From: a virus
Lineage: Duplodnaviria > Caudoviricetes
DNA: 61,883 nt
Strand: one strand, 5' to 3'
IMG/VR virus record: IMGVR_UViG_3300044726_000045
Span: 1-61,883 of that record
Part shown: one piece after another, positions 1 to 61,883 of the stretch
Layout: every line of letters starts with the position of its first letter
Position numbering within the stretch: position 1 is the first letter of the stretch
The notes under the pieces: generated by a model
Told to the model about the DNA's origin: nothing
Seen by the model: only the letters and a program-made list of their open reading frames with translations
The model's database searches: none
Made by a program: the position numbers and the translations under genes

Positions 1-25
1 CACTTGAGGACTTCAGTGAACATGA

Positions 26-313
26 CTAAGTGAATTTCAGGATGGATGCGTAATCAATCTTCTCGGCTTCTTGACGTTCTTTCCGCCGCTTAAATCGGCG
101 GGTATCACGCGAGGAGTGCGGCCCCGGTGTCTGGTGTTCCTTGTTGACCGACTCGTTGTAACCGATGCTAAAGGTGCAGACCGCGTAGGGATCGACGTCA
201 CCACCCTTGGCCTTCACATGCTCGATGCAGCGGTGCCACTTCTCCGAGTGAATATGGCCTTCACCCTTGAGCGCAGCACCACGACTGGTCAACAACCCGT
301 TCGTGAGAGGCAT
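26..313 (-). CDS. Hypothetical protein in the head-gene region
   Basis: 95 aa; follows 316..615 by 2 nt; Cys pair (RCIEHV...YAVC). Confidence 0.7.
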   Translation of the reverse strand: MPLTNGLLTSRGAALKGEGHIHSEKWHRCIEHVKAKGGDVDPYAVCTFSIGYNESVNKEHQTPGPHSSRDTRRFKRRKERQEAEKIDYASILKFT

Positions 314-315
314 GA

Positions 316-615
316 TTACCCTCCGAACATAATTCGGGCATGTCGTTGGCGTTGCTCACTACTGAAACGGAATCCCGGTCCAGCCGGGTTCTCGATGTGA
401 AACTTACCCGTCCCTGTGACTGGGGGTTTATTCCAGTTCTTCACGAAATTTTCCAGTCCACCTTTGGAGGGGCGTTTCAAAGGATTGCCGAAGGCATCCT
501 CGGTGGGTGCGCCTGCGGTGCCACCACGTCGTCCACTCCCGCTCTCCGCGAAGCGCCCTTTGGCGTCGTGGTTAGGATTGAACTTCAGGACCAACATGCG
601 GCGGGTCACGATCAT
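316..615 (-). CDS. Small protein carrying the KFNPNH tag
   Basis: VLKFNPNHDAKGRF near the N-terminus. Confidence 0.75.
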   Translation of the reverse strand: MIVTRRMLVLKFNPNHDAKGRFAESGSGRRGGTAGAPTEDAFGNPLKRPSKGGLENFVKNWNKPPVTGTGKFHIENPAGPGFRFSSEQRQRHARIMFGG

Positions 616-617
616 GG

Positions 618-1046
618 CTAGTCTCTTCGTACTTTGAAGACATTACCCGTCACGGCTTCGACGTACATATCGTTCACCGGAATCAATGTCCGGTCACTAC
701 TGTAAATCGTGCCGATGGGATTGGTCTTGAGGTCATCCTTCGGAGGTTTCGTCTTCTTCCCGGTGGGAACCAGTGTCTGCCCATCGGAGTAGTAGATGGT
801 GCCGATGGGATCGCCCATGCTGGTGAGTCTCTGCTTACTCTCACCACCACTCTCTTTGGTCCCGCCACCGCCTTTACCTGACGAGAACTTGCCGTCCTTG
901 CCATGGTTCGGGTTGAACTTCAGGACGCTTTCGAATTTGGGCAGAGCCTTTGGCTCCACGTACTGCTCGGGATGGGTGATCCGAGTCCGTGATACTAACC
1001 CGGTGATGTGCAAGGGCATGTCCGCTCCTGTTGCAACCGATTGCAA
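618..1046 (-). CDS. Small protein carrying the KFNPNH tag (start may be the ATG near 1020)
   Basis: VLKFNPNHGKDGKF; internal duplicated PIGTIY.SD..L.P repeat. Confidence 0.75.
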   Translation of the reverse strand: MQSVATGADMPLHITGLVSRTRITHPEQYVEPKALPKFESVLKFNPNHGKDGKFSSGKGGGGTKESGGESKQRLTSMGDPIGTIYYSDGQTLVPTGKKTKPPKDDLKTNPIGTIYSSDRTLIPVNDMYVEAVTGNVFKVRRD

Positions 1047-1104
1047 AAAAGTCAGACGCTAGTGTACAAGAGATACCTCGGATGCAACAACTATTTTTGC
1101 AGCC

Positions 1105-1153
1105 CTAGTAACTGCTTGGCCCGGTCAGGATGCACACCCTGCCGGGTTACTAG
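1105..1153. other. Intergenic long stem-loop (terminator or structured RNA)
   Basis: CTAGTAAC/GTTACTAG outer stem enclosing CCCGG-CAGG/CCTG-CCGGG inner stem, downstream of the MuF gene. Confidence 0.5.
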
Positions 1154-1230
1154 CTGCTGATAGGCTTTCTCTTTCGGAGCCGTAGGTTTCGCCACCACGG
1201 GCTTCATACTCACCGAAATCGGTTTCAGTT

Positions 1231-3021
1231 TCATGAGAGATACGCCTTGGCTTGCGCCATCATCGCCTCATCAGCGAGATCCAATGCCCATGTGCCCGAT
1301 GTTTCTCCCAAAATCCATTCTCCAATCGTCTTCCCCTCATAAACGAAGGGTAGCTCGACCAGTGCTGTCAACGCCGATGGTGACTTGTCCTGTAGTAACT
1401 GCCGAATCAGTAATTGGTCCGCAGGAGCCAGTGCCGCTACCGCCGCTTTCAACTCGCCTTCTTCAATCTCAGCCTGTGCGAACAGACGAATGGCATCCCA
1501 GTCAATTTCATCGGGTAGGAAACCTAGCTTAGCGAAGTAGGCCGCATTCCCTGCGACCCCTACGGCCAACTCGGTGGCTGACGACTTGACCCCGACGTTA
1601 ATCAGTTCCGTGAACAGATTCTTCAGGAACGCCAATTCCGCCTTGGGTGTCCCGGCTACTAACTCGGCTTGCGTTAGATAGAAGATACCCGTGAACGGAT
1701 CAAGGAGCGCACCCAGCTTGAACTCCACTCCTTTAGGATCTCCACCTCTCGCCTTCAGAGCAATGTTTCCATCCTCTTCAAACCGAATAGGATTCGCCCC
1801 GACACCCTGTCCCTTTGTCATCACCTCTTGCGGTGGCATACCTGTCAACTTCGCCAGCAACTCCGTGGGACTCATCCCGATGTGAGCATTCCACTGGGCC
1901 ACATTCTCTGGGGTGGCCTCGATACCCATCTCAGCCAAGTCAGCCGCTGTGACCGCTTGGAACACCTCAGCCTCGGCAGGCACGGTGGGTGTGACCTCGG
2001 TGGTCTTTCCCTTACTACTCTCGATAGATCGGCAGAGCGTGCGGCAGTGTGGATGGTACGGTGGGATGTGCAGCCCTCTGGCCACCAACTCCTCGTTACT
2101 CATCTCCATGAATCCCGCCATGGCTGCGTTCGTTTGCTTGGGCCACGGCTGCACCACACGAAGATCGTTCGGGTCTTGCACGTTCAGGGCTTCAATGACC
2201 TTCTCTCGTGCGTCAGTTACTTCGAACACCTTGCCACTGATGAAGCGGCAGAACCGGCTCGTGCGACCATCGAGCACCGCCGTCAAGCGATACCGGGCCA
2301 TGCCCACCACTTCGGCCTCTGCCGTGAATCCCCATGTCGCCAAGCGGCTGGAATTCAGGCTGGCAATCATCCGTAGCTGCTCATCCCCCTGCTTGTCGAA
2401 GGATACGAACGGTGTGACATACCGCCCCGACACAGGATCGGCTTTCCGCACTTGTTCGGTAGCGTCCCACTTGTTCGTTATACCGAATGGGATGGTTTCC
2501 TTCACGCCGGATGCGTGGCTGATCGTGATAGACGACACCGTAAAGATGCCACCCACGATCAGGTGGGCATACTTCTGTGCCGCCTCGGGTTTACAATACG
2601 CCAACGTACAGTGCGGCACGTAAACCGGGAAGTTCTTGTCCTTGAACGCCGCATAGTTCCCAATCTGCTGCTCGATGGTGTGGAAATGTGGACTGCCGAT
2701 ACGCGCCACCACCGGAACAGCACCACCGCTGTGCTCTGAGGCTGGAAACAACTGGACCTGTGTGACTTCGGCTTGGAAGGGGCGCTGAGACGCGATGAAC
2801 GCTCTCAGGCGGTCGTGCTCGTCATCCACCAGTCCATATCGCACCGTGACGTGGTTGGGGTCCACGTCCTTACCGGGGTCCATCAAGTCCTGCTCCTTGA
2901 TGGCGGCTCGGGCGATATTCAACTGGATCGACGCAGTACTGGTCGGATCAAGCTCGACCTGTGTACTGCCGTAGGAGTGTTCCTGCTTCTGAACCTCCTC
3001 TGCACTCAGTTGCACATGCAC
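1231..3021 (-). CDS. 2H phosphoesterase (Acb1/gp57B-like) fused to the MuF head-morphogenesis core and a possible C-terminal GNAT-like domain
   Basis: Two HxT motifs (HVTVRYG, HCTLAY); MuF motifs AVLDGRTSRFC and PPYHPHCR; AYFAKLGF near the C-terminus. Confidence 0.8.
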   Translation of the reverse strand: MHVQLSAEEVQKQEHSYGSTQVELDPTSTASIQLNIARAAIKEQDLMDPGKDVDPNHVTVRYGLVDDEHDRLRAFIASQRPFQAEVTQVQLFPASEHSGGAVPVVARIGSPHFHTIEQQIGNYAAFKDKNFPVYVPHCTLAYCKPEAAQKYAHLIVGGIFTVSSITISHASGVKETIPFGITNKWDATEQVRKADPVSGRYVTPFVSFDKQGDEQLRMIASLNSSRLATWGFTAEAEVVGMARYRLTAVLDGRTSRFCRFISGKVFEVTDAREKVIEALNVQDPNDLRVVQPWPKQTNAAMAGFMEMSNEELVARGLHIPPYHPHCRTLCRSIESSKGKTTEVTPTVPAEAEVFQAVTAADLAEMGIEATPENVAQWNAHIGMSPTELLAKLTGMPPQEVMTKGQGVGANPIRFEEDGNIALKARGGDPKGVEFKLGALLDPFTGIFYLTQAELVAGTPKAELAFLKNLFTELINVGVKSSATELAVGVAGNAAYFAKLGFLPDEIDWDAIRLFAQAEIEEGELKAAVAALAPADQLLIRQLLQDKSPSALTALVELPFVYEGKTIGEWILGETSGTWALDLADEAMMAQAKAYLS

Positions 3022-3024
3022 GGG

Positions 3025-3279
3025 TTATCCTTCGATGAGTTTAGCCTGCAACCGTGTCGAACGAGCGTAATTACCCACAATCGTCTCCAAGAACTTCCGA
3101 TCCTCGTTGGGGTGCTTGTCCCGAATCATCTCCAACACATTCATGGTGCCGTCCATGAGAGGAGTCACTTCCTCAACCTGCATCTTTCCCACCCCGTTGG
3201 GCCTGACTCTGGCCATCAACTCCAAATTCTTTGCCCCCGGTCGGAGCACAAACATTTCTACGTGCATCTGGTCCTCCAA
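3025..3279 (-). CDS. Small hypothetical protein downstream of the kinase-like gene
   Basis: 84 aa; GGAGG before the internal Met. Confidence 0.7.
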   Translation of the reverse strand: MEDQMHVEMFVLRPGAKNLELMARVRPNGVGKMQVEEVTPLMDGTMNVLEMIRDKHPNEDRKFLETIVGNYARSTRLQAKLIEG

Positions 3280-3313
3280 ACACCTACATTATACCATATT
3301 TCATTGGTAAAAT

Positions 3314-5023
3314 CTAGTATTTCATCAAATGCACTTTCTTCCACATGTCGTAGAGACCATCCGGGGTCTGAAGCGCCTCTCTGACTCGTTTCACTCGGTT
3401 CAAGAAACCTTGACGTTCCCCATCCGTCATGCTCGGGTGTCGGGCCACCAAGGCTGTCCAGTCGGCGGCATCAATGGACGCGGTAATCTCTTTTCTCAGG
3501 TTCTCCGGGGGCTTGGCATCACCTTCCATCCACTGTCCCACGGAGATCGACCGGAAGTAGAACGACCCCTCGTCATAGGCATCAGGCATGCTGTAGCCGT
3601 TATCGATGGCCACAGGATTACCCTTGTGCCCCATCACGTTGGCGTGATGACGATCCATCGATCCGATAGCGTAGTCCAGCACCGCCATTCTGGTGCCGCC
3701 GTCTTCCTCCATGTTCCCCATGTCTCCATCGGCATCGATCATCAATTGGAAGGAGCCGCCCTTCGGATTGGGTGCTTCAGAATTCTTCGGGCCACCGTCT
3801 CCACTACCTTCACTACGGTAGCCCTGACTCTTCCGCCACGCCGTGAACGACTGGATCTTGCTGTCATACATCCGGGCTTCGGTATCCGCATGACCTTCCA
3901 GCCACGAGTCATACTCATCATCCCGATACGAATCCTCGTCAAACGACCCCAACTCTTCCGCGCCTGCTTGGGCCTTCTTTTCGAGGATTTCTCGGATGCG
4001 ATCTTTCTCGCCGTCAGACAGCGGAGCCGACGTATCGACGTTGGCTTCCTTGAGCACTTCCGCCACATCAATTTCGTCAGGAATTTTGGGCCTGAATGAT
4101 GGCTTCGACCCCATGGGCAAGTTCGGGTATTCGCGGCCTGCCGCTGCGGCCCCTATGCTGGGATCTTCTTCCTTCATCTCATCCCAGACTTCCTGTACTT
4201 CCTCTGTCCGCTTCTCTACCTCTTTGACATGCTCACTCCAGAGGTTGCCCATCTCCTCGCCCACGGCATCCATGGCCTGTTCTTGGGCTTTTTCCTTGTA
4301 TTTGTCGTATTGTTCTCGGGCGTACTCCGAATCGTATCCACCCTCATCCCCTGAACTTTCTGGGATATCTACTTCGTCTGAGGCATCTTCCCGAAGGATC
4401 GTGACAGGGACTGGATTCTTCTCCGGACCAAACAGCAACTCACCAGCTTCATACGCAAAGACCTCACGCTCGGCCAGCGAGAAATTTCTGTTCGTCACAT
4501 AGTCGGTGATGCTATCGTTGGCGAAGCCACCTTCCCACGTCTCGTTGACTTCCGGCTTGAAAATCGCTTCGTCGCCGTTATCGAACCGCACGCGAAGAGA
4601 ACCGTTGACGCCTTCACCAAGAGGGTCAGACCCCGTGATACGTCCGGACTTCAACATGGACTCGACTTTGGCGTGCCCCGATACGGGTGGATTGAGTCGA
4701 GCCACGACCTCGGGATCACCGGTCAGTCGTGGGGCATTTCCAAACCCTGTGCCCGAAGGGGCATTCATGATATCGGCGTAGTCAGCAGACCCAAACCGCT
4801 CCCGCCGACGTTTCATCGGATCGGCGTCCCAACTCGCACCCCGTGACGCTTCTGGGGTACTGCCTAGTCCTGCACTGACACCCTTCACCCACTGCCCACC
4901 GGTTGGTGACCCTTTGGGACCACGGGGCTGATTGCGATTGAATTTCAGCACTTTTTCATACGACACGGGTGGTCGCAGTAGTGCCCGGATTCCTGCAATC
5001 AATTGCCGGGTGATGTGGGGCAT
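3314..5023 (-). CDS. PI3/4-kinase/HipA-like atypical kinase with N-terminal tag and acidic insertion
   Basis: GEGVNGS, AIFKP, EREVFAY, LDYAIGSMDRHHAN, IDNG motifs; tag KFNRNQPR. Confidence 0.75.
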   Translation of the reverse strand: MPHITRQLIAGIRALLRPPVSYEKVLKFNRNQPRGPKGSPTGGQWVKGVSAGLGSTPEASRGASWDADPMKRRRERFGSADYADIMNAPSGTGFGNAPRLTGDPEVVARLNPPVSGHAKVESMLKSGRITGSDPLGEGVNGSLRVRFDNGDEAIFKPEVNETWEGGFANDSITDYVTNRNFSLAEREVFAYEAGELLFGPEKNPVPVTILREDASDEVDIPESSGDEGGYDSEYAREQYDKYKEKAQEQAMDAVGEEMGNLWSEHVKEVEKRTEEVQEVWDEMKEEDPSIGAAAAGREYPNLPMGSKPSFRPKIPDEIDVAEVLKEANVDTSAPLSDGEKDRIREILEKKAQAGAEELGSFDEDSYRDDEYDSWLEGHADTEARMYDSKIQSFTAWRKSQGYRSEGSGDGGPKNSEAPNPKGGSFQLMIDADGDMGNMEEDGGTRMAVLDYAIGSMDRHHANVMGHKGNPVAIDNGYSMPDAYDEGSFYFRSISVGQWMEGDAKPPENLRKEITASIDAADWTALVARHPSMTDGERQGFLNRVKRVREALQTPDGLYDMWKKVHLMKY

Positions 5024-5029
5024 GGTGTC

Positions 5030-5221
5030 CTACGTGTGCTTCTTCACGAACGTGACGGACGTATCTTCGTCTTCTTCTGGCAGAGGATCACTTGGCAGAT
5101 CATTCGTCCACGAATCATCCACGGGTTCGCCCGACGCTCGTTGCTGCGCCAAATGTTTTCGCAATGCCTCCCGCTCTTCAAAATCATCCGATGAATCGAT
5201 CATAGCTATTCTCTCCTTCAC
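5030..5221 (-). CDS. Small acidic hypothetical protein
   Basis: 63 aa between two large effector-like genes; AAGGAG before the internal Met. Confidence 0.55.
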   Translation of the reverse strand: MKERIAMIDSSDDFEEREALRKHLAQQRASGEPVDDSWTNDLPSDPLPEEDEDTSVTFVKKHT

Positions 5222-8200
5222 GTTCCATCACTTCGACTCTCACTTTGTGGACTCTCCGATGGTTCTCTAGCCCAGCACTCCGCAATTTCTGACTGATGGT
5301 CACCGTGTCTTTCTGATGCTTCTCAGCCACGCCACCCCACTGTGGCACGGACACCATCCTCAGCAGGGTCTTGCCATCCCGCTTCATCCATGTCCACCCA
5401 GTGATGCCATTCTTCACCAAGATTCCATGGATGTATTCCCGCGTGGTGGTATCGACCCCGCCTTCAAATGACAATTCTACCGCAGGTTGGCAATCTTGCC
5501 CTCCACACTTCTTCAGGATGAGCACGCTATCCTGATTGAAGGCTTTAGCCGTCCGTGCCACCAACTTCCGGGCCTCACCATTGCCCCGGTAATACACCTG
5601 CCACATCGACTCCGACCCACCATCCCATCCACCGACACCGGGCTTCACAGAGACTCTGGAGACTCCCGGTAGGGCACTCAGGGCCTTCTTGAATTCTCCC
5701 ATGTGCTGGAAGACGACCTTGTTCTCCTTATGCTCGGGGTCATACACAGGTCGCTGACTGGTCATCGCCACCCGTGTGAACTGCCCCTCGTCATCCCGTG
5801 GATGCTGGGATTCGTCCCACTTCATCACCGCATACGACTCGGGCAACAATGCCGTCTTTTGAGTCGCAAACGGGCGTTGCTGGGGCGGAATCTTCTTGTA
5901 ATTCCCTTCGGCATCGTAATTGTGACGCCCAAAGTTCACCCACGAATTCTGCCCTCGTGTTTCCGTGGTCAGCGCACGACGTGCCGATGCCGACAACATC
6001 TGCGAGTGTGACCGCCACGCATTCTCCTCACCACGAGGACCGAATCCATATCCGCCTGCGGCATGCCCAAAGTAGTCATGCACGGCTCGGAACATGTCAT
6101 TGGTGGTCAATCCGGTCTCGGAATCATGTGCCGCCATGAACATGTTCGGTTCGCCACCCGTGTAGAAGAACATATGCTGATTCGTGCGAATGTCCTCCAC
6201 CATCTCGGCAGAATTCTGATACGGCTGTCCCTCCTTGGCCCATGGCGTAAATGTCACCCCACTTTTCACAATATGATCGAACTGCTGCCTCACTTCCTGC
6301 GCCAATGCCTTATACGCCTCTCGGACCTCTGGATTGCCACTATCATCCAGTGGGAGCGCATCATAGGCATCAGCAATGGTTCCCGCTCGTGCCTCATCCA
6401 GCGTCACATAATCATGCTGAACAGGCGGCAACCCGTGCTTCGCGTTATACGCATCAGCTACGGCTTGGACTTCGGGGACGGCTTCTGGTCGTCCTGTGGT
6501 GGCCTTCGCCGGTACTGTGCCTCCTCTTCCGCTTCCTGTTCGGGCGTGAGGTTGCGGGGCTTTCTCTCCACCTTGTCCGACTCCTTCGGTAAATTGTCCT
6601 CCACTCGGACCTCCTTTTGGTTCTCGTGGGTGTTTCGACGCATCCCATTTTAGCACAGCCTCAGACATGGTCAAAAAGGCCACATAAATGACCTGTTCTT
6701 GCTTTTTGACCACCTTCACCGGGTCCACGTCCTCTAGGGACGACTCCCAATCCGCATACTGCTTTCCACCCTGTGGCCCCAGTGCCGCCACCACATCGGC
6801 CAGTTGATACTGACGCACCTCGTGAATCATCTCCGGTGGGACCGTCTCTGTGCTGGACATCTCCGTGCGACGTGCTTGTGCCCACGACCCTGATGGTCCA
6901 AAGGCATGCTTGTTGGCAGGCTGGAAGTAACGACTCGCCTCCGGCTTGAACACAATCACCGTGATGGTATCCACGGAGTCATTCGACGCCATCGCCGCAT
7001 AACTCAACGCGACCTTTTCACTCGTGGATGCAAACCCCTTCCCCACAGGAGAACTCCGATCCATCTCACTGAGAGGCTTGAGTCCTTCCTTCAAAATCTT
7101 CTGGGCCAGTTCATTCGACGTGCCATGATAAGCGAACCGTCCCTTACCATCGCGTGGGTGTTGACTCTCATCGAACTTTTGCACCGTGCTCCAGTCCACG
7201 CTGCTCATCCAGTGCGGCTTGCCCCGGTCCTCGGCCTGAAGGTCAATCACGAGCGTGTCTGCCTTCTGTGCCATCTGGCCTCCGGTCGTCACCGTAATGT
7301 TCTTGAACAGCGGGGCGCGATCTCTCCACGCATCCCACAGCCACCGATCTCTGGTGCCTAGCAACACGGATTCATGCTCGGACTGGTTATTCTCCCCGTA
7401 AACTGGGAGTGATAGAACTGACGTCGGTGGGGCCTCGATGCGGAGCACGACACGCACGGGATCAGGTGGTAGGTCTCCCACACCACCCCAATCATTCGCC
7501 ACATCGGCGGTGCCGGTCGTAGACTGTGCGCCTGCTCGTTTCAATTGCAATGCCGGGAGTTTGATGAACGCTAAGGCCCTACCCTGAGTAGACTCATGGT
7601 ATGCCGCCACACGCCGCTGCACTGCCGCCTCGGTCGTCTCAATCTCTGCCACGTCCGTCTCACCCGGATCGATATCCTCTTTGGGGCGAACCATCACCAC
7701 TTCTTTCTCGACCACAAAATGCTCACCCATGTAATCGAACGTGACGTACTCTTCTTTCTCTCGCCCCGGTTCCTTCCTGTGAAGTGCCTTCACATTCGCG
7801 GGTGGTGCGACAGGCTTCGCGTTGGGCGTGAACATCTCACGGGGTGTGGTTCTCACCACGTCCCCCGGAAGCATCAACCCGCGATACACGTCAATCTTGT
7901 CTTCCCCGGCCTTCTTCATCACCATCTGGGTGACTTCCCACTGTGCGCGGACATAGGCTTGGAGTGTTTCAATCCCGCCGACCGACTTCGCATCGAGTTC
8001 AGCGTACTCCACCTCTCCCGGCGTCATACGATGGTGCCCACCCAACTCTCTCGCCGCCGCCAACTGCAACGACAACCCCAGTCCTTCACCAGACTTGACC
8101 TTCCACGACTCCCACACCTCACTGATAATCTTCTTGCTGCTCAGGTCATCTGAGAGCGTCATCTGGTTCGTGGCCCAGTCCTTCGCGTTCTGAGTGACTT

Positions 8201-10328
8201 GAGCAATGGTATTGGACGCCGCAACCACTTCCCCCGCCGCATTCTTCGCCACATAACTCGGATGGCTCTCGGTGTGGTTGCGACTCTCATGCACGGTGAA
8301 CGTGGGTGGCTCGGTGGGCAATGGCTTCAGTAGCCCTCGCTCCTTCCGAAGCTCATCCATTCGAAGCTCTGTCAGCTTCAGTGCGATGGCATGGGTGCGT
8401 GCATAGTTAGCATCGGAGTGTGTACCTTCCTTCACCCCTGTGGTCCACCGATCCGGTTCACCGGGCTTAGTAATGACATTCAGCTTATGCTCAATCATGA
8501 ATGACAGTTTGTCCCGGTCTAGTAGATTGTTCCACTCCGCACTGATCTGCTCCGATTCTAGTTGACTGACACGCTCTGAATAACTCTCTGACTCCAACGC
8601 CTTCTCGACTGCCTGTAGATAGTTCTCGTTGTAGGCGGCATCCCAGTGCTCTTTGACGATGTTCTTCTGTTCAAGCGTCAATTCTTCACCGGACGTAAAC
8701 CGCAACGCATCCAAATCCAACTCGACCGTGCCCCCGTGATTTTTCCTACCACTGGGATACCACCCCGCTTCTTCATGATCGCCAGCCCCATAATCGATGG
8801 TGTCAGGGTCCAGCGTCTTATGTAGACTCAGGGTCAACGGGAGTGTGGAGTCCGTGTCCTTGAAGGGCTTGGCGTGATCGAGTGTGGCAATCGTATCTTC
8901 GAAGGCTTTATCGAGAACACCTTGATTATCTCTCCCCACCTCAGCCCGAACCTCATCCTCCAATCCTCTCGTATCTACATCAAGGTTTCCATATTGCTCT
9001 TCCTCCCATGCAGAACGCACGGCATCTTGGGTGCTGTCATCCACTTCGTCCCATATCTTCGGCTCGGGAGTCTGGTCATACCTAGCCGTCTTCACCGCCT
9101 GTGGCAGAAGTTTCTCGACGGCTATGATCCCGGTCTTCGCCTGCTCAGCTAAGACAGGATCAGACGTAGCTGACCCTACTCGACCTGTCGCCGCGAATTG
9201 CCCACCCTCTGACGAGCCTCCGGGTTCTCGTGGGTGTTTACTCTCATCGAACGCCGCTTCCTTCTTGGCAACTGATTGCAATTTCTTCCACAGCGGCACG
9301 TCGGAGTAGGCGCGAACTTCGTGCAGGAAAGCGTCAGAGCCTGTAGTAACTAAGGCTTCTATTGGAATTTGTGCTGATGGAATGGTCAGCGTTTGAATGT
9401 CTTCAGGCTTCAGCTTCGCTAGATGCTCCTGTCGCCCAAACAGAATGGGATTCTTGAGAATGGGTATATCTGAATGCCCACGCAACTGCAAATACGCATT
9501 CAACGTATCCTTCATCAAACTGCGACGAAGCCGTTCCTTCTCTTCGGGGGCCAAGACACCAATGTGTCCATAGGTTTTCCCTCGATCTTCATCAGCATAC
9601 TTACCTGTGGGGTCAGATACCCACGCCCCTTTCAGGCCATGGACGTTCCCTTCCCAGAAATCCTTCGCATACCCTACGGCATTATCCAGCGACCCCTTGG
9701 GTAGCCCAGCTTCCTGTTCATCTTCTCGTGCCCACTTCTCCAAAACATCAATGTCTAGCTCACCTCGGGCAATCTGAACGGCTCTCCGCAACTCCCTCTG
9801 GATGACCGTAGCGTCCTCTCTGGACGACGTAAAGGACACGCCGAGTGCTTGGCCCCCGCCTAGCCCTCCGTCCTCTCTCAGCCCTAGCAGGACGCCTGAC
9901 GCCTCCACAGCCGGGGCATTTGTGGTGACGTGAAATAGCGTCTCTGGTAGCTTCTCACGGGGTATTGGCTCACCCGTCAAGAGCCGTCCTGACGGCTTCC
10001 CTGTTTGTGGGTCCAGCCACCGCCACGACTTCTCACCCCAACTCGACTCCTGCTCCACCTCAGAAGGCCGATTGAAGATACGTGGCTCACTAGCCTCAAT
10101 GAACTTGCCATCCTTGCCGCGTGGGTGGAGTGCTGCGTCAAACTTCTTGGTGAGACCACCCAGACCTTCAGGCTTCGATGGCTCTGGCGTCGTATAGAAC
10201 GCCACCCCACCATCATCGAAGACCACCTTCGCCATGGTGGCCCGTGCGGCTGGGACAGGGAGCCAGTTGTTGTCCAGATAGACAACAGTGCCTGACCGTC
10301 CGTGAACCGTGATGGGCTGCGGGATCAT
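5184..10328 (-). CDS. 1714-aa polyvalent protein: five tag repeats separating ART-like and other modules
   Basis: FHVT/VSFT/HEV module; YRG/STT/SEHE (R-S-E ART) module; YHGTS..ILKEGL module; HDYFGH module; FNQDSVL module. Confidence 0.85.
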   Translation of the reverse strand: MIPQPITVHGRSGTVVYLDNNWLPVPAARATMAKVVFDDGGVAFYTTPEPSKPEGLGGLTKKFDAALHPRGKDGKFIEASEPRIFNRPSEVEQESSWGEKSWRWLDPQTGKPSGRLLTGEPIPREKLPETLFHVTTNAPAVEASGVLLGLREDGGLGGGQALGVSFTSSREDATVIQRELRRAVQIARGELDIDVLEKWAREDEQEAGLPKGSLDNAVGYAKDFWEGNVHGLKGAWVSDPTGKYADEDRGKTYGHIGVLAPEEKERLRRSLMKDTLNAYLQLRGHSDIPILKNPILFGRQEHLAKLKPEDIQTLTIPSAQIPIEALVTTGSDAFLHEVRAYSDVPLWKKLQSVAKKEAAFDESKHPREPGGSSEGGQFAATGRVGSATSDPVLAEQAKTGIIAVEKLLPQAVKTARYDQTPEPKIWDEVDDSTQDAVRSAWEEEQYGNLDVDTRGLEDEVRAEVGRDNQGVLDKAFEDTIATLDHAKPFKDTDSTLPLTLSLHKTLDPDTIDYGAGDHEEAGWYPSGRKNHGGTVELDLDALRFTSGEELTLEQKNIVKEHWDAAYNENYLQAVEKALESESYSERVSQLESEQISAEWNNLLDRDKLSFMIEHKLNVITKPGEPDRWTTGVKEGTHSDANYARTHAIALKLTELRMDELRKERGLLKPLPTEPPTFTVHESRNHTESHPSYVAKNAAGEVVAASNTIAQVTQNAKDWATNQMTLSDDLSSKKIISEVWESWKVKSGEGLGLSLQLAAARELGGHHRMTPGEVEYAELDAKSVGGIETLQAYVRAQWEVTQMVMKKAGEDKIDVYRGLMLPGDVVRTTPREMFTPNAKPVAPPANVKALHRKEPGREKEEYVTFDYMGEHFVVEKEVVMVRPKEDIDPGETDVAEIETTEAAVQRRVAAYHESTQGRALAFIKLPALQLKRAGAQSTTGTADVANDWGGVGDLPPDPVRVVLRIEAPPTSVLSLPVYGENNQSEHESVLLGTRDRWLWDAWRDRAPLFKNITVTTGGQMAQKADTLVIDLQAEDRGKPHWMSSVDWSTVQKFDESQHPRDGKGRFAYHGTSNELAQKILKEGLKPLSEMDRSSPVGKGFASTSEKVALSYAAMASNDSVDTITVIVFKPEASRYFQPANKHAFGPSGSWAQARRTEMSSTETVPPEMIHEVRQYQLADVVAALGPQGGKQYADWESSLEDVDPVKVVKKQEQVIYVAFLTMSEAVLKWDASKHPREPKGGPSGGQFTEGVGQGGEKAPQPHARTGSGRGGTVPAKATTGRPEAVPEVQAVADAYNAKHGLPPVQHDYVTLDEARAGTIADAYDALPLDDSGNPEVREAYKALAQEVRQQFDHIVKSGVTFTPWAKEGQPYQNSAEMVEDIRTNQHMFFYTGGEPNMFMAAHDSETGLTTNDMFRAVHDYFGHAAGGYGFGPRGEENAWRSHSQMLSASARRALTTETRGQNSWVNFGRHNYDAEGNYKKIPPQQRPFATQKTALLPESYAVMKWDESQHPRDDEGQFTRVAMTSQRPVYDPEHKENKVVFQHMGEFKKALSALPGVSRVSVKPGVGGWDGGSESMWQVYYRGNGEARKLVARTAKAFNQDSVLILKKCGGQDCQPAVELSFEGGVDTTTREYIHGILVKNGITGWTWMKRDGKTLLRMVSVPQWGGVAEKHQKDTVTISQKLRSAGLENHRRVHKVRVEVMEREGENSYDRFIG

Positions 10329-12415
10329 GACACCAGTTCCTTAATCCGCGCCTGCCGTGCTCGGTGCCACGTATACATCCCGCTCGTCATCTTCACCCAT
10401 GGTGAATCGAGACTCGGCGTGTGCTCTTCATACGCCCACGACTTCGGGTGGCGTAAATACCGGGTTACCTCTGCAATGGTTTCGTTGATCGCCGTGTCAT
10501 ACGATCCGTTACGACTCTTTACCGCTTCCGGGGTCCAGTACGACTTCGCGTAGGCACTATGCCCGTTCTCCTTGACCATCTCGGCTGAGATGCCGGAGAA
10601 GATATTCGCAGGGCCACCCGACAATCCAGACAGCGCCATGGATGCCGGGAACTCCTTGGCCATCTCTTCGTAGTATTCCGGTTTCAGTTTCCGGTAGGAA
10701 TGAATCACCACATCCCCAGCCACACCACCAAACCGCTCGTGATACCACGCCGTATGATTCTGGCCATCAGGAGTGACGGCCTTCGCCAGATATCGCTGGA
10801 ACTCCCGGTCGGCCACACTCTTCATCGTGTGCCAGACGAAATGGGATAGCTCATGGCTCACGATGCCCCGCACTATCGACGCATCACCATAACTCAAGTC
10901 ACGCACATTGATTTCAATCTGCTCGTTAGATGGTTGATAGTGACCGGCCTCGGTGAACTGCTTATCACCCACCATGAATGACGGCGGGTCTTTGTCCACC
11001 ACGTTGATGTGCCACGGACTCACGCCCATCTTCTCGGCTTCGCTGTTCGCCAGATTCGTCACCACCTCGATCTTCATGAGGGGTGTCTGGGCCTTCAGTG
11101 CGGCATCAGCATCCAGTTGCTTCATCTCAGCGGCTTTGAGTGCCGCCTTGGTCTTTAGATACTCGGGATCACTGAAGACTCTCTCTTCCACGGCGGCAAT
11201 GTTGGCCGTGTCATCAGGATTGAATGGTTTGGTTTCTTCCACAAACCGATCCCACGCACGATTGGCATGGGGTAGATGGGCTTCTTTCGCCGCAAAGAAT
11301 TCATCATCAGCGGCCATTACTGCGGCATTCAAGTCAGACCACTTCTTCCGCTCGGGACCACCACCCTCCATGTCATCTGGCTCTTCACCCGGCTGACGGA
11401 GCGTGCCTGACCGTGCAAACTGCCCTTCCTTGTCTCTGGGATGCTTACGCTCATCCCATGCCGCCTTCGTATTTAGCTTGTGAAACGCACGCTCCGACCA
11501 ATTCTTGAGTTGTGATGGCTCGACGGGCGTCTGAAGCTGACCACTCTGATAGGAGTCAAAATCATTCTCACCCTGCGGCGACATATCGATTCGAATAACC
11601 TGAGCTTTGTATTCGATGTTCCAGTCGTCCGCGATGATGCGTGCCTGTTGTATGGTCAGTGGAGCTTTAATCTCGACACCACCATACTGACCCGCTGAAT
11701 ACCTCACCACACCTGCCGCCATCACGGCCCCAAGATTTGGTGGGAAGCCTTGGCCTTCCTGTGTCAGTGCCTCAAACACCACGTCGGAGTGTTCTCGCAC
11801 CTGACTGGCGAGTCGAGTGCCATCAGGCAACAAGAGCTTCGTCTTCCTCGGCTCATCGGTGATGGTGACGGGCTGGTAGTCCTCATGCTCATGCTTGTTC
11901 AATCCCTTGGCTCTATCCAATAGACGGGACACGATACGTGCAGAGCGCGTCCACTGGCCTTCCTTATCTCTGGGCTGTGCTGGGTCAAACGCCACCTTCA
12001 GACTAGCGGCTTTAGTCTTGGCTTCATCCTCTGCAATTGATTGCAATGCCTCGGCCTGAATCTGTGCGGTGGCATTGAATTCCAGATACTGGAGAATGTT
12101 ATTGGTGGTTTGCTTCAGGAAGGTATCGAAGCTGCCGACGCCTACAAAACTTGGCTTCCCCTTGGCCACCATATTGGCCCCGAACACACCAAGGGAAAGG
12201 AGCATGTAGGTGATCCATTCCCTGTTTTCTGTCCCCACTTCCGCCATGTCAAGGTCAGTGACCAGACGGCGTGCTTCATCCCATTTATGGTCCAGACAGG
12301 CGTGGGTAATGGCTGCGTAGGTGGGGGCTGACTGAATACGCCATGACCTGAGAAGACGGCGTTGGAACGCCTTCTCCAGAGCGATATACGTTCTCAGGTC
12401 TACAGTCTTCGCCAC
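10325..12415 (-). CDS. Portal-adjacent protein: probable MuF N-terminal part, two tags and a zincin-like metallopeptidase
   Basis: Canonical position after the portal; helical N-terminal ~140 aa; HELSH...ETIAE; ATGA overlap with the next gene. Confidence 0.75.
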   Translation of the reverse strand: MAKTVDLRTYIALEKAFQRRLLRSWRIQSAPTYAAITHACLDHKWDEARRLVTDLDMAEVGTENREWITYMLLSLGVFGANMVAKGKPSFVGVGSFDTFLKQTTNNILQYLEFNATAQIQAEALQSIAEDEAKTKAASLKVAFDPAQPRDKEGQWTRSARIVSRLLDRAKGLNKHEHEDYQPVTITDEPRKTKLLLPDGTRLASQVREHSDVVFEALTQEGQGFPPNLGAVMAAGVVRYSAGQYGGVEIKAPLTIQQARIIADDWNIEYKAQVIRIDMSPQGENDFDSYQSGQLQTPVEPSQLKNWSERAFHKLNTKAAWDERKHPRDKEGQFARSGTLRQPGEEPDDMEGGGPERKKWSDLNAAVMAADDEFFAAKEAHLPHANRAWDRFVEETKPFNPDDTANIAAVEERVFSDPEYLKTKAALKAAEMKQLDADAALKAQTPLMKIEVVTNLANSEAEKMGVSPWHINVVDKDPPSFMVGDKQFTEAGHYQPSNEQIEINVRDLSYGDASIVRGIVSHELSHFVWHTMKSVADREFQRYLAKAVTPDGQNHTAWYHERFGGVAGDVVIHSYRKLKPEYYEEMAKEFPASMALSGLSGGPANIFSGISAEMVKENGHSAYAKSYWTPEAVKSRNGSYDTAINETIAEVTRYLRHPKSWAYEEHTPSLDSPWVKMTSGMYTWHRARQARIKELVS

Positions 12416-12424
12416 GGGATGTGG

Positions 12425-14308
12425 CTACCTCGACGCCGCGACAATCGTAGACAGGTCCGCATCATCAGACCCGAACACCACCATGGCGAGGAGACTGTTG
12501 AATGCTCTCAGGTCATCCGGCACCAATGACTCGACCTGTGCATTGATCTCCTCAGCGCCTTCCGCCGTCATCTCTTGTTTCTTGGCCAGATTCGGCATCA
12601 ATCCCTGATACATCGCGTAGTCCTGCACCAACGCCAGCAAATCCGCCGCCGCTTTTCTTTCCCTCGGTTTGGCGATGATCTTCTGCCCCGGCTTGGGCTT
12701 CGGGTGCATCTCATCACCCGGCTTCAGCACGACGTGCGTCTCTTCCTTCTCCTTGGGTGGCTTCGGCTCGGGCTTCGTTCCCGCCTTCACTTCCTCAATG
12801 TGTGCTGGGAGCTTGCCTGAATCCATCTCATCAGCGGTCGGCGTGTTCTTCAGTGGCATGTTGTCTGGCCCCACACCCTGTGCAGGCATCTCGGCCAACT
12901 CCAGCGCCATGCTGCTGACCGTGTTGATCTCCTTCAGGTAGCTCTCTCGGGTGGCAAGGGTGGCTGACAACTCCAGCGCCTTCAACTGGGTCTCCACATC
13001 CTTCAGCGTGATGGGCTTGGACTTGAACACGAGTGTCTTCAGCCCTAGCTCCTTCATGATGGTCTTGTTGACCATCTCATCGAACTCGGCACGCTCTGGC
13101 AGGAATACTTGGGCCTCGGCCACCATATAGCTCACCTGTGCGGTGGCGAAGTTGTAGTCAGACGCATAGCCAAGGAATAGTGGTGGCAGTCTGAAGCCGA
13201 TCCGGACATGCTCCTTGGTGGACTCATCGTACTGGGTATACATGGCGTCTTGAGACTGGGCACTGCCAAATCTCTCGACCTTCACATCGACCTTGCCTGC
13301 CGCATCCAGTGAACCACTGGATGACTGAACCTCAACCACCACCGCTCGGTTCTTGTTCTTATTCAAACCCGACAGGTACATGCGAAGCTGGTCAGACGTA
13401 TCCTTGATGAGCGTGCCACCCTGAATAAACACGATGGCCGGGGGCAGGCCACCAGCATCCAAGAACTGAAGGTTCTGTTCCTCAGCCGCACGGGAACCAA
13501 TGACCGATGGAAGCTGGTTGATCCAGCGCGGGAGCCAGTAAGGCGTGGTCACGTCAGGGTTAATACCCAGACACAGCAACTCCGACCCACGCTGCTCCGG
13601 TGGGACTTTCTTGCCTTCTTCTTCCCAATCGCCTGTGTCTCGGTTAATATGACGGGTCGTCCCGAACTCGCGGTAGTAAACCTGCTGCTTCAACGCCACA
13701 GTCTGGGCGAACCTTCGTTCGCGTTCCCAGATGAGCAGTTCCACTTCCTTCCCATCACGCATGACCTTCTTCTTGACCTGAATGGGCTTGTCCAGCTTCA
13801 CCATGCGTATGTGAGCCGTCTCCACGCTCCTGAGACCCACGACCTCTTCGGCCATGTTCCTGAGCACTTCAATGAATCCATACCCCACCGACTCCATCTG
13901 CCGCCGCAACTTGCGACGGATCGACACCATGGAGATGTTCGGGTACGGCTCTTCGAAAAATGCCTTGGCCTTCTTCTCCTCGTCCTTGTTGATGTCCTTG
14001 CCTTCCTCCACCGGGACAAATTCGTGCCCTGTGCCATCGATGTTGACTTCCATCGCTTCGATGCACTGGTTCAGGACATTGTTGGTTTGGACAAGGTTGA
14101 GTAAGACATTGGGTTCGAATGGCGGCATCAGGAACAGATTGTTCTGACTGCCTGACGTGAAATAGAGGCTTGACCATTCGTCCTCTAGTTCGACGGCGCT
14201 ATGCGCCATCACCATCCACGTTTCACCCTTGATGACCTTCTGGATGAACGTAATCTTGTGCTCGGGCCGGTCAGACTTGGACGCGGTGTCCCCAATCAAC
14301 TTCAGCAT
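12425..14308 (-). CDS. Portal protein (PBSX-like)
   Basis: CIEAMEVNIDGTG, GYGFIEVLRN, YWLPRW, NLQFLDAGGLP, FRLPPLFLG..DYNFATA motifs typical of phage portals. Confidence 0.85.
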   Translation of the reverse strand: MLKLIGDTASKSDRPEHKITFIQKVIKGETWMVMAHSAVELEDEWSSLYFTSGSQNNLFLMPPFEPNVLLNLVQTNNVLNQCIEAMEVNIDGTGHEFVPVEEGKDINKDEEKKAKAFFEEPYPNISMVSIRRKLRRQMESVGYGFIEVLRNMAEEVVGLRSVETAHIRMVKLDKPIQVKKKVMRDGKEVELLIWERERRFAQTVALKQQVYYREFGTTRHINRDTGDWEEEGKKVPPEQRGSELLCLGINPDVTTPYWLPRWINQLPSVIGSRAAEEQNLQFLDAGGLPPAIVFIQGGTLIKDTSDQLRMYLSGLNKNKNRAVVVEVQSSSGSLDAAGKVDVKVERFGSAQSQDAMYTQYDESTKEHVRIGFRLPPLFLGYASDYNFATAQVSYMVAEAQVFLPERAEFDEMVNKTIMKELGLKTLVFKSKPITLKDVETQLKALELSATLATRESYLKEINTVSSMALELAEMPAQGVGPDNMPLKNTPTADEMDSGKLPAHIEEVKAGTKPEPKPPKEKEETHVVLKPGDEMHPKPKPGQKIIAKPRERKAAADLLALVQDYAMYQGLMPNLAKKQEMTAEGAEEINAQVESLVPDDLRAFNSLLAMVVFGSDDADLSTIVAASR

Positions 14309-14384
14309 AGGCCACCTGACAAATCATGCCTTGCAATTAAAGAAGATTGTTCAGTCTACGGATTTTTGCACTCAATTGCAATGA

Positions 14385-14612
14385 CTAACATCTCACCAAG
14401 AAGTGAGTGCGCTTCGGATCGTCAGCACACCTAATCGGCCCCACGATGGCGTCATTCCCTCGGATCACCATCATCCACCCAAATTCTGTCCCGGCTGGGT
14501 TGTTGCTGTTGCAGTGCTCCAGAATCTCTTCATCCGTGGCTTCCGACACCGCGCACACACGCATATGGCAGAATCCCACAATCGGAGCCACCGTCTCGAT
14601 ACGCTTCGACAT
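14385..14612 (-). CDS. Hypothetical protein
   Basis: Start moved to MSKRIET; VCA...NPAGT..GW..C pattern. Confidence 0.6.
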   Translation of the reverse strand: MSKRIETVAPIVGFCHMRVCAVSEATDEEILEHCNSNNPAGTEFGWMMVIRGNDAIVGPIRCADDPKRTHFLVRC

Positions 14613-14616
14613 GACT

Positions 14617-14823
14617 TCACCCCAACGGATTCTGATACCGACTGCCCCATGGTTTGTAGGCGTTCGGGTCTTTCTTCGACTCGTCGGCTGACAGCGGCAC
14701 CACACGCCGTTCACCCAGAATCATGCCCTCTCGCGGCGGTCCACTCTTCTCAAGAGCAGCGGCCTCGGTATCGGCTTCCACGATGTAGGCCGTCGTCCAG
14801 ACTTCATACATCACCCACTTCAT
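14617..14823 (-). CDS. Hypothetical protein
   Basis: ATGA-coupled 68-aa ORF. Confidence 0.6.
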   Translation of the reverse strand: MKWVMYEVWTTAYIVEADTEAAALEKSGPPREGMILGERRVVPLSADESKKDPNAYKPWGSRYQNPLG

Positions 14824-15179
14824 GACTTACTCCCAAACTCTTGAATGACACGCTGGCATTCGGCTTCATCCATGTGGCCAATGTGGGCATGTCGTTTACT
14901 GCCCATCACCTCGGACAATTTCTTGTAGGCTTGGCTTCGCTTAATTCCCTCACGCTTCCACCAGCCATCAAAGGCCGCATGCGCCTTGATACGTGCTCTC
15001 CTCATGCTCTCGGTGGCCAGTGACCCCTTCGGTGCTCCTGAGTCTTTGTGCGCCCCGACTCGACGTGTGCATCCTTGGTGGGGGCACATCCAGACACGAC
15101 CAAACGAATGCCCATGGTAGATCACGGCGTCATCCACCAACACCGCTTCGACGTCATGCTCTGGGCATTTCAGACTCAC
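14820..15179 (-). CDS. Zinc-finger protein (DUF3268-like)
   Basis: CP..H, C...C..VGAH, G.LA...RRARIKAHAAFD..W, AY..L, HIG motifs. Confidence 0.8.
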   Translation of the reverse strand: MSLKCPEHDVEAVLVDDAVIYHGHSFGRVWMCPHQGCTRRVGAHKDSGAPKGSLATESMRRARIKAHAAFDGWWKREGIKRSQAYKKLSEVMGSKRHAHIGHMDEAECQRVIQEFGSKS

Positions 15180-16922
15180 GACTTTTTCTCCACAGATTTC
15201 GGGTAATATGTCTGGCCCATAATGGACAGGGTTCGCCGCCAGTTCTTTTCATCGAAGCAGTCCTCACTGCACACCCCAGCCGTGAACTTCTGCCATGGGG
15301 CGGTGACGGATGCTTCGTAGTCCACCCCACAGATGCAACATTTCAACGGCATCTTAGAGAACATGGACCTCTTCCCATTCCCCATCACGGGGCAGAAGAA
15401 ACTGTTCTTTCTCGGCCTCCGTGAATATGGTCGCGTCCGTCTTCGACGTCCACCCAAATTCATTCGACCAGTACAACGCCATCTCGCGTCTGACCAGTCT
15501 GCGTCTCGGTTTCCGGTTTCGAATGACCCATGGCATGTTATTGGTCCTCTTGGTCCTCTTCTGTTGGACGATCCCACCCCGGATTATCTCCAAACACCTT
15601 GCCCCACCATGGGCGTCGATGCCATGCCGCGTGAGCGTGGCACCAGCGGCTCCGTTCGAAGCACCCCATGATGGCCCACTCACGGCCCATCGTCTCCCAC
15701 CGCTTGGCGACGGTCTCGGGGTCACGCCACTGTTCCTTCATGGCGTCCCACCACTGCCGCCACGTCATGGGTGGCTGAGGATCGATGAGCATCAGCATCA
15801 CTTCCTGCGGTATTCCAGTGTCGCATTCCCCTTCACACGCCACCGGTCAGCCGGAAACTTGATCGCCATGGCAAGACGATACTTCTCGGCGTCCTTGAAC
15901 GTGTCGAACACCTTCTCGTCCACCACGTTTCCCGTGTCACGATTGTAGCCCTGCACCACGTATGGCATTTACTTCACCGGCTTGAATGACTTCCACACCG
16001 CCACCACACCAATGACGACGGCCACCACCCACTCGGCCACCAATATCTCGTCCAGTATCACGACTTCCTCCACAAGTCCGTTACCTTCACGGACCCGGCT
16101 TCACGAACTCGCCTTTCGTAATCGGTCTCCTTCGGGCCTCCAGCCAGCACGCGCAATATCCGCATGGCGCGGTCGTAGCCATCATCGGTGCCAAACAACC
16201 GCATGGCTTCTCTGATCTTTGCGCGTTCCTGCCACGTCATGGTTTACGTTTTCCTTTGGCCACTGGTATCCCCAACCTCTTGGCTATTCTCTCGACCTGT
16301 TTACGGGTCTGTCCGTTTCTGATTTGACGATACCCTGTCGTGTTCGTGTGTCTCCGTGACCGCTTCATAGACTTCCTTCTTGAACACCCCGGTAGGACAG
16401 AGCATGTTCTCACTGTCACCAAAAATCTCAATGTGCTCTCTCCGCAGAAGGCCACAGTTACGACACTTTTCAAAACGACAGACGCAGAGTGGCTGGGCAC
16501 TCAAATCCTCCCATTTCACTCCACACCACTTACAGAATATCGGCATTCTGCACCTGTAGCTCTCGCGCCCCACAGACACATACACGAAAATACACGCGAC
16601 GACCATCAATGATTTCCCACTGACGACGCCAATTATGCGAATGATCAGTAGCTTGCACCGCCGTGACGATCAACAACGCTTGCCATGCGTCCCATGCGTC
16701 AGACTCTCGGTCGGCAGCGGCTGGTCCATCGAATGACCATCCTCGCGTTTTAGAGTCATTTGGAACCGTCGCAAGGAAACCAGCACGAAACGCCTCTCGC
16801 AACGTCGGCAATTGGACAGGAGCAATATGCACTCGGCATTCTTGCCCACACTTCGGGCACCAGCGCCAATCACCAGCGATAGGAACGTTACAACACTCGG
16901 TGAACAACGTTTGATCACTCAT
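15176..16922 (-). CDS. Run of small hypothetical ORFs, several Cys-rich (e.g. 15538..15843, 16058..16240, 16530..16922)
   Basis: Overlapping coupled minus-strand ORFs; individual starts uncertain. Confidence 0.5.
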
Positions 16923-17379
16923 CAGACCTTACCACCACCTGAGACTTGAGCAGTTCCACCGTGTTCTGGAACGCCTTCATCAACACGGCTGGATCGATGC
17001 TCACGGCATACACCTCACCGCTTCGGGCCATGCCTGCCATCACGCAATCACACACCATATCGATCACGTCGATGAGGTTCACATCATCACGCACGCCATC
17101 CGGTTGAAGAAGATGATGACGGTTCAACTGACGATGCCGGTCCCACCACCCGGTCTGTTTGAAGCCCGTGATGAAGTCCGCATGGAAGCTGTCAATGTCT
17201 GTGAGCTTGTCGAAGTCATGACGACCTGCGGCCTTCAGCAACTCGGACGCCATGAAACCCAACGCCGCATGCACGTCTCCCATATGCTGGAGACTGCTGG
17301 CAAGGAGCGTCTCTTTGGAGACGTTGGCATAGTCACACGTTCTGGTGTCGGCAGTCTCACTCTTTCGAATCTCAATCAT
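16915..17379 (-). CDS. HD-like protein (DUF5662-like)
   Basis: H...V...HDFDK...NRHH...DVIDMVCD pattern. Confidence 0.65.
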   Translation of the reverse strand: MIEIRKSETADTRTCDYANVSKETLLASSLQHMGDVHAALGFMASELLKAAGRHDFDKLTDIDSFHADFITGFKQTGWWDRHRQLNRHHLLQPDGVRDDVNLIDVIDMVCDCVMAGMARSGEVYAVSIDPAVLMKAFQNTVELLKSQVVVRSDE

Positions 17380-17382
17380 GAA

Positions 17383-17574
17383 TCATCTCCTTTGCAATCG
17401 ATTGCCAGACTCCATCTGCCCGATGACTTGCTGGACCTGACCCTTGAGCTTCTTGATTTGGAGCTTCGCCATCTTCCGATAACCGGAATGCGGTGGGATA
17501 CCTTCCAGCACACAGTCTTCCAGCTTCTCGATGGTCTTCCACATTTCTTGCCACTCGGCTCTGGTCAATGACAT
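17383..17574 (-). CDS. Hypothetical protein
   Basis: Coupled 63-aa helical ORF. Confidence 0.55.
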   Translation of the reverse strand: MSLTRAEWQEMWKTIEKLEDCVLEGIPPHSGYRKMAKLQIKKLKGQVQQVIGQMESGNRLQRR

Positions 17575-17774
17575 CAGTGTCTCCGTCGATTACGTTCTAC
17601 TAGACCACCAGAAATAGTTTTGATGCCGGGTTCAAAATGGTATTTACACGTCTGCTTGTGCTTAATCGACAACGCAAAACGCTTGGACTTGGCACCACAT
17701 TTCAGGCATTTCAAACGATTGCCGTCAACGACAATGTTCTTGCTACGTGTAAGTCGAGCCAAATCTATCGTCAT
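17574..17774 (-). CDS. Small Zn-ribbon-like protein
   Basis: CLKC...H...C; ATGA-coupled. Confidence 0.55.
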   Translation of the reverse strand: MTIDLARLTRSKNIVVDGNRLKCLKCGAKSKRFALSIKHKQTCKYHFEPGIKTISGGLVERNRRRH

Positions 17775-19102
17775 CGGATCACCGCGAATACCTTCGGGCC
17801 ACTCTCTTTGAACGGCGCATCATCAGGCCCCTTCGGGTAGGCATCCACCCAGATGAGCTTCCGATCACTCCGTCCCGGCCCACAGGGCTGGAGCTTCGCA
17901 TGGCCCTTCACAATGAACCGCACCTTCAGCTTCCGTCCTGTGCCAGCCTCTAACGGCTCTACAGCGGTCGCCTGCGTCTTCCTGAGTGCAATGACACGCA
18001 CCGTGGGCTTGAGGTTGAATTCCTTCTCAAACCGCTTCCGCGCATGCCGCTCGATATGGCCAGCTTCCTGCGTCAGCTTCGGCTCAATCTTCTTCTTCGT
18101 CCCCGGCACGGTCTGCCTGAACCACAGGCAGGACATCATGAAGAACAAGCTCAGTTCCCACACCACATTCATGGTGACACGTTCACCAACTGCCCATGGG
18201 TTACCGGCTAACTTCCCCTTGCCGGTGTAGGTATCTCGATACAACTGTCCGCTCATGGCCATCATCTCTTTGATGGAAAATTTCACCGGCCACGACCACT
18301 TCGTAGATGGTAGGATTCTCCCCTTCATCACCTTCTGGTCCACGACATACGCCGAGAACTGTAAGGCAGGCTCCTTACGATCTGTGTGCCATGACCACAG
18401 CAATGCCGCCGTGGTTCCTGCGGACACCGGACTCGACGCGACCGGATATGGCTCCGCAAACCAAAACCACCCGGCTCGGGCTGTGGGAATCTCTACGGAA
18501 GAAAGTGGCGAGTCATGGGGGATCGACTTCGCACCCTCCATGATGGCGTGCATGGTATCGGCGTTGAATGAAAAGACCTCGGACACCCGCAGGGCATTCA
18601 AGTCTTCCTGCAAATCCATGTAGTCTACTTGGCGCATTTCCAAATCTTCAGGCGATAGCTGCTGAATCACCTTCAGCGACTGGATCGCTTCCACTTTCTG
18701 GTCCAGTGCAATCTGCCAGTGAGGAAGTTTTCCAAACGCATTATCTCGGAACGCACTCAGCGGCACGTCAGCCGAAATGATCTGACCTTCGTTGTGTTTG
18801 CCTTGCACGTCCCAGAACGTGATCAGCTTCTCGGCCAGCGCCACGTCTTCCGGACTCTGGTAGGGATTAAACTCAGGACCGCTCGGGGCAATGAAACACG
18901 ACGGCTCACCGTTCGGCGCGATGGCGAACTGCACCAGACTCTGGGCTTCCAACTCGGTGATACGCTTCGCCGCTTTCTCCTCCGGCATGTTCAGGTGGCG
19001 GAACAGCAATGGTCCCAGCGTGGGGGCGATGTTTCCATACTTCAGTAACATCGCCGCCAACGTGACCGGTTTGAATCCTACGGGTATCCGCATCATGCCC
19101 AT
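17771..19102 (-). CDS. Phage hypothetical protein
   Basis: 443 aa; own promoter and AAGGAGGAG RBS; C-terminal VKGH..Q..GPG....K.IWV..Y.KGP motif. Confidence 0.8.
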   Translation of the reverse strand: MGMMRIPVGFKPVTLAAMLLKYGNIAPTLGPLLFRHLNMPEEKAAKRITELEAQSLVQFAIAPNGEPSCFIAPSGPEFNPYQSPEDVALAEKLITFWDVQGKHNEGQIISADVPLSAFRDNAFGKLPHWQIALDQKVEAIQSLKVIQQLSPEDLEMRQVDYMDLQEDLNALRVSEVFSFNADTMHAIMEGAKSIPHDSPLSSVEIPTARAGWFWFAEPYPVASSPVSAGTTAALLWSWHTDRKEPALQFSAYVVDQKVMKGRILPSTKWSWPVKFSIKEMMAMSGQLYRDTYTGKGKLAGNPWAVGERVTMNVVWELSLFFMMSCLWFRQTVPGTKKKIEPKLTQEAGHIERHARKRFEKEFNLKPTVRVIALRKTQATAVEPLEAGTGRKLKVRFIVKGHAKLQPCGPGRSDRKLIWVDAYPKGPDDAPFKESGPKVFAVIR

Positions 19103-19125
19103 AACGCTCCTCCTTGAGCTTGCCG

Positions 19126-19154
19126 ATCATACACGCATGCAATCTGTTTGTCAA
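19126..19154 (-). promoter_or_regulatory. Sigma70-type promoter
   Basis: TTGACA-17-TATGAT. Confidence 0.75.
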
Positions 19155-19435
19155 GAGGGTTTAGCGGGTGACTGTGCTCTGGCTATCTGGAGCCGCACCC
19201 AATCTGGGACGTCTTCACATTCCTCGGGGGTAGCCGTTCGCACGGTACCATCTTCCTGCCACACACCAATTGACCAGCAATAAACGCAGGCCGTTAAGTC
19301 ACCGGGCTGAAGCATGGATTCACCGGGGAGTGGTGGGGTATTCATCACACCTGTGACGGCATCGATCTTCCGACCACAGACACCACATCGATGCTCCACC
19401 AGTCTGGCTTTGCCCACCCACACGTGCTCAGTCAT
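19151..19435 (-). CDS. Small Zn-binding hypothetical protein
   Basis: CGVC...PGD...CVYC. Confidence 0.65.
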   Translation of the reverse strand: MTEHVWVGKARLVEHRCGVCGRKIDAVTGVMNTPPLPGESMLQPGDLTACVYCWSIGVWQEDGTVRTATPEECEDVPDWVRLQIARAQSPAKPS

Positions 19436-21807
19436 GGTGACCTCTTGAACTTTTTCACCTCTCCCCAGTTCGGCCCTATCTTAGCATCGGCTGCAAACTT
19501 CAACTGTGGATTCCACCCCACCTTTTCGAAGGGTAGGTTCTCCATCTGGTCTATCTGCCGGATAACAATCTCCTCGACCAAATCCTCGGGCACGTAGTTC
19601 AGAATGGAATCATGACAGGCTCCAAAGCATGGTGCGATAGCTGCGAGTCCAGACTGATGTTCCAATGCGATGGTCCACAAGACCATATCAGTCAGGCATC
19701 CTTGCACCGGACTATTGATCGCCTGCCGTTCCGCCTTCGCGGCCACCTCACGGTTGGGTGACTTAATCAATGGCAGATGGCGAATCCTGCCAAGCGGAGT
19801 GCGGACTTGTTTGTGCTGTCTCGCCTGATCCACATACACTCGATGGTACACCAGCAACTTCGGATACTTCTTGAAGAACGTCTCTCGGAACTCGTGCGCC
19901 TCATCCCACGTCAACGTCACGCCGTAATTGGACCGGGCGTAGTTCACGAACCCATCTTCCTTCATACCAAAGACCAAACCAAAGTTACCAGCCTTGCCAA
20001 GCTGCCGGGTCTCTTCGAACGTGTGCGTGTCCGTCTGCTCCAGCGCCATCAGCGCCTCATACGTGAAGCCAGCAAATGGTGCGGCGGTGTCGGCGTGAAT
20101 GTCCTTACCCGATTTGAACACCGCAATCATGTTGTCTTCGTGCGCGATGCACGCGATGACTCGTAGTTCCCCCTGCCCGTAGTCCCGTTCCACCACCACG
20201 TAGCCCGGTGGGGCGGGGAAACAGCGCCTGATACGCTGCGCCCACTTCGTGTGCTTGGGCACCGTCTGGAAGGCCGGATCTTTACAGGACAACCGACCCG
20301 TCTTGGCCCCGCCTTCATCCTCGTCTCTATTACCCACGAACAGATAATACGTGGGATGAAATCGACCATCAGATCGGAGATGGCTCAGGAAGCCTTTGAC
20401 GTAGGTGTTGTACGTCTTCATCACGCCGCTGTCTTCTCGGATGAGGCTGATAAACTCCTTGGCCTTCGGGTCATCGGAGAACATCTCCAGATGCTCCATG
20501 GCCGTACTCGGGCGTTTGATACCGTCCTTGTCGTCCTTGGCGGTATACATCTTGGGCTTCAAGTTCAATCCCATGGGGGAGAACATGAAATCCGTGAGCA
20601 TGGCGGCTTTGGTGAGGTTCATTCCACCGGGTTTCGATGGGTCACCATGCTTCACATAGATGCGGCCACCCATGATCTTGACGGCTTCTTTCACGAGTCG
20701 TGCGTGCTCTGTCTCCAGATCGAACTTCAACTGCTCGTAAGCGTCCTTATCGATCAGGATGCCACCCTGCTCCACCTGTTCGAAGGCTCTCGATGCTGGG
20801 TGCAGAATGTTCACGTAGAAGCTGGTCAGCCTCTGGTCTCTCAGCAACTCCTTCTTCATGGCGTCAGCCACCTGAAGGTCGGCATCCACGTCGCCACCCG
20901 CATAAGGGAGTAACTGGTCTGGAGGTACTTGGTCCATCCGGCCCTTGTCCACGGTCCTATCGAACACGTCTGAATACCCGGCCAGCGATGGCACGTAAAT
21001 CTTGGTATGCACATCGAGCGCGTTGCTGCGATTCTCATCGAGCAAGCTGCCCACGATGGTGGTGTCGAACTTGAAGTTCGTGCAACTGATTGCAGCACGC
21101 TTCCACAGCCAGTGCAGGTCGTACTTGAAGTTGGCTCCCTTCATCTTCACCATGTCCGACCGCAACAGGAATTCAAGCTGCTCCCGCAAGAACGGATCTT
21201 GAAGTCGTTCTGTCTCATGCTGCCGGGACGTGAACCGGATGACCGATGCCTTCCCAGCCTCACAGGTCGCCTGTATGGTCACGATGTAGGCTCCGGGGTA
21301 GCTCAGGGTCGGTAGGGCGTAAGGGTCCAGTCCCAGCGTCTCCAAGTCCTTGGTGACGTCCACCGGCTCCCCAGACGCCTTGTAGCGGGTCTCAATAGCC
21401 TCACAGAGACCGGAGAAGTCATGGACATAGGTGTAAGCCCCATAGATCGGGGTCCACTTCCCTGTGAGACAGAATCGAATGGCGAGGGTCACATCGGTCA
21501 ACAGGTCCACGTAGTACCCGTGGTCGATATCCCCAATCTCAGGGCTGTAGGACACCAGCACCGGCACGCTGCCCAGCATCACGGGCAGAGTCCGGTAGGA
21601 CGTGGTGGTCCTATTCTTGGCGAGTAGCTTGTTCTCTTGGAGCTTCTTGAGGGAGTCTGACCCCAGCGCGAGAATGACCGTGGTGTCTGATGGAACGCTG
21701 TAGTCCGAGACGACGGTGATGGGTAACTCTTGGACGGATCGTAGGATGGGTGACAGAACCGCCAGTGTCTTGGCCGATGGTGTCTTGGTCCAGATGGTCA
21801 ACAGCAT
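19432..21807 (-). CDS. polA: Family A DNA polymerase with 3'-5' exonuclease and degenerate UDG-like N-terminus
   Basis: Exo DLET, NFKYD, YAGGD; TGRLS; motif A DYGQGELR; motif B KAGNFGLVFG; motif C HDS. Confidence 0.95.
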   Translation of the reverse strand: MLLTIWTKTPSAKTLAVLSPILRSVQELPITVVSDYSVPSDTTVILALGSDSLKKLQENKLLAKNRTTTSYRTLPVMLGSVPVLVSYSPEIGDIDHGYYVDLLTDVTLAIRFCLTGKWTPIYGAYTYVHDFSGLCEAIETRYKASGEPVDVTKDLETLGLDPYALPTLSYPGAYIVTIQATCEAGKASVIRFTSRQHETERLQDPFLREQLEFLLRSDMVKMKGANFKYDLHWLWKRAAISCTNFKFDTTIVGSLLDENRSNALDVHTKIYVPSLAGYSDVFDRTVDKGRMDQVPPDQLLPYAGGDVDADLQVADAMKKELLRDQRLTSFYVNILHPASRAFEQVEQGGILIDKDAYEQLKFDLETEHARLVKEAVKIMGGRIYVKHGDPSKPGGMNLTKAAMLTDFMFSPMGLNLKPKMYTAKDDKDGIKRPSTAMEHLEMFSDDPKAKEFISLIREDSGVMKTYNTYVKGFLSHLRSDGRFHPTYYLFVGNRDEDEGGAKTGRLSCKDPAFQTVPKHTKWAQRIRRCFPAPPGYVVVERDYGQGELRVIACIAHEDNMIAVFKSGKDIHADTAAPFAGFTYEALMALEQTDTHTFEETRQLGKAGNFGLVFGMKEDGFVNYARSNYGVTLTWDEAHEFRETFFKKYPKLLVYHRVYVDQARQHKQVRTPLGRIRHLPLIKSPNREVAAKAERQAINSPVQGCLTDMVLWTIALEHQSGLAAIAPCFGACHDSILNYVPEDLVEEIVIRQIDQMENLPFEKVGWNPQLKFAADAKIGPNWGEVKKFKRSP

Positions 21808-21934
21808 GAATGTCCTGCACAATCAGCGTCTTGCGACGTGATGCTTTGATGTATGCGTGAGCTTCTTCAGGAGTCAAGAAATTCGCCATCCGACACCACC
21901 GATGGGCAGTGTTAATCACAACCCCACCGGAAAA

Positions 21935-22345
21935 TCATTTCAACGCCTCATCATATCCCGAGTCTGACCCAAACTTGATCCGCTGCCACTCCGGGTCTCT
22001 CCAGCGGAAGACGGCCACGATAGCAGGCTTGATTTCCTGTATGCGAACCTTCACGCTGAGTGCGACGAACCCTGTCTTCTCTCCGCACTCCTTGAGCTTG
22101 GCTTCGTTCAGAACGAACAGCCAGCACTCCTTCTCCTTGATGATGGCGTAGAGACGGAGCTTCTTCATCACCGTCACCCAGAACCCAAGCTCCGTGTTCC
22201 CCAACAGGTCCGACTGCACCTCGACGGGCATATCCAGCCGCCATGGTCCCATCCGGAGTGTATGCACCTCGTTGGCCTTCAGTCCGCTGTCCACCGCGTA
22301 CAGCGTGACGCCCAGTGTATCGGCGGCAAAGTATCCAAGGTTCAT
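21935..22345 (-). CDS. Hypothetical protein
   Basis: 136 aa, coupled, GAGGAG RBS. Confidence 0.65.
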   Translation of the reverse strand: MNLGYFAADTLGVTLYAVDSGLKANEVHTLRMGPWRLDMPVEVQSDLLGNTELGFWVTVMKKLRLYAIIKEKECWLFVLNEAKLKECGEKTGFVALSVKVRIQEIKPAIVAVFRWRDPEWQRIKFGSDSGYDEALK

Positions 22346-22569
22346 GGCTTCTCCTCGCTATTCACCGTGATCGGCTGTGGGTCAGGAAACTTCGTGACGT
22401 CTTCCTCTTCGGCTTCAACCTTCTCCACCCGAGCCGCCAGCACCATGCACGCCCAGAACCGATCCCACACCGGTTTCAGTTCTGCCGCCGTCTTGTCCGG
22501 AAAGGTTTTCCGGAACGCCGACTTCAAGTCACGGGCCGTCACGGTCACCATCGTCACCTTTTGCTTCAT
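22342..22569 (-). CDS. Hypothetical protein
   Basis: Start moved to MKQKV (ATGA overlap). Confidence 0.6.
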   Translation of the reverse strand: MKQKVTMVTVTARDLKSAFRKTFPDKTAAELKPVWDRFWACMVLAARVEKVEAEEEDVTKFPDPQPITVNSEEKP

Positions 22570-22871
22570 GACAACTCCAATGTAATGGTCTCTGGCAACT
22601 CGACAATCTTCATGTGGAACAGGGGCTGGCCGAGAAACGTGGCATCGAACTCCCATTCCTTCTCAGCCACCGACACACAGATCCAATCAATGTCCACGTC
22701 GATGGCCGGGAACAGCACGCTGCACCGGATATCCCCCACCTTGACCGAGCGAAGAAGCTCCAGTTCCGTCTTGGCCGCTGGAGCATCCCGCCGCATCATG
22801 TCTCGGGCGATGGCGGTCACGACTTGCCGCCAATCACCAAGTCCGCGCCGTTCACGACCACCGCCTTCCAC
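22566..22871 (-). CDS. Hypothetical protein (true start probably near 22820)
   Basis: Coupled ORF. Confidence 0.55.
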   Translation of the reverse strand: MEGGGRERRGLGDWRQVVTAIARDMMRRDAPAAKTELELLRSVKVGDIRCSVLFPAIDVDIDWICVSVAEKEWEFDATFLGQPLFHMKIVELPETITLELS

Positions 22872-23860
22872 GCGATGCCCGTGCCCATCAGGAAGGCCCC
22901 GATGACTCGCGGAAGCGGCACGTCACCCGCGTCGAAGTGGTAGCTGCCGTATTTATGGCTTGGCTTCATCTGGACGCCTGACTCTTCCAGCTTCTTCAGT
23001 TCTGCGGTCGGATTGTCGGTCCACTCGGCACGAATCGAGATCCCACCGGTCTCATACAACCGGGCGGCAACCTTCACGTGCTCCGTCAGCGCCACGCAGT
23101 AATACACGCTGCCACTGCTCGTGCCATGGACCTTCTGGCCCAACGCCTTCGCGTCCTTCAGGCTGATCACCGCGTCCACCGGCTTCGCCGCGAACGCCTG
23201 CGCCAACCCCTGCACCGATGCCGTCGCTGATGCCATCTTACCGGTCAGGTCGGCAATCACCTCAGCCGAAGGAGCGCCCGAAGGAACTAGCAAAACCTTC
23301 CCATAGGCCGCTTCCAACTTCAACTTGACGTTGAATGCTTCCGTCGCCAGCGGATACGTCTTCAGATACTGCGGTGTCCCTGCGAGAGCCGCCTGCGCCG
23401 TTTGCTTGGCGAGAAGCAGACTCGCACCCGTCACCGTCTGAATCGCTTTGATGAGCATCAGCAGATGATCTTTGTCGCCCCCCGTCAGCACGACGGTCGT
23501 CAGTTCGCCTGCCGGTGTTTTCGGTAGCCCACCACCGAGGGCCTGTGCCAGTTTGGGCGTCATCGCAGCCACCGACACGTCGATGGTCTGGTAGAGCTTC
23601 GACACCCAATCCGAGATCAACGTGCGATTCTGTTCGGCCACCGCGAAGTCCACCGTATGCTTCATCAGCGCCGTGGTCCCCTTCGTCAGCGACACCGAGT
23701 ACTGGGCGTCCTTGTACTTGGCCTTGAGACTCAGCATATGGGTTTCGAACGTGACGCCTGCGGCAACCAGCGCCTTGACCTTGGCAGTCACGTCGTGCCC
23801 CGGCCCGAAGACTTTTGCAAAGAACATCAATTGAGCTTCCTGATTCAGAATAAGAGCCAT
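22817..23860 (-). CDS. Protein with an internal ribosomal bL12 C-terminal-like domain
   Basis: VVLTGG...LIKAIQTVTGASLLLAKQ...P..LK...EA...K.KLEAA.GKV resembles the bL12 CTD. Confidence 0.7.
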   Translation of the reverse strand: MALILNQEAQLMFFAKVFGPGHDVTAKVKALVAAGVTFETHMLSLKAKYKDAQYSVSLTKGTTALMKHTVDFAVAEQNRTLISDWVSKLYQTIDVSVAAMTPKLAQALGGGLPKTPAGELTTVVLTGGDKDHLLMLIKAIQTVTGASLLLAKQTAQAALAGTPQYLKTYPLATEAFNVKLKLEAAYGKVLLVPSGAPSAEVIADLTGKMASATASVQGLAQAFAAKPVDAVISLKDAKALGQKVHGTSSGSVYYCVALTEHVKVAARLYETGGISIRAEWTDNPTAELKKLEESGVQMKPSHKYGSYHFDAGDVPLPRVIGAFLMGTGIAWKAVVVNGADLVIGGKS

Positions 23861-23902
23861 GTTTTTCTACCCCACTCCCTTGGGCACAATGTTACGGTCT
23901 AC

Positions 23903-23931
23903 AGTCTACCAAAGACCCCCGGATTTGTCAA
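23903..23931 (-). promoter_or_regulatory. Sigma70-type promoter
   Basis: TTGACA-17-TAGACT with TG extension. Confidence 0.75.
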
Positions 23932-24633
23932 TTACCGCTTTTTGGCCTTCCACAAGCTCCGAGCCGAAGGCATCGGGCTGAACTGCTTGGTCTTCGCCGT
24001 CACCCCTTCGGGTGGAATCTGCTTCACCTTGGACTCAGGCAACTGCTGGTACTGAGTCGAGGACGATGCCGGTCCCAGTGAATGCCACTTGCCATTCCCA
24101 TTGCCGCCGCTCTTCGTCCCGGTCACCTCAGTCACGCCGTAGTGCTTCATCAAGAACTGCACTTGAGCCTTGGACTCCACCGCCTTCTTGCAGTAGTGCT
24201 TCCGGACCCACTGGATCGCGTCCTTCTTCCCCGTCAGTTCCGCCACGATGGCTGAGATCACGATCCCCGTGCGACCATGACCACCCACGCATCCGACATG
24301 CACCGTCTTGCCGTCCTGCAATTGAGTGCAGAGCCACGTCACCATCTTCTTGAACCGTGACGTGTTCACCGGGGCATTCATGTCCTGAATGCTGTAGTGG
24401 ATCTCCACCACCCCGTTCGGCTCCCATGGGTCCGACGACTTGCCGCTGGTGCTGCCGCTCTGCAATGACACATACACGTCGGCCTTCTTGATGGCTGGAT
24501 AGCTTGCACTCCCACCCACCAGCGTCCCCTTGCCCAGCTTCAGGGCTGGGTGCGACTCGTAGCACCGGATCGGCATCTCGGTGCCGCTGAAAGCGTCCTT
24601 GCTACTCTTACTGAACGTGTCCCACAGGGCCAT
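23932..24633 (-). CDS. Cys-dependent dual-specificity/tyrosine phosphatase
   Basis: IQDM acid loop, VHVGCVGGHGRTG (Cx5R), AVES..Q. Confidence 0.9.
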   Translation of the reverse strand: MALWDTFSKSSKDAFSGTEMPIRCYESHPALKLGKGTLVGGSASYPAIKKADVYVSLQSGSTSGKSSDPWEPNGVVEIHYSIQDMNAPVNTSRFKKMVTWLCTQLQDGKTVHVGCVGGHGRTGIVISAIVAELTGKKDAIQWVRKHYCKKAVESKAQVQFLMKHYGVTEVTGTKSGGNGNGKWHSLGPASSSTQYQQLPESKVKQIPPEGVTAKTKQFSPMPSARSLWKAKKR

Positions 24634-24634
24634 C

Positions 24635-25726
24635 TTAGTTCTCCACTCTGACTACGACATTCACGACTTGGCCCGGAAACACCTGAAACGTGCCTGTCAC
24701 CTTGACCTTCTTACCACCCAGCGTCGTCATCACCGATGGTGTTGCCTTCGATGGTGTCGCCGTCACCGACGACGTCTTCATCTTCGGCTGCTTCTGTGCA
24801 GCAGTCTGCTTGTGATACTTGTTCGGGTTGCCAGCCTTGTCAGCCGCTGGACGCATCTCGTCAACCAGCTTCCAGTCCACGTATCCCTTGATCTCGTGGG
24901 GCTTGTGCTGCTTGAGCAGATTCACCGCGTTGATGGCTTCCGGCGTCTTGTGAACGCCCATCGCATTCGACTCCAGCATCAGGTCAGGCAACTGGCCGCT
25001 CCGCTGCACGTCGAGAATGGTCATGAAGTGATTGTCGTACATCGTGTACATCATGCCCTTGTTGAAGATGGGTCCATTGTTATGCGCCAATGTGTAGGCC
25101 GTATCGACCATCATCTCCATCGAGGACACGCCGGTCAGATACGCCACCACCGCATCGGCCACCTGACCCCATGGGCCACCACCGTAACCACCAGACCACG
25201 AGCCATGATGATAGGCGTAAGACAACGCCTTCGCGTAATGCCCCACCGGCAACTCGGGTGGCTCCTTCATGTAGGTATCCACCGCCACGGTCTCGTTCCC
25301 GTTGCTGCTGATCTTCTTCAGGTAATCCACCGCCTTCGCGCCGTACTCCAGCTTGATCTTCGACCAGACCGGTGCTGGCGTCGAACCCGTCTTCAGGTGA
25401 CGCATCTCGCGGGTCGTGATGGACAGAATGTAGTGCAGCATCCGTTCGCCCTGCTTCATGCAGACGTCCGTGTAGGTCGCCATGATTTCCTGCGCCCACG
25501 CTGGCATCGGTTCGTTCTCGGTGAACGACTTCCGGACAACACTCGCGCAATGGTTCAGCGTGTAGAACGTCACCGCGTCATCATTGGGGCTGGTCTGTCC
25601 GCAGTTCTTGCGGTATTCCAGCGTCGATTTGCTGAACACTTCGGTCGGCAGATCCGCCAAGTCATGCAGGTGCGTCTGCGGGGCTGCGTTCCAGTGCGCC
25701 AGTGTGTTCTTCGGGAAAAACTTCAT
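24635..25726 (-). CDS. Hypothetical protein between the two phosphatases
   Basis: 363 aa; motif-like REMRH, GYGGGPW..VA, D....AHNNG..FNK; AAGGAG RBS. Confidence 0.85.
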   Translation of the reverse strand: MKFFPKNTLAHWNAAPQTHLHDLADLPTEVFSKSTLEYRKNCGQTSPNDDAVTFYTLNHCASVVRKSFTENEPMPAWAQEIMATYTDVCMKQGERMLHYILSITTREMRHLKTGSTPAPVWSKIKLEYGAKAVDYLKKISSNGNETVAVDTYMKEPPELPVGHYAKALSYAYHHGSWSGGYGGGPWGQVADAVVAYLTGVSSMEMMVDTAYTLAHNNGPIFNKGMMYTMYDNHFMTILDVQRSGQLPDLMLESNAMGVHKTPEAINAVNLLKQHKPHEIKGYVDWKLVDEMRPAADKAGNPNKYHKQTAAQKQPKMKTSSVTATPSKATPSVMTTLGGKKVKVTGTFQVFPGQVVNVVVRVEN

Positions 25727-25761
25727 GGTCCGCTCACTCCTTGAGAAATTCGACCTACCCT

Positions 25762-25790
25762 AGTCTGGCACAGGTCTAGACGTTTGTCAA
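25762..25790 (-). promoter_or_regulatory. Sigma70-type promoter
   Basis: TTGACA-17-CAGACT with TG extension. Confidence 0.65.
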
Positions 25791-26318
25791 ATGGGCCTGT
25801 TTGCCACCCACCCGCTCTTCAGGCTCCACTGGCAACCGGGTCAGGTTCGTCTTCCAGAACTTCAGCCACGCCCACCGCCTGACCAGCTTGATCTTCCGCC
25901 GCTGCCGGGGCGTCACCAGAAACCGCTTCACGAACTCGTACTGGTCCTTCGTCTCCACGGCATGGGCGTAATAGGTCGCCCGTACGAACTCCACCGGCTT
26001 GGCCACCCCGAACGCCTTCGCCAGTATGGCCAAGAACAGCCCCGTGCGCCCCTTGCCGCCCATGCAGCCCACGTAGATGGGTTCACCGGCCAGCATCAGG
26101 TCCAGCGCCTTATCCAGCCCCCTGTAGAGCGTCAGGCGGTCAGGCACGCTGAAGTCCTGCGTCGGGATATCGACGGCACACGCCTGCTTGATTTCCTTGG
26201 CCATCTTGACGCCCTTCATGGTCTCCGGGCAGTCCATGAACGGACCACCAGTCACCACGAAGAACTGCCGCTTCCACTTGCTACCGGGGTCTAACGGAAT
26301 TTGTAACTGGCCCAACAT
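25776..26318 (-). CDS. Cys-dependent dual-specificity/tyrosine phosphatase
   Basis: IPTQDFSVP, YVGCMGGKGRTG (Cx5R), AVET..Q. Confidence 0.9.
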   Translation of the reverse strand: MLGQLQIPLDPGSKWKRQFFVVTGGPFMDCPETMKGVKMAKEIKQACAVDIPTQDFSVPDRLTLYRGLDKALDLMLAGEPIYVGCMGGKGRTGLFLAILAKAFGVAKPVEFVRATYYAHAVETKDQYEFVKRFLVTPRQRRKIKLVRRWAWLKFWKTNLTRLPVEPEERVGGKQAHLTNV

Positions 26319-26351
26319 GACGCCTCACTCCTTGAGAAAAACTGACTCCTG

Positions 26352-26381
26352 ATCCTACACCACTACCCAGACGTTTGTCAA
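26352..26381 (-). promoter_or_regulatory. Sigma70-type promoter
   Basis: TTGACA-18-TAGGAT. Confidence 0.6.
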
Positions 26382-26701
26382 GATACCGCGTTCATCGCCG
26401 TGGCGGTCTGATCCTGCACCGCTCTCGATACCTGTCCCGACCAGCCGCACTGACGGCATCCTTCACCGTCACACGCCTCGTGCTCTTCCAGCATGCGATC
26501 CTGACCTCGACCAATCTCCATCAGTTCCACACGCTGCATGTCGAGCAACACATCACCCTTCCGCACGAAGAGCCACTGAAAGTACCGCAAGTTGCATCCA
26601 CGCAGGGACGTAAATGCAGCGGCTCTCAGCATCATCAACAGTTCATCAGGCGAAATCTTTTCCGCCTGCACGACCTTCAGAACTTTCGTGCTGATCCTCA
26701 T
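26378..26701 (-). CDS. Hypothetical protein with a C-terminal Zn-finger-like motif
   Basis: HEACDGEGCRQCGWSG. Confidence 0.7.
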   Translation of the reverse strand: MRISTKVLKVVQAEKISPDELLMMLRAAAFTSLRGCNLRYFQWLFVRKGDVLLDMQRVELMEIGRGQDRMLEEHEACDGEGCRQCGWSGQVSRAVQDQTATAMNAVS

Positions 26702-26964
26702 CGTCGCTCACCTTTCGTTGCCTCTTCCACACGAGAAATTCGAATCGACTTGTCCGCATGGAACGCCAACCGGTTGCCGCCAATTCCAGACTGCACACGG
26801 ACACCCGGCAGAATCTCCGTCGCCTGCCCTTCACTGATGACGATCTCATCTCCACGATCCACCGTCACCACCACGACGTTCGGGTAGACCAGTGCTTTCA
26901 CTTGCACCATGTGTCCACCCACCAGAATCTTGCTGCCGACACTCACGCCAATACTCAGGGCCAT
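26698..26964 (-). CDS. CsrA/RsmA-like RNA-binding protein with insertion
   Basis: N-terminal L.....GSKILVG and C-terminal RLAFHADKSIRISRVE resemble the two ends of CsrA. Confidence 0.55.
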   Translation of the reverse strand: MALSIGVSVGSKILVGGHMVQVKALVYPNVVVVTVDRGDEIVISEGQATEILPGVRVQSGIGGNRLAFHADKSIRISRVEEATKGERR

Positions 26965-28937
26965 TACTGCACCTCTCCGTTCCCGATTAGTTGCAGCGCC
27001 TGACTGACGCTGATGATCGACTTCGAACCCGCGAGATACTTACCGATGGACACCACCTTGATGGCACCCTCAGCCTGCTTCCACGCCAGCACCTTCTTGA
27101 TGGCCGGGTCGTTCACGTCAAGACCTTCCATCACAATCTCGTGGTCGCTCATGACGATGGACCGAAGGTCACTCCCCGCAGCCACCCGAGTAAACGATGA
27201 CGTGTGGTCGGCCTTGGCAATCAGCACCAGCCGCTTGGCAAGGTTCTCAGGAAGCGCAGAGGCCAGCCAATCCAACAACCTCTGTGCATGATTGTGCGCC
27301 GACAGGATGCTCAGATACCGTTCCTCTTCAGCAGACGGCACCAGATCCAGATAGAGCCGGTTCACGACCTTCAGCGTCTCCACAATCTTCACCGCTGACG
27401 CAGGCACGTTCAGCACCTGATCACCGAGATACAGCAGAGCTTCGTTCAGGGGCTTCTTCGGCGTATCGAAGATGACCGGGACGACGCCCAAGGTCTCATA
27501 GACCAGCGCGTTGAAATCCTGAACCAGTCCGTTAGCCGAGCCGCCGACAGTCGGTACCTTCTCGGTCCAGATCCGGCCCGTCGAACCGTCCATGCTCAGC
27601 ACTTCGATATCCTTGAACGACTCCACATCCTGTCCGACACCCACGATGCAGGCGCGGTCCATGCCACGCGCCACAACCGCCGCATGGCTCGTCAGACCAC
27701 CCACCATCGTGATGACTCCCCTCGCCGCATTCATGCCAGCGATATCATCGGGCTGCGTTTCCTTCGTCACAAGGATGCAAGGTTCCTTGCAACTGATTGC
27801 ATCCTGACGGGTGAACACCGGCTTGCCGCTCACGACACCCGAGCACGCCGGAATGCCTTGGAATGCCGCCTGCTTCGTCCACTTCGGGTCCAGCGTCACG
27901 GTCTGGGCCAAGTCAAACTGCTTGGCCGATACACGCTTCACCGCAACCTTCGGCTCAATCAGTCCCTGCTTGGCCATATCCACGGCAATCTTGATCGCTG
28001 CCATGGCTGACCGCTTGCCGGTCCTGACTTGCAGCAGGTACAGCTTGCCGTCCTGCACCGTGAATTCGATATCAAGCATCTCGCGCTTCAAGTTCTCCAG
28101 CTTGAGCACCTGACTCAGCAGTTCATCGTGAACCTGCGCGTTCCAGTCCTTCATCTGGTCCAGCGGCAGGGGCGTCCGGATGCCTGCCACGATATCTTCG
28201 CCTTGCGCGTTCGGCAGGAATTCGCCGGTCACTGCCATGCCGCCCGTGTCAGGGTTGCGCGTGAAGAGCACGCCCGTGCCAGACTGGTCATTCAGGTTCC
28301 CGAAGACCATGGCCTGCACCGTGACTGCCGTTCCCCACTCCCGGTCGTAGCCGTGCATCTTGCGGTATTCGTTCGCCCGATCATTATCCCACGACTTGAA
28401 GACCGCTTCGATGGACCCCAGTAGCTGCGCCTTCGCGTTCGGGAACTCTTCCCCGGCATGCGCCTGATAGCCGTCCAGCGCCAGTTTCAGGCCACCAGAC
28501 AACGACTCCTTGCGAATGCCCTTCACCACCGAGCCATACATCGACACCAGACGGTGGAACGAGTCTCCAAAGCACTTCGGCCCGAGACGTTCGATCCACT
28601 GCGGGATATTGCTGCTATCGAGACCGACGTTCAGGATCGTGTCCATCATGCCGGGGCACGAGACACGCGCACCAGAACGGACAGAGAGCAACGGCATGTA
28701 GCCGAAGTGCGCTTCCAGCTTCGCCAGATATTCCGGCAGAGCCTTGGCAATCTCCTTCATGGTGGTCTTGGGCTTCTTATCGTAATCCGCCCACACACTG
28801 GTCGGAATGACGAACCCCGGTGGCACCGGAACGCCCTCATTGGCCAACCATAGAAGTCCAACACCCTTGCCCCCGAGCAATTCGGTCGAACCCTTCGTCA
28901 GCGTGTCTTTGTCTAAGCCGAACGTGTAAAAGTCCAT
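26964..28937 (-). CDS. ppdK: PPDK-like dikinase: ATP-grasp and phospho-His swivel domains, canonical PEP/pyruvate barrel absent
   Basis: LLGGKG, VPPGF, LSVRSGA..S.PGMMDTILN, QAMVFGN, TRNP, NAQGED, DIEFT, LLQ.R, GGLTSHAAVVARG; only ~190 divergent aa follow. Confidence 0.9.
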   Translation of the reverse strand: MDFYTFGLDKDTLTKGSTELLGGKGVGLLWLANEGVPVPPGFVIPTSVWADYDKKPKTTMKEIAKALPEYLAKLEAHFGYMPLLSVRSGARVSCPGMMDTILNVGLDSSNIPQWIERLGPKCFGDSFHRLVSMYGSVVKGIRKESLSGGLKLALDGYQAHAGEEFPNAKAQLLGSIEAVFKSWDNDRANEYRKMHGYDREWGTAVTVQAMVFGNLNDQSGTGVLFTRNPDTGGMAVTGEFLPNAQGEDIVAGIRTPLPLDQMKDWNAQVHDELLSQVLKLENLKREMLDIEFTVQDGKLYLLQVRTGKRSAMAAIKIAVDMAKQGLIEPKVAVKRVSAKQFDLAQTVTLDPKWTKQAAFQGIPACSGVVSGKPVFTRQDAISCKEPCILVTKETQPDDIAGMNAARGVITMVGGLTSHAAVVARGMDRACIVGVGQDVESFKDIEVLSMDGSTGRIWTEKVPTVGGSANGLVQDFNALVYETLGVVPVIFDTPKKPLNEALLYLGDQVLNVPASAVKIVETLKVVNRLYLDLVPSAEEERYLSILSAHNHAQRLLDWLASALPENLAKRLVLIAKADHTSSFTRVAAGSDLRSIVMSDHEIVMEGLDVNDPAIKKVLAWKQAEGAIKVVSIGKYLAGSKSIISVSQALQLIGNGEVQ

Positions 28938-28975
28938 GTTTTCCACCACTCCATTGGTCACTTCGAACTGCATCT

Positions 28976-29004
28976 ATGGTAGCAATTGGCCCCATGTTTG
29001 TCAA
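28976..29004 (-). promoter_or_regulatory. Sigma70-type promoter for the PPDK-like gene
   Basis: TTGACA-17-TACCAT with TG extension. Confidence 0.7.
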
Positions 29005-29073
29005 GCGCCCACCGCTGGGGGTCGAACCCAGACTGTTCCGGGAAGGCTACAGTGCGCCGTCGTCGGTGAGCGC
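29005..29073 (-). ncRNA. tRNA-like small RNA
   Basis: 10-bp closing stem GCGCUCACCG/CGGUGGGCGC, T-arm CUGGG-UUCGACC-CCCAG, ACUGU/ACAGU stem; no D stem or encoded CCA. Confidence 0.7.
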
Positions 29074-29080
29074 AACAATC

Positions 29081-29109
29081 AAGGTAACACAGGTCAATTC
29101 GTTTGTCAA
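29081..29109 (-). promoter_or_regulatory. Sigma70-type promoter for the tRNA-like RNA
   Basis: TTGACA-17-TACCTT; -10 ends 7 nt before the RNA 5' stem. Confidence 0.7.
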
Positions 29110-29339
29110 TAGAGCTTGCCGGGTGGGTGGTGTTCATCGGATGACACCCATGTGCCGCCCCACGTCTCCAACACCCAGTACGCCTTCCGAGCATCATCAG
29201 TAGGCGCGTAATGACTGTCCGGTGGTGGCTGCATCTCGGGCGCGTTCAACACCCGCTCCAGTTCAGCATTGGCCTGCACCCGCCACACTCCATTGTTCAC
29301 CGTCGCCTCTTCTCCAGATGGCAACTTGATCTGTATCAT
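29106..29339 (-). CDS. Small hypothetical protein coupled to the zincin gene
   Basis: 77 aa, ATGA overlap. Confidence 0.7.
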   Translation of the reverse strand: MIQIKLPSGEEATVNNGVWRVQANAELERVLNAPEMQPPPDSHYAPTDDARKAYWVLETWGGTWVSSDEHHPPGKLY

Positions 29340-30451
29340 CGGTACTTCCCGTGCATGATATCAAAAATCAGGTTGAAATGTTCGGGTCGGTTTCTGGCAA
29401 AACTCACCGGGTCCATGATGTATGCCTCCACCCCGGTGGACACGATCTCCGTGGCAATGTCTTCCCTGTAAATCTTGCCCGTGTATGGATCGAGAAAATT
29501 CCCACGCACAGCAATCTCGTCATCCTCTAATCCCGGCTTGATGGTGTTCAGCTTGTATACCTCACGTGGGGTGTTCGCTTGGCGTTCTCTGAAATCAATT
29601 GCAGCTTTCAACACCTCTGACCGTCGCATCTCGATGTGGTGCGCCACCTCGTGGTAAACCTGCCGCTCCAACTCATTCCCACCCGCGATGTTGACCCCGG
29701 CGATGTCGGCATTGGCACGTCCAGACGTCGCCTTACTCAACTTCAACGACACCGGAATGGAATACGTGCCGTCTTCATTCTGCACAAAGGGATTCTCACC
29801 ACCAAAAATCTTGATGATTTCGTCCAACTTTTCAGCCGGGAACTTCACAGGCTCAAAGGCTCCTGACCCATCAAACGCCCGGAAGACTTGCAAAGCCATC
29901 TTCGTTCGTGCAGACACCCCCGGATGCAACGGATTCTGTGGATTGTCTGTGAACATCACCTTCGAACGCATCTCGGGCGGCACCTTCAGCATCTCATGAG
30001 CCTGCCCCAAAAATTTCCTTTGACGCTCCGAGACCTCATTGTATTTACGATGGAAATCGTCTTCCAGCGCCTTGGCTTCTTTGTAGGAGTCGAGCTTCTT
30101 CGCTGCCGCACCATCGGGCTTCAGCGGCTTCTTCCGGTTCTTGATCTCCTCCGACCACACGGTCCACTTCTTGAGCAAGTCCACGCGAAGATGGTTCAGG
30201 TGAACTTCTTCCCGCGCTTCACGCTTCAGCAACGCCTGAAAGTCTCGACGCTTCTGCTCCAACGGAGACCGCGAACCGCGTGCAAACTGTCCTCCAGTGG
30301 TGGTGCCTTTGGGATCGCGTGGCTGGCTGGGGTCAAACTTCAGGATACGGGCATACGGCTCAACCGGGACTCGGAACACCGGGAACTCATTCCACATGAA
30401 TCGGTCGGCCCCTTCCGGCAACCGCTTCATCTTGATCATTTTCAGGGCCAT
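29336..30451 (-). CDS. Tagged zincin-like metallopeptidase
   Basis: KFDPSQPRD tag; YHEVAHHIE; YTGKIY...TEIVS.GVE. Confidence 0.75.
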   Translation of the reverse strand: MALKMIKMKRLPEGADRFMWNEFPVFRVPVEPYARILKFDPSQPRDPKGTTTGGQFARGSRSPLEQKRRDFQALLKREAREEVHLNHLRVDLLKKWTVWSEEIKNRKKPLKPDGAAAKKLDSYKEAKALEDDFHRKYNEVSERQRKFLGQAHEMLKVPPEMRSKVMFTDNPQNPLHPGVSARTKMALQVFRAFDGSGAFEPVKFPAEKLDEIIKIFGGENPFVQNEDGTYSIPVSLKLSKATSGRANADIAGVNIAGGNELERQVYHEVAHHIEMRRSEVLKAAIDFRERQANTPREVYKLNTIKPGLEDDEIAVRGNFLDPYTGKIYREDIATEIVSTGVEAYIMDPVSFARNRPEHFNLIFDIMHGKYR

Positions 30452-32403
30452 TACCGTTTCCCCTCACTACTGCCGCCGCCGATGTATTCCAGATAAACCT
30501 GAGCCACTTGCACCGGCTTCAACGTGGGATCACCCGTCTGGTAGGTATACCCCGGATGCACCTTCGTCACACGAAATCGTGCGCCACTACCAAGGAGAAT
30601 TTCACTCTCAGTTCGCCTGTCCTTGTCATCCAGATCCTTGGCATTGATGGTCGGAGTCTGCGTATAATCTGGGATCGTAAAATCTTCAACCTTCAACTTT
30701 CCGTCTGCCGTCCACTCAGGATGTTCGAACACCGCAGGATCTTGAACACGAGGAAACTCATAGCGCATCCGTCGAGCCGCTTCCACCGCTGCCACCTTGG
30801 TTCCGGCAGGTAACGTGATGTGGAACTGCACTGCCGTGCCCACTTCATCTTGATGTTTCGCTATCATGCCGGGTTTACTGCCATAGCGTTGGTACAGACT
30901 CTCCCACTTACCCAGTGCCGGATAGCTCTTCGCTCGTCCCCCCGCTTCCCCCAGCATCGTGGACGTGAAACCTTTCTCTTCATACACGGATGGCGGTTCG
31001 CCGTTCGGTCCCTCGTACTGCATGGCCTGTAACGATTCAAACGTCACACCGGGCAGATAGGCTCCACGAATCACTTGCACCGGTTCGTCCAACACCAAAC
31101 CACGATTAGCAATCAGGTCATCGAGATGGTTGGCTTTGTCCGTAATTTCAGTGAGTCGTTCCTCATCGAGCACTGGACCCTTTACCGCCCAGTGTGCCGC
31201 CATGTATCCCGGTCCACCCGGCGTATCCTTCGGGATGTTGTCGTAGCTGTATGAATAACGGAACTCTGGACCTTCCGGTGGAATCATCCTCTGGACGGCT
31301 TCACCATCGTCAGCGTCCTTAATTCTCTGGTGCTCCTCTGGCGTCAACGCACGGATGCGTGCTTCCTTGGTAGGTGCTTTACCTCGACGTAGTTCGTTGA
31401 TCTGGCGATACGTGAATCCCGCATAGCTGTCCACCACGTCCGCGTCTTTGCTGGTCAGCTTGGTCTTCGCCCACTCGGCCCCCGGTCCCTTCTCGTGCCA
31501 CTGATAGCCCTCTTCACTGCTGAAGGAGCGTCCCGTGGTCTTCGTCCACTGGCCTTGGTCATCACGCGGCTGACTCGGGTCGAACTTCCGTGCCATCAAC
31601 TTCTCAATGGCGGTAATCTTTGGATTGCCCTTGAAGGTCCACTTGCCAGATGGCTCCTGCGTCATGAACGACGTGATGTAGGGATAGGCCGACGCATCGG
31701 CTTGATAGAACGCCATCTGCAACGTCGTAAAGTCAGCCACGTCCATACCGACTCGGGTGGCCTTCTCCTGTAACTTCTTAACCACGTCCGCTTCTAACGC
31801 ACTGAACCCTTCATACCCACGAAATAGCGGCCCAATCAGGTCATGGTTCAGTAGTTCCGTAGCCAACGTGATGTCCTTGTCACTGAAGCCTTCCTTCCGG
31901 AGCACGTCCTGCATGATGGGGACGGTGAACTGGTGTTGCGCTTCTTTTCCCGCTCCGGACTCGATAGCCTCGGCCTTCCCGATATCGTGCAACGGAATCG
32001 CCGTCTCCATCAGCTTTTCAACGTCACTCCCAAATCGTTCGGAGATACCTGCCATCTCCTCGTCGGTAAGTTGCTTTTCCCACTCGCGGCCCACGTCCTT
32101 AGTATGGGCCTCGATACTACCCATCTCGGTATGTGTACTGCGTGGATAGTTCTGGGCCACCGCTGGATACTTGATCTTGAGCGTGGCCATGCGGTGTTTG
32201 ATGTTGGTCCAGCGTCCCTTGTCATCGCGTGGCTGACTCGGATCGAATTTCAATGCGGAGACATAGTCCCGCTTCAGGACAAAGCGGTTCTCATATTCCG
32301 TTAGCAGTTGGTCCCGCAGCACAACTACTCTCCGGTGATACGTGTTCGTGCCGCTTCCAACGCCGACGTAATCTTGTCCATGTCCATGACAACTTCCTGC
32401 CAC
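30451..32403 (-). CDS. Tagged HD-domain + VIP2-like ADP-ribosyltransferase
   Basis: Two KFDPSQPRD tags; LHDIGK..H..NHD..AD; Y....YRQIN..RRG, VIRG, EKGFTST, ESEILL..GARFRV. Confidence 0.85.
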   Translation of the reverse strand: MAGSCHGHGQDYVGVGSGTNTYHRRVVVLRDQLLTEYENRFVLKRDYVSALKFDPSQPRDDKGRWTNIKHRMATLKIKYPAVAQNYPRSTHTEMGSIEAHTKDVGREWEKQLTDEEMAGISERFGSDVEKLMETAIPLHDIGKAEAIESGAGKEAQHQFTVPIMQDVLRKEGFSDKDITLATELLNHDLIGPLFRGYEGFSALEADVVKKLQEKATRVGMDVADFTTLQMAFYQADASAYPYITSFMTQEPSGKWTFKGNPKITAIEKLMARKFDPSQPRDDQGQWTKTTGRSFSSEEGYQWHEKGPGAEWAKTKLTSKDADVVDSYAGFTYRQINELRRGKAPTKEARIRALTPEEHQRIKDADDGEAVQRMIPPEGPEFRYSYSYDNIPKDTPGGPGYMAAHWAVKGPVLDEERLTEITDKANHLDDLIANRGLVLDEPVQVIRGAYLPGVTFESLQAMQYEGPNGEPPSVYEEKGFTSTMLGEAGGRAKSYPALGKWESLYQRYGSKPGMIAKHQDEVGTAVQFHITLPAGTKVAAVEAARRMRYEFPRVQDPAVFEHPEWTADGKLKVEDFTIPDYTQTPTINAKDLDDKDRRTESEILLGSGARFRVTKVHPGYTYQTGDPTLKPVQVAQVYLEYIGGGSSEGKR

Positions 32404-32498
32404 CCGGTCTGTTTCTCGGCAGGAAACTTGAGGACGTACTTATAGCTGGGCTTCTTCTTTTTCTTCGGGGGTTCCGTCTTCCATGTCAGCGGCATAAA

Positions 32499-33908
32499 CT
32501 ATGCCTCCCTAATGCGAAGCCACAACACGGCTCTCGTCACCGTCGTCACCGTCACCACTTTGAACTGAATCGAGTCCCACTGGGCGACGTTTCTATTCCA
32601 CGTCGCTACTCCAGCCTCCCCGACTCCCGCTGCTTGGGCTGCGGCAAGCGTGATCGGGGCTGACGCACTGATTTTGTGCGTGGTCGGATCAGGGACCACT
32701 GGCACAGCTTGCGTCCCGGCGACCTTAGACACTTCCACGGATATATCGCCTGCGACATCAGCTTGAATGCTCCATCCGATAATCGTGCCTGCAAAATCGA
32801 CCTGAACCGAGCCTTTCACACCGGTCGTGCCGTCCAACGAGACGCCCACCTTCCGGACGTGTGGCAACTGCACATACCGGGCATCAGCCTGCGCCTGCGT
32901 CAAGGCATCGATCTGTAGGTCCGATGGGATGCCCTGTTGCAACGAGATATCGTCAATGAAGAAACCAATGGCTCCGTTGGTGTCCGTAATTCGCAATTGA
33001 TTGCACTGTGTACCCTGCGGCACCGCGAACTGCACCATCGGGATCACGACCATCTGGTACGACGCGACCTGTGCAGAATCAAACCCGTAGACACCAGTCG
33101 CCAGATTCAATCCAAGACCCTTGGCGGTACCACTGGCGTGCCACTGAAACTTCAGCGCCCTACTGCCCGTCCAGTTCGCCTTGGACTTGATGTAAAGCAC
33201 CAACGAATCGTAGTCGTTCGGGTCTACACCACCAGACGCCATCGCCGCTTGCAGATATGAATTCTTCGGAACCGCTGTGCCTTCCAAACACTTCGTACCA
33301 GTGCGTGGGTTGCTCGTACTACCGATAGTGAAGCCTGATCCTGAAGCGGTCCAGTCCCATTCCGTGGGTGACCCAGCTTGCTCCAGCCACAGGTTCGTTA
33401 CGGCGGCACCCACCGGGGCTGACGTGGCAGCAGACACCAAAATCACGCCGAGCTTTAATTGAGTGGCAGGATCAACATCGGGTTCGGCTGGCTGGGCGGC
33501 TGCGGTGCCTGCTACCACGACAACTGCGGCGGCTGCATTCACCGCGATTACATCGATACGGTCGAGACTCGCATCGGCTGCGGCCAATGACACGTTCTGC
33601 TGAATGCTGTGAATCAGGATGCCATTGATGTAATACGTGGCGGCTGCGATGGTAAAGTTGTAGGCCGAAATCCAGACGATAGCTCCACCACTCACCAGAA
33701 ATGAATTCTGGGCCACGGGTGTAGGTGGAATCTGCGAAGCAATCGCTATCACATCTGCGATGGTCGCTCCACCATCTACCAACTTACCGTCAGCCTGATA
33801 CACCGCAATCCGAGACAAGGCTCCCGGTAGGACTTCATCTTCACCTTCGCCACCACCTCCACCCACTGTGGGTGGCAGAGGCAACGTCATCACCAATCCA
33901 TTGCCCAT
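32499..33908 (-). CDS. Virion structural/tail protein with a possible carbohydrate-binding module
   Basis: AAADASLDRIDVI, FFIDDISL, ADARY motifs typical of tail/fibre proteins. Confidence 0.65.
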   Translation of the reverse strand: MGNGLVMTLPLPPTVGGGGGEGEDEVLPGALSRIAVYQADGKLVDGGATIADVIAIASQIPPTPVAQNSFLVSGGAIVWISAYNFTIAAATYYINGILIHSIQQNVSLAAADASLDRIDVIAVNAAAAVVVVAGTAAAQPAEPDVDPATQLKLGVILVSAATSAPVGAAVTNLWLEQAGSPTEWDWTASGSGFTIGSTSNPRTGTKCLEGTAVPKNSYLQAAMASGGVDPNDYDSLVLYIKSKANWTGSRALKFQWHASGTAKGLGLNLATGVYGFDSAQVASYQMVVIPMVQFAVPQGTQCNQLRITDTNGAIGFFIDDISLQQGIPSDLQIDALTQAQADARYVQLPHVRKVGVSLDGTTGVKGSVQVDFAGTIIGWSIQADVAGDISVEVSKVAGTQAVPVVPDPTTHKISASAPITLAAAQAAGVGEAGVATWNRNVAQWDSIQFKVVTVTTVTRAVLWLRIREA

Positions 33909-33915
33909 GGTCGCC

Positions 33916-34290
33916 TCAGAAGAATCTCGCGGTTACTTTGACTGCATTGGTCAGCGTCACCATCTTCAGCCGCACGAACTTGGCCACGATGTTCGTGGCT
34001 TCGATGCGACCCACAAACGCATCGTTCAAACCGGTTTCGAAGCTGGCCTTCGTCACGAAGTATGGGTCTTCATTCGTATCAGCCACCTGCAAATCCACCA
34101 TGATGGCTCCGGGATCTGCGGCAAACTTGAACTCGGCTGAGAAGCAATTCGGAAAATACTCATTCCGCTGCAACCCCACCGATGCACTGCACGACTCAGG
34201 GGCTGTCGTCACCACGTCCTCGTCATCCCAAACGAGTGCAGGACGACCGGCTTCCAAGGTCTGCGGCTGACTGGTCCCAAACACCGGCAT
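33916..34290 (-). CDS. Probable virion protein
   Basis: 124 aa, beta-rich, in the structural operon; AGGAG RBS. Confidence 0.7.
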   Translation of the reverse strand: MPVFGTSQPQTLEAGRPALVWDDEDVVTTAPESCSASVGLQRNEYFPNCFSAEFKFAADPGAIMVDLQVADTNEDPYFVTKASFETGLNDAFVGRIEATNIVAKFVRLKMVTLTNAVKVTARFF

Positions 34291-34298
34291 GATAACTC

Positions 34299-34610
34299 CT
34301 AGTCGATGACCGACGCGACATGCACTGCACGGTAGTCCAGTTCATCTTGCTTCGCCGTCATGACAATCGAATACTCGACGCTCTTCGGAAGCATCATGGT
34401 GTCGGCGGCAATGAACCATTCGTAATTGCCATCACTGCCTTCGACGTACACCATCGTCACATCAGTAAACATCGGTACGGGCTGTCCCTTCGGATCATGC
34501 AACGTCACCTTGACCGTGGCGGAATTCAAAAAGGTCGGTGGGGCATCCGTGGTCCGCAGGCCGACCATCGTCACCACCTGATCGTTACCGCGTCTCAGCG
34601 TGACTCTCAT
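34299..34610 (-). CDS. Probable virion protein (BppU/Ig-like)
   Basis: RRG.D..V....ATVKVTL.D...G.Y pattern. Confidence 0.65.
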   Translation of the reverse strand: MRVTLRRGNDQVVTMVGLRTTDAPPTFLNSATVKVTLHDPKGQPVPMFTDVTMVYVEGSDGNYEWFIAADTMMLPKSVEYSIVMTAKQDELDYRAVHVASVID

Positions 34611-35089
34611 GATTGGCTCCTACACGCACACGTCAACACCTCAGCCACCATTCTGGTTCTGACAGAGACGCCAGCCGTCACCCTCGGATTTGTGCAACCA
34701 ATTGCACTAGACCCGAGATACTTTACCGTCACCTCGGCTATAACCTTTGGAGTTACTTCTTCCACCGCATCCTCCGGATAACTGACAGCGACACACTCAC
34801 TTGTGACCAGACTGCGGCACTCGATGGTCTCACATTCAATGGCCTGACGCACTTCAATTCCACACTCCATCACCAGCGAATCTACTGATGGTGGGATGGG
34901 TGACTGCCACACTTCTACTCCACAGGACTCCACTCTGGGCCGACAACTAACCTCGGCTGTCACACTACATCGTGACCTGACCTCGCTTGTGACACACGTA
35001 CCGGGCGGTATGACACCCGGTGGTTCGACCGGGACTTCGACTAAATAGGCATAGAGCGCCGGATACAGAATGCCAACGACATTGACCAT
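34607..35089 (-). CDS. Hypothetical Val/Cys-rich protein
   Basis: 160 aa with repeated V.AEV-like units; coupled. Confidence 0.6.
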   Translation of the reverse strand: MVNVVGILYPALYAYLVEVPVEPPGVIPPGTCVTSEVRSRCSVTAEVSCRPRVESCGVEVWQSPIPPSVDSLVMECGIEVRQAIECETIECRSLVTSECVAVSYPEDAVEEVTPKVIAEVTVKYLGSSAIGCTNPRVTAGVSVRTRMVAEVLTCACRSQS

Positions 35090-35265
35090 GGCTCACTTCA
35101 CCGCGACGAGCTTCCTCTCCAGAAAACTCGCCAGTACCTTCATACACGCTGGACAGATATCCACTCTCTGAGAATGCCACCCATCCGGCTGCGACACCGG
35201 CACTGGCCATTGCTGGAGCTTGTCCGGTGGAACTTCATCACCACAGCGATCACAGTATGTTTTTG

Positions 35266-36306
35266 TCATGCGATTTCAAACTGGCCCCACATATTGAGTT
35301 CGTCGGTGTTTGCCATCGCGTAGGGGGTGGTGCCGCTCCAGAGGCCCAGCTTTGCGACCGTGGCCTGATGGTAGAACACCGTGAACCTGTTGGCGTTGTC
35401 GATGCGGCCCATGCCGCGATAGGCCGCTGCGCCATCGCTTGCGTCGGAACCATGCGCGTCGATCATCGTGCCACCAGCTTGATTCATTGTGAGCGGGAGC
35501 GAGAACTGGAAGGCTCCGGTGCCGAAGGTGGTGGTTGACCCGCAATACAACCGGACGCGAACGAGGCAGAAGGGGCCAATCGGCAGGTAGCGCCCGATAA
35601 GCGCTCCGTTCCCAATGACCGGCTGCGTGCCGGTCGTGGTCCAGACCGGGGTGTAGCTGAGCCACGGCATCCCGTAGACATAGCCAGTGAGGTAAATGCC
35701 GGTGTTGCTCCAAAGGCCGTAGCTTGGGTGTGAGCCGAGATACCACGTCCCTTGAGCGACCCCCGGCGTATCGGCGCGACCGGGGTAGACAAAGCCATTC
35801 GGCTGGACGATCCCGGTGTTGAGCAGGTCTTTACAGCGAAAATTTGCATATAGCGTCTGATCCGCAAGAACGGATTCAAGTAAGGCTCCATTTGGCCGTA
35901 GCCCCGGTGACGCAGCGGTCTTGCCGCCAAATTGCAACACCTTCGCAGCTTCCCAATACGAGAGCGTCGAATTCCTGATCAGCTTGCCGGTCGTGCTGTT
36001 GAAGGTCGGGATCGCTTCATCGACAGCACCCGCAGGGCCAACCACATCGCCGCCACTACTCGTGCCCGGTATACCTTGCGGACCCTGAATACCTTGAATA
36101 CCTTGCGGACCCTGCGGACCTTCGGGGCCAATCGGACCTTCCGGACCTGTCTCACCCTGAATACCCTGAATTCCCTGCGGCCCAATCGGACCTTCGGGGC
36201 CTGCGGGACCAACTGGACCTTCAGGCCCCTGTGGACCGACTGGACCTTCGGTCTTCACATTCCAAATCGGCACCCATTCAGTTGTTGCGGGATCGGGACT
36301 CGCCAT
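35266..36306 (-). CDS. Collagen-repeat fibre protein
   Basis: About 20 GXY triplets; C-terminal W.SYTP.W...GNG...GRY...GSTT..G.G...FSLP domain. Confidence 0.8.
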   Translation of the reverse strand: MASPDPATTEWVPIWNVKTEGPVGPQGPEGPVGPAGPEGPIGPQGIQGIQGETGPEGPIGPEGPQGPQGIQGIQGPQGIPGTSSGGDVVGPAGAVDEAIPTFNSTTGKLIRNSTLSYWEAAKVLQFGGKTAASPGLRPNGALLESVLADQTLYANFRCKDLLNTGIVQPNGFVYPGRADTPGVAQGTWYLGSHPSYGLWSNTGIYLTGYVYGMPWLSYTPVWTTTGTQPVIGNGALIGRYLPIGPFCLVRVRLYCGSTTTFGTGAFQFSLPLTMNQAGGTMIDAHGSDASDGAAAYRGMGRIDNANRFTVFYHQATVAKLGLWSGTTPYAMANTDELNMWGQFEIA

Positions 36307-36308
36307 CT

Positions 36309-39089
36309 CTAGGTCGCCTTAATGATGAACTGCACCGTGCAATACGCCGGGGTGGCTCCATCCGTCGCCGTAATCGGTGCTGTTGCGGTCGCACCTGAAA
36401 TCGCCGGGGCTGTAGCTGCCGTCGCACCACTCATCGCGGACTGTGCAGCAGCAGTTGTCCCGGTCAATCCCGGTGCTGCGGCTCCTGTGTTACCGCTTAC
36501 TCCCGGTGCTGCGGCTCCGCTGCTTCCCGTCACATCAGGAGCCACAGCGGCGGTCGCTCCAGTCAGTGTATGACTATGAGCACCATTCGTATCGGTCTTA
36601 ATCGAACCAGAACTATTCGCTGACGTACCAGTCACGCCGCCACTTCCACTGAACGAGTGGACGTGTGCAGGCGCAGAATAGTAAATCGTCATCGGGTTCT
36701 GGCCGACAATCGGGAACGTAGCATCCTCCGAATAACTACCGGAATGTGCGCCTGTATTCCCACTGATGCTGGCGGAAAACGACCCCGGACCATGCGAGTG
36801 GGCAGGCATGTAATGTTCATGATTGCCCGTCGAGTTCGTCGCAAACGTCCCGGCTCCGTGTGTATGCGAAGCCGCAGAGTACGAACCGGAGTCATGCGTG
36901 TGACTCGCTACGGCCAAGCCGCTTCCATCGTGCGTGTGACTCGCTACTGCCAGCGTGCCGACACCATGCGTATGGCTGGCGGCGGCAATGGTGCCGACAT
37001 CATGACTGTGGCTGGCAACAGCTAAGGTACCGACGCCATGACTGTGCGCCGGAACATTGTGCGTGTGACTGATCGCTCCACCCGTCTCACCGAGCACCGA
37101 CCCGACACCTGATACCGCTTTACCGAGTGGGAATCTCTGTTGCAAGTTCGGGACGTTGAACGTGGTCGAACCATCGCCTGCACCGTAGTTCGTCCCGATC
37201 ACCGCGAACAATGCGGCGAAAGCCACACGATCCAATGGCTGACCCTGACACAACTCCCATCCACCCGGAGCCACATCTGCCGCCCACATGACCAACGCGC
37301 CGATAGGCACCGCGCCTGTCGGACCTACTGGACCCGGTATACCTTGTGGCCCTGTGTCACCTTGCGGACCCTCTGGACCTTCAGGCCCCGGATCACCTTG
37401 CGGTCCCGGTGGCCCCGGTGGTCCTGTTACACTAACGATGCCAGTTCCCGGCCATGGTTCCGGTGGCTCATTCGTCTCACGCACACAGACATACGCCACA
37501 CCATCGGTACCGACGACAATATCGCCGTCTTTGTATGTGCCGGGGACGTAATCTCCAAGGTATTCAAGATCAGTCGAGCCACCTCCAGCACCACCCGCTG
37601 AATTCAAAACCTTATCAACCAGCGTCAAGCCAGTGCCCAACGTAATTTCTTCTGCAACTCCGAATCCGCTGTTCGAACCTCTGCCAAGCAACTTGTTAGC
37701 GGCAATTGATGGCATCGTGCCCGTGGCACCCGTTGGGCCTTGCACACCTTGCACACCCTGTGGACCCTGCGTGCCCGTGTCACCCTTGATACCCTGAGCA
37801 CCGGCTGGACCTGATGGCCCTTGTGGTCCGAGTGGCCCTTGTGGGCCTTGTGGCCCTTCTGGGCCTGTTGGACCCGTAGACCCGGCTGGACCGGTCGCTC
37901 CGGTGTCTCCGGTCGGTCCTGTGTCTCCCTGCGGCCCTTGTGGGCCTGCCGGTCCCTGAGCACCCGTCACACCGACTGGACCTTCGACACCCTGCGGTCC
38001 CTGATCACCCTGCGGACCCATCGGCCCTTCCGGACCATCGGCACCCACTGGACCGGGTGGACCGACTAGCCCTTCTGGGCCTTCCGGACCTATCGGACCC
38101 GGATCACCCTGTGGACCCACTGGACCTGTGGCTCCTGTCGGTCCTGCGGGACCGGGGGCACCCTGAATCTTGCCTGCATCAATCCACGTCTGCGTGTCTT
38201 CATCCCAGACCCACAGATGCCCGGTATCAGCGGCTATCCATCCATCCCCAGCTTCTCCAACCGGTGGCAATTGTTCTGACGACGGCACACTACCTTTGAT
38301 AGCGATGCCAGTGCCGGGATCACCCTTCGGACCTTCCGGCCCTTCTGGTCCTATCGGCCCCTCTGGACCCGCTACGCCCTGCACACCTTGCGGACCCTCT
38401 GGACCTGTCGGGCCTGCGACTCCAATCTCTCCTGCGGCCCCCTGAACGCCCTGCGGTCCCTGTGGGCCTGCCGGTCCCGTGGCACCGGGTATCCCCTGTA
38501 CGCCCTGTGGTCCTTCTGAACCCGGCACCCCCTGAATACCCTGTTCACCCTGTGGTCCTGCTGGACCAATCGGTCCCTCGATACCTTGGATGCCCTGTGG
38601 ACCCTCTGGACCGACATCTCCAGTCGGTCCTTCAGGCCCCACTGGGCCAACTTCACCTTGTTCACCTTGTGGTCCCGGTGGGCCTTCGGCACCTCCAGTG
38701 GGTACCTGTGCCCACTCCTTCAAACCATTCAGGTATTCATCAGGATTCCCAGACGGTGCAATCCACAAATCGTGTATCGTCTTCTCGGTAATTGTGGCGG
38801 CAATCAGGAAGCCTGCCGTGATGGCAACAGGCCCTGTGCCTTCTTGACGGCGAAGCACCGTCAGCACATCACCCACGATGGTGACGACTCTAACGACTTC
38901 CGCATTGGTCGGATCAGGTAGGACGTTCTTCGGGTAGGCCGACGCCATGAACGGCGGCTCTGGTAGCCGAACGCCATGGCCCGGTGGCACCGCCAGTGTA
39001 TCCCCAGATTCTGGGGGAACTGGAGCTACGGCAACCGTCGTTACGGCAAAATTCTTGAACTTGTCCAGCAGAACTGCCACGACGGGCAC
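36309..39089 (-). CDS. Collagen-like tail fibre with tail-collar domain and HxH repeat needle
   Basis: Long GXY tracts; [31 protein letters not shown]; 12-aa SHTH repeats; FIIK C-terminus. Confidence 0.9.
37715..38693 (-). repeat. Collagen Gly-X-Y repeat tract, interrupted once
   Basis: GP.GP. triplets in the translation; 9-nt periodicity in the DNA; boundaries approximate. Confidence 0.85.
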
Positions 39090-39098
39090 CAGTATACG

Positions 39099-39311
39099 TC
39101 ACCGTCTACCGACATGCCACCACTTACAGTACGGACAAGGATATGTATTTAGTCGATCTTCATCTTTGACGCCTGACGACCGCTTTAACGCCCGTAAATG
39201 GGCTTTGGCTGCGCCTTCAGAACGCCATTTCTGCTTCCGCCAACACCGTGGAAGAAACACTCCATCCAGACGCGCAATTTCACCGAGCTTCATGTCATCC
39301 CTCCATGGCAA
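39099..39311 (-). CDS. Small Zn-binding protein
   Basis: C..K......A........Y.CP.C..WHVG. Confidence 0.7.
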   Translation of the reverse strand: MPWRDDMKLGEIARLDGVFLPRCWRKQKWRSEGAAKAHLRALKRSSGVKDEDRLNTYPCPYCKWWHVGRR

Positions 39312-39467
39312 TCAATTGCAATTTCTACTGGTGGTCTTCGCTGCGAGTCGCCCCCGTTCGGTAAACGTGATCGTTCATCCACGTGTCAGACATGTAGTCC
39401 GACGCATCGAGCAACGGCTCACCCCACCATCGATCCTTGACCCACCGCTTGAGCCGACGCCACCACA

Positions 39468-39716
39468 TCATGATGCACTCAGCAGTTCCTTGACCTCGGC
39501 CAGCCGCTTCTTGTCTTCCCGTGTCATCGTGCCCACGATGAAGTGGCGAGTCAGTCGAAGTTCTTCTTTCTGCAACCACTTCCGCTCTTTGCTGGAAATC
39601 GGTCGCACCTTCAGACACGAAACCGGTGGTGCCTGCGACTGGTCCATCTGGCAGTCATGTGTCCGACAATACCATGCGCGAGTCGGCCCTGAGACAACAA
39701 TCTCACACCCGTCCAT
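39468..39716 (-). CDS. Hypothetical protein
   Basis: 82 aa, GGAGG RBS. Confidence 0.55.
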   Translation of the reverse strand: MDGCEIVVSGPTRAWYCRTHDCQMDQSQAPPVSCLKVRPISSKERKWLQKEELRLTRHFIVGTMTREDKKRLAEVKELLSAS

Positions 39717-39739
39717 CTGACCTCCACACGACTTACTTC

Positions 39740-40417
39740 TCAGTCTTCAAAGGCTTTCTTGAACTTCTCGACCTTCGCCTTCAACAGACGATTTTCCTCA
39801 ACCGTAGCAATCAAGAACTCCCGCATGTCGGTCAATTCCTTGATCATAGTGTCGAGCATCTCGACCGACACATCAAGTTTATTCCGTGCGGAACGAGGAA
39901 CAGCCGTGACCCCGCTGGTCTTCCGTCGCTGAACGGCCACGAACTGAGTCAGCGACCCAAACGTCGTCTTGATCTTCCGCTCATTGCAAATACGCTCCAA
40001 CGCCCGAGCGTTCTCTGCGTTAGACCGATTCCAATCAATCAACGGGATCAGTTCGGCCAGTTTACCCTTGGTCTGCGTTTCCTGCACATCATCAGGCGTG
40101 ACTCGTGCCACTCCGTTCTGGAAGAACGTCTTCAGCAGATCATACACCGCCTGATTCGACTTGCGCGTGAGATACGGAATCTTATTCTGCTTACAGAACG
40201 TCACCACCCACGCATTATGAAACGCCGGGATGTCGTCCGTCATGATGATCGCCTTGCACGACGTTCGATCCACTTGGAGCTTCAAATCTGTGGCTGGTAC
40301 TTCGCTCGTCTTGATGAACTTGACCTGTGGGTTGACGGCAAACTCCTTGACGAAACCGGTCGCACCATGCAGTACGACGCACGTTCCACCATGAGTCAAA
40401 TCAACAGACTCATTCAT
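39740..40417 (-). CDS. Hypothetical protein with C-terminal coiled coil
   Basis: 225 aa, AGGAG RBS. Confidence 0.8.
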   Translation of the reverse strand: MNESVDLTHGGTCVVLHGATGFVKEFAVNPQVKFIKTSEVPATDLKLQVDRTSCKAIIMTDDIPAFHNAWVVTFCKQNKIPYLTRKSNQAVYDLLKTFFQNGVARVTPDDVQETQTKGKLAELIPLIDWNRSNAENARALERICNERKIKTTFGSLTQFVAVQRRKTSGVTAVPRSARNKLDVSVEMLDTMIKELTDMREFLIATVEENRLLKAKVEKFKKAFED

Positions 40418-40435
40418 GTCATCTCCTAACTAACG

Positions 40436-41263
40436 TCACTTCGACAACTGTTTCCCGCACGACTGGCAGACCGTGTAGCCCTGAATGACTTGCGTGCTGG
40501 CTGATGGCTTCTCGCAGAAGAAGCAGACCACCAACGGTTCCTGCACCGGCTCCTGTGCCGACTCCCCGACCTCGGTGGTGACCACCTCACTGGCCACCAC
40601 ACCCGCCGCCAACTCCGACTTCGCCGCCGCCAGCTTCCACTCGGTCTTGAGACCGTAGTGGTCCGCGCACACCGGGCCGAATCCCGCCGCCAACGACTTC
40701 TCGTCGGTCAGGCCCTTGTTGCAGAAGCAGCAGTGACCCGTCAGCTTGCCGTGCTCCTTGGCCACCCGTGCGGGTTGGGCCGAGAACTTCGTCAGGAGCA
40801 CCGTCAGGGCCTCCAGCATCTCGGGGCTGGTCTTGAAGGACGGCGTCCAGACGCCCTCGGGACTCACGCGACCGTAGAAGGCGCGATTGGGGTACTGACC
40901 CTCGCCCATGACGTTGATAGAGCCTGCGGCCTTGGACGCCGCCCCAGCCACCGCCAACGTGACCGGCTTGCCGAGACAGAGCAGAGTGATCTTCGGGAAC
41001 TTGAGATGGGCCTTCGCCTTGGCGAAGAGCGCGATGACGCCTTCGAACGACCCGACTTCCACCGCCGCAGGCGATGACGCCACCACGAGGAAGGCCGGGG
41101 TCGTCGCACGCTCAAGCAGCTTGCCGATCCACGGCTCCTGCTTGGGCGAGAGCTTCTTGTATTTCTTGAACGACGCGATGAGGCTGATGGCGAAATCCTG
41201 ATCGTTGGCCTTCAGCTTCGGCAGGGCGTTTTGCAACTGGGCGACTTGTTCTTGAAGGTTCAT
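40436..41263 (-). CDS. DUF6011-like Zn-finger protein
   Basis: CCFCNKGLTDEKSLAAGFGPVC; LSPKQ motif; own promoter. Confidence 0.8.
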   Translation of the reverse strand: MNLQEQVAQLQNALPKLKANDQDFAISLIASFKKYKKLSPKQEPWIGKLLERATTPAFLVVASSPAAVEVGSFEGVIALFAKAKAHLKFPKITLLCLGKPVTLAVAGAASKAAGSINVMGEGQYPNRAFYGRVSPEGVWTPSFKTSPEMLEALTVLLTKFSAQPARVAKEHGKLTGHCCFCNKGLTDEKSLAAGFGPVCADHYGLKTEWKLAAAKSELAAGVVASEVVTTEVGESAQEPVQEPLVVCFFCEKPSASTQVIQGYTVCQSCGKQLSK

Positions 41264-41302
41264 GTGGTTCCCACTCCTTGGGGGTTGAAATCGACTCCCT
41301 AT

Positions 41303-41331
41303 ATACTACCAAAGGCCGGGGCATTTGTCAA
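41303..41331 (-). promoter_or_regulatory. Sigma70-type promoter
   Basis: TTGACA-17-TAGTAT with TG extension. Confidence 0.8.
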
Positions 41332-41340
41332 TAGGGCCTT

Positions 41341-41553
41341 TTACCCCTTATGGGCGTAAAAGATTTCAACATCGGCACCGTCCGGAGACGCTTGGTCTGC
41401 CGCGTCATGAAGCCGCTTTAATGCCGCTCGTTTTTGTGCGGGTATCCATGTCTCAGATGGCGTAATCACCGCTGTGAACACCAACTTCGACTGACCCTTC
41501 CACGTCAGCCACCCATCTGGCGTCCGAATCCACCCCTTCTTCCTCTTCACCAT
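41341..41553 (-). CDS. Hypothetical protein
   Basis: 70 aa, GGAGG RBS. Confidence 0.6.
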   Translation of the reverse strand: MVKRKKGWIRTPDGWLTWKGQSKLVFTAVITPSETWIPAQKRAALKRLHDAADQASPDGADVEIFYAHKG

Positions 41554-41562
41554 TACACCCTC

Positions 41563-41910
41563 CTACGGTTTCAAGATGTCTCGATGCTCCACGGGCACCC
41601 CTAATTCCTGCCCCAGACGCTCCACAAGGAATACAGACCGATGATGGCCCCCAGTGCAACCGATCCACGCCTCCTCGACCCCCGGAGTCGCTACGGCCTG
41701 CTTCAGATACTCGTACTTGGCGGCAAAGTTCGGGGTCTTCATCACGTCGGCCTGCACCTCGGGATCGGTGCCTACCTTGTAGCGTAGTGCCCGGTTGTGA
41801 AACGGGTTCCGGAACACCTGACGGATGTCCACCACCAACAGGCCACAGCCTGTGGTCGGAATGTCATCGTGCTTGAATCCGAAACTGACCAGCTTCTTCA
41901 ACGCCATCAC
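41563..41910 (-). CDS. Stand-alone RapZ C-terminal-like domain protein
   Basis: SFGFKH, D.R....NP, G.D..V, IGCTGGHHRSV, HRD motifs. Confidence 0.85.
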   Translation of the reverse strand: MMALKKLVSFGFKHDDIPTTGCGLLVVDIRQVFRNPFHNRALRYKVGTDPEVQADVMKTPNFAAKYEYLKQAVATPGVEEAWIGCTGGHHRSVFLVERLGQELGVPVEHRDILKP

Positions 41911-41994
41911 ACCCTCACTCTGGCAACGACCACCACAACACGATGAACGGCATCAGTGCCGCCAACGCAAACACCAGCACCACCAGCACATCAA

Positions 41995-42216
41995 CTACGA
42001 CTGGCGGAATTCTTCTGGCCATGGCACTTCAAACACCGGCCAGTTTTGAGACCACCCCAATGATGGACCTTCTTTGGGATTCACTTCGAATGCAATAGAC
42101 AGCGTGCTGGGGTCTCGCTGCATCTTCGCCGCCAACTCAGCGGCTTCCTGTGGCGAGTCTGCATCCACCTGTGTGATCCACCGCACCGTGTATTCCATTA
42201 CCGATTGCCACCCCAC
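41995..42216 (-). CDS. Hypothetical protein
   Basis: Y.V.W...VDADSP.EAA pattern. Confidence 0.6.
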   Translation of the reverse strand: MGWQSVMEYTVRWITQVDADSPQEAAELAAKMQRDPSTLSIAFEVNPKEGPSLGWSQNWPVFEVPWPEEFRQS

Positions 42217-42680
42217 GCAATAGTCGCCGTCGCGCCCTTCACGTTCTTCGATGCGTACGGCTTGACGGTCACCTTCCGTGTGCCGACGACCATCATCGCA
42301 ATGCCGCCGCCCAGTGCGATCAATCCGATCCTCGGAGCCAACGACTCACACGAGCCATGGTCTATCGAGTAAGTGTTCACGCAGACCGCATCACCGAACA
42401 CGTGATAGGTGTCGCCCTGCGGGATCACCATGGCGGTTCCTACCAGTGCGGTAATGAGACCAGCCACCGCCAGCTTCTGACTCCGGATGCGATCTTCAGG
42501 TGCTGACGGATTCAGCCTCTCCGCTTCCGCCCGACGAGCCTGTATACACCGCTCAGCATTGAAGGACAGATCAGGACGACACTCCGGTAACTCCTGCCGT
42601 CCCTCTCTGCCACCCTGCGCCCATGCCGTTCCACTCAACGCCAAACTCACGATCAACGCCATTGCAATCTGCCTCTTCAC
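42198..42680 (-). CDS. Signal-peptide, two-TM membrane protein
   Basis: N-terminal signal ending AWA; two hydrophobic segments. Confidence 0.7.
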   Translation of the reverse strand: MKRQIAMALIVSLALSGTAWAQGGREGRQELPECRPDLSFNAERCIQARRAEAERLNPSAPEDRIRSQKLAVAGLITALVGTAMVIPQGDTYHVFGDAVCVNTYSIDHGSCESLAPRIGLIALGGGIAMMVVGTRKVTVKPYASKNVKGATATIAWGGNR

Positions 42681-42919
42681 TGTCCACTCTCCTTTTGAAA
42701 TACGTCGATATGCACCAACGAAATATCCCGCACCACCAACTCTTTATGCACCGCTGTGCCACGCAACTCGTTCCTCATGACATCGGCCATCTTATACGCT
42801 TCGTGAAAACTACTCGCCACCAGCAACTGCTCCTCGCAGGGATCAGTCTCGACCTTAATGACGCCGTTCACTACCAGATCGAACGTGGCCATGTAGACCT
42901 GCACTCGATTGAACTTCAT
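42677..42919 (-). CDS. Hypothetical protein
   Basis: Coupled 80-aa ORF. Confidence 0.6.
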   Translation of the reverse strand: MKFNRVQVYMATFDLVVNGVIKVETDPCEEQLLVASSFHEAYKMADVMRNELRGTAVHKELVVRDISLVHIDVFQKESGQ

Positions 42920-43815
42920 CGCGCACCATCCATGTCGGCGGCATCCCTGAACCCGACGAACTGTGGGAAGCGCGGTTTGTCCTTGCCACCACTAGCAAAG
43001 AACTTGAACTTGACGATCTTGCCGATGTAGTTCCCGCCGTCATTCCAGATGGCCTGCCGCTCCACCAGCGTGCCGGTCGGACTCACCTTGTGGACGATGC
43101 CCGTCTCCAGATTCTTGACGAGGTAGGCCCCGAGCGTGCCCTTGGCGACCTTACCATCCTTGTGGCTACTCCGTGCCGTGTGGCCAAGCTCGTTCACGAA
43201 CGCAGTGTTCTGATTCGACTCCTGCTCGATCAGGTCGAGCACTTCGCCTTCACCATCGGTGAACCGCTTCATCTTGAGCAAGAAACCTTCGTTGCTCGTG
43301 GACCGGCCCTGCTTGTACGGACCCTTGGGACTCCGGATCATCAGACCCTCATATCCCAGTTCCACCGCCACCGCTTCCAGACTCTGGAGCACGTCCTGCG
43401 ACTCCACGAGATTGTGAGGAACCATCTGCACATACGGCAGACTGAGACCATCCACAACCTGTGAAGCCTCTGCCAGACGACTGGCAAACGGGCCTACCAT
43501 GAACTTGTCGAACACATGGAACACAAAATTTGGCTTGCCGTCCTGCGACATGACCGCACTCGACGTGACCCGGAACGCATCAGCCGCTGCCGGGTTGCCG
43601 ACGATCAACTCCCCGTCCAGCCCTTCCAGTTCCGGGCGGCTCAACAGGGCCTGCACATGCAGGTTGGCGATGGGTTTGAGACTGCGGCTCATGACCACGC
43701 CGCCTTGGATGGTGGCACGGATACCGTCGAGCTTCGGACTGGCAAGCACCGGGAACCGACCACTCGCCAACACGAACGGAGCCTCCAACTTGCCTGCCAA
43801 CATCGCTTTGAACAT
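42916..43815 (-). CDS. lig: ATP-dependent DNA ligase
   Basis: SPKLDGIR, LDGEL, FHVFD, YEGLMIR, LLKMK, PRFP.F; start moved to MFKAMLA with AAGGGAG RBS. Confidence 0.93.
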   Translation of the reverse strand: MFKAMLAGKLEAPFVLASGRFPVLASPKLDGIRATIQGGVVMSRSLKPIANLHVQALLSRPELEGLDGELIVGNPAAADAFRVTSSAVMSQDGKPNFVFHVFDKFMVGPFASRLAEASQVVDGLSLPYVQMVPHNLVESQDVLQSLEAVAVELGYEGLMIRSPKGPYKQGRSTSNEGFLLKMKRFTDGEGEVLDLIEQESNQNTAFVNELGHTARSSHKDGKVAKGTLGAYLVKNLETGIVHKVSPTGTLVERQAIWNDGGNYIGKIVKFKFFASGGKDKPRFPQFVGFRDAADMDGAR

Positions 43816-43930
43816 CAGACCCACTCCCTTGGGAAATATGAGAGGGGATATCAAGCTGCCCCTCATCAGCCGTCGCTCTCCTAATCTGCCCCGCGCATTG
43901 GCGACCGTCACGCGATGCCTCAACAGAACC

Positions 43931-43959
43931 AGTCTACCACCAGTCCTGCCATTTGTCAA
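43931..43959 (-). promoter_or_regulatory. Sigma70-type promoter
   Basis: TTGACA-17-TAGACT. Confidence 0.75.
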
Positions 43960-44313
43960 CTACCACGACGCCTTCGCCGGATTGAGTGCTGCCCACACAT
44001 CCAGCGGGTCCGTGTCGTTCGTGAACGTCGCCACCACATGCTGGTTCTTGCCCTTGACCACACGCACCATCAACAGCGCATGAGCCGCATGCGAATACTT
44101 CACCTTGTAGACGTTCCCATCACCGAGCCGAATCCGTGCGTGCTCAGGTCCGAGATGGATCAACGCCTTGGTACCGAGCGCCTGAAGTTCCATCAAGACG
44201 TGTGGCATGATACGGCCCACATACCCCCACACACCACCGTTGACCTTCAGGTCCGAAGGCCGATGCTTCTCCACCAGTGCCTGCACAAACTGTGAATCCA
44301 ATTGCAATTTCAT
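43960..44313 (-). CDS. Hypothetical protein
   Basis: 117 aa; promoter 44333..44361 (TTGACA-17-TAGCAT) and AAGGAGG RBS. Confidence 0.7.
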   Translation of the reverse strand: MKLQLDSQFVQALVEKHRPSDLKVNGGVWGYVGRIMPHVLMELQALGTKALIHLGPEHARIRLGDGNVYKVKYSHAAHALLMVRVVKGKNQHVVATFTNDTDPLDVWAALNPAKASW

Positions 44314-44365
44314 TCACGTTCCTCCTTGTGCAATGCTACTACTGGTCCAACCATTTGTCAATAGG

Positions 44366-44494
44366 TCAGTCGTAGGCGACTTCAGCCGCCTTCGCCCGTA
44401 GGGCTTCCCACTGCTCCTCAGTCACACCGACACGTCGGGCTTCGTCCAGCAACGCATCAGTTGCTCGACGTGCCGCCCACCATGATTTGTACAA
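44366..44494 (-). CDS. 42-aa paralog of the C-terminal half of 48643..48888 (not in the ORF track)
   Basis: WWAARRATDALLDEARRVGVTEEQWEALRAKAAEVAYD vs WWAGRRASDALLDEARKVGVTDAQWEALRAKAAEVAYD; TTG start uncertain. Confidence 0.6.
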   Translation of the reverse strand: MYKSWWAARRATDALLDEARRVGVTEEQWEALRAKAAEVAYD

Positions 44495-44512
44495 GGAAGC
44501 GGTGGTGCCCCC

Positions 44513-44917
44513 TCAGTCTTCGTGCCTGTTATTGAATGCTTTCACCGCCGACGCCGGGAACCCACCCATGGTGCCCAACGACGTGTTCAGGCCGGTCACT
44601 CGCGTGAACACTTCCTGAAGCTGATCGTTGTAGATGCTCTTCCGCTCCGCGACGTGCTTGACGTTGACACCACGCAGCCGCAGGAACGTCAGGTCATAGG
44701 TGTCTTCTGCATTCAATTGCACCTTGACGTAGTTGATCCCGTCCGTGGTGCGACCCCCGGCACCCGGCAACCTGAAGGACAGCGACCGCTCGTCGCCAAG
44801 GAAGTTCTTGGCCCCGGTCATGACGATGAACCTACGCCCACCAAGCTGCGCCAAAATTGTCTCTGCTACCTGCATATTTGCCATTGGCTCCTCCATGAGC
44901 GAAGACCAGTCTACCAC
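44513..44917 (-). CDS. Phage hypothetical protein (start probably near 44884-44896)
   Basis: ILAQLGGRRFIVMTGAK...DTYDL.F...Y.DQLQEVF...TGL. Confidence 0.8.
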   Translation of the reverse strand: MVDWSSLMEEPMANMQVAETILAQLGGRRFIVMTGAKNFLGDERSLSFRLPGAGGRTTDGINYVKVQLNAEDTYDLTFLRLRGVNVKHVAERKSIYNDQLQEVFTRVTGLNTSLGTMGGFPASAVKAFNNRHED

Positions 44918-44936
44918 CCACTCAGGCGTTTGTCAA
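44908..44936 (-). promoter_or_regulatory. Sigma70-type promoter
   Basis: TTGACA-17-TAGACT. Confidence 0.75.
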
Positions 44937-45425
44937 CTGTGCAACCGATTGCACAGAATACAACGGCCCGGTCGTCAGCAACTTACTCGCCGCCGCAATG
45001 TTCTCCTCGGACACCCCCTTCTCGGGCGTCGTCTTCACGAACCACTCACGAACCCCGTCCATGCTGAACCGACCCTCATGGTTGTCGTCCAGAATCGCCA
45101 GATGCACCGGTTCCCCCATGCCCTTGAGCCAGTTCTGAATCTCCTCACCACGGACCCAGCCGTTCTCGGTGACCCCGAGCACACGACGGGTGGGAATGCC
45201 CCCATACACCTGTAGGAACCGCCGTAGCTCCCCCAGCGTGTAATTGTGCCGCCAGTCTGAACTCACGACCACCGAAGCGTTCAGACGCTCCACCATGCCA
45301 CCCACGCGCAGGGCCAACCGCCGCTCGATCTGTGGCTCAACGGGTGAACTGAGGTAATACCCCTGCTTGCTCACCCGATTGATCACCCCGTCGAAATCCA
45401 AAAACACTATCCGTCTCGCGCTCAT
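44922..45425 (-). CDS. HAD-superfamily phosphatase (Swiss-army-knife RNA-repair-like)
   Basis: FLDFDGVIN, VVSSDWR, RGEEI..WL, ILDD. Confidence 0.85.
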   Translation of the reverse strand: MSARRIVFLDFDGVINRVSKQGYYLSSPVEPQIERRLALRVGGMVERLNASVVVSSDWRHNYTLGELRRFLQVYGGIPTRRVLGVTENGWVRGEEIQNWLKGMGEPVHLAILDDNHEGRFSMDGVREWFVKTTPEKGVSEENIAAASKLLTTGPLYSVQSVAQLTNA

Positions 45426-45607
45426 CTCGCTCCCTTCACCACCCGGTGGCACCGCACACAATACAATCGGTTCACGTCTGGGACCACTCGGTGCCCTGCA
45501 ACCATGCAGAGCACCTTGCGGCCTATCTCCTGCTTCCTGATGACCCACCACTTCAGCCGCCACCGCCACAGCGGCACTCGACCGTGGATCGTGTTCACAT
45601 ACTTCAT
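45422..45607 (-). CDS. Small hypothetical protein
   Basis: C...GH.......CVRC; ATGA-coupled at both ends. Confidence 0.55.
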   Translation of the reverse strand: MKYVNTIHGRVPLWRWRLKWWVIRKQEIGRKVLCMVAGHRVVPDVNRLYCVRCHRVVKGAR

Positions 45608-46491
45608 GCTGCCACCGCCTTGGCCACGCTCACCAGCGTGGGCCGCTTGCCGAACCCGAAGGACTTGTCGTCCTTGCTGACCTCGAAACTCGCCGTGAAG
45701 GTGATGGTGTCGCCCCGGCCTGCGTCAGCCTTGCTGGGCACCGTGGTCCAGACCCGGCTGTTGTTCTCCAGCTTGACCAGCATCTTCTCCTGCACCCCGT
45801 AGAACCCCTCGACCCGCTTCGTGCTCAGGATGACCCCTGTGACCGTCTGACGGCCCTCTGGGGCGTTCCCCTTGACCTCGGTGGCCTCTACTGCCTTCTG
45901 CCCCGCCACTTCCACGTCACGGGCCAAGGACTTCAGCACCGCCGCCACCTGACGCTCCGAGAGTGACCCGTAGATGTTCAGCTTGCCCACCACGTCCTGC
46001 ACGAAGGAGTTCTTCGCGTGGACTGCGTTCTTCGCCTGCTCGACCGCCGCCGCGAACGCTGGATTCGCTTCCAGAAACTTCACTCGGGCGTTCCAGACCT
46101 TGATCCGTGCGTGACCCGCCTCGGCCTTGGACTTCAGGACCGCCAACTTCCACTCCTGCTTGTTGGCGAAGTCCAGACGGAACGTGCAGTCCGAACCGAA
46201 GACCACCGTCTGACCAGTGGGAAGGTGCTTGGTCGCCGTGATCCAACGGACACGACCGTTGCCGCAATGCACGCAACGGCGAACCTTCTTGCGCCAGTCT
46301 TCACCGAAGACGCGGAGCATGTCAGCTTCCCAGAACTTGACCTCGGCTTCGAACGCTTCGATGCCCTGACCGTAGTAGCCGGGACGCTTGTTGTCGAGAT
46401 AGTCAACGACCTCGTAGCTTGCCGGGTCGAAGTTGACGGGGTTGTGGACTGTCGGAATCTTTGCCATCTGGTTCACTCCTTGAACGCTCAC
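45604..46491 (-). CDS. Hypothetical protein with Zn-binding N-terminus and OB-fold-like C-terminus
   Basis: CVHCG...GSDC; LSERQ; promoter 46503..46531. Confidence 0.8.
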   Translation of the reverse strand: MSVQGVNQMAKIPTVHNPVNFDPASYEVVDYLDNKRPGYYGQGIEAFEAEVKFWEADMLRVFGEDWRKKVRRCVHCGNGRVRWITATKHLPTGQTVVFGSDCTFRLDFANKQEWKLAVLKSKAEAGHARIKVWNARVKFLEANPAFAAAVEQAKNAVHAKNSFVQDVVGKLNIYGSLSERQVAAVLKSLARDVEVAGQKAVEATEVKGNAPEGRQTVTGVILSTKRVEGFYGVQEKMLVKLENNSRVWTTVPSKADAGRGDTITFTASFEVSKDDKSFGFGKRPTLVSVAKAVAA

Positions 46492-46508
46492 TTACTGAAA
46501 CCATTGTC

Positions 46509-46787
46509 TCATATCCCGATTGATTTGTCAAGTGTGGCTTCCGCCCCTACCTGCCAGTCCGGTTCGTTCACTCGGTCCTGATACCCCGGCCACGACGTGA
46601 CCACCTTCAGGCCCTTGTCCAGTGCGTGCTTACGGGACACGGCACGCAGCCCGTGCTTCGTCTGGTAGACGTGCCACGTCTCGGACGGCTTGTGGAATGC
46701 CTCCAACTTGAGCATGAGCGTGTAGAGCATTACCGTGCCTCCTTGGCGCACTCCGCGCAATTCGCCTTGAACTCCACCGCCTGCCAC
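46509..46787 (-). CDS. Hypothetical protein (start probably MLYTL)
   Basis: AAGGAGG before the internal Met. Confidence 0.55.
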   Translation of the reverse strand: MAGGGVQGELRGVRQGGTVMLYTLMLKLEAFHKPSETWHVYQTKHGLRAVSRKHALDKGLKVVTSWPGYQDRVNEPDWQVGAEATLDKSIGI

Positions 46788-46893
46788 CCAGCCAACCCTG
46801 AGACCGGCTCAGCCGCCTTGCAGGCTGGGACAGCCTGACCATTTACCACCACCGCCTGATGCACCCACGAAGCATTGCCGCGCCTTGAGACGT

Positions 46894-47091
46894 TCATCGT
46901 GACACCACCTGTTCAGGAACTCGCACGTAGAAGGGACGACCACGCTGGATCATCTCCGCGCCTGCAATCTTCGCCGCCGCCCGAAGAGCCTGAGTTTTGT
47001 TGGTGTATTGGGTCGGCCACGAGCCGTCCTTGCTGGTCACCAAGTCGCCGCTCCGAAGTCGATATGTGTTGTTCACTGCTGTGTCCTCCAT
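46894..47091 (-). CDS. Hypothetical protein
   Basis: Directly downstream of promoter 47101..47129 (TTGACA-17-GACAAT). Confidence 0.6.
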   Translation of the reverse strand: MEDTAVNNTYRLRSGDLVTSKDGSWPTQYTNKTQALRAAAKIAGAEMIQRGRPFYVRVPEQVVSR

Positions 47092-47147
47092 GACCAGACC
47101 ATTGTCTCACACCAACCGGCGTTTGTCAAATCCCTGCAATCAAGTGC

Positions 47148-47178
47148 AGGACGGATGGCCCGTAGGCCACCCGCCCCT
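47148..47178 (-). terminator. Stem-loop with cUACGg tetraloop after 47189..47578
   Basis: GGGGCGGGTGGCC-TACG-GGCCATCCGTCC; no U-tract. Confidence 0.55.
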
Positions 47179-47188
47179 GTGAGACGAC

Positions 47189-47578
47189 TTACTTCTTGCC
47201 CTTGGTCTTACCCTTCATGAACCCCGGCACCTTCCCAGCGGCCTTGTCAGCCGCCGCACGGGCCTTCCCTGCCCTGACCCGAGACTGGGTCGAGAGCGCG
47301 TCTCGCTGACTGGCAATGACCGCCGACACCTTGACCGGCAGATGCACCCGTGTCAGCCCCTCGGGGCCTGTGATGGTGATGAACACCATGTCCCCGGCCT
47401 CGGGCACTCGAAACGTCTGCACGATGTATTGACGGACCCCGCCAACGCCCATGACGTTCGCGGCTGTGACCGTGCTCTCCCGCGTGTGCGGGAAGCCTTG
47501 GGCCTGCCCGTATGCCCGATCAAACGCATCCGGCTGGCCCTGCTGAAAGTGGTTACCGCTGTTGTCGCTCTGGTTCAT
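47189..47578 (-). CDS. Hypothetical protein with basic C-terminus
   Basis: 129 aa, GGAGGAG RBS. Confidence 0.75.
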   Translation of the reverse strand: MNQSDNSGNHFQQGQPDAFDRAYGQAQGFPHTRESTVTAANVMGVGGVRQYIVQTFRVPEAGDMVFITITGPEGLTRVHLPVKVSAVIASQRDALSTQSRVRAGKARAAADKAAGKVPGFMKGKTKGKK

Positions 47579-47594
47579 ACTCCTCCATGAGTGA

Positions 47595-47750
47595 AAAGTG
47601 AGCCGGGTTTTATCCGGGGTGGCCCTTCCCGGCGTAAGGATTCTGCCACCCGTCGAGTCCGCGCTAGTTACGCCGCTTCAGGGTGGCCACGGTACTGGTC
47701 GCCTTGCCCCTACTCACCGGCCCTTCCGCTATCGCATGCTCACCTCCAAC
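47595..47750 (-). ncRNA. Candidate structured leader/ncRNA with a Met-Arg-stop minigene
   Basis: Promoter 47757..47785; GGAGGTG then ATG CGA TAG; nested GC stems; no sizeable ORF on this strand after the promoter. Confidence 0.45.
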
Positions 47751-47795
47751 GAAACCATTGTCTCACACCAACGGGCGTTTGTCAAATCGCCCCTT

Positions 47796-48134
47796 TCAGC
47801 GAATGTAGTTCGCGCCGTAGATGGACACCGCCTCTTGACCACGGTTGACGTAGATGGAACCTCGGGAGTGCTTGGCCGGGGCCTTCCAGCTTGCCGCCTT
47901 GAGAATGGCTCCGTCCGCAATCCGCACGAAGCAGAACACCGACCGGGAGTTAGACTCGGCACTCACGATCTTGACGTTCTTGACGCCACGCTCTGCCACC
48001 AGCTTGGGTGGCTGCACGTGCTGGTAGATACGGGCATACTCCGCGTTGATCTTCTCCTGCGTAGCGGCCACGAACTCGCCCAGCGCAGCGTTGAAATCGG
48101 GAATCGCAGTGACGGCTGTGTTTTCGATGTTCAT
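47796..48134 (-). CDS. Phage hypothetical protein
   Basis: SVFCFV...DG.ILKAASWKAPAK..RGSI; promoter 48163..48191. Confidence 0.8.
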   Translation of the reverse strand: MNIENTAVTAIPDFNAALGEFVAATQEKINAEYARIYQHVQPPKLVAERGVKNVKIVSAESNSRSVFCFVRIADGAILKAASWKAPAKHSRGSIYVNRGQEAVSIYGANYIR

Positions 48135-48240
48135 AATGTTCGCTCCTCCATGAGCTACACACAGTGTCTCACACCCCGGCGAGTTTGTCAACTGCTGTTC
48201 ACAAACTGAACGATCTCAACCCTTCAGTTTATCACAATTT

Positions 48241-48468
48241 TCAAGATTTGTCAAGTAGCGGGTCTACGTCCTTCGCCTTCCAGATATCACCGTCTGGGAA
48301 CGTGAACGCATGATCCTCCAATAGCCCCTTCTCGTCGGCCCACGCCACCAAGAAGTGAATCTTGTGGGTCAACTCCTGCACGACGTGCTTCAGGGCCTCC
48401 ACGGTCATCTGTGGGTCTTCAGGTGGCAACTCTGGGGGTAGCTGATACTTCCTGTTGGGGTCAGTCAT
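48241..48468 (-). CDS. Hypothetical protein
   Basis: 75 aa, coupled. Confidence 0.6.
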   Translation of the reverse strand: MTDPNRKYQLPPELPPEDPQMTVEALKHVVQELTHKIHFLVAWADEKGLLEDHAFTFPDGDIWKAKDVDPLLDKS

Positions 48469-48695
48469 TCCTTGTCCCTTTCGAATTGTGCGGCCACTTC
48501 ACCACACTTCCGGCACGTGGCTAACTTTCTCTCGGGCAACGCCACCCACACATGGCCATCAGGCCAATGGTTCGGCGTCCCGTAGTGCTCACTGATATCA
48601 CACAGAGACACCCCACGGGACAGGATATGCACCACCTGAGTTTTAGTCATACGCGACTTCAGCGGCTTTGGCACGCAGGGCTTCCCACTGGGCAT
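48465..48695 (-). CDS. Hypothetical Zn-binding protein
   Basis: H......LC.....WP.GH.W......TC..C; start probably MTKTQ. Confidence 0.55.
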   Translation of the reverse strand: MPSGKPCVPKPLKSRMTKTQVVHILSRGVSLCDISEHYGTPNHWPDGHVWVALPERKLATCRKCGEVAAQFERDKE

Positions 48696-48888
48696 CCGTC
48701 ACGCCGACCTTCCGCGCTTCATCCAGCAACGCATCAGACGCCCGACGACCGGCCCACCATGCGGCCCAATACTGCGCCGTCTCCTGAAACTTCGGCCCAC
48801 CGGGTGAAAAATGCGTCCCAGCCAATTCCTCTTTGGCCTTCTCCAAACCCCACGCCACCGCTTCCTTGTACAAATCAGCCACACTCAC
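48643..48888 (-). CDS. Hypothetical helical protein
   Basis: 81 aa; paralogous segment at 44366..44494. Confidence 0.7.
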   Translation of the reverse strand: MSVADLYKEAVAWGLEKAKEELAGTHFSPGGPKFQETAQYWAAWWAGRRASDALLDEARKVGVTDAQWEALRAKAAEVAYD

Positions 48889-49097
48889 CTCAACTCTTCA
48901 AGCAGCCCCTGTAGGGCATCAATGTCGTCCGTCCGCACCGTGAACGACCACCCATGACGCGGCACCCGAGTCACTTCCTTGTCCACCGACGTGGCACCCG
49001 CGTTGTGATCTTCCACCTGACGACGCGCACGTTCGGCGTCATCATGCGTCCCGAAATTGACCGTCATCGTGATGTTCATGCACTTAGGATAACACAA
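48885..49097 (-). CDS. Hypothetical protein
   Basis: Downstream of a TTGACA at 49108..49113. Confidence 0.55.
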   Translation of the reverse strand: MCYPKCMNITMTVNFGTHDDAERARRQVEDHNAGATSVDKEVTRVPRHGWSFTVRTDDIDALQGLLEELR

Positions 49098-49584
49098 TGG
49101 CTGTGTTTGTCAACGACACCCGATATTCCTCCAGCGTCCTGACGTTCGCCACGTGCTCCACCCGTCCTGAACCATCCGGCCACACAATCACCAGCGGCTT
49201 CTTGGCTCTTCGGGCATACCTGATGGTCGCCCACGTCCCTGAACCACGGAACTGCTCTATCGTTTCCCTCGGGCACGCGATGACCACATCCGACTCCGAC
49301 ACAAGGTCACGATTTCGAATCAGGAAGGGCCTCGGCGGCATCACCAGATCACACACGCACGTGGCACGCTTGTAGACGTCGCCATAAGCATTCACACCGG
49401 GCACACCGATGATGAAGTAGCCGAAGCCTCTCGCCTGCTCGTGGAACTGGTCATCGGCCCCGATGCACATCCCATGGGTGGCCTGTGTCGCTCCAGACGT
49501 CTTCAGATCGCCCAACAGCATGTGGACCTGAATCAACTGGTCGTTCGTCAGTCCTGCTGACGTGCCCGTGAATCCCACTCTCAT
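49084..49584 (-). CDS. SLOG/DprA-like nucleotide-binding protein
   Basis: VGFTGT, HG.CIGAD, RNRDLV..SD, GSGTWATIRYA. Confidence 0.8.
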   Translation of the reverse strand: MRVGFTGTSAGLTNDQLIQVHMLLGDLKTSGATQATHGMCIGADDQFHEQARGFGYFIIGVPGVNAYGDVYKRATCVCDLVMPPRPFLIRNRDLVSESDVVIACPRETIEQFRGSGTWATIRYARRAKKPLVIVWPDGSGRVEHVANVRTLEEYRVSLTNTAIVLS

Positions 49585-49669
49585 CGCTTCACCTTCTTCA
49601 TTCCTAACAGCGCCGACACGAACGCGCCAATCGTTCTGGGAAACATCCCCACAACCAACAACAACCACG

Positions 49670-50369
49670 TCACCGCTTCACCTTTTTCTTCGGCTGAATA
49701 CGCAGACCTTTCACCGTGCAATACTGGTGCTCGTAAGGCTTATCTGCCTTCAACTGACCGAGTTTCCAGTCAGCATCCAGCTTGCTGGCGTAGGCCACGT
49801 CACCGACGATGCCTTCCGGCCCGAACTCCTCCGGGGCGTCATCGAAGATCACCCACACGCGATTCTGCACCAGCGTAATCATAGCCCTGTGACTCCTCGC
49901 TTCGCCTGAGTCGCTTCTTGCACGGCTCGTTCCAACGAACCATACACCGCGAACATCATGTTCACGAGCACCCGGCACCCGTCACACACCAGATGGCGGG
50001 ACTTGCCGTCCGTCATCTCCGAGACATGGTTATCCGTGCCCTGACACACGAAACACTGCTTCACCACCAACGTCGTCATCTGACTTCCTTCTCCCTCACC
50101 CAATCGGTCTTTCCTTCGCTCTCGATGGCGTTGTCCAGCGCATCATCAGCCGTCTTCAACTGCGCCTGCACTGCACCCACCCGCTGGGTCAGCAACTGCT
50201 TGTTCAATTCCGCAGCCTTCTCCACTTCGTCCGGTCGCACCGACAGGTTTTTCACCCCGGCCAACGTTGCCAAGCCTTTCATGATCAACCGCCACTCAGC
50301 GTCTGTTACCTTCAGCACCACGTTCTGCGTTACAACTACCTCGGCCATGTCACACTCCTTGTGCTGCAA
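49670..50369 (-). CDS. Three small hypothetical ORFs (49670..49978, 49879..50103, 50076..50369; true starts internal)
   Basis: Coupled ORFs with RBSs. Confidence 0.55.
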
Positions 50370-50430
50370 CCAATTGCAATTTATAATTCAACGGCACGGA
50401 ACTTGAATTACCTTCGACTGGGAGTACCCC

Positions 50431-50712
50431 ATGACTGAAACCAAGACGACCGACACCGACACGAAATCACCGGCATCCGAGAAGCCAGCTTCCCCGTTCA
50501 AGCCGACGCCGCACCCTGCGGCACAGGCTGGCGGCATCAGTGGCGTGCCCACCGACTGGACACCCGATGTTCGACCGTCTGACGGTTCACCCGTCAAGAC
50601 CGTGCTTTCGCCGCCTCCGGGGCACAGGCCCTATGCGTGGAAGCCCAAGACGGTGGCAGAGCACAACGCTTACGTGGACGAGATGTCCCGCAGGCGATTC
50701 CCCGTCCGGTAA
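50431..50712 (+). CDS. Plus-strand Pro/Thr-rich hypothetical protein
   Basis: GGAG RBS, TATAAT at 50382, downstream hairpin; fills a gap with no good minus-strand ORF. Confidence 0.65.
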   Translation: MTETKTTDTDTKSPASEKPASPFKPTPHPAAQAGGISGVPTDWTPDVRPSDGSPVKTVLSPPPGHRPYAWKPKTVAEHNAYVDEMSRRRFPVR

Positions 50713-50717
50713 ACTTG

Positions 50718-50753
50718 GGGGACTATTTGGTACCTCTCTACCGAATAGTCCCC
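50718..50753. terminator. Hairpin between convergent genes
   Basis: GGGGACTATTTGGTA / TACCGAATAGTCCCC. Confidence 0.6.
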
Positions 50754-50769
50754 TATTACTGGTTATTTG

Positions 50770-51066
50770 TCAAGTCGCTTCACTCTCAAGGTCGGCTTCC
50801 AGATACATAACGCTCTGTTCCAGTTCCTGAATCCGCGCCTTGTCCTGCTCACGCTCGGCCACAATCTGCGGCCACGCATTCACCAGTGCGGCCACGAAAT
50901 CGGCATCCTCGGCAGGCACAATCTGCAAGTGCGACTGCGGGTGACGTTCCTTCACCGGCTCTTCCTTGCCACGCTTCAGAATGCGCCCACCGCTCGACGT
51001 CTCACTGGTCGTCCACGGGCCTTGAGTCGCCTTCTCTCCCAGCGCCTTCAACAGTTCCCAGTTCAT
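50770..51066 (-). CDS. Ead/Ea22-like hypothetical protein
   Basis: LKAL.EKATQGPW...DADFVAALVNA.P.I. Confidence 0.7.
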   Translation of the reverse strand: MNWELLKALGEKATQGPWTTSETSSGGRILKRGKEEPVKERHPQSHLQIVPAEDADFVAALVNAWPQIVAEREQDKARIQELEQSVMYLEADLESEAT

Positions 51067-51302
51067 TGGATCACCTGCCCGTAATAGGTCGCCATGGCGT
51101 CCATGTCGGCCTCGGTCATTGCCTCACGAGTATCCGGCCACTCCACGCGCACCGGATGACGCTGGAAATTCTTTACCGTCACGCCGTTCGGATAGTACTG
51201 CGTCACCGTGTGCGTCATAGTGAACAGGTCCACCCCGGCCTCTTGAATCTGGCACCGGCAGAACAGGCACAGGAAACGGACGGCAGTTTGCCCTTCCATC
51301 AC
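51063..51302 (-). CDS. Hypothetical protein
   Basis: Coupled; CLFC. Confidence 0.55.
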   Translation of the reverse strand: MMEGQTAVRFLCLFCRCQIQEAGVDLFTMTHTVTQYYPNGVTVKNFQRHPVRVEWPDTREAMTEADMDAMATYYGQVIQ

Positions 51303-51511
51303 TGCACCTCTTCTTCGGGTTCGGGATTGGGGTCCAGATGGTTCATCGCGCTATACACCATACGGCAGACTTCCGTCTCCGGGTTGCCGTGATACACCGC
51401 GCAATAGATCACGCCCATCACCGCCAATGCCGCACCCTCATCGGTCACCACCGGGTTCACGAGCATCGCTTCGACTGTTTCCTTGAGCAAGTTACGCATC
51501 GGCTCCTCCAT
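51299..51511 (-). CDS. Hypothetical protein
   Basis: Downstream of promoter 51532..51561. Confidence 0.6.
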   Translation of the reverse strand: MEEPMRNLLKETVEAMLVNPVVTDEGAALAVMGVIYCAVYHGNPETEVCRMVYSAMNHLDPNPEPEEEVQ

Positions 51512-51584
51512 GAGCTAAATTCACTGCCACTACTCTACCAAACCATGGAGTGATTTGTCAAGTAGTGGCAGTTGATTGCAATTT

Positions 51585-51893
51585 CTACGTCTTCGGCTGG
51601 GTCGTCACCATCGCCAAGATCGCATCGAGTGCTACCACGAACTCGGGCTTCACCACCAGACCGATGGTCAGTTCCCGCAGGAACGGAGACGACGCTGACC
51701 TCAATGTCAGCACGTGCGTCACATCGTCTGGCGTGGGTTGGCCCACCGGAATGAACCAGACCTTCGATACGTACTTCTGGGCCTCCGCGTTCGCGGCTAA
51801 CTTATCGTCTAACCACTTCTGGACATCCATGTCATCTCCTTCACACTGTGGCCTTCGACCTCCGCATCTTCTTGATACCTCGGGCTGGGCCAA
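51585..51893 (-). CDS. Hypothetical protein (start probably MDVQKW)
   Basis: AAGGAG before the internal Met. Confidence 0.55.
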   Translation of the reverse strand: MAQPEVSRRCGGRRPQCEGDDMDVQKWLDDKLAANAEAQKYVSKVWFIPVGQPTPDDVTHVLTLRSASSPFLRELTIGLVVKPEFVVALDAILAMVTTQPKT

Positions 51894-52824
51894 TCATCAT
51901 CGGGGCAATATCATGACAGGCATCGCAGATATCCTTCAGGAACGTATCACAGTGGTACTGGCTCCGATACGCCACCGCCAAGTTCAGTTCCGGAATGCCG
52001 ATCACCGCGCCCACCGTGCTACCGGGGTCACCGCCGTCTCGCGCCATGAAGCAATCTGGGACACCCCACAGGTCAAGCTCCCATGCCACGCCACCACGGC
52101 TCAGGTGCGTCTGGAAGCCCTCCACGGGGTTAGGGACTCCATCACCCAGCGGACCACCCGCGATGCTCCTACGAACGAACTCCGGGTCAACCAGACCCGC
52201 TCCATGCAGGAGCCACATCCATGCCCACCGACAGGCGTCTATCGGGGTGGCATCGAACCGTGGTGTACCGTCACCGCTGTTCATAACCGACCACACACCG
52301 GGCATGTGCGGGGCCAGTTCCTGATTGAAGTAATCGTGCATCGTGCGGTGAGTCAGCCTCACGAACAGACCATTGTGTGCCGACGACGTGGGCACCCAGT
52401 CCTTGCTGTAGCCCCAGCCCTCACCGGGACGGGTGTACGAGCACGGGTGGTGCAGGTATGTACCATGTTTGTAACCCGCCACATCGACGCCTAACTCGGT
52501 AAGTGGCCTGTCCAGCATCGGCAGACCACCCTGAATGTGCCCATGGGTCAACGCATGCCCGATCACCGTATCGGACACGACCGACCGGCAACACGATGCC
52601 CACCCACGCTTCTTCGTGGCATCTCGATACGTCTTGACCAAGTATCCGTTTCTGACGATGGCGGCATCTCCGATGTATGCCGCCTTGATGTTGTTCAACA
52701 TGGCCGACGACATACCTTGGTCTTCCGGTGAAGACGTGGGCCACTCTCCCGGCATCATCGGTGGCGGCAGAGGCTGAACTGCCGTCACCATGAACCGGGG
52801 AATCCTCGGGAACCACGCCCTCAT
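51841..52824 (-). CDS. Beta-lactamase/serine hydrolase-fold protein with atypical SxxK motif
   Basis: IVRNGYLV, ASCCRSV (SxxR), PGEGWGYS, TPIDACRW..WL..G, IPELNLAVA. Confidence 0.7.
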   Translation of the reverse strand: MRAWFPRIPRFMVTAVQPLPPPMMPGEWPTSSPEDQGMSSAMLNNIKAAYIGDAAIVRNGYLVKTYRDATKKRGWASCCRSVVSDTVIGHALTHGHIQGGLPMLDRPLTELGVDVAGYKHGTYLHHPCSYTRPGEGWGYSKDWVPTSSAHNGLFVRLTHRTMHDYFNQELAPHMPGVWSVMNSGDGTPRFDATPIDACRWAWMWLLHGAGLVDPEFVRRSIAGGPLGDGVPNPVEGFQTHLSRGGVAWELDLWGVPDCFMARDGGDPGSTVGAVIGIPELNLAVAYRSQYHCDTFLKDICDACHDIAPMMIGPARGIKKMRRSKATV

Positions 52825-54116
52825 CGAATCACGCGGAGCGCCGTACCGCTCATGTGGAATATCTGCTCCACGTTCTGCAACACGCCGTCGTTCCACAGTT
52901 CCTGCAAGTCGATGGCGTCCTTGCGACGAAGCTGCAATTCGCCACCGGGCATCTCCGTCAACTGATACTGATCACCGTTGACGAACTGCACGTCGATGCG
53001 CTGCCCCTGTCCCTCTTCCTGTTCGCCGGGACGCATCCTGAGTTGCAGCGACGTGGACTCATCCACGCCGTCATCCTGTGGTCCTTCTGGACGCAAATCA
53101 GGGTCCACTTCATCGTTCGAAATGGGCGACCCGATGATCACGGTGCCCTCACCGGTATGCTCATCGAACGCACCGGGACGGATAGTTCCCCAGATCGGAC
53201 GATGCCCCTTGCCGTCCAGATCAGGATTCCAGTTCACTTGCTTCTGGACTCCACGAATTTGCAGTTCAGTCTCACTCATAAATCGCCTCATTTTCGGAAA
53301 CAGTGACCGTGTTCCAGTCGGTGGCTCAACAGGTGGTTCAATCGGTGGTTCGATGGGTGGTTCGATGGGTGGTTTCGGTGGCTTCACCACGGGTGGCGCA
53401 ATGACCAGCACCGGCCATCCATCATGCGATGAGATGAATGATTCCTTGTCACCCACCCACGCCACGAGCAATGACCCGTCCTGCTGTTGTTTCACGCAGG
53501 GAAAGATGGGGGGTGGCGTCTTGGTCGTCACGAGTCTCCACACACCGCTCGGATCTCTGGTGATGTGCTGATCTCCGTAGGCTCCGGTCATCTGTCCATA
53601 CAGCCACTCACCGGCCTGCGTCCACAGCGGCAATCGATACTGCGTGCGATTGATTTCCACGATGAGAGGCTTGCCCCTGTTTTGCCACACCGGCATCCAT
53701 CCACCGTGACCATCAGCCTTGAAGTCACTGATGCCTTCGATGTTCGTGGTGCCCGTGGCGAACGGACCCGCCGCTTGCCCAGTCCTGATCATCCAGAAGG
53801 ACGCCCGTCCACTCGCCTGATCCAGATCGCCGCGCTTACCGCTCATGTAATACGTGCCATCAGGAGCAAACCGACCGGGCCACCATGAACGCCAGTTAAT
53901 ACCCGTGGGGCGGAACGGCTGTTCACCTGACCGCATGAACCACGTCCCGAACTCAGGCGTCCCGATATCCTCAGCAGACGCGAATGCCACCAACGGCCCG
54001 TGCATGTCCGGTGTATACGGAGTAGGCGGAACATCGTACGGGACACCACCAAATGTCACACGATGACCATTGGCCACGAACCTACCACCTGTGTTGTTAC
54101 ACGCTCTATGATTCAT
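52821..54116 (-). CDS. Hypothetical protein with PPIE repeats
   Basis: 431 aa; beta-rich N-terminus, PPIEPPIEPPIEPP linker. Confidence 0.75.
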   Translation of the reverse strand: MNHRACNNTGGRFVANGHRVTFGGVPYDVPPTPYTPDMHGPLVAFASAEDIGTPEFGTWFMRSGEQPFRPTGINWRSWWPGRFAPDGTYYMSGKRGDLDQASGRASFWMIRTGQAAGPFATGTTNIEGISDFKADGHGGWMPVWQNRGKPLIVEINRTQYRLPLWTQAGEWLYGQMTGAYGDQHITRDPSGVWRLVTTKTPPPIFPCVKQQQDGSLLVAWVGDKESFISSHDGWPVLVIAPPVVKPPKPPIEPPIEPPIEPPVEPPTGTRSLFPKMRRFMSETELQIRGVQKQVNWNPDLDGKGHRPIWGTIRPGAFDEHTGEGTVIIGSPISNDEVDPDLRPEGPQDDGVDESTSLQLRMRPGEQEEGQGQRIDVQFVNGDQYQLTEMPGGELQLRRKDAIDLQELWNDGVLQNVEQIFHMSGTALRVIR

Positions 54117-54126
54117 CAGGTCACCT

Positions 54127-55815
54127 TTACATGAACCTTTTCATCTTGGGAAACCACGGACGTGTTCCCACGGGGGGCTTCGGTGGTTCAATCGGTGGAA
54201 TGGCAGAACTGAACGGCGGGAACCACTCCCAATTTCCAGACGCTTTCTTCATGCGGTCCAGTGCCTCTTGCAGTTCTGGCCAATAGTCCACGCCATCCAC
54301 GAGTGTCGTGCCGTCACGTCGATACTTCGTGAAGCACCACATCGCTCCCACTTCGTAGTCGATGCCCAGACTCCACATCTTCGTGAGCGTGTCGAGCACT
54401 TTCTGAAGTGGCAGAGCATAGTTACCCGGTGCGCGGTACTGGCAATACATCGCCAGCGCCATGTCTCTCGGGATGTGCTTGGCCTTCATCTCCTTGAGCA
54501 CAGCCTTCACTTTGTTTACGGATTCATCCACGCTGATGGCGGCAGATGGATAGGCGAACACGAGTGCTCGGAAGCCACTCGGTACCTGCGTGACGGTCAT
54601 CCCGTACCCGTCTCGATAGGCTTCGGCTCCCACCTTGAGACTCGCGGCCAGTCGCTTGGCCTCATCCTTCGTCTCACCGCTACGAATATCCCAGAACACC
54701 GCCTCCACATTGCTGGATGGCTTCTCGCTGTAGTCGATGATGCGTGGGCCTTTCAGATCATCGAACAGCCCCACACCAATCTTCAGTGCCGTCTTTTCGA
54801 AAGCCGGGATAATGATGGGCTTCGCAGGCCACGGCTGAGCCAGCCCCGTTAGTTCTTTCTCGATGACCGACTCCGACGTAGCTCCAGCGTTCTCCGACCA
54901 TGCAATCCACATCTTGCCGGTGGCCATGTCAGTCCACCCGCATCCGTTGTAGGCTTTCTCCTCGCGCCCAAACCACCAACCCTTGGTGGGGTCTTCCAGT
55001 TTGTGAACGATGCAGTATTCGAACTTGCCAGAGGCATACACCAGATAGATTTTCTGGTCGCTCCCTCTGAAGATCGAACCGCCATAGGACGGGAAGGCTA
55101 TCGGGTATTCCTTGAAGTACTCCCCATTCCAGAACCACACATGCGATGGTTTCGCCGCCGCCCAACACACCGCCGCATTGCGATCAATCACCGACGTCGT
55201 GGTGACCAGCACCCGTTCATCACGGATGAGTGTTGTCCGGTCAGACAACTCTACGATGACGCTGCGACCTTCGTGGTAGCGGGGGCAATAGATAAGCGTG
55301 CCGTCCGCACCAACACCATGTTGACCGGCTCCCCACCACTCAATCGGACGTCCTTGAGCATCCGTAGCTCGGACATCTCCGATCATCGTGCGGTCCATGC
55401 CGTCGTAGAGCGTGCATGGGTTCATCGAATACTGGGACACCCACCGGTTATTACCCGCGAACAGCACACTGGCCCCACGACCAAACGTCTGCCCATCCGT
55501 GGTCTTCAGGTACACCGGAGCTTTCTGTTCTGGGCTGGCGAGTTCGGCTGGCTCACCCATGATCTGGGCGTATTCGAACTCACTGATCTTGTTCTCAGCC
55601 AGCATGCTACGGAGCACGATCTCCATATCACTCTGGGCCTTCACCGAGTCGTAGGCGTTCTGCTGATAGATGACGACCTTCTCGTTCAACCATGCAGGCG
55701 TGTTACAGGATGTGTCGGAAATGGATTGCCACGTGCCACCACGTGGCTTGATCTTTAGGGGTCTAAAGCCGCCAACCAACGTACCATCTGGGCCGTAGGA
55801 CATGAAACTCGACAT
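54127..55815 (-). CDS. Hypothetical multi-domain protein
   Basis: TGATG coupling to terL; beta-rich N-terminus; ends PPIEPPKPP..WFPKMKRFM. Confidence 0.8.
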   Translation of the reverse strand: MSSFMSYGPDGTLVGGFRPLKIKPRGGTWQSISDTSCNTPAWLNEKVVIYQQNAYDSVKAQSDMEIVLRSMLAENKISEFEYAQIMGEPAELASPEQKAPVYLKTTDGQTFGRGASVLFAGNNRWVSQYSMNPCTLYDGMDRTMIGDVRATDAQGRPIEWWGAGQHGVGADGTLIYCPRYHEGRSVIVELSDRTTLIRDERVLVTTTSVIDRNAAVCWAAAKPSHVWFWNGEYFKEYPIAFPSYGGSIFRGSDQKIYLVYASGKFEYCIVHKLEDPTKGWWFGREEKAYNGCGWTDMATGKMWIAWSENAGATSESVIEKELTGLAQPWPAKPIIIPAFEKTALKIGVGLFDDLKGPRIIDYSEKPSSNVEAVFWDIRSGETKDEAKRLAASLKVGAEAYRDGYGMTVTQVPSGFRALVFAYPSAAISVDESVNKVKAVLKEMKAKHIPRDMALAMYCQYRAPGNYALPLQKVLDTLTKMWSLGIDYEVGAMWCFTKYRRDGTTLVDGVDYWPELQEALDRMKKASGNWEWFPPFSSAIPPIEPPKPPVGTRPWFPKMKRFM

Positions 55816-57785
55816 CAGGCACTCTCCTCTACCGCATGGTACGTAGGCTGTTCCTGTTCCTTCTTCAGCTTGTCCACGTTGGCGTAAACACTTTGCGGGA
55901 TCATCAGGGTCGGAATGCGATACAGCCCCCAAATTTCTCGCCGCATGGTCAAACCATACGTTACTCCAGCCAAGGCGTCGGAACAGTCCTTACTGCCACC
56001 GGGTGGGTGGTCTACTTTCCCTGTCTTCACGTCCTTTTCCAACATCAGAATTTCACGTTGAACCTTCAAATGCGTCGGGCAATTTATCCGACCTTCGTAG
56101 AATGCCGTCTTCGTGAAGTCATACGCTCGGCACGGCATTTCATCCATGCTCTGGTGACCCGTGATCAAACCCTGCTGCCGCAGAATCTGTTGAGAGTCGC
56201 TGGACTGGAACTGGTCGAACGTCACCCAGATGATGTTCAGTCCCATCTTCTTCAGGACAATGATCACCTCTCGGACCTTACTCAGCAAAATTTCGCAATT
56301 CCGTGGTGGCCGTATCTCCAAGACACCATCGATCCAAATGTTCGGCATGAACGCAGGCTGACCCTTGTCCCCCGACACATTCTTGAATCCCGTGACCGTA
56401 CCAACCACCAAACCAGCACTATCCCCGCTCAGCGCCAAGTCGCAATGCGCGAACCTCGGCACCTCGGGATTCCAGAAATTTCCCTTCAACAGCGTCAACC
56501 GTTGCGCCACAAAATCTACAACAGGCTGACTGAAAATAGACTGGCGTGTCGTGAATCCCTTGTGGACCTTGTTGACTTCCAAGAAGAACGGATGACGAGC
56601 CAGCGTAGAGACACCGGCTATTTCTCGCAGGGCGTTGATGACGTCCTTCTCAAACTCCAGCCGGAACTCTTCTGGAACCGACACCACGAACGGTCGATCA
56701 TCGTCCGGAACTTCTTCATCCTTGAACAGAATCCGTGGCTTCTGGGTCATGGTCCCGCCAAAGACTTGGAACCACCCCTGATTGCCGAAATCCTCTGGCT
56801 TTATATCCCAGACACGTTTGTCATAGACAAAAATCGTCGCATCGCGTTCTGCCTCGGCAACCTTCTGATCAGTGAACTGCCCCGGATATTTCTTCGAAGA
56901 TACGAGGCAGAGGATTCCCGGTAGTTTGCCATTCTCCATGAAGCGCGACTTTCGACGTCGAGCAATCGAGTTATAGACGAGGATGGCTTGGTCATAGGTT
57001 CCTTTATCAACGGCCACTCGGGATTTCTCCACGACGGCCATGTAGTTCAACTCGTCAATGAGACCGCCCATCACGTTCTGGCCAATGGCGGCAGTCTCCG
57101 CACCGGAGATCGGGATCACTTCCACACGGTTCGGGAACACGAGCTTGTTCGTCAGGTCTTTCCGGAACGGATAGTATTTGTGGAAGTAGGGACTCCCCTC
57201 AATCATGCTACGGAACCGCTGGTAGTCCACGCCCTGCGCCAACGTCTTCGTGATGGACTGGAACACGAGCAGGATTTCCGACGATGGGTCCAATCGAAAC
57301 TGCTTGTGCGGAGAGTGCATGCAGGACAGCAGGTACAACTGGTAGGCGTTCGTGTAAAGCGCCAGTGTGGTCTTGCCTGAGCCGATGCCTCCGGTCATGA
57401 TGGCTTCAACGTAGCCACCACCGTTCAACTCCTCAGCGGCTTCCAGCACACCGGGATAGATTTCCTTCTCTTTATTCAGGAAGTCCGGACTACAGATGAA
57501 CTCTCTGATCCCGACAGGCTTCCACCGATACTGCACGAAGTCTTTGGCAGGCGACGGCTTCCCACTTAACTCGCTCTCGACATGCACCACGGTCTGGGCG
57601 TAGAACATCGCCCGTTCATTCAGGTTGGTAATCTTCTGGCCGGTCTCCCAGATTTTCTCAGCCGCATCGGGGCCAAGAAACTTTCGTAGATACAGGTGAG
57701 CACGGTCGTTCACCTCATCCAGACGCTTTTCATCGATCTTCTCTGGACTCAGGGACTTACCCGAACCCCGTTTGAAAACCAGCAT
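55815..57785 (-). CDS. terL: Terminase large subunit
   Basis: Walker A GGIGSGKT, Walker B GGLIDE, nuclease HCDLA..GD, TFDQFQS, KVDHP..GSKDCSDA. Confidence 0.93.
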   Translation of the reverse strand: MLVFKRGSGKSLSPEKIDEKRLDEVNDRAHLYLRKFLGPDAAEKIWETGQKITNLNERAMFYAQTVVHVESELSGKPSPAKDFVQYRWKPVGIREFICSPDFLNKEKEIYPGVLEAAEELNGGGYVEAIMTGGIGSGKTTLALYTNAYQLYLLSCMHSPHKQFRLDPSSEILLVFQSITKTLAQGVDYQRFRSMIEGSPYFHKYYPFRKDLTNKLVFPNRVEVIPISGAETAAIGQNVMGGLIDELNYMAVVEKSRVAVDKGTYDQAILVYNSIARRRKSRFMENGKLPGILCLVSSKKYPGQFTDQKVAEAERDATIFVYDKRVWDIKPEDFGNQGWFQVFGGTMTQKPRILFKDEEVPDDDRPFVVSVPEEFRLEFEKDVINALREIAGVSTLARHPFFLEVNKVHKGFTTRQSIFSQPVVDFVAQRLTLLKGNFWNPEVPRFAHCDLALSGDSAGLVVGTVTGFKNVSGDKGQPAFMPNIWIDGVLEIRPPRNCEILLSKVREVIIVLKKMGLNIIWVTFDQFQSSDSQQILRQQGLITGHQSMDEMPCRAYDFTKTAFYEGRINCPTHLKVQREILMLEKDVKTGKVDHPPGGSKDCSDALAGVTYGLTMRREIWGLYRIPTLMIPQSVYANVDKLKKEQEQPTYHAVEESA

Positions 57786-57789
57786 GTTC

Positions 57790-58404
57790 CTACCGTGCTT
57801 CCACGATACGTGGAATTTTACGAGCGTCGAAAATCTGATCAACCATGGTAATCGCTTCGAACACTTGCTTCTGGATACTCGTGCCATCGGGCAGAGTGGT
57901 AGTCTGTGCCGCTCCTCGTACCGTCGTCACACCCACCGGGCCTTTGAACTCATCCAGCCCCAGATCAAACCTGACCTTCTGAAGATCCAGCAACATTTTT
58001 CGGTAGCTCTCCAGCACATCGTTCATGATGGGCATGGTGGTATTCCACTTCTCTTCCTTCTCCACCAGTTTCATCACACGATCTCGCTGAATCTGTGCCA
58101 TTTCCTCCAGTCGAGCAATCACCGGAGTGGACACATTTTCCAGCAACCTCACCTGTGGGGTCGCCCCAGCCGCAATCAGTTTGGCAACTTCTGGCCCGTA
58201 AGCTCCCTCTGCGGCGTGAATCCGTAGCCGGGTCAACTGCCGGGTCAACGTCTTCTCCGACATTTTCTGAAACAGCCCCCACCCGTCCGGTGGTGCTTGC
58301 TGAAGAATACGAGCCACGCTCATCGCGGGTTTGCCCCGCATCAGCATGTTCAGGATCTTGCTGAACTTCTCTTCCCCCAGTTCTTGCAAGCGTTCGAAGG
58401 CCAT
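57790..58404 (-). CDS. terS: Probable terminase small subunit
   Basis: Helical 204-aa ORF directly upstream of terL with an HTH-like N-terminus. Confidence 0.6.
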   Translation of the reverse strand: MAFERLQELGEEKFSKILNMLMRGKPAMSVARILQQAPPDGWGLFQKMSEKTLTRQLTRLRIHAAEGAYGPEVAKLIAAGATPQVRLLENVSTPVIARLEEMAQIQRDRVMKLVEKEEKWNTTMPIMNDVLESYRKMLLDLQKVRFDLGLDEFKGPVGVTTVRGAAQTTTLPDGTSIQKQVFEAITMVDQIFDARKIPRIVEAR

Positions 58405-58525
58405 ACTTACCTCTTACTCTTCAACACCCGGTCTAGTTGACTCCCACACTTCGGACAGGTCTTCGTGTAGCCTCTGACGCTACACCGGCACGTCCAACAC
58501 CACCACACTTCCATGACCTGTCGCC

Positions 58526-58927
58526 TTAGTTCTGGCCACCGAGGCAATTCCGACCCACTTCCAACATCACTTTAGGGCCAGCAAACGATGCCTTCAAGGC
58601 GGTGCCAGCGAGTCTCAGCAGGGGTCGTTCACTACCCATCAAGGTCTCCACCAGTGGTTCCACCGTGTTCACGATAAACGACGCTACGGGTCTGGCGTTC
58701 TTGCACTCCAACGAAGTCATCAAGGCATCGAGTTCGCCTTGAGCCTTGGTCAACGGACTGTCCTTCACCAGTGGTAACACCCCGCACGTGTGCGTAATGT
58801 CAGGCGTCGGTTCATCCATGCCCACAATGCGAAGGGCATTGCACTCGTGGGCGGTAGGAACCACGATCTGCTTGTCGCCGCACCCACCAGATAGCACTGC
58901 GATGAACACCAACATGGCTCGTGGCAT
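58526..58927 (-). CDS. Predicted lipoprotein
   Basis: Hydrophobic leader ending LSGG-C. Confidence 0.55.
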   Translation of the reverse strand: MPRAMLVFIAVLSGGCGDKQIVVPTAHECNALRIVGMDEPTPDITHTCGVLPLVKDSPLTKAQGELDALMTSLECKNARPVASFIVNTVEPLVETLMGSERPLLRLAGTALKASFAGPKVMLEVGRNCLGGQN

Positions 58928-58936
58928 CCATCTATT

Positions 58937-59221
58937 TTACCGCTGCTTCTTTGCATCCTCCAACAGATTCCGGACCCACGCATCGTAGGCTTCATCGATG
59001 CTCACTTCACCGATAGCTTGGCTCAAGCTGTAGGCGTCATCGGATGCGTTCAAGAGAACCTTGTTCACTTTCTCCTGAAACGTCTGCCGCGCCGTCGCCA
59101 CCATCGTTCTGGCTTCTTCCAGCGCGGTCTCTCGCGTGGTCTTCGGTTCGTGACTCGGCGTACCCGGTTGCTTCGGTGCTGACTTTTGCATCCCGCACTC
59201 CTTTGCTGCAATCAGTTGCAA
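58937..59221 (-). CDS. Hypothetical protein (start probably MQKSA)
   Basis: AAGGAG before the internal Met. Confidence 0.6.
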   Translation of the reverse strand: MQLIAAKECGMQKSAPKQPGTPSHEPKTTRETALEEARTMVATARQTFQEKVNKVLLNASDDAYSLSQAIGEVSIDEAYDAWVRNLLEDAKKQR

Positions 59222-59335
59222 AACCGAGTGGCTGTGACGTATGTGCTCCCCAGCATGGACGTAAGCGTGACCAAACGTCTACATCCGGCACAGGCCACCC
59301 GGCCTTGGCAAGTCTATGACCCAGCCCTTACCTTG

Positions 59336-59899
59336 TCAAACGTTGTGGGCTGGTACCTTCCACGACCCCACCCTTGGTGGGCTAAAACGTATCCCCGGAA
59401 TGTATCGAACGATCATGCTGTCAAACAACGCCCCCGTGGGCTTCCCCGTCTTCGGGTCGAGCTTCGGTGCGCCGTTCTCCCAAAACGCAATCCGCTTGTC
59501 ACAGAACAGCACCTCCGTCGCACCATACAAGACATGATGATGGAAGGCTTTCGTAATACGAACAGGCAAGAGCAACGTCGTGGTGAACCCATACGTGGCT
59601 TCCTTCTTCGCCTTCTCCAACATCATGGCCACGAACGGCCCGTATGGTGGATTGCTGTAGCCTGTCTTCCCGAAGCCCGTCCATGCAGCGGTCAGGGCAT
59701 CGTCATCGTATAGACTACCCGGCCCGAACCACACCGGACACAAATGCCGCTTCGTGTCAGCCGTCAGGTCGATATCAAACGGGCCATGCGTTTTCACCAG
59801 TTGAGCGAACACCGCTGGTGGAGTCTCCAAACACGCATTACCCGCCGTGACGTCCTTCGACGTATGGGCGGCAAACTTCTCCTTCGTCGCAGTGTTCAT
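59336..59899 (-). CDS. dam: Phage DNA N6-adenine methyltransferase (Dam-type)
   Basis: ETPP, FDIDLTA, NPPYG, LLPVR, RIAF. Confidence 0.88.
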   Translation of the reverse strand: MNTATKEKFAAHTSKDVTAGNACLETPPAVFAQLVKTHGPFDIDLTADTKRHLCPVWFGPGSLYDDDALTAAWTGFGKTGYSNPPYGPFVAMMLEKAKKEATYGFTTTLLLPVRITKAFHHHVLYGATEVLFCDKRIAFWENGAPKLDPKTGKPTGALFDSMIVRYIPGIRFSPPRVGSWKVPAHNV

Positions 59900-60174
59900 G
59901 GCTGTGGTGGTCGGAGACCTTCTTGCAGCATGTTGAGAACACGTTGCAGTTCCAGCATCTCGTTCCGCATGATCTGCAACTTGTCGGCAATCTCATCCCG
60001 CTCCTGCTCCGTGGGGATGCCGTTACGGAGCGTCCGAATCAATTCATCCACCCGTTTCGTATTGATCTGTTCGGGCATAGACGACCTCAGTGTAAATGCT
60101 TTTCCAACTCTACCGCTTTCTCCAGCAACAGATTCGCAAGTTGACGTGCTTGTGAGGCCGGGAGAGCCAACCAC
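59896..60174 (-). CDS. Hypothetical protein (start probably MPEQI near 60078)
   Basis: Helical; coupled to the methyltransferase. Confidence 0.55.
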   Translation of the reverse strand: MVGSPGLTSTSTCESVAGESGRVGKAFTLRSSMPEQINTKRVDELIRTLRNGIPTEQERDEIADKLQIMRNEMLELQRVLNMLQEGLRPPQP

Positions 60175-60416
60175 GCCACAGGCTTTCCGAACTCCATACG
60201 GATAACACCGTTCTTGACGTCGGTGCCCATGGCGATGGCTAGTTCACCCTGATCGTCCGGTCGCATCTTCCCGAAGGGAAACTGGCCAGTGGCTCCAATC
60301 TTGGCGTTGAAACCACGTCGATACAGATCGACCAACCACTCGTAGGAAATCTGCTTCTCTGCGGCGTATTTCTGAATTTCCTTGCGAACGTCGTCTGGTA
60401 GCTCTACGTCAGGCAT
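60087..60416 (-). CDS. Phage hypothetical protein
   Basis: GATGQFP.GK...DD.GEL...EFGKPVAWL. Confidence 0.7.
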   Translation of the reverse strand: MPDVELPDDVRKEIQKYAAEKQISYEWLVDLYRRGFNAKIGATGQFPFGKMRPDDQGELAIAMGTDVKNGVIRMEFGKPVAWLALPASQARQLANLLLEKAVELEKHLH

Positions 60417-60418
60417 GG

Positions 60419-60619
60419 TTACCCCGTCTTTTCGCTGTAGAGATTGTCGAGGATTTCGTACTGGCGTTCGGACAGAGAATGACGGGATTCGAACTGCTCC
60501 GTTACCGACTCAAGGAAGTTTTCTTCCCACTTGCTGAGATCCTTGACTGGTGTTTTCAGAGCTTCCAACATGCGTTGGATGGCTTCCTGTCGGGCCGATG
60601 GGTTGGGCACCGGGGGCAT
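60419..60619 (-). CDS. Hypothetical protein
   Basis: LSKWEENFLESV.......LSERQ..IL. Confidence 0.7.
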   Translation of the reverse strand: MPPVPNPSARQEAIQRMLEALKTPVKDLSKWEENFLESVTEQFESRHSLSERQYEILDNLYSEKTG

Positions 60620-60850
60620 AGAATACCTCTCGTGGTTCAGGGGCTTGCTGGTATTGAAAACAGGCGATGGCGGTAGCAGGCATGTCCAAGGGTGGGTCTA
60701 ACTTTCGAAACAAACACCAGCCCCGCTCCAAATGCTGGCCTGTCCACCGATTATGCGCCCAGATGCCCCAATCCTTTTTCCAGAACACGCAGGTTTGGCA
60801 GCAAGGCATGAAGTCATGGTTAGTAGCACGATGACAAATGCCCTGTCAAA

Positions 60851-61174
60851 TCACTTGTATAGGATGCGATTTTGGTTGACACCTGACTGTCCTGTGCGGA
60901 CATTCCAGCGTGTCACTTTCTTCTTTTTGTGAAGCATCTCCATGCGTCCGTAGATCGCTTGATACCCGATATACAGGCCCTTATCGTCTCTCAACCTCGC
61001 CCGAATGTTCTGGGCGGATAGACCCGGAGACTCCTTCAGAACGGCCAGAATTCCGGCATCAATTCGCTGGAACCGACGACGCTGATGAACAATGGCTATG
61101 ATCACCAAGACCACAACCACCAGCACAACGATGCTGATGTTGATAGCGATGTAATGCTCAGAGCGTCCGATCAT
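60851..61174 (-). CDS. Membrane-anchored protein with wHTH-like C-terminus
   Basis: N-terminal TM; ILAVL....LSAQNI...L.......IY..ME.L. Confidence 0.6.
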   Translation of the reverse strand: MIGRSEHYIAINISIVVLVVVVLVIIAIVHQRRRFQRIDAGILAVLKESPGLSAQNIRARLRDDKGLYIGYQAIYGRMEMLHKKKKVTRWNVRTGQSGVNQNRILYK

Positions 61175-61881
61175 GTGACCCTACACACCTCGCAGGTCTG
61201 GTAGATTTCGCACTCACACACCCGCTGGTTCACTCGCATCCCTTGGTCAATGAGCTTCTGGGCATCTGCCGAGATAGCAGGGTCCAGAGCTTGCCGCACC
61301 GCGTTCACGATCATGTCGTTGACCATACGCTTCGGGTCATCCTTGTTCTCGTTGGACAGTGACCAATCCACGACCGCCATGTCAGTGATTTCGTCCTTCC
61401 ACCGCTTGGCTTTCTCAATCCACTCCAGCGCATGAGGAATACACGGTCCATGCTCTGGACATTCTGGAATGGCGGCAAGCAACTGTGCGCGAGATTCGAT
61501 TAGTTGGTTATCTACTTCGACTTCCAACCGCTTACTCTCCAACTGCTGCACCAGTTCAGTGATGCGTTGGTCCTTGCGTTCACGAACCTCTCGGAGCGAC
61601 GAATCCAACCGTGCTACGTCAGCCTCCAGCCGCGCTACCTCATCCGTCTTCTGGCCAGCCACTGTGATGGCATGGGCAATGTTCTCATACCGTGTCGGCT
61701 TATCGAGGGCTGGACGTCTAGCCATCAGGGCATCGATGGACCCCAATTCATTGGCGGCTTGCAGAATCAGACCCTTCGCCGTAGCGATGTAGTCCTGATC
61801 CACTTCAATACGAGCCAACGACTCAGGCTCTACTGACACACTCAGGAACAAACGTAATTTCGCGGTCAGGTCTTCAATCAT
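61171..61881 (-). CDS. Coiled-coil hypothetical protein (may extend beyond the window)
   Basis: 236 aa open to the window edge. Confidence 0.7.
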   Translation of the reverse strand: MIEDLTAKLRLFLSVSVEPESLARIEVDQDYIATAKGLILQAANELGSIDALMARRPALDKPTRYENIAHAITVAGQKTDEVARLEADVARLDSSLREVRERKDQRITELVQQLESKRLEVEVDNQLIESRAQLLAAIPECPEHGPCIPHALEWIEKAKRWKDEITDMAVVDWSLSNENKDDPKRMVNDMIVNAVRQALDPAISADAQKLIDQGMRVNQRVCECEIYQTCEVCRVT

Positions 61882-61883
61882 GC

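Follow-up and report, generated by a model that had tools for sequence, protein, structure and literature searches.

Many copies of one short DNA site are known from several replicons. RacA, a protein with a MerR-like winged-helix domain, recognises a short palindrome scattered on the Bacillus subtilis chromosome and has a tethering or anchoring role there. On the IncP plasmid RK2 the palindromic operator OB is distributed across the replicon, both near and far from promoters, and its reader KorB, which binds through a DNA-binding domain of the ParB family, is described as a sliding clamp that depends on CTP, carries a ParB N-terminal domain and works together with KorA (PMC11790492). The Cluster O mycobacteriophage Corndog carries more than 30 copies of a 17-bp dyad-symmetric repeat, about a third of them in coding regions and most away from promoters, for which the authors predict a dimeric binder (PMC4351075). 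Stoperators are described in the same paper as asymmetric and oriented with transcription (PMC4351075).

Here we analysed the entire virus record IMGVR_UViG_3300044726_000045 (61,883 nt; hereafter the window), which has a completeness rating of 54% and holds about half of a genome. The minus strand carries every gene. We compared the window (G000) with four genomes of its own family (G001-G004, about 115 kb), of which G001-G003 are complete, and with further relatives, including cultured Stenotrophomonas, Vibrio, Rhizobium, Rhodobacter and Aeromonas phages. Our literature search found no description of an evenly spaced palindrome lattice in these phages. The even spacing and the presence in cultured phages are new observations.

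Results

The palindrome TGCAA-N4-TTGCA occurs eight times in the window. Over 100 dinucleotide-preserving shuffles it averaged 0.05 copies, never more than one, so that none reached eight. An initial annotation of this DNA had listed the same eight copies against about 0.06 expected by chance, and both the positions and the strong excess were reproduced. Allowing one arm mismatch gave 12 matches, which include all 11 copies listed before. The additional match at 9277 overlaps the one at 9267 and does not have the YYRR centre, which is present in 8/8 exact and 11/12 one-mismatch copies. When only YYRR-centred sites were counted, the window had 8 vs a shuffle mean of 0.0 without mismatch and 11 vs 0.17 with one mismatch. 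In the two-mismatch class we counted five YYRR-centred copies vs 1.57 expected (30 shuffles), and some of these may therefore be chance matches. The three such copies noted previously (37701, 44293 and 51567) are indeed present, but they belong to this partly doubtful class. The zero- and one-mismatch classes far exceeded the shuffles in all five family genomes.

By crude ORF calls, 11 of the 19 window sites are intragenic, at a depth of more than 30 nt into an ORF, and the other eight lie at gene starts or between genes, in agreement with the earlier estimate of about half at gene starts or next to -35 boxes. One exact site immediately precedes the SD and ATG of the minus-strand ORF that ends at 618 (1032..1045; same place in G001, 0 mismatches), and two more lie upstream of the SD and ATG of ORFs 50076-50369 (50365..50378; present in G002 with a different YYRR centre) and 58937-59221 (59207..59220). 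One-mismatch sites are found directly upstream of the SD of ORF 16915-17379 (17393..17406, kept in G002), immediately before the SD and ATG of ORF 39099-39311 (39307..39320), in the intergenic region upstream of the portal gene 12425-14308 (14367..14380, kept in G002) and at the 5' ends of ORFs 1231-3021 (2H/LigT plus MuF-like; 3001..3014) and 3314-5023 (4994..5007, kept in G002 and G001). At three places a consensus TTGACA box follows 3-5 nt downstream. The exact site 44940..44953, kept in G002, lies 3 nt upstream of a promoter-like TTGACA ... TAGACT on the coding strand, the one-mismatch site 47135..47148 lies right after a hairpin and 5 nt upstream of the box, and the two-mismatch copy 51567..51580 lies 5 nt upstream of a promoter-like TTGACA ... 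TAGAGT. Only 17 of 82 promoter-like sites had a copy within 60 nt, at a gap of 1-13 nt.

Inside genes, exact sites lie in ORF 10325-12415 (12032..12045; mismatches: G002 0, G001 1, G003 1, G004 2), the DNA polymerase A gene 19432-21822 (21081..21094; kept in G002, lost in G001, G003 and G004), the PPDK-like kinase gene 26964-28973 (27788..27801; one mismatch in G002) and ORF 34607-35089 (34693..34706; no mismatch in G002). One-mismatch sites lie within the 1714-aa ORF 5184-10328 (9267..9280) and the phosphatase-like ORF 23932-24633 (24317..24330), the latter with the identical mismatch in G001, G002, G003 and G004. Three more are not kept, those in ORFs 29336-30451 (29590..29603) and 32499-33908 (32992..33005) in the relatives, and that in ORF 44513-44917 (44708..44721) in G002 and G001. 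The two-mismatch copies in the collagen-like tail fibre gene (37701..37714) and at the start of ORF 43960-44313 (44293..44306) may be chance matches. In-frame copies mostly read xTG-CAA-YYR-RTT-GCA.

The codon-preserving shuffle proposed in the initial annotation did not remove the enrichment. In 300 protein-preserving shuffles per genome, the 11 intragenic sites of the window compared with a mean of 0.63 (largest value 3), and three other genomes had 22 vs 3.1, 20 vs 1.05 and 15 vs 1.8 (largest values 7, 6 and 5). This excess over synonymous sequences means that the sites are selected at the nucleotide level inside genes. The proposed look at relatives likewise found the positions conserved. 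The alignment with the closest relative, G002, covers 12 of the 19 sites, of which 10 are kept; arm identity is 111/120 vs 981/1306 in the 60-nt flanks on either side. Between genomes whose proteins are about 57-60% identical, orthologous sites retain the arms, and the centre varies within YYRR even when the amino acid changes.

The position matrix of 110 sites is symmetric, with positions 6/9 and 7/8 mirroring each other. Every flank position stays at or below 0.25 bit, so the flanks carry no information. The half-site is (T/g)GCA(A/c)Y, with a nearly invariant GCA core and a pyrimidine-purine step in the centre. Of 86 single arm mismatches, 47 fall on the outermost arm position, 36 on the innermost and three in the core. 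We found no hairpin covariation in the arms, since only 2 of 42 double mismatches were compensatory, and the predicted RNA fold of the 14-mer is weak (-2.5 kcal/mol).

The sites are also more evenly spaced than expected under uniform placement. For sites with at most one mismatch the CV in the window was 0.57 (P=0.007), at about one site per 3 kb, and nine related genomes gave 0.45-0.65. Family genomes had 0.45, 0.51 and 0.65 vs about 0.97 under random placement, G005, G008 and G009 had 0.60-0.64, DLP5 had 0.50 and DLP3 had 0.45. In most genomes the shortest gaps are longer and the longest gaps shorter than random; in the window, neither extreme was significant on its own.

The same word extends through a broad clade and tiles all nine cultured phages that we checked. 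Sites with at most one mismatch number 36 in DLP5, 34 in DLP3, 35 in Summit and 33 in Vibrio PG28, and 46, 34, 26, 52 and 28 in five other IMG/VR records. Exact copies number 9 in RcZahn, 3 in SIO-2, 17 in RHph_TM16, 16 in HJ05 and 47 in L338C. The arms are shared by phages of Gamma- and Alphaproteobacteria, whose records have 55-62% G+C, and the inner letters vary with phage lineage and not with host group.

No gene of the window encodes a candidate reader of the site, which confirms the earlier finding. Relatives encode two candidates, c303 and c150, both in the genome half that is absent from the window. The c303 protein (G002 97463-98251) is all-helical, has no Pfam match and has a homologue in 50 cultured phage records. 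Its predicted fold weakly resembles ParB/KorB DNA-binding domains: the fold comparison returned the ParB DNA-binding domain in complex with parS (Z 7.7), Spo0J (7.0), the KorB DNA-binding domain on its operator (1r71, 6.9) and KorB (8qa8, 6.3). These matches are middling for an all-helical model. The top hit was a Rubisco factor with no relation to these proteins (Z 9.2), and the comparison tool cautions that Z values of this size occur often. Foldseek with c303 returned nothing below E 0.3. Of 14 genomes examined, eight carry a site upstream of the c303 gene, at a distance of 64-131 nt, and in G005 and G008 the site precedes the -35 box of this gene by 8 nt. None of G001-G004, the family of the window, has a site upstream of c303.

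The second candidate, c150 (G002 91054-91506), is a MerR-type winged-helix protein. Its profile matched the solved CarA DNA-binding domain (5.4e-5), CarH (1.6e-3) and RacA (8.8e-3), and Pfam MerR_1 scored above the cut-off in the orthologues of G005 and DLP5. The c150 model has a pLDDT of 88 and its best fold matches are all MerR family proteins or RacA. The gene order helicase-c150-c124-RecA is kept. The c150 profile found no match in G009 or RcZahn, and G009 has just a weak positional analogue (hhalign probability 22%). Both c303 and c150 are core genes of one clade, so their co-occurrence with the motif reflects shared ancestry and is not independent evidence.

Discussion

We consider it probable that the copies form a protein docking lattice, that is, double-stranded sites for a dimeric, sequence-specific protein encoded by the phage. 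Symmetry of the motif, uninformative flanks, the near absence of compensatory arm changes and the weak hairpin all point to a dimeric protein on double-stranded DNA. Because phages of Stenotrophomonas, Vibrio, Aeromonas, Rhizobium and Rhodobacter share this word, the reader would be encoded by the phage. In such a lattice a symmetric protein would dock on the palindrome, and with about one site per 3 kb no long stretch of the chromosome would be left without one. Where an intergenic gap is available, the site would be placed there, and so come to lie beside a promoter or ribosome-binding site; where no gap is at hand, it would be written into the reading frame. Its role presumably depends on sites all along the genome and not on the regulation of individual promoters. 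As guesses at that role, the protein might organise, tether, mark or silence the phage chromosome, and it may also serve partition or condensation. Given a docking lattice, c303 might quite possibly be the reader, c150 is an unlikely choice, and a different protein is about as likely as c303.

The sites could instead silence a temperate phage by stoperator logic, with a repressor every few kb that blocks RNA polymerase and quiets a plasmid prophage. As an account of function this competes with the docking lattice, and the reader could be the same protein. It would suit the genes all on one strand, the many strong promoter-like sites (15 in the window) and the description of the cultured relatives DLP5 and DLP3 as temperate, DLP5 as a phagemid (PMC7326821; PMC5834331). 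Roadblocks may also act away from promoters, and even spacing would limit the length of read-through. Stoperators, however, are asymmetric and oriented while the lattice sites are symmetric, the L5 stoperator-like sites are unevenly spaced (CV 1.17), and neither an integrase nor a partition ATPase nor a classical repressor was found in the window or G002; we regard silencing as unlikely. Quite improbable is a host protein as the reader, with the phage borrowing or titrating a conserved host regulator or nucleoid protein. It is true that several families of bacterial regulators have operators similar to a 14-bp palindrome with a pyrimidine-purine step at its centre, and the phage-encoded readers are only candidates. 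However, the arms are common to phages of Gamma- and Alphaproteobacteria across 55-62% G+C and the inner letters follow the phage rather than the host.

Landmarks for a DNA-acting enzyme are a very improbable reading. Such sites might, for example, mark programmed nicks or breaks from which recombination-dependent replication starts, or places where DNA-modification machinery is loaded or excluded. A processive or distance-limited enzyme would suit the even spacing, and genes for RecA, RuvC, a Cas4-like exonuclease, a second resolvase and HNH nucleases are present in the clade. The DNA of DLP3 resisted all 15 restriction enzymes tried and is therefore modified (PMC7326821). Nevertheless, there is no link between the motif and any nuclease or modification enzyme, and cutting both strands at a palindrome would break the chromosome. 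We give still less credence to a hairpin with a 5-bp stem and a 4-nt loop, formed by RNA or single-stranded DNA, that would act for example in transcript processing, stability or translation, or at the replication fork. With genes on one strand every site is transcribed, a ribosome-binding site follows immediately after five of the window sites, and arm mismatches occur at both ends of the would-be stem; but over half of the sites have a mismatch in an arm, the fold is weak and compensatory changes are rare, as given above, the letters of the loop mirror one another the way they do in a double-stranded site, and several sites lie upstream of promoters. Least credible is a middle or late promoter or a promoter-bound activator site, be it for a phage RNA polymerase, an N4-kind hairpin promoter or a MerR-type spacer site. 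Some sites do lie just upstream of genes and some beside sigma-70-like promoters, and relatives encode a MerR-type protein. Against this, the uninformative flanks leave no fixed -35, -10 or start elements, the distance to the -35 box varies (1-13 nt), the motif has no direction though the genes all run one way, most sites lie deep within genes, and a Pfam search of the window and G002 found no phage RNA polymerase or sigma factor.

The docking lattice agrees with one part of the initial annotation, a genome-wide site of a dimeric DNA-binding protein, which fits the symmetry, the missing covariation, the intragenic selection and the conservation. The proposed likeness to mycobacteriophage stoperators did not hold up. 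As with the short repressor site of the Cluster A phage L5, dozens of copies of one site lie genome-wide and away from promoters, but our sites are symmetric, unoriented to transcription, mostly intragenic and even, whereas the stoperator-like pattern in L5 matched 21 times on one strand and five times on the other.

Like OB on RK2, the palindrome is spread over a whole mobile replicon, and the c303 fold matches include the KorB DNA-binding domain. Unlike KorB, c303 is all-helical and without a Pfam match, and the canonical ParB N-terminal domain is absent from the three complete family genomes G001-G003; a KorB-type sliding clamp in this family is therefore unsupported. The RacA domain (5i41, 5i44) is matched by c150, in addition to the profile, by Foldseek (E 0.017-0.077, TM 0.71-0.73 on the RacA chain), although these matches are weak and HiNmlR, CueR and CarH score equally well or better. 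Unlike for RacA, we know of no polar-anchor partner for a phage. Corndog likewise has a short inverted repeat throughout a siphovirus genome, with copies in coding regions and mostly off promoters. That repeat has no relation to ours in sequence, phage lineage or host phylum, and the 37 Corndog copies crowd towards one genome end and are uneven (CV 0.94, P=0.45), whereas the lattice is even in every genome tested.

Abundance, selection and conservation of the palindrome

The initial annotation had reported eight exact copies of TGCAA-N4-TTGCA in the window, and all 8 of 8 were recovered where it had placed them, compared with 0.05 in shuffled sequences. Its 11 single-mismatch copies are all present among the 12 matches with one arm mismatch; the twelfth overlaps another site and does not have the YYRR centre. 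When YYRR-centred copies were counted, the window held 8, 11 and 5 with zero, one and two mismatches, against 0.0, 0.17 and 1.57 in the shuffles. The exact and single-mismatch classes are real; the double-mismatch copies are partly due to chance.

The codon-preserving shuffle that had been proposed as a check (synonymous codons permuted within each ORF with the proteins unchanged, 300 shuffles per genome) left the enrichment in place. We found 11 intragenic sites in the window against a mean of 0.63, and 22, 20 and 15 in three relatives against means of 3.1, 1.05 and 1.8. The sites are selected as DNA. Positions more than 30 nt inside ORFs account for 11 of the 19 window sites and for 22/34, 20/33 and 15/24 in the relatives. 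The frame xTG-CAA-YYR-RTT-GCA predominates among the relatives' intragenic sites (17/22, 15/20 and 12/15), and those of the window are split 4/4/3. We read this frame as the cheapest route to encode the word in protein.

Conservation in relatives had also been suggested as a check and was seen in the closest one, the complete genome G002, where 12 of the 19 window sites fall in aligned DNA and the site is kept at 10 of these 12. The ten arm letters are identical at 111 of 120 positions, against 981 of 1306 in the flanks. More distant relatives keep part of the window sites and have lost others. At orthologous positions the arms are constant and the centre shifts within YYRR, even where the amino acid changes.

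A polymerase search gave 16 related loci, and the word is present in four complete relatives of about 112-120 kb. One exact 14-mer scanned through IMG/VR led to other clades with genomes of 95-98 kb and 28-52 sites, whose core proteins are about 25-60% identical to those of the window's family. Among cultured phages, DLP5, DLP3 and Summit of Stenotrophomonas and PG28 of Vibrio have 33-36 sites each, and 3-47 exact copies occur in Rhodobacter RcZahn, Vibrio SIO-2, Rhizobium RHph_TM16 and L338C, and Aeromonas HJ05. The arms are invariant among the phages; the inner letters vary by lineage.

Even spacing of the sites

Spacing was tested against uniform placement, counting sites with at most one mismatch. 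The window sites are more evenly spaced than under random placement (CV 0.57, P=0.007). The CV was 0.45, 0.51 and 0.65 in the complete relatives G002, G003 and G001, 0.60-0.64 in the relatives G005, G008 and G009, 0.50 in DLP5 and 0.45 in DLP3. The shortest gap exceeds, and the longest gap falls short of, random expectation in most genomes; for the window alone, neither differed significantly from random. Under the same test, the 17-bp repeats of the Cluster O mycobacteriophage Corndog gave a CV of 0.94 and the stoperator-like sites of the Cluster A phage L5 gave 1.17. Even spacing is first measured here, is missing from both of these published comparators and suggests that some process on the DNA is limited by distance.

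Anatomy of the site

The position matrix built from 110 sites of four genomes is reverse-complement symmetric, with T:C 91:19 and A:G 86:24 at inner positions 6 and 9, and C:T 63:47 and G:A 64:46 at central positions 7 and 8. None of the flank positions exceeds 0.25 bit. Single arm mismatches (n=86) hit the outermost letter 47 times, the innermost 36 times and the GCA core only 3 times. We reject a hairpin on covariation, since only 2 of 42 double mismatches are arm-complementary, as well as on the symmetry of the loop and the fold energy, which is -2.5 kcal/mol for the 14-mer as RNA. A promoter reading was likewise rejected because the flanks are uninformative and because, of 82 promoter-like sites in four genomes, no more than 17 have a copy within 60 nt, at a gap of 1-13 nt. 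A sigma-54 promoter was judged by eye and set aside; the GG-to-GC distance is one base short of the consensus. Matrix symmetry, uninformative flanks, mismatch pattern and fold energy together disfavour the hairpin and the fixed-element promoter, and speak for recognition of double-stranded DNA by a symmetric dimer.

A is scarce before the site and T is scarce after it, which we put down to the dominant frame (xTG ... GCA N) and not to recognition. Two other palindromes are over-represented in the whole record of the relative G001, GGACC-N4-GGTCC with 11 copies and GGTCC-N4-GGACC with 9, where 0.23 are expected of each.

Neighbouring genes and promoters

Read in the direction of the genes, five window sites are followed after 1-5 nt by a ribosome-binding site, and three stand 3-5 nt 5' of a consensus -35 box. 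We read the sites as placed in the scarce non-coding gaps where these are available, and such neighbours are therefore accounted for without a link to initiation. The coding (minus) strand of the window has 15 near-consensus TTGACAAA ... TAnnnT promoter-like sites, for example directly downstream of 44940, 47135 and 51567, which suggests that much of the genome is transcribed by the host sigma-70 polymerase.

Two further features were noticed by eye. Copies in which arm position 5 is C and the centre reads TTGA (TTAA in one case), seen at window 47135, G002 49999 and G003 389, 72239 and 100835, often follow terminator-like hairpins or T-runs. Several intragenic sites in large head-region proteins precede, by some 30-50 nt, a recurring peptide (I/L)LK(W/F/Y)D...PR or FDESKHPR (window 9267 region; G001 79391, 105521 and 107568; G002 40406; G003 62620, each in its own coordinates). 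A protein module that recurs and travels together with the site is hinted at by this pattern.

Gene content of the record

The window of 61,883 bases makes up one entire IMG/VR virus record, which is linear and rated 54% complete. The minus strand carries all plausible genes, with 94 ORFs covering 94% of the sequence. When 9.5 kb of the window were compared with the phage collection by megablast, there were 0 matches to a near-identical cultured relative. Recognised structural genes are those for the large terminase, portal and a collagen-like tail fibre, and those of DNA metabolism encode a family A DNA polymerase, an ATP-dependent ligase and a Dam-type methyltransferase. A pyruvate-phosphate-dikinase-like kinase lies between two tyrosine-phosphatase-like proteins, and a HAD domain and a 2H phosphoesterase are additionally encoded.

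The kinase/phosphatase/repair-like gene set is spread over 23932-28973, 44922-45569, 41563-41910, 42916-43959, 1231-3021 and 3314-5023. Its members are the PPDK-like kinase (PHROG 'kinase', 3e-159), two PTP-SAK-type phosphatases, a HAD_SAK_2 domain, a RapZ C-terminal domain, the ATP-dependent ligase, a 2H/LigT domain fused to a MuF-like head protein and a PI3/PI4-kinase-like protein. The annotation of DLP5 shows the same cluster, and DNA of its relative DLP3 is described as resistant to 15 restriction enzymes (PMC7326821). The cluster could be an RNA-repair or DNA-modification module. A 650-aa ORF at 30451-32403 has a sub-threshold ADP-ribosyltransferase match (21.3 bits, cut-off 23.4). In G002, the structural module includes glycosyltransferase and methyltransferase genes at 52558-56112 (L023:12558-16112); similar genes are described between portal and protease in Cluster O phages (PMC4351075).

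Candidate readers

Nothing encoded in the window qualifies as a binder, in agreement with the initial annotation. Two candidate readers, c303 and c150, are encoded by relatives in the half of the genome absent from the window. Their homologues in DLP5 are the genes DLP05_067 and DLP05_060, and Vibrio PG28 has counterparts.

The 262-aa c303 (G002 97463-98251) has 315 homologues, is present in 50 cultured phage records and has neither a Pfam family nor a ParB_N match. Its model is all-helical with no strands (pLDDT 72.5), and Foldseek returned nothing convincing (E above 0.3). VIA-align of this all-helical model gave 6s6h at Z 7.7 (116 aligned, 5.8 A), 1vz0 at Z 7.0 (102, 3.5 A), 1r71 at Z 6.9 (106, 3.7 A) and 8qa8 at Z 6.3, with an unrelated chain scoring higher at Z 9.2. 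The resemblance of the modelled c303 to the DNA-binding domains of ParB, Spo0J and KorB (Z 6.3-7.7) is no more than suggestive. In 8 of the 14 genomes inspected, the c303 gene is preceded at 64-131 nt by a site, as expected of an autoregulated binder; the window's own family has no site at that place.

The 150-aa c150 (G002 91054-91506) is a MerR-type winged-helix protein. PF13411 (MerR_1) scored 24.1 bits for the orthologue in G005 and 27.7 for that in DLP5 against a cut-off of 21.6, and 19.1, below cut-off, for c150 of G002. Most of the 77 homologues carry this domain, the fold matches are all of the MerR family, and the gene order helicase-c150-c124-RecA is kept. The DLP3 authors list the homologue as HTH_MerR-SF (PMC7326821, Table 3). 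A c150 profile search missed G009 and RcZahn and matched weakly in others. MerR-type regulation through an over-long -35/-10 spacer was not seen, as no conserved promoter elements stand at a fixed distance around the sites, and at nearby promoters the site is upstream of the -35 box, not between -35 and -10.

A canonical ParB was rejected because PF02195, the ParB N-terminal domain, is not matched at a cut-off of E 0.01 in the complete genomes G001, G002 and G003. G005 does have the domain (48 bits), and G009 has a weak match to it. Since it is absent from G001-G003, a KorB-style CTP clamp is unsupported in the window's family. Further candidates were discarded. The window ORF 26378-26701 (107 aa) shows only a zinc-ribbon-like tail, CxxC...CxxC, and matches none of the known DNA-binding families; its homologue in DLP5 (31% identity, E 2e-16) carries the annotation 'transcriptional repressor'. 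Window 60851-61174 and 60087-60416 gave weak FUR-like and ribbon-helix-helix matches under the curated cut-offs, and c124 (G002 91510-91884) has neither a structure nor a family match. We set aside c272 (G002 88893-89711), whose H-X13-C-X11-C-X2-C pattern resembles, by eye, that of the single-strand binding protein encoded by gene 32 of phage T4.

Possible function

The sites are evenly spaced, disregard gene boundaries and are conserved across hosts, which suggests a role for which the whole chromosome has to be covered. Our first choice is that they serve to organise, tether or mark the phage DNA, our second is lysogenic silencing, and our third is landmarks for an enzyme. DLP5 and DLP3 are described as temperate, and DLP5 as a phagemid (PMC7326821).

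The lattice might be a system by which a large and old clade of proteobacterial phages addresses its whole chromosome, read by a ParB/KorB-like protein and with its spacing under selection, a proposal that we hold tentatively and consider rather unlikely as a whole. In such a system, a ParB/KorB-like DNA-binding protein having lost the CTP clamp domain would dock every 2-4 kb. As host genomes are expected to contain the word almost never, such docking would label the phage's DNA as self and in this way organise, tether or protect the entire chromosome. Selection would uphold the spacing beyond mere site number. If true, this would be a viral chromatin signpost of a kind described for no phage.

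If the lattice is real, a large phage clade has an unrecognised cis-acting code that is kept for a genome-wide purpose and constrains codon choice inside essential genes. Use in therapy or biocontrol has been proposed for several members of the clade (DLP3 and DLP5 of Stenotrophomonas, and Vibrio phages). Codon optimisation or genome refactoring would erase the sites. The word can serve as a signature for sorting the clade's metagenomic contigs. With members in culture, a site of 14 bp and two proteins named as possible readers, the system is directly testable, and it bears on what the dispersed non-promoter dyad repeats of Cluster O mycobacteriophages do.

Comparison with known systems

A search of the main texts in a literature collection found no description of the word or the lattice, exact 14-mers included. 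The DLP3 paper (PMC7326821) does not mention palindromes, no description was found in the Rhodobacter phage paper, and PMC5217627 gave unrelated terminator motifs only.

Cluster A stoperators are asymmetric, have one orientation to transcription and lie in short gaps between genes, whereas the matrix of the lattice is symmetric and more than half of the window sites are deep in ORFs. Stoperators are bound by the immunity repressor of a temperate phage; no repressor or integrase was recognised in the window or G002. In ParABS, parS is clustered at one locus and accompanied by genes for ParA and ParB, while the sites here are evenly spread; ParA was not found by Pfam, and ParB_N is absent in G001-G003. 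The palindromic operator OB of KorB (plasmid RK2) is dispersed over a whole replicon, as is the word, but its reader has the ParB N-terminal (CTP-binding) domain that G001-G003 lack. KorB further works with a partner, KorA, which locks the clamp at promoters. The dyad repeats of Cluster O are, like the lattice, a single repeat in tens of copies, within and between genes and not tied to promoters (PMC4351075). In kind, and not as a homologous family, the Cluster O repeat as described there is the nearest published counterpart of the lattice.

Follow-up and report, generated by a model that had tools for sequence, protein, structure and literature searches.

What does a tailed phage do with a gene resembling pyruvate phosphate dikinase (PPDK) that sits among phosphatases and small conserved proteins, upstream of its DNA polymerase? 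The locus lies in a 61,883-nucleotide stretch of the caudoviricete record IMGVR_UViG_3300044726_000045 (hereafter the window), which is rated 54% complete and has near-identical counterparts, judged by word share only, in soil, sediment and groundwater metagenomes. The ORFs of the block are real genes, all on the minus strand and ordered DIK (the PPDK-like gene), p88, p107, PTPa, p363, PTPb, p347, p136 and DNA polymerase I (PolA); a DNA ligase is encoded elsewhere in the window, at 42916-43959. The reading at which we arrive is that the block encodes a two-subunit phosphohistidine dikinase, DIK-p363, accompanied by phosphatases and acting on an acceptor that would probably be nucleotide- or DNA-linked, and we regard it as evenly balanced between right and wrong.

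These genes do co-occur in other phages, and they do so strictly. Wherever DIK, PTPa, p363, PTPb and PolA are all present, at 55 loci, they keep one order and one strand, and a search of the neighbourhoods of the p363 family found DIK at 60 of 68 loci, the remaining eight all being cut contigs with less than 2.5 kb of sequence upstream. The invariable downstream neighbour is PolA, a family A DNA polymerase with a 3'-5' exonuclease (19432-21822, minus strand), which follows the block at 65 of 68 loci, i.e., at every locus reaching far enough. Between p347 and PolA lies p136 (21935-22345, minus strand), a small conserved protein present at 29 of the 68 loci, while at two loci (L045 and L046) DIK and p363 abut, separated by a gap of 43 bases. 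Driven by host-type promoters, the block makes up a core set of genes across a very large siphophage clade, and the hosts of cultured relatives are Vibrio, Stenotrophomonas, Rhizobium and Rhodobacter.

DIK (26964-28973, minus strand) is a 669-residue ORF whose true start is probably M13 (ATG at 28937), so that the gene would span 26964-28937. It consists of an ATP-grasp domain (residues 13-360), a swivel His domain (361-475, with His430) and a non-conserved α/β C-terminal domain (476-669), and its Pfam content comprises PPDK_N (PF01326, 135.6 bits) and the PEP-utilizers mobile domain (PF00391, 80.5 bits), nothing else, the latter matching residues 396-466 and thus the centre of the chain. The catalytic His is found in a GGxTSHAA motif (GGLTSHAAVVARG, residues 425-437), and K36, R99, D301, E303, Q315, R317, T428 and H430 are invariant in an alignment of close relatives only (A2, 61-76% identity), where they line up with the ATP-site and His-site motifs of PPDK. 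The A2 profile matches PPDK chains with an E-value of 2.6e-131 over query positions 9-472. Judged from these residues, the ATP-grasp and phospho-His machinery appears to be intact.

The C-terminus is different. Among 50 phage DIKs, identity of at least 90% is seen at 93 of the 348 positions of the ATP-grasp domain and 33 of the 115 of the His domain, but at none of the 194 C-terminal positions, of which only 9 reach 60%. The last 200 residues (470-669) match no Pfam family at E ≤ 10, PEP-utilizers_C (PF02896) has no match anywhere in the window at E ≤ 10, and an hhalign comparison of the C-terminus with four bacterial PEP-utilizers_C barrels returns a probability of 0.07%. With about 190 residues, the domain is shorter than the barrel of PPDK (about 340), and the whole protein scores 436.8 bits with TIGR01828, far below the cut-off of 843.45. 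Because the barrel signature is absent, no C-terminal position is conserved and the TIGR01828 score falls so far short, DIK does not look like a gene of carbon metabolism, in agreement with the original prediction, which had described a truncated dikinase with some 190 unrelated residues in place of the barrel. The whole model can, however, be overlaid on PPDK 1kbl (Z 33.8, rmsd 9.7, 603 residues, model 14-669 against chain 7-873), and since this overlay spans the C-terminus, the domain may be the remnant of a decayed barrel. In either case, the pattern of conservation suggests that the acceptor site is not within DIK.

The neighbour p363 (24635-25726, minus strand) displays the opposite trend, with 37 of its 310 core positions at least 90% identical across 48 sequences. 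Its REMRH, YGGGPW and HNNGPIFNK motifs, noted earlier as catalytic-looking, vary little or not at all across 36 aligned relatives, and its invariant polar residues include H59, R95, R106, E107, R109, H110, E204, D208, H215, N216, K223, D239 and Q241. The family is large, with at least 2180 clusters at 50% identity (E ≤ 1e-3), and, by these motifs, p363 looks like an enzyme. The predicted model is confident (pLDDT 91) and shows an all-α core (1-310), a basic linker and a small β domain (332-360); it has no structural match in the PDB (best Z 4.0), and, as no known fold was matched, it lends no support to nucleotide binding.

Co-folding DIK with p363 gave ipSAE values of 0.87, 0.86 and 0.85 in three runs, compared to 0.00 for the best of three controls, the score being the model's own confidence and not a measurement, and A2 holding only close relatives. 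In the calibration of the tool, which applies only roughly here as custom alignments were supplied, 58 of 80 solved complexes scored this high, as did 2 of 110 mismatched pairs. The runs share at least 95% of contacts, with a partner pLDDT of at least 87. On the DIK side, the predicted interface involves residues 424-437 (the His430 loop) and, in the C-terminal domain, 500-560 and 644-664, a face with weak sequence conservation; on the p363 side, it involves residues 1-34, 55-73, 86-97, 188-216 and 241-246, which contain the invariant P16, Y55, H59, E204, D208, N216 and Q241. A fused DIK-p363 protein was also looked for and none was found, which is weak evidence. Based on the strict co-occurrence of the two genes, the asymmetry in their conservation and the placement of the phospho-His loop in the predicted interface, the proposal that DIK is the ATP-driven half of a split phosphotransferase with p363 as its partner, and possibly its acceptor module, is supported by sequence and modelling. 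Neither of the two outcomes named beforehand as speaking against it, a C-terminus folding as a working pyruvate barrel or a lack of co-occurrence in other phages, was observed. DIK would thus be part of a conserved multi-protein phosphate-transfer system, the other half of which has an unmatched fold. In contrast to PPDK (EC 2.7.9.1; PDB 1kbl, 9pzl), with which DIK shares homologous ATP-grasp and swivel phospho-His domains and their site residues, the TIM barrel is replaced by the ~194 non-conserved residues and a separate protein is predicted at the acceptor side.

We envisage that ATP, bound by the PPDK-type ATP-grasp domain of DIK, is used to phosphorylate His430 of the swivel domain, and that the ancestral PEP/pyruvate barrel has decayed to a non-catalytic α/β platform. 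On this platform p363 would dock, its invariant polar pocket replacing the barrel and holding the phosphate acceptor, to which the phosphate would be passed. One or both of PTPa and PTPb may then remove phosphate from the product or from a related phospho-compound in this pathway. In this scheme, the domain content, the lost barrel signature, the strict synteny and the predicted DIK-p363 interface come from computation, whereas the transfer of phosphate to a p363-bound ligand, the part played by the phosphatases and the identity of the acceptor are inferred.

PTPa (25776-26318, minus strand) and PTPb (23932-24633, minus strand) are Cys-based PTP/dual-specificity phosphatases by their P-loop, general-acid Asp and Pfam score. 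PTPa is of the dual-specificity type, carries GCMGGKGRTG with the CX5R motif YVGCMGGKGRTG and a conserved general-acid Asp in DFxxP, and scores 31.3 bits with PTP-SAK (cut-off 27). PTPb, whose start overlaps or abuts the stop of p363, carries the CX5R motif HVGCVGGHGRTG and a conserved N-terminal extension bearing Cys and His, and scores 32.5 bits with Tc-R-P (cut-off 27). In both, the GCxGGxGRTG motif and the Asp upstream of it show conservation of at least 90% (55 and 56 sequences), and the solved structures closest to them are archaeal PTPs such as SsoPTP, PTPMT1 and receptor PTP domains. That two such enzymes flank p363 is true of the window but is not universal: phage vB_VcaS_HC has a single, PTPa-like phosphatase gene, and L045 and L046 have PTPb only.

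The smaller neighbours had been taken to point to an RNA, nucleotide or translation target, and this holds in part. For p88 (26698-26964, minus strand), a small protein with a RLAFxAPxxIxIxR motif, the CsrA-like assignment holds by transitive homology: p88 itself has no Pfam match at E ≤ 1, but an hhalign comparison of its family with the gene at the same position in distant relatives gives a probability of 99.6% (E 1.4e-24), and four of these genes score 30.8, 27.2, 26.0 and 17.3 bits against CsrA (PF02599, cut-off 27), so that two of the four pass, the profile being matched in its C-terminal half only. A CsrA-like gene follows DIK at 52 of 60 loci, and p88 is a probable translational regulator of the operon. 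The next gene, p107 (26378-26701, minus strand), encodes a small zinc-ribbon-like protein with conserved NRRYxxWLF and CxGxGCxxCGWxG motifs. p347 (22817-23860, minus strand) has a conserved C-terminal domain (~233-330, with GTSxGSxY, SIRxE and YxSxH) and an L7/L12-like insertion at residues 74-189, which matches TIGR00855 with an E-value of 9e-7 and 29.3 bits (cut-off 84.4), the protein scoring 17.5 bits with PF00542 (cut-off 25.9). We therefore reject p347 as ribosomal protein bL12, as it falls under both cut-offs; what was called bL12-like is a domain inserted in p347 and confined to the clade of the window (about 9 of 32 aligned p347 sequences).

Five sigma70 promoters had been proposed to drive the block. 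A consensus scan finds four sites, against 2.6 ± 1.7 expected; in contrast, there are 10 copies of TTGACAAAC on the minus strand, where 0.54 are expected, four of them inside the block (29109, 29004, 26381 and 25790), the last without a TAnnnT box by the filter used. Two tandem sigma70-type promoters precede DIK within its leader region (28976-29109, minus strand), with TTGACAAAC at 29101-29109 and 28996-29004, each with a TGnTAnnnT box, and both copies of TTGACAAAC, together with the CAATGGAGTG Shine-Dalgarno context, are unchanged in all 9 of the 9 relatives aligned. Further promoter-like sites lie upstream of PTPa (26352-26381, minus strand; consensus scan and TTGACAAAC count) and of p347 (23903-23931, minus strand; TTGACAAAT at 23931). 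In the spacer between the two leader promoters, a stretch with an acceptor-like stem and a T-arm-like hairpin (29008-29070, minus strand) had been read as a tRNA-like RNA. It is probably non-functional: ARAGORN finds no tRNA gene, Rfam gives no match at gathering score, the tRNA-like mascRNA model reaches 25.7 bits (gathering score 42.5), the fold z-score is -1.29, and a similar stretch is kept in only 1 of 8 relatives. With a clade-specific L12-like domain and an unconserved tRNA-like element, translation is indicated less strongly than the original prediction had it.

What, then, could be the acceptor? Given that the block belongs to the core gene set, is driven by host-type promoters and always lies upstream of PolA, our leading guess, and in our view the most likely one, is a (deoxy)nucleotide or DNA-linked group, possibly as part of the DNA modification of these phages. 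In phage thymidine hypermodification (5-hmdU DNA kinase with aGPT-Pplase), as in the PurZ/DpoZ pairing, a kinase encoded beside a dedicated family A polymerase activates a DNA or nucleotide group for chemistry that follows. The likeness is one of idea only, by analogy: the kinase here is a dikinase and not a P-loop enzyme, and the ThyA-type dNMP hydroxymethylase (PF00303) is found in none of the five relatives' genomes, three of which are rated 100% complete. ThyX is present in one of the five, and dUTPase (PF00692) gave no match in these or the window in a search that likewise did not pick up PG28's annotated dCTP deaminase, a family it does not cover; the Dcd-like gene of PG28 recurs weakly, in two other loci. 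Under this reading, the PPDK-derived enzyme would phosphorylate a group on a deoxynucleotide or DNA held by the new-fold subunit, thereby activating it for substitution, and the adjacent dedicated DNA polymerase would use the product. The DNA of the relative DLP3 is reported to resist 15 of 15 restriction enzymes (PMC7326821). We tentatively put forward, while thinking it on balance unlikely, that DIK-p363 and the phosphatases constitute an undescribed route of nucleotide or DNA modification that explains the restriction-resistant DNA of Delepquintavirus-like phages. Should the acceptor be a nucleotide or DNA, the block would represent a new phage DNA modification pathway and a new enzyme fold, and a concrete candidate for the unexplained resistance of DLP3. 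DLP3 also has a glycosyltransferase and sugar genes that could instead account for it. The adjacency to PolA, for its part, may merely reflect the conserved genome architecture of the clade.

The likeliest alternative comes from the closest characterised relative of DIK, Mycobacterium tuberculosis VadK (Rv1127c), a barrel-less PPDK derivative that autophosphorylates on His422 in an ATP- and Mg-dependent manner, acts through separately encoded partners and pulls down partner enzymes (PMC13400623). DIK, in which the swivel His is conserved and the architecture fits apart from the added C-terminal domain, nearly reaches the cut-off of NCBIfam PRK05878.1 (NF004531, named pyruvate, phosphate dikinase by NCBI; 429.1 bits versus 456, profile positions 16-461 of 534), which we assume from its model length to be the VadK-type family. 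Phosphorylated DIK might accordingly serve as a regulatory histidine kinase that acts on a protein by phosphorylation or by phospho-dependent binding; the target could be p363 itself, through an invariant His or Asp, or some other protein of the phage or the host. The phosphatases would reset the switch, and its output would control replication or translation. The predicted contact of p363 with the phospho-His loop would fit, as would the CsrA-like and L12-like neighbours and the PTP fold itself, whose members classically act on phosphoproteins. Yet the invariant polar residues of the 363-residue p363, some 13 in number and distributed among several helices, resemble a ligand pocket more than a single acceptor site, and a fixed core module that persists despite divergence down to 28% identity is less expected of a regulatory switch. 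Unlike VadK, moreover, DIK has an extra 194-residue C-terminal domain, p363 and PTP-fold phosphatases, and belongs to a phage replication block rather than to bacterial carbon metabolism; the partners of VadK are methylcitrate enzymes, which have no counterpart here. We thus see a regulatory role as possible but rather unlikely. Together with VadK, the split phosphotransferase that we favour would mean that barrel-less PPDK derivatives have repeatedly become trans-acting phosphotransferases.

Other reuses of the same core raise the possibility of reversible glycan phosphorylation. In rifampin phosphotransferase (RPH; PDB 5hv1, 5fbs), ATP-grasp and swivel His domains are combined with a new acceptor-binding module, and in plants α-glucan water dikinase (GWD), a His-relay dikinase, is paired with two dual-specificity-type Cys phosphatases, SEX4 and LSF2. 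The ATP-grasp domain of DIK matches RPH and small-molecule dikinase structures with Z up to 18.4, but RPH carries its acceptor domain within the one chain and has the His domain at the C-terminus, where it matches chain residues 763-863, instead of in the centre; with this domain order and an NF041857 score of 60.3 bits (cut-off 999), DIK is not an RPH. Neither is it a GWD, which is defined by a His domain N-terminal to the ATP-grasp and by carbohydrate-binding modules, whereas in DIK the ATP-grasp comes first and no CBM family is found. What remains beyond the dikinase core is a shared logic, known by analogy: as in GWD/PWD with SEX4/LSF2, the dikinase could phosphorylate host glycogen, another polysaccharide or sugars on phage DNA, two DSP-type phosphatases would strip the phosphates, and the CsrA-like protein, CsrA being known as the carbon storage regulator, would reprogramme carbon storage; glycosyltransferase and amino-sugar genes in relatives would agree with this. 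The all-α p363, with Arg, His and acidic invariants and no carbohydrate-binding module by Pfam or model, does not, nor do the lack of a glucan hydrolase-like gene in the block and its location beside PolA rather than sugar genes, and an auxiliary metabolic function would seldom show such strict conservation. We find this alternative improbable.

We assign an equally low likelihood to a chemistry of RNA ends or of the translation apparatus, in which an RNA end or a translation factor would be the substrate of DIK-p363 and the PTP-fold enzymes would be RNA polyphosphatases or 3'-phosphatases, possibly to repair RNA or to shut off the host. Some PTP-fold enzymes are indeed RNA 5'-triphosphatases (baculovirus BVP, PIR1/DUSP11), and the CsrA-like gene, the L7/L12-like domain of p347 and the DNA ligase of the window could be read along these lines; but the L12-like domain is clade-specific, the tRNA-like element is not conserved, the block has no RNA ligase or nuclease, and the CsrA-like protein may simply autoregulate the operon. 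Counting against the DNA-linked acceptor that we favour, the CsrA-like gene, which is conserved, and the insertion resembling L12 suggest RNA or translation rather than DNA.

Finally, a true PPDK acting as an auxiliary metabolic gene, as annotated in DLP3, PG28, Virtus and others and listed as an auxiliary glycolytic enzyme in phage genome papers (e.g., PMC9229204), is extremely improbable despite the overlay on 1kbl, and with the barrel signature gone we consider this annotation wrong on present evidence. The ancestral chemistry of PPDK is the phosphorylation of an enolisable carbonyl oxygen.

Every gene of the block lies on the minus strand of the window, which is the entire record of the virus, a linear contig rated 54% complete. 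Two tandem promoters (29109-28976) stand upstream of the PPDK-derived dikinase DIK (ORF 28973-26964), followed by the candidate CsrA-like protein p88 (26964-26698), the zinc-ribbon-like p107 (26701-26378), the Cys-based phosphatase PTPa (26318-25776), the 363-residue protein p363 (25726-24635), a second phosphatase, PTPb (24633-23932), p347 (23860-22817), two small ORFs, p136 (22345-21935) and PolA, a family A DNA polymerase with a 3'-5' exonuclease (21822-19432).

DIK matches two Pfam families and no other, PPDK_N (135.6 bits) and the mobile phospho-His domain (80.5 bits). A profile built from 23 close relatives matches solved PPDKs at an E-value of 2.6e-131, in an alignment that stops at query residue 472 (PPDK residue 522), and K36, R99, D301, E303, Q315, R317, T428 and the phospho-His H430, all invariant in this profile, align with the ATP-site and His-site motifs of PPDK, where we take the corresponding residues to serve those two sites. 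The last 200 residues of DIK match no Pfam family at E≤10, and PF02896, the PEP/pyruvate-binding barrel of PPDK, has zero matches across the whole window at the same threshold, in a search that detected it in 14 of 14 control genomes. Comparison of the DIK C-terminal alignment by hhalign with four bacterial barrels, taken from two bacterial genomes met in a contig scan for PPDK, returned a probability of 0.07%. The claim of a dikinase that keeps the ATP-grasp and phospho-His domains and lacks a recognisable barrel is borne out. Over 50 distinct phage DIKs, the ATP-grasp domain has 93 of 348 positions with at least 90% identity and the His domain has 33 of 115; the C-terminal 194 residues have none. 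The AlphaFold model of DIK (pLDDT 73.2) has an alpha/beta C-terminal domain, and because the whole model overlays PPDK 1kbl (Z 33.8, rmsd 9.7, 603 residues, model residues 14-669 against chain residues 7-873), it is possible that this domain is a decayed remnant of the barrel. The NCBIfam model TIGR01828 scores 436.8 bits on DIK, below its cut-off of 843.45, and PRK05878.1 (534 positions), named by NCBI pyruvate, phosphate dikinase, scores 429.1 bits against a cut-off of 456. Residue M13 is nearly invariant in the profile and the CAATGGAGTG Shine-Dalgarno context ahead of its ATG is conserved in 9 of 9 aligned relatives; judged from the sequences, M13 is probably the real start.

The putative partner, p363, belongs to PHROG 20946 (function unknown) and has no family in Pfam, NCBIfam or PADLOC. 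A word-indexed search returned 573 relatives, none of the 120 listed carrying a Pfam domain, and an exhaustive profile search collected 2180 clusters (50% identity) at E≤1e-3 and 625 at E≤1e-30. Across 36 aligned members R106, E107, R109, H110, G182, G183, W186, E204 and D208 are invariant, as are H215, N216, P219, K223, D239, Q241 and G244. Its model is confident (pLDDT 91.2, pTM 0.82) and shows an all-alpha core joined by a basic, disordered linker to a small beta domain. No known fold emerged: nothing solved was matched by Foldseek against the PDB (best E 0.42), by VIA-align against 48,161 chains (best Z 4.0, none at Z≥5) or by a profile search of PDB sequences (nothing below E 0.99); BFVD gave 5 matches, all of them unnamed members of the family, and the ESM Atlas no usable match. 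Fusion of p363 with other domains, a form that the original prediction had proposed to look for, did not turn up: a search for longer members found none among 2552 candidates, which is weak evidence, and the six longer members of the representative list are without any Pfam domain.

When DIK (residues 13-669) was co-folded with p363 (residues 1-320), the ipSAE values were 0.87, 0.86 and 0.85, and the highest of three controls scored 0.00. When the tool was calibrated, 58 of 80 solved complexes and 2 of 110 mismatched pairs attained this mark, counts that are only approximate for DIK-p363 since custom alignments were used. Contacts agree between runs to at least 95%, with a partner pLDDT of 87 or more. 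DIK contributes to the predicted interface its phospho-His loop (424-437), linker helices and two C-terminal stretches (500-560 and 644-664); p363 contributes its conserved N-terminal segment (1-34) and residues 55-73, 86-97, 188-216 and 241-246, ranges that include the invariant H59, E204, D208, N216 and Q241. These models support binding of p363 by DIK. Computation therefore favours the reading of the pair as a split phosphotransferase with p363 on the acceptor side, and the observation behind the original prediction was largely right.

The two genes also share a conserved neighbourhood. DIK relatives were found by tblastn in 59 phage records, including Vibrio, Stenotrophomonas, Rhizobium and Rhodobacter phages, and the annotated regions of DLP3, RHph_TM16 and PG28 have the same gene order. 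Run against IMG/VR, the p363 alignment yielded 65 loci; in these and three GenBank loci, with genes called by phmmer, we found p363 in all 68, PTPb in 67, PolA in 65, PTPa in 64, and DIK and p347 in 60 each. In all 8 loci without DIK, less than 2.5 kb of sequence precedes p363, and order and strand are identical in 55 of the 55 loci having DIK, PTPa, p363, PTPb and PolA. A contig scan for canonical PPDK gave only 3 loci, two of them MAG contigs with the phage block and one with DIK alone. Some relatives carry homing-type endonuclease genes (HNH_3, endonuclease VII) inside the block (L019 4352-4795, L022 8528-9004). On a Novosphingobium MAG contig (L071 5926-8292), a 789-residue ORF combines PPDK_N with no more than a trace of the His domain; neither p363 nor a PTP gene lies in the 5 kb downstream, and the ORF may be a decayed relative or one of a different kind.

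Both phosphatases pass the Pfam cut-offs for DSP-type PTP families and retain the CX5R loop, an Asp ahead of it and the motif AVETxxQ (55 and 56 sequences for PTPa and PTPb). Both fall into PHROG 17568, labelled 'thymidylate synthase', as is the PTP-fold phosphatase gp141 of DLP3 (L001 11548-12324) in its record, and this label does not fit the PTP-family Pfam matches and looks mistaken. In most loci the start of PTPb touches or overlaps the stop of p363. The postulated pair of phosphatases holds for the window but not throughout: phage vB_VcaS_HC has a single, PTPa-like one, and L045 and L046, in which DIK lies directly against p363, genuinely lack PTPa. At their C-termini (residues about 300-363 of p363 and about 170-233 of PTPb) both proteins have a low-complexity basic linker and beyond it a small conserved element, which is a P..S....W motif in PTPb and, in p363, a beta hairpin domain that holds G345 and R360; these tails could be docking or nucleic-acid-binding elements.

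The translation-like neighbours fared unevenly. While p88 has no Pfam match of its own, its family aligns with the family at the same position in distant relatives at an hhalign probability of 99.6%, and of four such relatives tested against CsrA (30.8, 27.2, 26.0 and 17.3 bits) two exceed the cut-off of 27; in 52 of 60 loci the gene after DIK belongs to one of these two families. The supposed bL12-like protein, p347, has a conserved C-terminal domain of unmatched kind, for which neither the PDB profile search nor the Atlas gave a lead, and an inserted L7/L12-like domain that is limited to the clade of the window and matches TIGR00855 at E 9e-7, below its cut-off. The tRNA-like stretch (29008-29070) is a sub-threshold match that is not conserved.

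The nonamer TTGACAAAC is found 10 times where 0.54 would be expected, on the coding strand in every case (minus strand, 19146-19154, 25782-25790, 26373-26381, 28996-29004, 29101-29109, 44928-44936, 47121-47129, 47777-47785, 48183-48191 and 49105-49113). The block holds four copies and a related site at 23931, and in the 19-33 kb stretch the nonamer is usually accompanied by a TGnTAnnnT box and a CAAGGAGTG-type leader; it seems to mark host-type promoters of a class specific to the phage. The Shine-Dalgarno context ahead of M13, allowing up to one mismatch, has 10 matches against 6.3 expected and was rejected as a special site; because it resembles the general Shine-Dalgarno context of the phage, a CsrA-like binding site there is only an idea.

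Phage work classes the DIK gene as a glycolytic auxiliary gene (PMC9229204), and our literature searches found no paper on the mechanism of the DIK-p363 phage block. The closest characterised relative of DIK is VadK of M. tuberculosis, like DIK a PPDK derivative without the barrel, which autophosphorylates on His422 and pulls down enzymes of the methylcitrate cycle (PMC13400623). DLP3 DNA resists 15 of 15 restriction enzymes through a modification that those who described the phage left undetermined (PMC7326821); the phage also encodes sugar-modifying genes and a glycosyltransferase. Neither the 5-hydroxymethylpyrimidine nor the dCTP-depletion route is supported, since a ThyA-type hydroxymethylase is absent from the genomes of 5 of 5 relatives (3 rated complete), ThyX occurs in 1 of 5, PF00692 (dUTPase) has no match in the 5 relatives or the window, in a search that also missed the annotated dCTP deaminase of PG28, and the Dcd-like gene of PG28 is not conserved across loci. 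Our preferred phosphate acceptor is a nucleotide or a group linked to DNA, a choice made only from the block's fixed place beside PolA and the DLP3 phenotype.

Upstream of DIK, two large minus-strand proteins (29336-30451 and 30451-32403) share repeated FDPSQPRD(D/P)KG motifs and are confined to close relatives; the 650-residue one has a sub-threshold ADP-ribosyltransferase match (21.3 against 23.4 bits), and they resemble the multi-domain injected 'polyvalent' phage proteins. Also on the minus strand are two collagen-repeat proteins (35266-36306 and 36309-39089), one with a phage tail collar domain, which are probably tail fibres, an ATP-dependent DNA ligase of PHROG 114 (42916-43959) and a protein (59336-59899) with a match to part of PHROG 111, labelled 'DNA methyltransferase'. 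The terminase large subunit (55815-57887) lies about 27 kb from DIK, a spacing that is about 2 kb in Vibrio phage PG28.

Follow-up and report, generated by a model that had tools for sequence, protein, structure and literature searches.

The 69 nt that separate two promoters upstream of a PPDK-like kinase gene in an uncultured soil phage are read here, tentatively and with a probability of roughly 0.45, as a lineage-specific, strongly folded 5' leader of the transcript that would start at the upstream promoter (P1), and not as a free-standing RNA gene; the paired 5' end of this leader would protect the transcript. The stretch lies in a 61,883-nt IMG/VR virus record (IMGVR_UViG_3300044726_000045; "the window" below is this whole stretch of DNA), which has an estimated completeness of 54% and a G+C content of about 56%. 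The genome of the source phage is about 115 kb, its clade consists of soil and sediment phages, and the confident genes of the window are all on the minus strand. The features of the region, all on the minus strand, are as follows.

29081..29109, minus: P1, the upstream promoter (TTGACA at 29109-29104, a 17-nt spacer, TGn and TACCTT at 29086-29081)
29005..29073, minus: the 69-nt element, similar to the top half of a tRNA; the entire spacer from the predicted P1 start to the -35 of P2
29064..29073, minus: 5' strand of the terminal stem (10 bp, acceptor-like; GCGCUCACCG); pair probabilities of 0.95 to 1.0
29032..29063, minus: body of 32 nt, with a D-like loop and a proposed arm of 5 bp with a 12-nt loop; fold ambiguous
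29015..29031, minus: T-arm, CUGGG / UUCGACC / CCCAG; the sole strict T-arm-like hairpin in the window
29005..29014, minus: 3' strand of the terminal stem (CGGUGGGCGC); abuts the T-stem and is followed directly by the -35 of P2
28976..29004, minus: P2, the downstream promoter (TTGACA-17-TACCAT, 10/12 matches, with TG before the -10)
26964..28973, minus: PPDK-like kinase gene (PPDK_N and PEP-utilizers mobile domain; PHROG 18609, "kinase")

On the minus strand, from 29073 to 29005, the element reads GCGCUCACCG / ACGACGGCGC / ACUGU / AGCCUUCCCGGA / ACAGU / CUGGG / UUCGACC / CCCAG / CGGUGGGCGC. This sequence, the 10-bp acceptor-like stem, and the canonical T-arm are as described in an earlier, sequence-only reading of the window. 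Pairing is perfect in the 10-bp stem and the T-stem (15/15 pairs), the T-loop matches the consensus UUCRANY behind a closing G-C pair, and the 3' strand of the T-stem continues directly into that of the terminal stem. In tRNA register, 29070-29064 form the acceptor strand of a 7-bp stem that is stacked, as in a tRNA, on a 5-bp T-stem with a UUCRANY loop, and 29073-29071 form a 3-nt paired leader that extends the stem to 10 bp. Other parts of a tRNA are lacking. The D-like region is a 10-nt, purine-rich stretch with no stem and hence no D-arm, the proposed third arm is followed by the T-stem after a gap of 0 to 1 nt (a tRNA variable region has at least 3 to 4 nt), and the 5' acceptor strand is separated from the T-stem by 32 nt (35 nt in the 7-bp register). 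There is no 7-nt anticodon loop (the loop has 12 nt) and no CCA, both of which had been remarked upon earlier.

Folding calculations assigned a pair probability of about 1 to the outer 10-bp stem, which is thermodynamically certain. The 5-bp stem with its 12-nt loop, which the sequence-only reading had proposed as a further arm, was thermodynamically disfavored (pair probability of 0.1 or less in both alleles of the element). The two alleles differ at RNA position 33 (window 29041), in the body. The T-arm has a probability of 0.16 in the window allele, because of a competing pairing (CCCGGA/UCUGGG), and of 0.88 in the allele with A. Population variation was followed in contigs of four DNA runs (X11, X13, X16, and X20) over 28700-29400. 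The A allele is the commoner one, being present in a near-identical 11-kb contig (L006) and in the contigs of three of the four runs, with X20 having no coverage there; in the contigs of X11, X13, and X16, position 29041 is the single difference inside the element. X16 also yields a contig of the type found in a sister lineage (L016; see below). The phage itself is present in roughly 17 studies.

The overall MFE z-score of the element was only -1.44. As a more specific control, a strict T-arm scan (5-bp stem, G-U pairs allowed, around TTCRANY) was run on the window and on 200 dinucleotide shuffles. One T-arm-like hairpin was observed in the window, and 0.985 was expected from the shuffles. When a stem was also required to adjoin the T-arm, 9.5% of the shuffles had one of 7 bp or more, and none (0/200) had one of 10 bp or more. 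The same scan of 210 fetched loci (1.73 Mb) returned 169 matches, nearly all of them tRNAs, with an acceptor-to-T distance in the real tRNAs of nearly always 36 to 59 nt. The tRNA-top-half fold is real and statistically unusual.

The element was then compared with known classes of RNA. ARAGORN found no tRNA or tmRNA genes in the window, and Rfam at gathering thresholds gave no matches there. The Rfam tRNA model (RF00005) had no match at E values of up to 10 across the whole record, with positive results in 14/14 control genomes. When Rfam was searched at E values of up to 10 on 28700-29400, the sole match was mascRNA-menRNA (RF01684; 25.7 bits, E value of 0.0072), which is under the gathering score of 42.5 and whose alignment covers the 7-bp acceptor register and the T-arm. 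mascRNA and menRNA are cut from the vertebrate MALAT1 and MEN-beta transcripts by RNase P and RNase Z. Like the element, they are about 60 nt long, combine a 7-bp acceptor stem and a canonical T-arm with reduced D and anticodon arms, have no decoding function, and are embedded in a longer transcript instead of forming a terminated gene. They differ from it in that mascRNA is vertebrate, nuclear, and derived from the 3' end of a long noncoding RNA, whereas the element would form the 5' end of a phage mRNA and its processing is only putative.

Two bacterial tRNA-like RNAs had also been offered for comparison. The tRNA-like domain of tmRNA, which goes together with a reading frame for a tag peptide, was detected neither by ARAGORN nor by the Rfam tmRNA models. 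YrlA, as described in PMC4201824, is a noncoding RNA with a tRNA-like module of T-arm and acceptor stem, is cut by RNase P and receives CCA in M. smegmatis, and is recognized in part by its proximity to a Ro60 (TROVE) gene, which lies on the same strand at a distance of up to about 4 kb. The element shares such a module; in contrast to YrlA, it has no Ro-binding stem and no match to the Rfam YrlA model (RF02553), and no TROVE domain was found in the eight neighboring proteins scanned. The terminator scan found no intrinsic terminator; the stem is followed by UUGACAAAC, with no U-tract. By none of the criterion sets tested is the element, as a whole, a member of the tRNA, mascRNA, tmRNA, or YrlA class. 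The predicted fold does contain the shape of a tRNA-like RNase P substrate, a 12-bp acceptor/T stack at whose base the enzyme would cut. It also resembles acceptor-T-arm minihelices, in that a 38-nt sister form (L007/L016; see below) is close to a stem plus T-loop hairpin and the window form adds the 32-nt body at the junction; minihelices are laboratory constructs, whereas the natural sister form is imperfect (internal loop, bulge, and mismatch). In shape, the nearest known RNAs are mascRNA and the minihelices, and in genomic format, the nearest are promoter-tRNA-promoter cassettes of phages. If functional, the element belongs with tRNA-like structural modules. A search of the full-text literature returned no precedent for a tRNA-like element upstream of phage PPDK-like genes.

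Two copies of the phage promoter TTGACAAAC flank the element, which fills the space between them exactly. The -10 of P1 is 7 nt from the first base of the stem (G, 29073), and the TTGACA of P2 (29004) begins at the base directly after the last base of the element. This is the geometry that had been claimed, namely, a predicted start at the first stem base, as placed by promoter spacing, and a next -35 that adjoins the last. The stop codon (TGA, 29108-29106) of an upstream 77-aa ORF falls within the P1 -35, and P1 was not listed in a consensus scan because its -10 matches at just 3/6 positions. P2 is predicted to start at about 28968. The longest ORF of the kinase begins upstream of this start, at 28973; as judged from the sequence and from the starts in relatives, the true start is likely the in-frame ATG at 28937, which is behind GGAGTGG and 3' of the predicted P2 start. 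A 79-aa ORF that runs through the element (28958-29197, minus strand) was rejected as coding because the indel between the window and L016 there has a length (31 nt) not divisible by 3 and because the two are unrelated upstream of P1. The window has 18 TTGACAAAY sites, two of them those of P1 and P2; each is on the minus (coding) strand, an extended -10 (TGnTAnnnT) usually follows, and the plus strand has no TTGACAAA sites. The other 16 promoters of the window have short, unstructured leaders into a ribosome-binding site; that of the element is the only long, structured leader.

Besides the PPDK-like kinase, window proteins with domains of phosphotransfer or RNA-end type include two DSP-PTPases, a HAD_SAK_2 protein, and an ATP-dependent ligase; a 2H phosphoesterase fused to a Mu-F-like head protein and a weak ADP-ribosyltransferase-like domain are also encoded. 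The label "RNA repair" for these domains comes from Pfam descriptions, and the "Swiss Army Knife" names reportedly come from a paper on RNA repair by Burroughs and Aravind. Since the element is missing from relatives that carry this kinase-phosphatase module, any functional link between it and these enzymes is at most putative; the earlier suggestion of a substrate for the adjacent enzymes is weakened accordingly.

To place the promoters in context, 80 IMG/VR loci with PPDK-like relatives (the best 80 of 203) were collected, 13 of which include upstream DNA; one locus, L014, has no upstream region. Tandem TTGACAAA promoters precede the PPDK-like gene in 13/13 loci (10 distinct sequences, 65 to 100% PPDK identity), and in each of the 13 the equivalent of P1 has an extended -10. 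The distance from -35 to -35 is 65 to 77 nt in the relatives versus 105 nt in the window. Within three complete relatives (G001 to G003), the only same-strand tandem pairs less than 130 nt apart are the PPDK pair and a pair that flanks a real tRNA. Cultured distant relatives (Stenotrophomonas DLP3, Rhizobium RHph_TM16, and Rhodobacter RcZahn; 44 to 47% identity) have just one promoter at the corresponding position, together with a terminator hairpin. P1 had been regarded as a promoter dedicated to a small RNA. That view did not survive the comparison, as P1 is the upstream member of a conserved pair and is followed in 8 of the 10 distinct types by a short spacer unrelated to the element.

The transcribed spacers of the relatives measure 29 to 41 nt versus 69 nt in the window, and those of the 8 unrelated types, which span the same 29 to 41 nt, cannot be aligned and are mostly unstructured. 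Spacer z-scores range from -4.7 (L012, a long hairpin) to +2.3. A hairpin conserved across all spacers was rejected, given this variation in z and the lack of shared alignment columns outside the promoters; a 5'-terminal hairpin is formed in 3 of the 10 spacer types only (the window, L016, and L012). The element itself is present in four places: the window, the near-identical 11-kb contig (L006/L089), and the two sister-lineage contigs, L007 and L016. Its distribution was sought by pattern scans of IMG/VR and of a metagenome contig collection. A pattern of T-arm plus P2 matched only 3 contigs in IMG/VR, all already known, and a leader pattern matched 4 IMG/VR contigs and, among the metagenome contigs, that of L016 only; a looser pattern, GGTTCRA-N5-35-TTGACAAAC, matched more than 117 stretches, mostly unrelated. 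Megablast and blastn searches of 50,697 phage records gave no match, and there are no further copies of the element in the window or in the three complete relatives.

The L007/L016 version is 38 nt long. It shares the first 8 and the last 30 positions with the window version and lacks the 31-nt middle, the body included. It folds into 7 bp, a 2-by-2 internal loop, 2 bp, a bulge, and a 4-bp T-stem with the loop UUCAACU; the T-arm is kept, with one mismatch. Over the shared 38 nt, the window and L016 differ at 7 positions, all by transitions; two of the changes keep a pair through G-U wobble, two give C.A mismatches, and none is compensatory. Covariation, which had been suggested as a check, is thus not seen, in a comparison of just two lineages whose power is low. 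A PPDK tree places the window together with L007/L016 (99/98 support), with the other types outside. Since the outgroup spacers are 37 to 41 nt long (29 nt in L026), 38 nt would be the ancestral length, and the extra 31 nt of the window are most simply explained as an insertion. In a short-word blastn search of the window and the loci then collected, a donor of the extra 31 to 32 nt was not found; there were just chance matches of 10 to 14 nt. Upstream of P1, the window and L016 are nonhomologous (19 to 28/60 identical positions), whereas from the T-arm into the kinase gene they are similar (48 to 56/60). The element is therefore at a mosaic junction, as homology with L016 is absent upstream of P1 and begins at the element, and its shared 3' part (24/30 identical) is conserved no better than the flank. 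Taken from these comparisons, the element looks like a young accessory structure and not like a conserved RNA gene.

We also examined whether the element has its origin in a tRNA. tRNAs are rare in the relatives, with 1 of 4 complete genomes (G003) carrying a single tRNA-Cys, and a tRNA scan of 78 of the 80 PPDK loci (L009 and L014 were left out) was positive only for L019, in which the tRNAs are 4 kb downstream. The tRNA-Cys(GCA) of G003 (L086:1501-1574; 57.7 bits) is located between two near-identical TTGACAAAC promoters; it begins 5 nt past the predicted start site, and the next -35 is 10 nt further on. For the gene downstream of this cassette, searches of the window and of G001, G002, and G004 were negative. 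A cassette scan of IMG/VR (promoter-N55-85-GGTTCRA-N15-40-promoter) yielded 37 stretches, with a bias toward tRNAs because the pattern demanded a T-loop. ARAGORN identified tRNAs in 11 of the 37, and 10 of these 11 begin 36 to 43 nt after the start of the -35. The tRNA-Lys genes of L243 and L251 have no encoded CCA and are followed by the next -35 at 2 to 3 nt past the acceptor end. Promoter-tRNA-promoter cassettes thus consist of a -35 and -10, an acceptor stem a few nucleotides on, and the next -35 within 2 to 30 nt, with no terminator, and the element is arranged alike: it begins at position 37, inside the range of 36 to 43, and so occupies a format used by real phage tRNA genes. The cassette genes differ from it in being bona fide, ARAGORN-positive tRNAs, whereas the element fails both detectors and has no anticodon loop.

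When the element was aligned with 293 distinct phage tRNAs, the best score (53.5) was reached by 1% of whole-sequence shuffles and by 73% of shuffles of the body only. All of the likeness to tRNA resides in the acceptor stem and the T-arm, and the body is no more tRNA-like than its shuffles. The tRNA-Cys of G003 ranked 6th of 185 in similarity to the element. A pattern of T-arm plus acceptor strand had 2 matches in 185,579 species genomes (GTDB), both of them chance occurrences in coding sequence and neither in a tRNA. An origin from a host tRNA, or a role as attP, was rejected because both matches are inside non-tRNA sequence.

If the element is a structured leader, the first nucleotide of P1 transcripts would be the first of the 10-bp stem, and with no terminator in the way, transcription would be expected to pass P2 and continue into the kinase gene, for a leader length of about 136 nt. 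Because the 5' end would be completely paired, the transcript would be protected from decay that depends on this end (the RppH/RNase E pathway). Such protection is known for 5' stem-loop stabilizers such as the ompA 5' untranslated region, and the element is predicted to share with them a stable stem from the first transcribed base; ompA-type stabilizers are simple hairpins with no T-arm. Because its stem is stacked on a canonical T-arm (7 plus 5 bp, and 3 further pairs), the element also has the minimal shape for RNase P and T-loop enzymes, and RNase P may nick it 3 nt from the 5' end. The likeness to tRNA is possibly a secondary, accidental property of a young accessory structure. In favor of the leader reading are the promoter family of 18 same-strand sites, the tandem pair in all 13 loci and the scarcity of such pairs elsewhere in the three complete relatives, the unalignable and mostly unstructured spacers of the other 8 types, the status of this leader as the only long, structured one of the window, the lack of a terminator, the position at a mosaic junction with conservation no better than in the flank, and the pair probability of about 1 in the outer stem. 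Several observations count against it: a T-arm that abuts a 10-bp stem (0/200 shuffles) is more tRNA-like than a stabilizing hairpin requires, the commoner allele favors the T-arm, real tRNA genes use the same promoter format, and stabilization of the 5' end is not a conserved need, as only 3 of the 10 spacer types form a 5'-terminal hairpin.

Three other explanations were weighed against this one. Although it is doubtful, the element may be a discrete mimic of the top half of a tRNA, in which an RNase P cut 3 nt into the stem and a 3' tRNA-processing cut after the discriminator would free a stable, trans-acting RNA of about 64 nt. The RNA would be cut either from the P1 transcript or from transcripts that enter from genes upstream, and with these cuts taking the role of a terminator, the operon would be punctuated as well. 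Its possible functions are those of a decoy or sponge, directed at a host factor that recognizes the elbow or acceptor of tRNAs, and of a substrate for the RNA-end enzymes of the phage itself. The canonical T-arm stacked on a 7-bp register, a shape recognized by RNase P, is consistent with this proposal, as are the resemblance to mascRNA (the best in Rfam, at an E value of 0.0072), the failure of all 200 shuffles to reproduce the arrangement, the preference of the common allele for the T-arm, the fit to real promoter-tRNA-promoter cassettes, including the CCA-less ones of L243 and L251, and the presence in the phage of Pfam domains named for RNA repair (two DSP-PTPases, HAD_SAK_2, 2H phosphoesterase, and ligase). 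It is countered by the absence of the element from 8 of the 10 spacer types in relatives with the same neighboring enzymes and of further copies from the window and three complete relatives. The internal loop, bulge, and C.A mismatch of the sister form spoil the 7-plus-5 geometry, there are no compensatory changes, and conservation only equals that of the flank; moreover, the mascRNA score is far under the gathering score, the tRNA model finds nothing at E values of up to 10, and a 3' RCCA is lacking. The tRNA-elbow mimic put forward in the sequence-only reading is partly supported, by the top-half shape (the 7-bp register and 3 pairs on a T-arm), the lack of an anticodon loop and of CCA, and the resemblance to mascRNA, whereas covariation and a match to tmRNA or YrlA have not been found. 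The suggestion of a decoy for anticodon nucleases is not supported, since with no anticodon loop these would have nothing to act on. It is also unlikely that the element is a neutral scar, left where modules were joined by illegitimate or promoter-mediated recombination, tolerated because the spacer is unconstrained, and similar to a T-arm by coincidence. The element is exactly where homology between the window and the sister begins, the sequence of the spacers can vary freely and their length can vary within limits, about one T-arm-like hairpin per window is expected by chance, and rare coincidences are to be expected when many windows are screened; all 7 differences from L016 are transitions, which automatically keep the R/Y classes of the T-loop. 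A scar leaves unexplained why a 10-bp stem abutting a T-arm arose in 0/200 shuffles, why the stems are perfect and the structure spans the spacer from end to end in both lineages, and why no donor of the extra 31 to 32 nt was found in the window or the loci then collected.

A decayed tRNA is the least probable of these explanations and would be surprising. Under this explanation, deletions would have removed the D and anticodon arms from an ancestral promoter-tRNA-promoter cassette, with 69 nt remaining in the window and 38 nt in L007/L016. Such cassettes do exist in the clade (the tRNA-Cys of G003) and in other phages, and the acceptor core CACCG/CGGUG is common to the element and that tRNA-Cys. 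Against this, both the tRNA model and ARAGORN are negative in the window, body-only shuffles readily reach the best tRNA score, the tRNA-Cys is only 6th in similarity, and no tRNA precedes the kinase gene in the 78 related loci scanned. In addition, the 38 nt of the sister form are of typical outgroup length (37 to 41 nt), which favors an insertion in the window over two independent deletions, and no tRNA with this T-arm and acceptor strand is present in the 185,579 bacterial species genomes. Decay of an ordinary tRNA, named beforehand as a result that would overturn the sequence-only reading, is hence weakly refuted, with the tRNA model negative and matches of the body at the level of shuffles.

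The structured-leader reading is thought more likely than tRNA-like processing. Should a structured leader at a recombination junction be all that it is, the element serves as a caution, since a very tRNA-like top half would then have arisen in an unconstrained spacer and yet not be an RNA gene. If it is processed like a tRNA, it would be a counterpart of mascRNA in a virus of bacteria and, because the sister has only a stem plus T-loop hairpin and the outgroups have plain spacers, would afford a rare view of the origin of a tRNA-shaped RNA. One specific and quite improbable form of this idea is that a mascRNA-like top-half mimic evolved newly from an ordinary interpromoter spacer, is excised by host RNase P and 3' tRNA-processing enzymes from the 5' end of an early operon, and titrates or feeds a factor that reads the elbow or the acceptor; that factor could be a host tRNA-directed defense or the phage's own kinase, phosphatase, or ADP-ribosyltransferase-like enzymes. 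The de novo birth of a tRNA-like RNA would then have been caught in the act. Two by-products of the analysis concern these phages more generally. The more solid one is that, in this clade, a tandem promoter pair is conserved ahead of the PPDK-like kinase operon; the other is the format of promoter-tRNA-promoter cassettes that occurs in phages with TTGACAAA promoters.

Most of the early or middle genes of the window are preceded by promoters of a single type, TTGACAAAY-N14/15-TGnTAnnnT, which occurs at 18 sites between 19154 and 51561 on the minus strand. Every copy lies on the coding strand, with none on the opposite strand, and inverted repeats border several of them (for example, CTGCCACTA...TAGTGGCAG on either side of the 51561 site).

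The tandem arrangement of two such promoters ahead of the PPDK-like kinase gene was kept in 13 of the 13 related loci examined (within the range L007 to L034), and the spacer inside the pair varied freely among them. The two promoters are 65 to 77 nt apart in the relatives versus 105 nt in the window (P1 at 29109 and P2 at 29004), where the 69-nt tRNA-like element fills the gap. The longest kinase ORF begins at 28973, upstream of the start predicted for P2 (∼28968); an alternative in-frame ATG at 28937, behind GGAGTGG, agrees with the gene starts in the relatives. Another tandem pair is found on the minus strand at 48254 and 48191 (63 nt apart), and its spacer holds a small hairpin, GUUCA-GUUUG-UGAAC.

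Comparison with L016, a locus of the sister lineage, placed a mosaic junction at ∼29110. Upstream of P1 the genes of the window and L016 are unrelated, whereas from the T-arm onward the two are 80 to 93% identical; the 77-amino-acid gene upstream in the window is shared with locus L026 instead of L016. Within the body of the element, the window carries a minority allele at 29041 (C at RNA position 33). The alternative, A at 29041, is present in the near-identical locus L006 as well as in contigs of three further runs and moves the predicted fold towards the T-arm.

Besides the PPDK-like kinase gene, the window has six ORFs bearing phosphotransfer or RNA-repair-named domains:

23932-24633, minus strand, DSP-PTPase phosphatase
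25776-26318, minus strand, DSP-PTPase phosphatase
44922-45569, minus strand, HAD_SAK_2
30451-32403, minus strand, ADP-ribosyltransferase-like C-terminal domain (weak; E = 1.8e-4, below the cutoff)
42916-43959, minus strand, ATP-dependent ligase
3314-5023, minus strand, PI3/PI4-kinase-like

The two phosphatases match Pfam PTP-SAK/Tc-R-P, and the PHROGs label "thymidylate synthase" that both carry looks like a mislabel. Taken as a set, the six ORFs and the PPDK-like kinase form an unusual concentration of such domains. Three further proteins were annotated:

1231-3021, minus strand, 596-amino-acid 2H phosphoesterase protein (2'-5' RNA ligase superfamily, E = 3.7e-9)
35266-36306, minus strand, collagen-repeat protein
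36309-39089, minus strand, larger collagen-repeat protein with a phage tail collar domain

The 596-amino-acid protein also gives a weak match to Mu-F-like head morphogenesis and is a possible RNA-end enzyme associated with the virion; the larger collagen-repeat protein is likely a tail fibre.

A bona fide tRNA-Cys(GCA) flanked by two promoter copies is present in the complete relative genome G003 (L086:1461-1600; G003:C1:77162-77300). Neither the window nor G001, G002, or G004 contains a homologue of the gene downstream of this tRNA. The flanking promoters are almost identical, spacers included; the arrangement suggests either an insertion that duplicated the promoter or a shuffling of cassettes mediated by promoters.

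T-arm stretches were also found in other phages:

L103, script offset 743, minus strand, 12-bp stem and T-arm in a tRNA array
L124, about 9917, plus strand, 12-bp stem and T-arm in a tRNA array
L232:3382-3505, minus strand, promoter-flanked T-arm with closing stem
L261:3070-3210, plus strand, promoter-flanked T-arm with closing stem and 3' end CCACCA

L103 and L124 carry the same sequence, a 12-bp stem abutting the T-arm; only 26 nt lie between, less than a tRNA body requires. L232 and L261 come from two unrelated IMG/VR phages; the window proteins had no match in these loci, and neither stretch was recognized by ARAGORN or Rfam (E up to 0.01). The L232 and L261 stretches may represent further promoter-driven tRNA-like RNAs.
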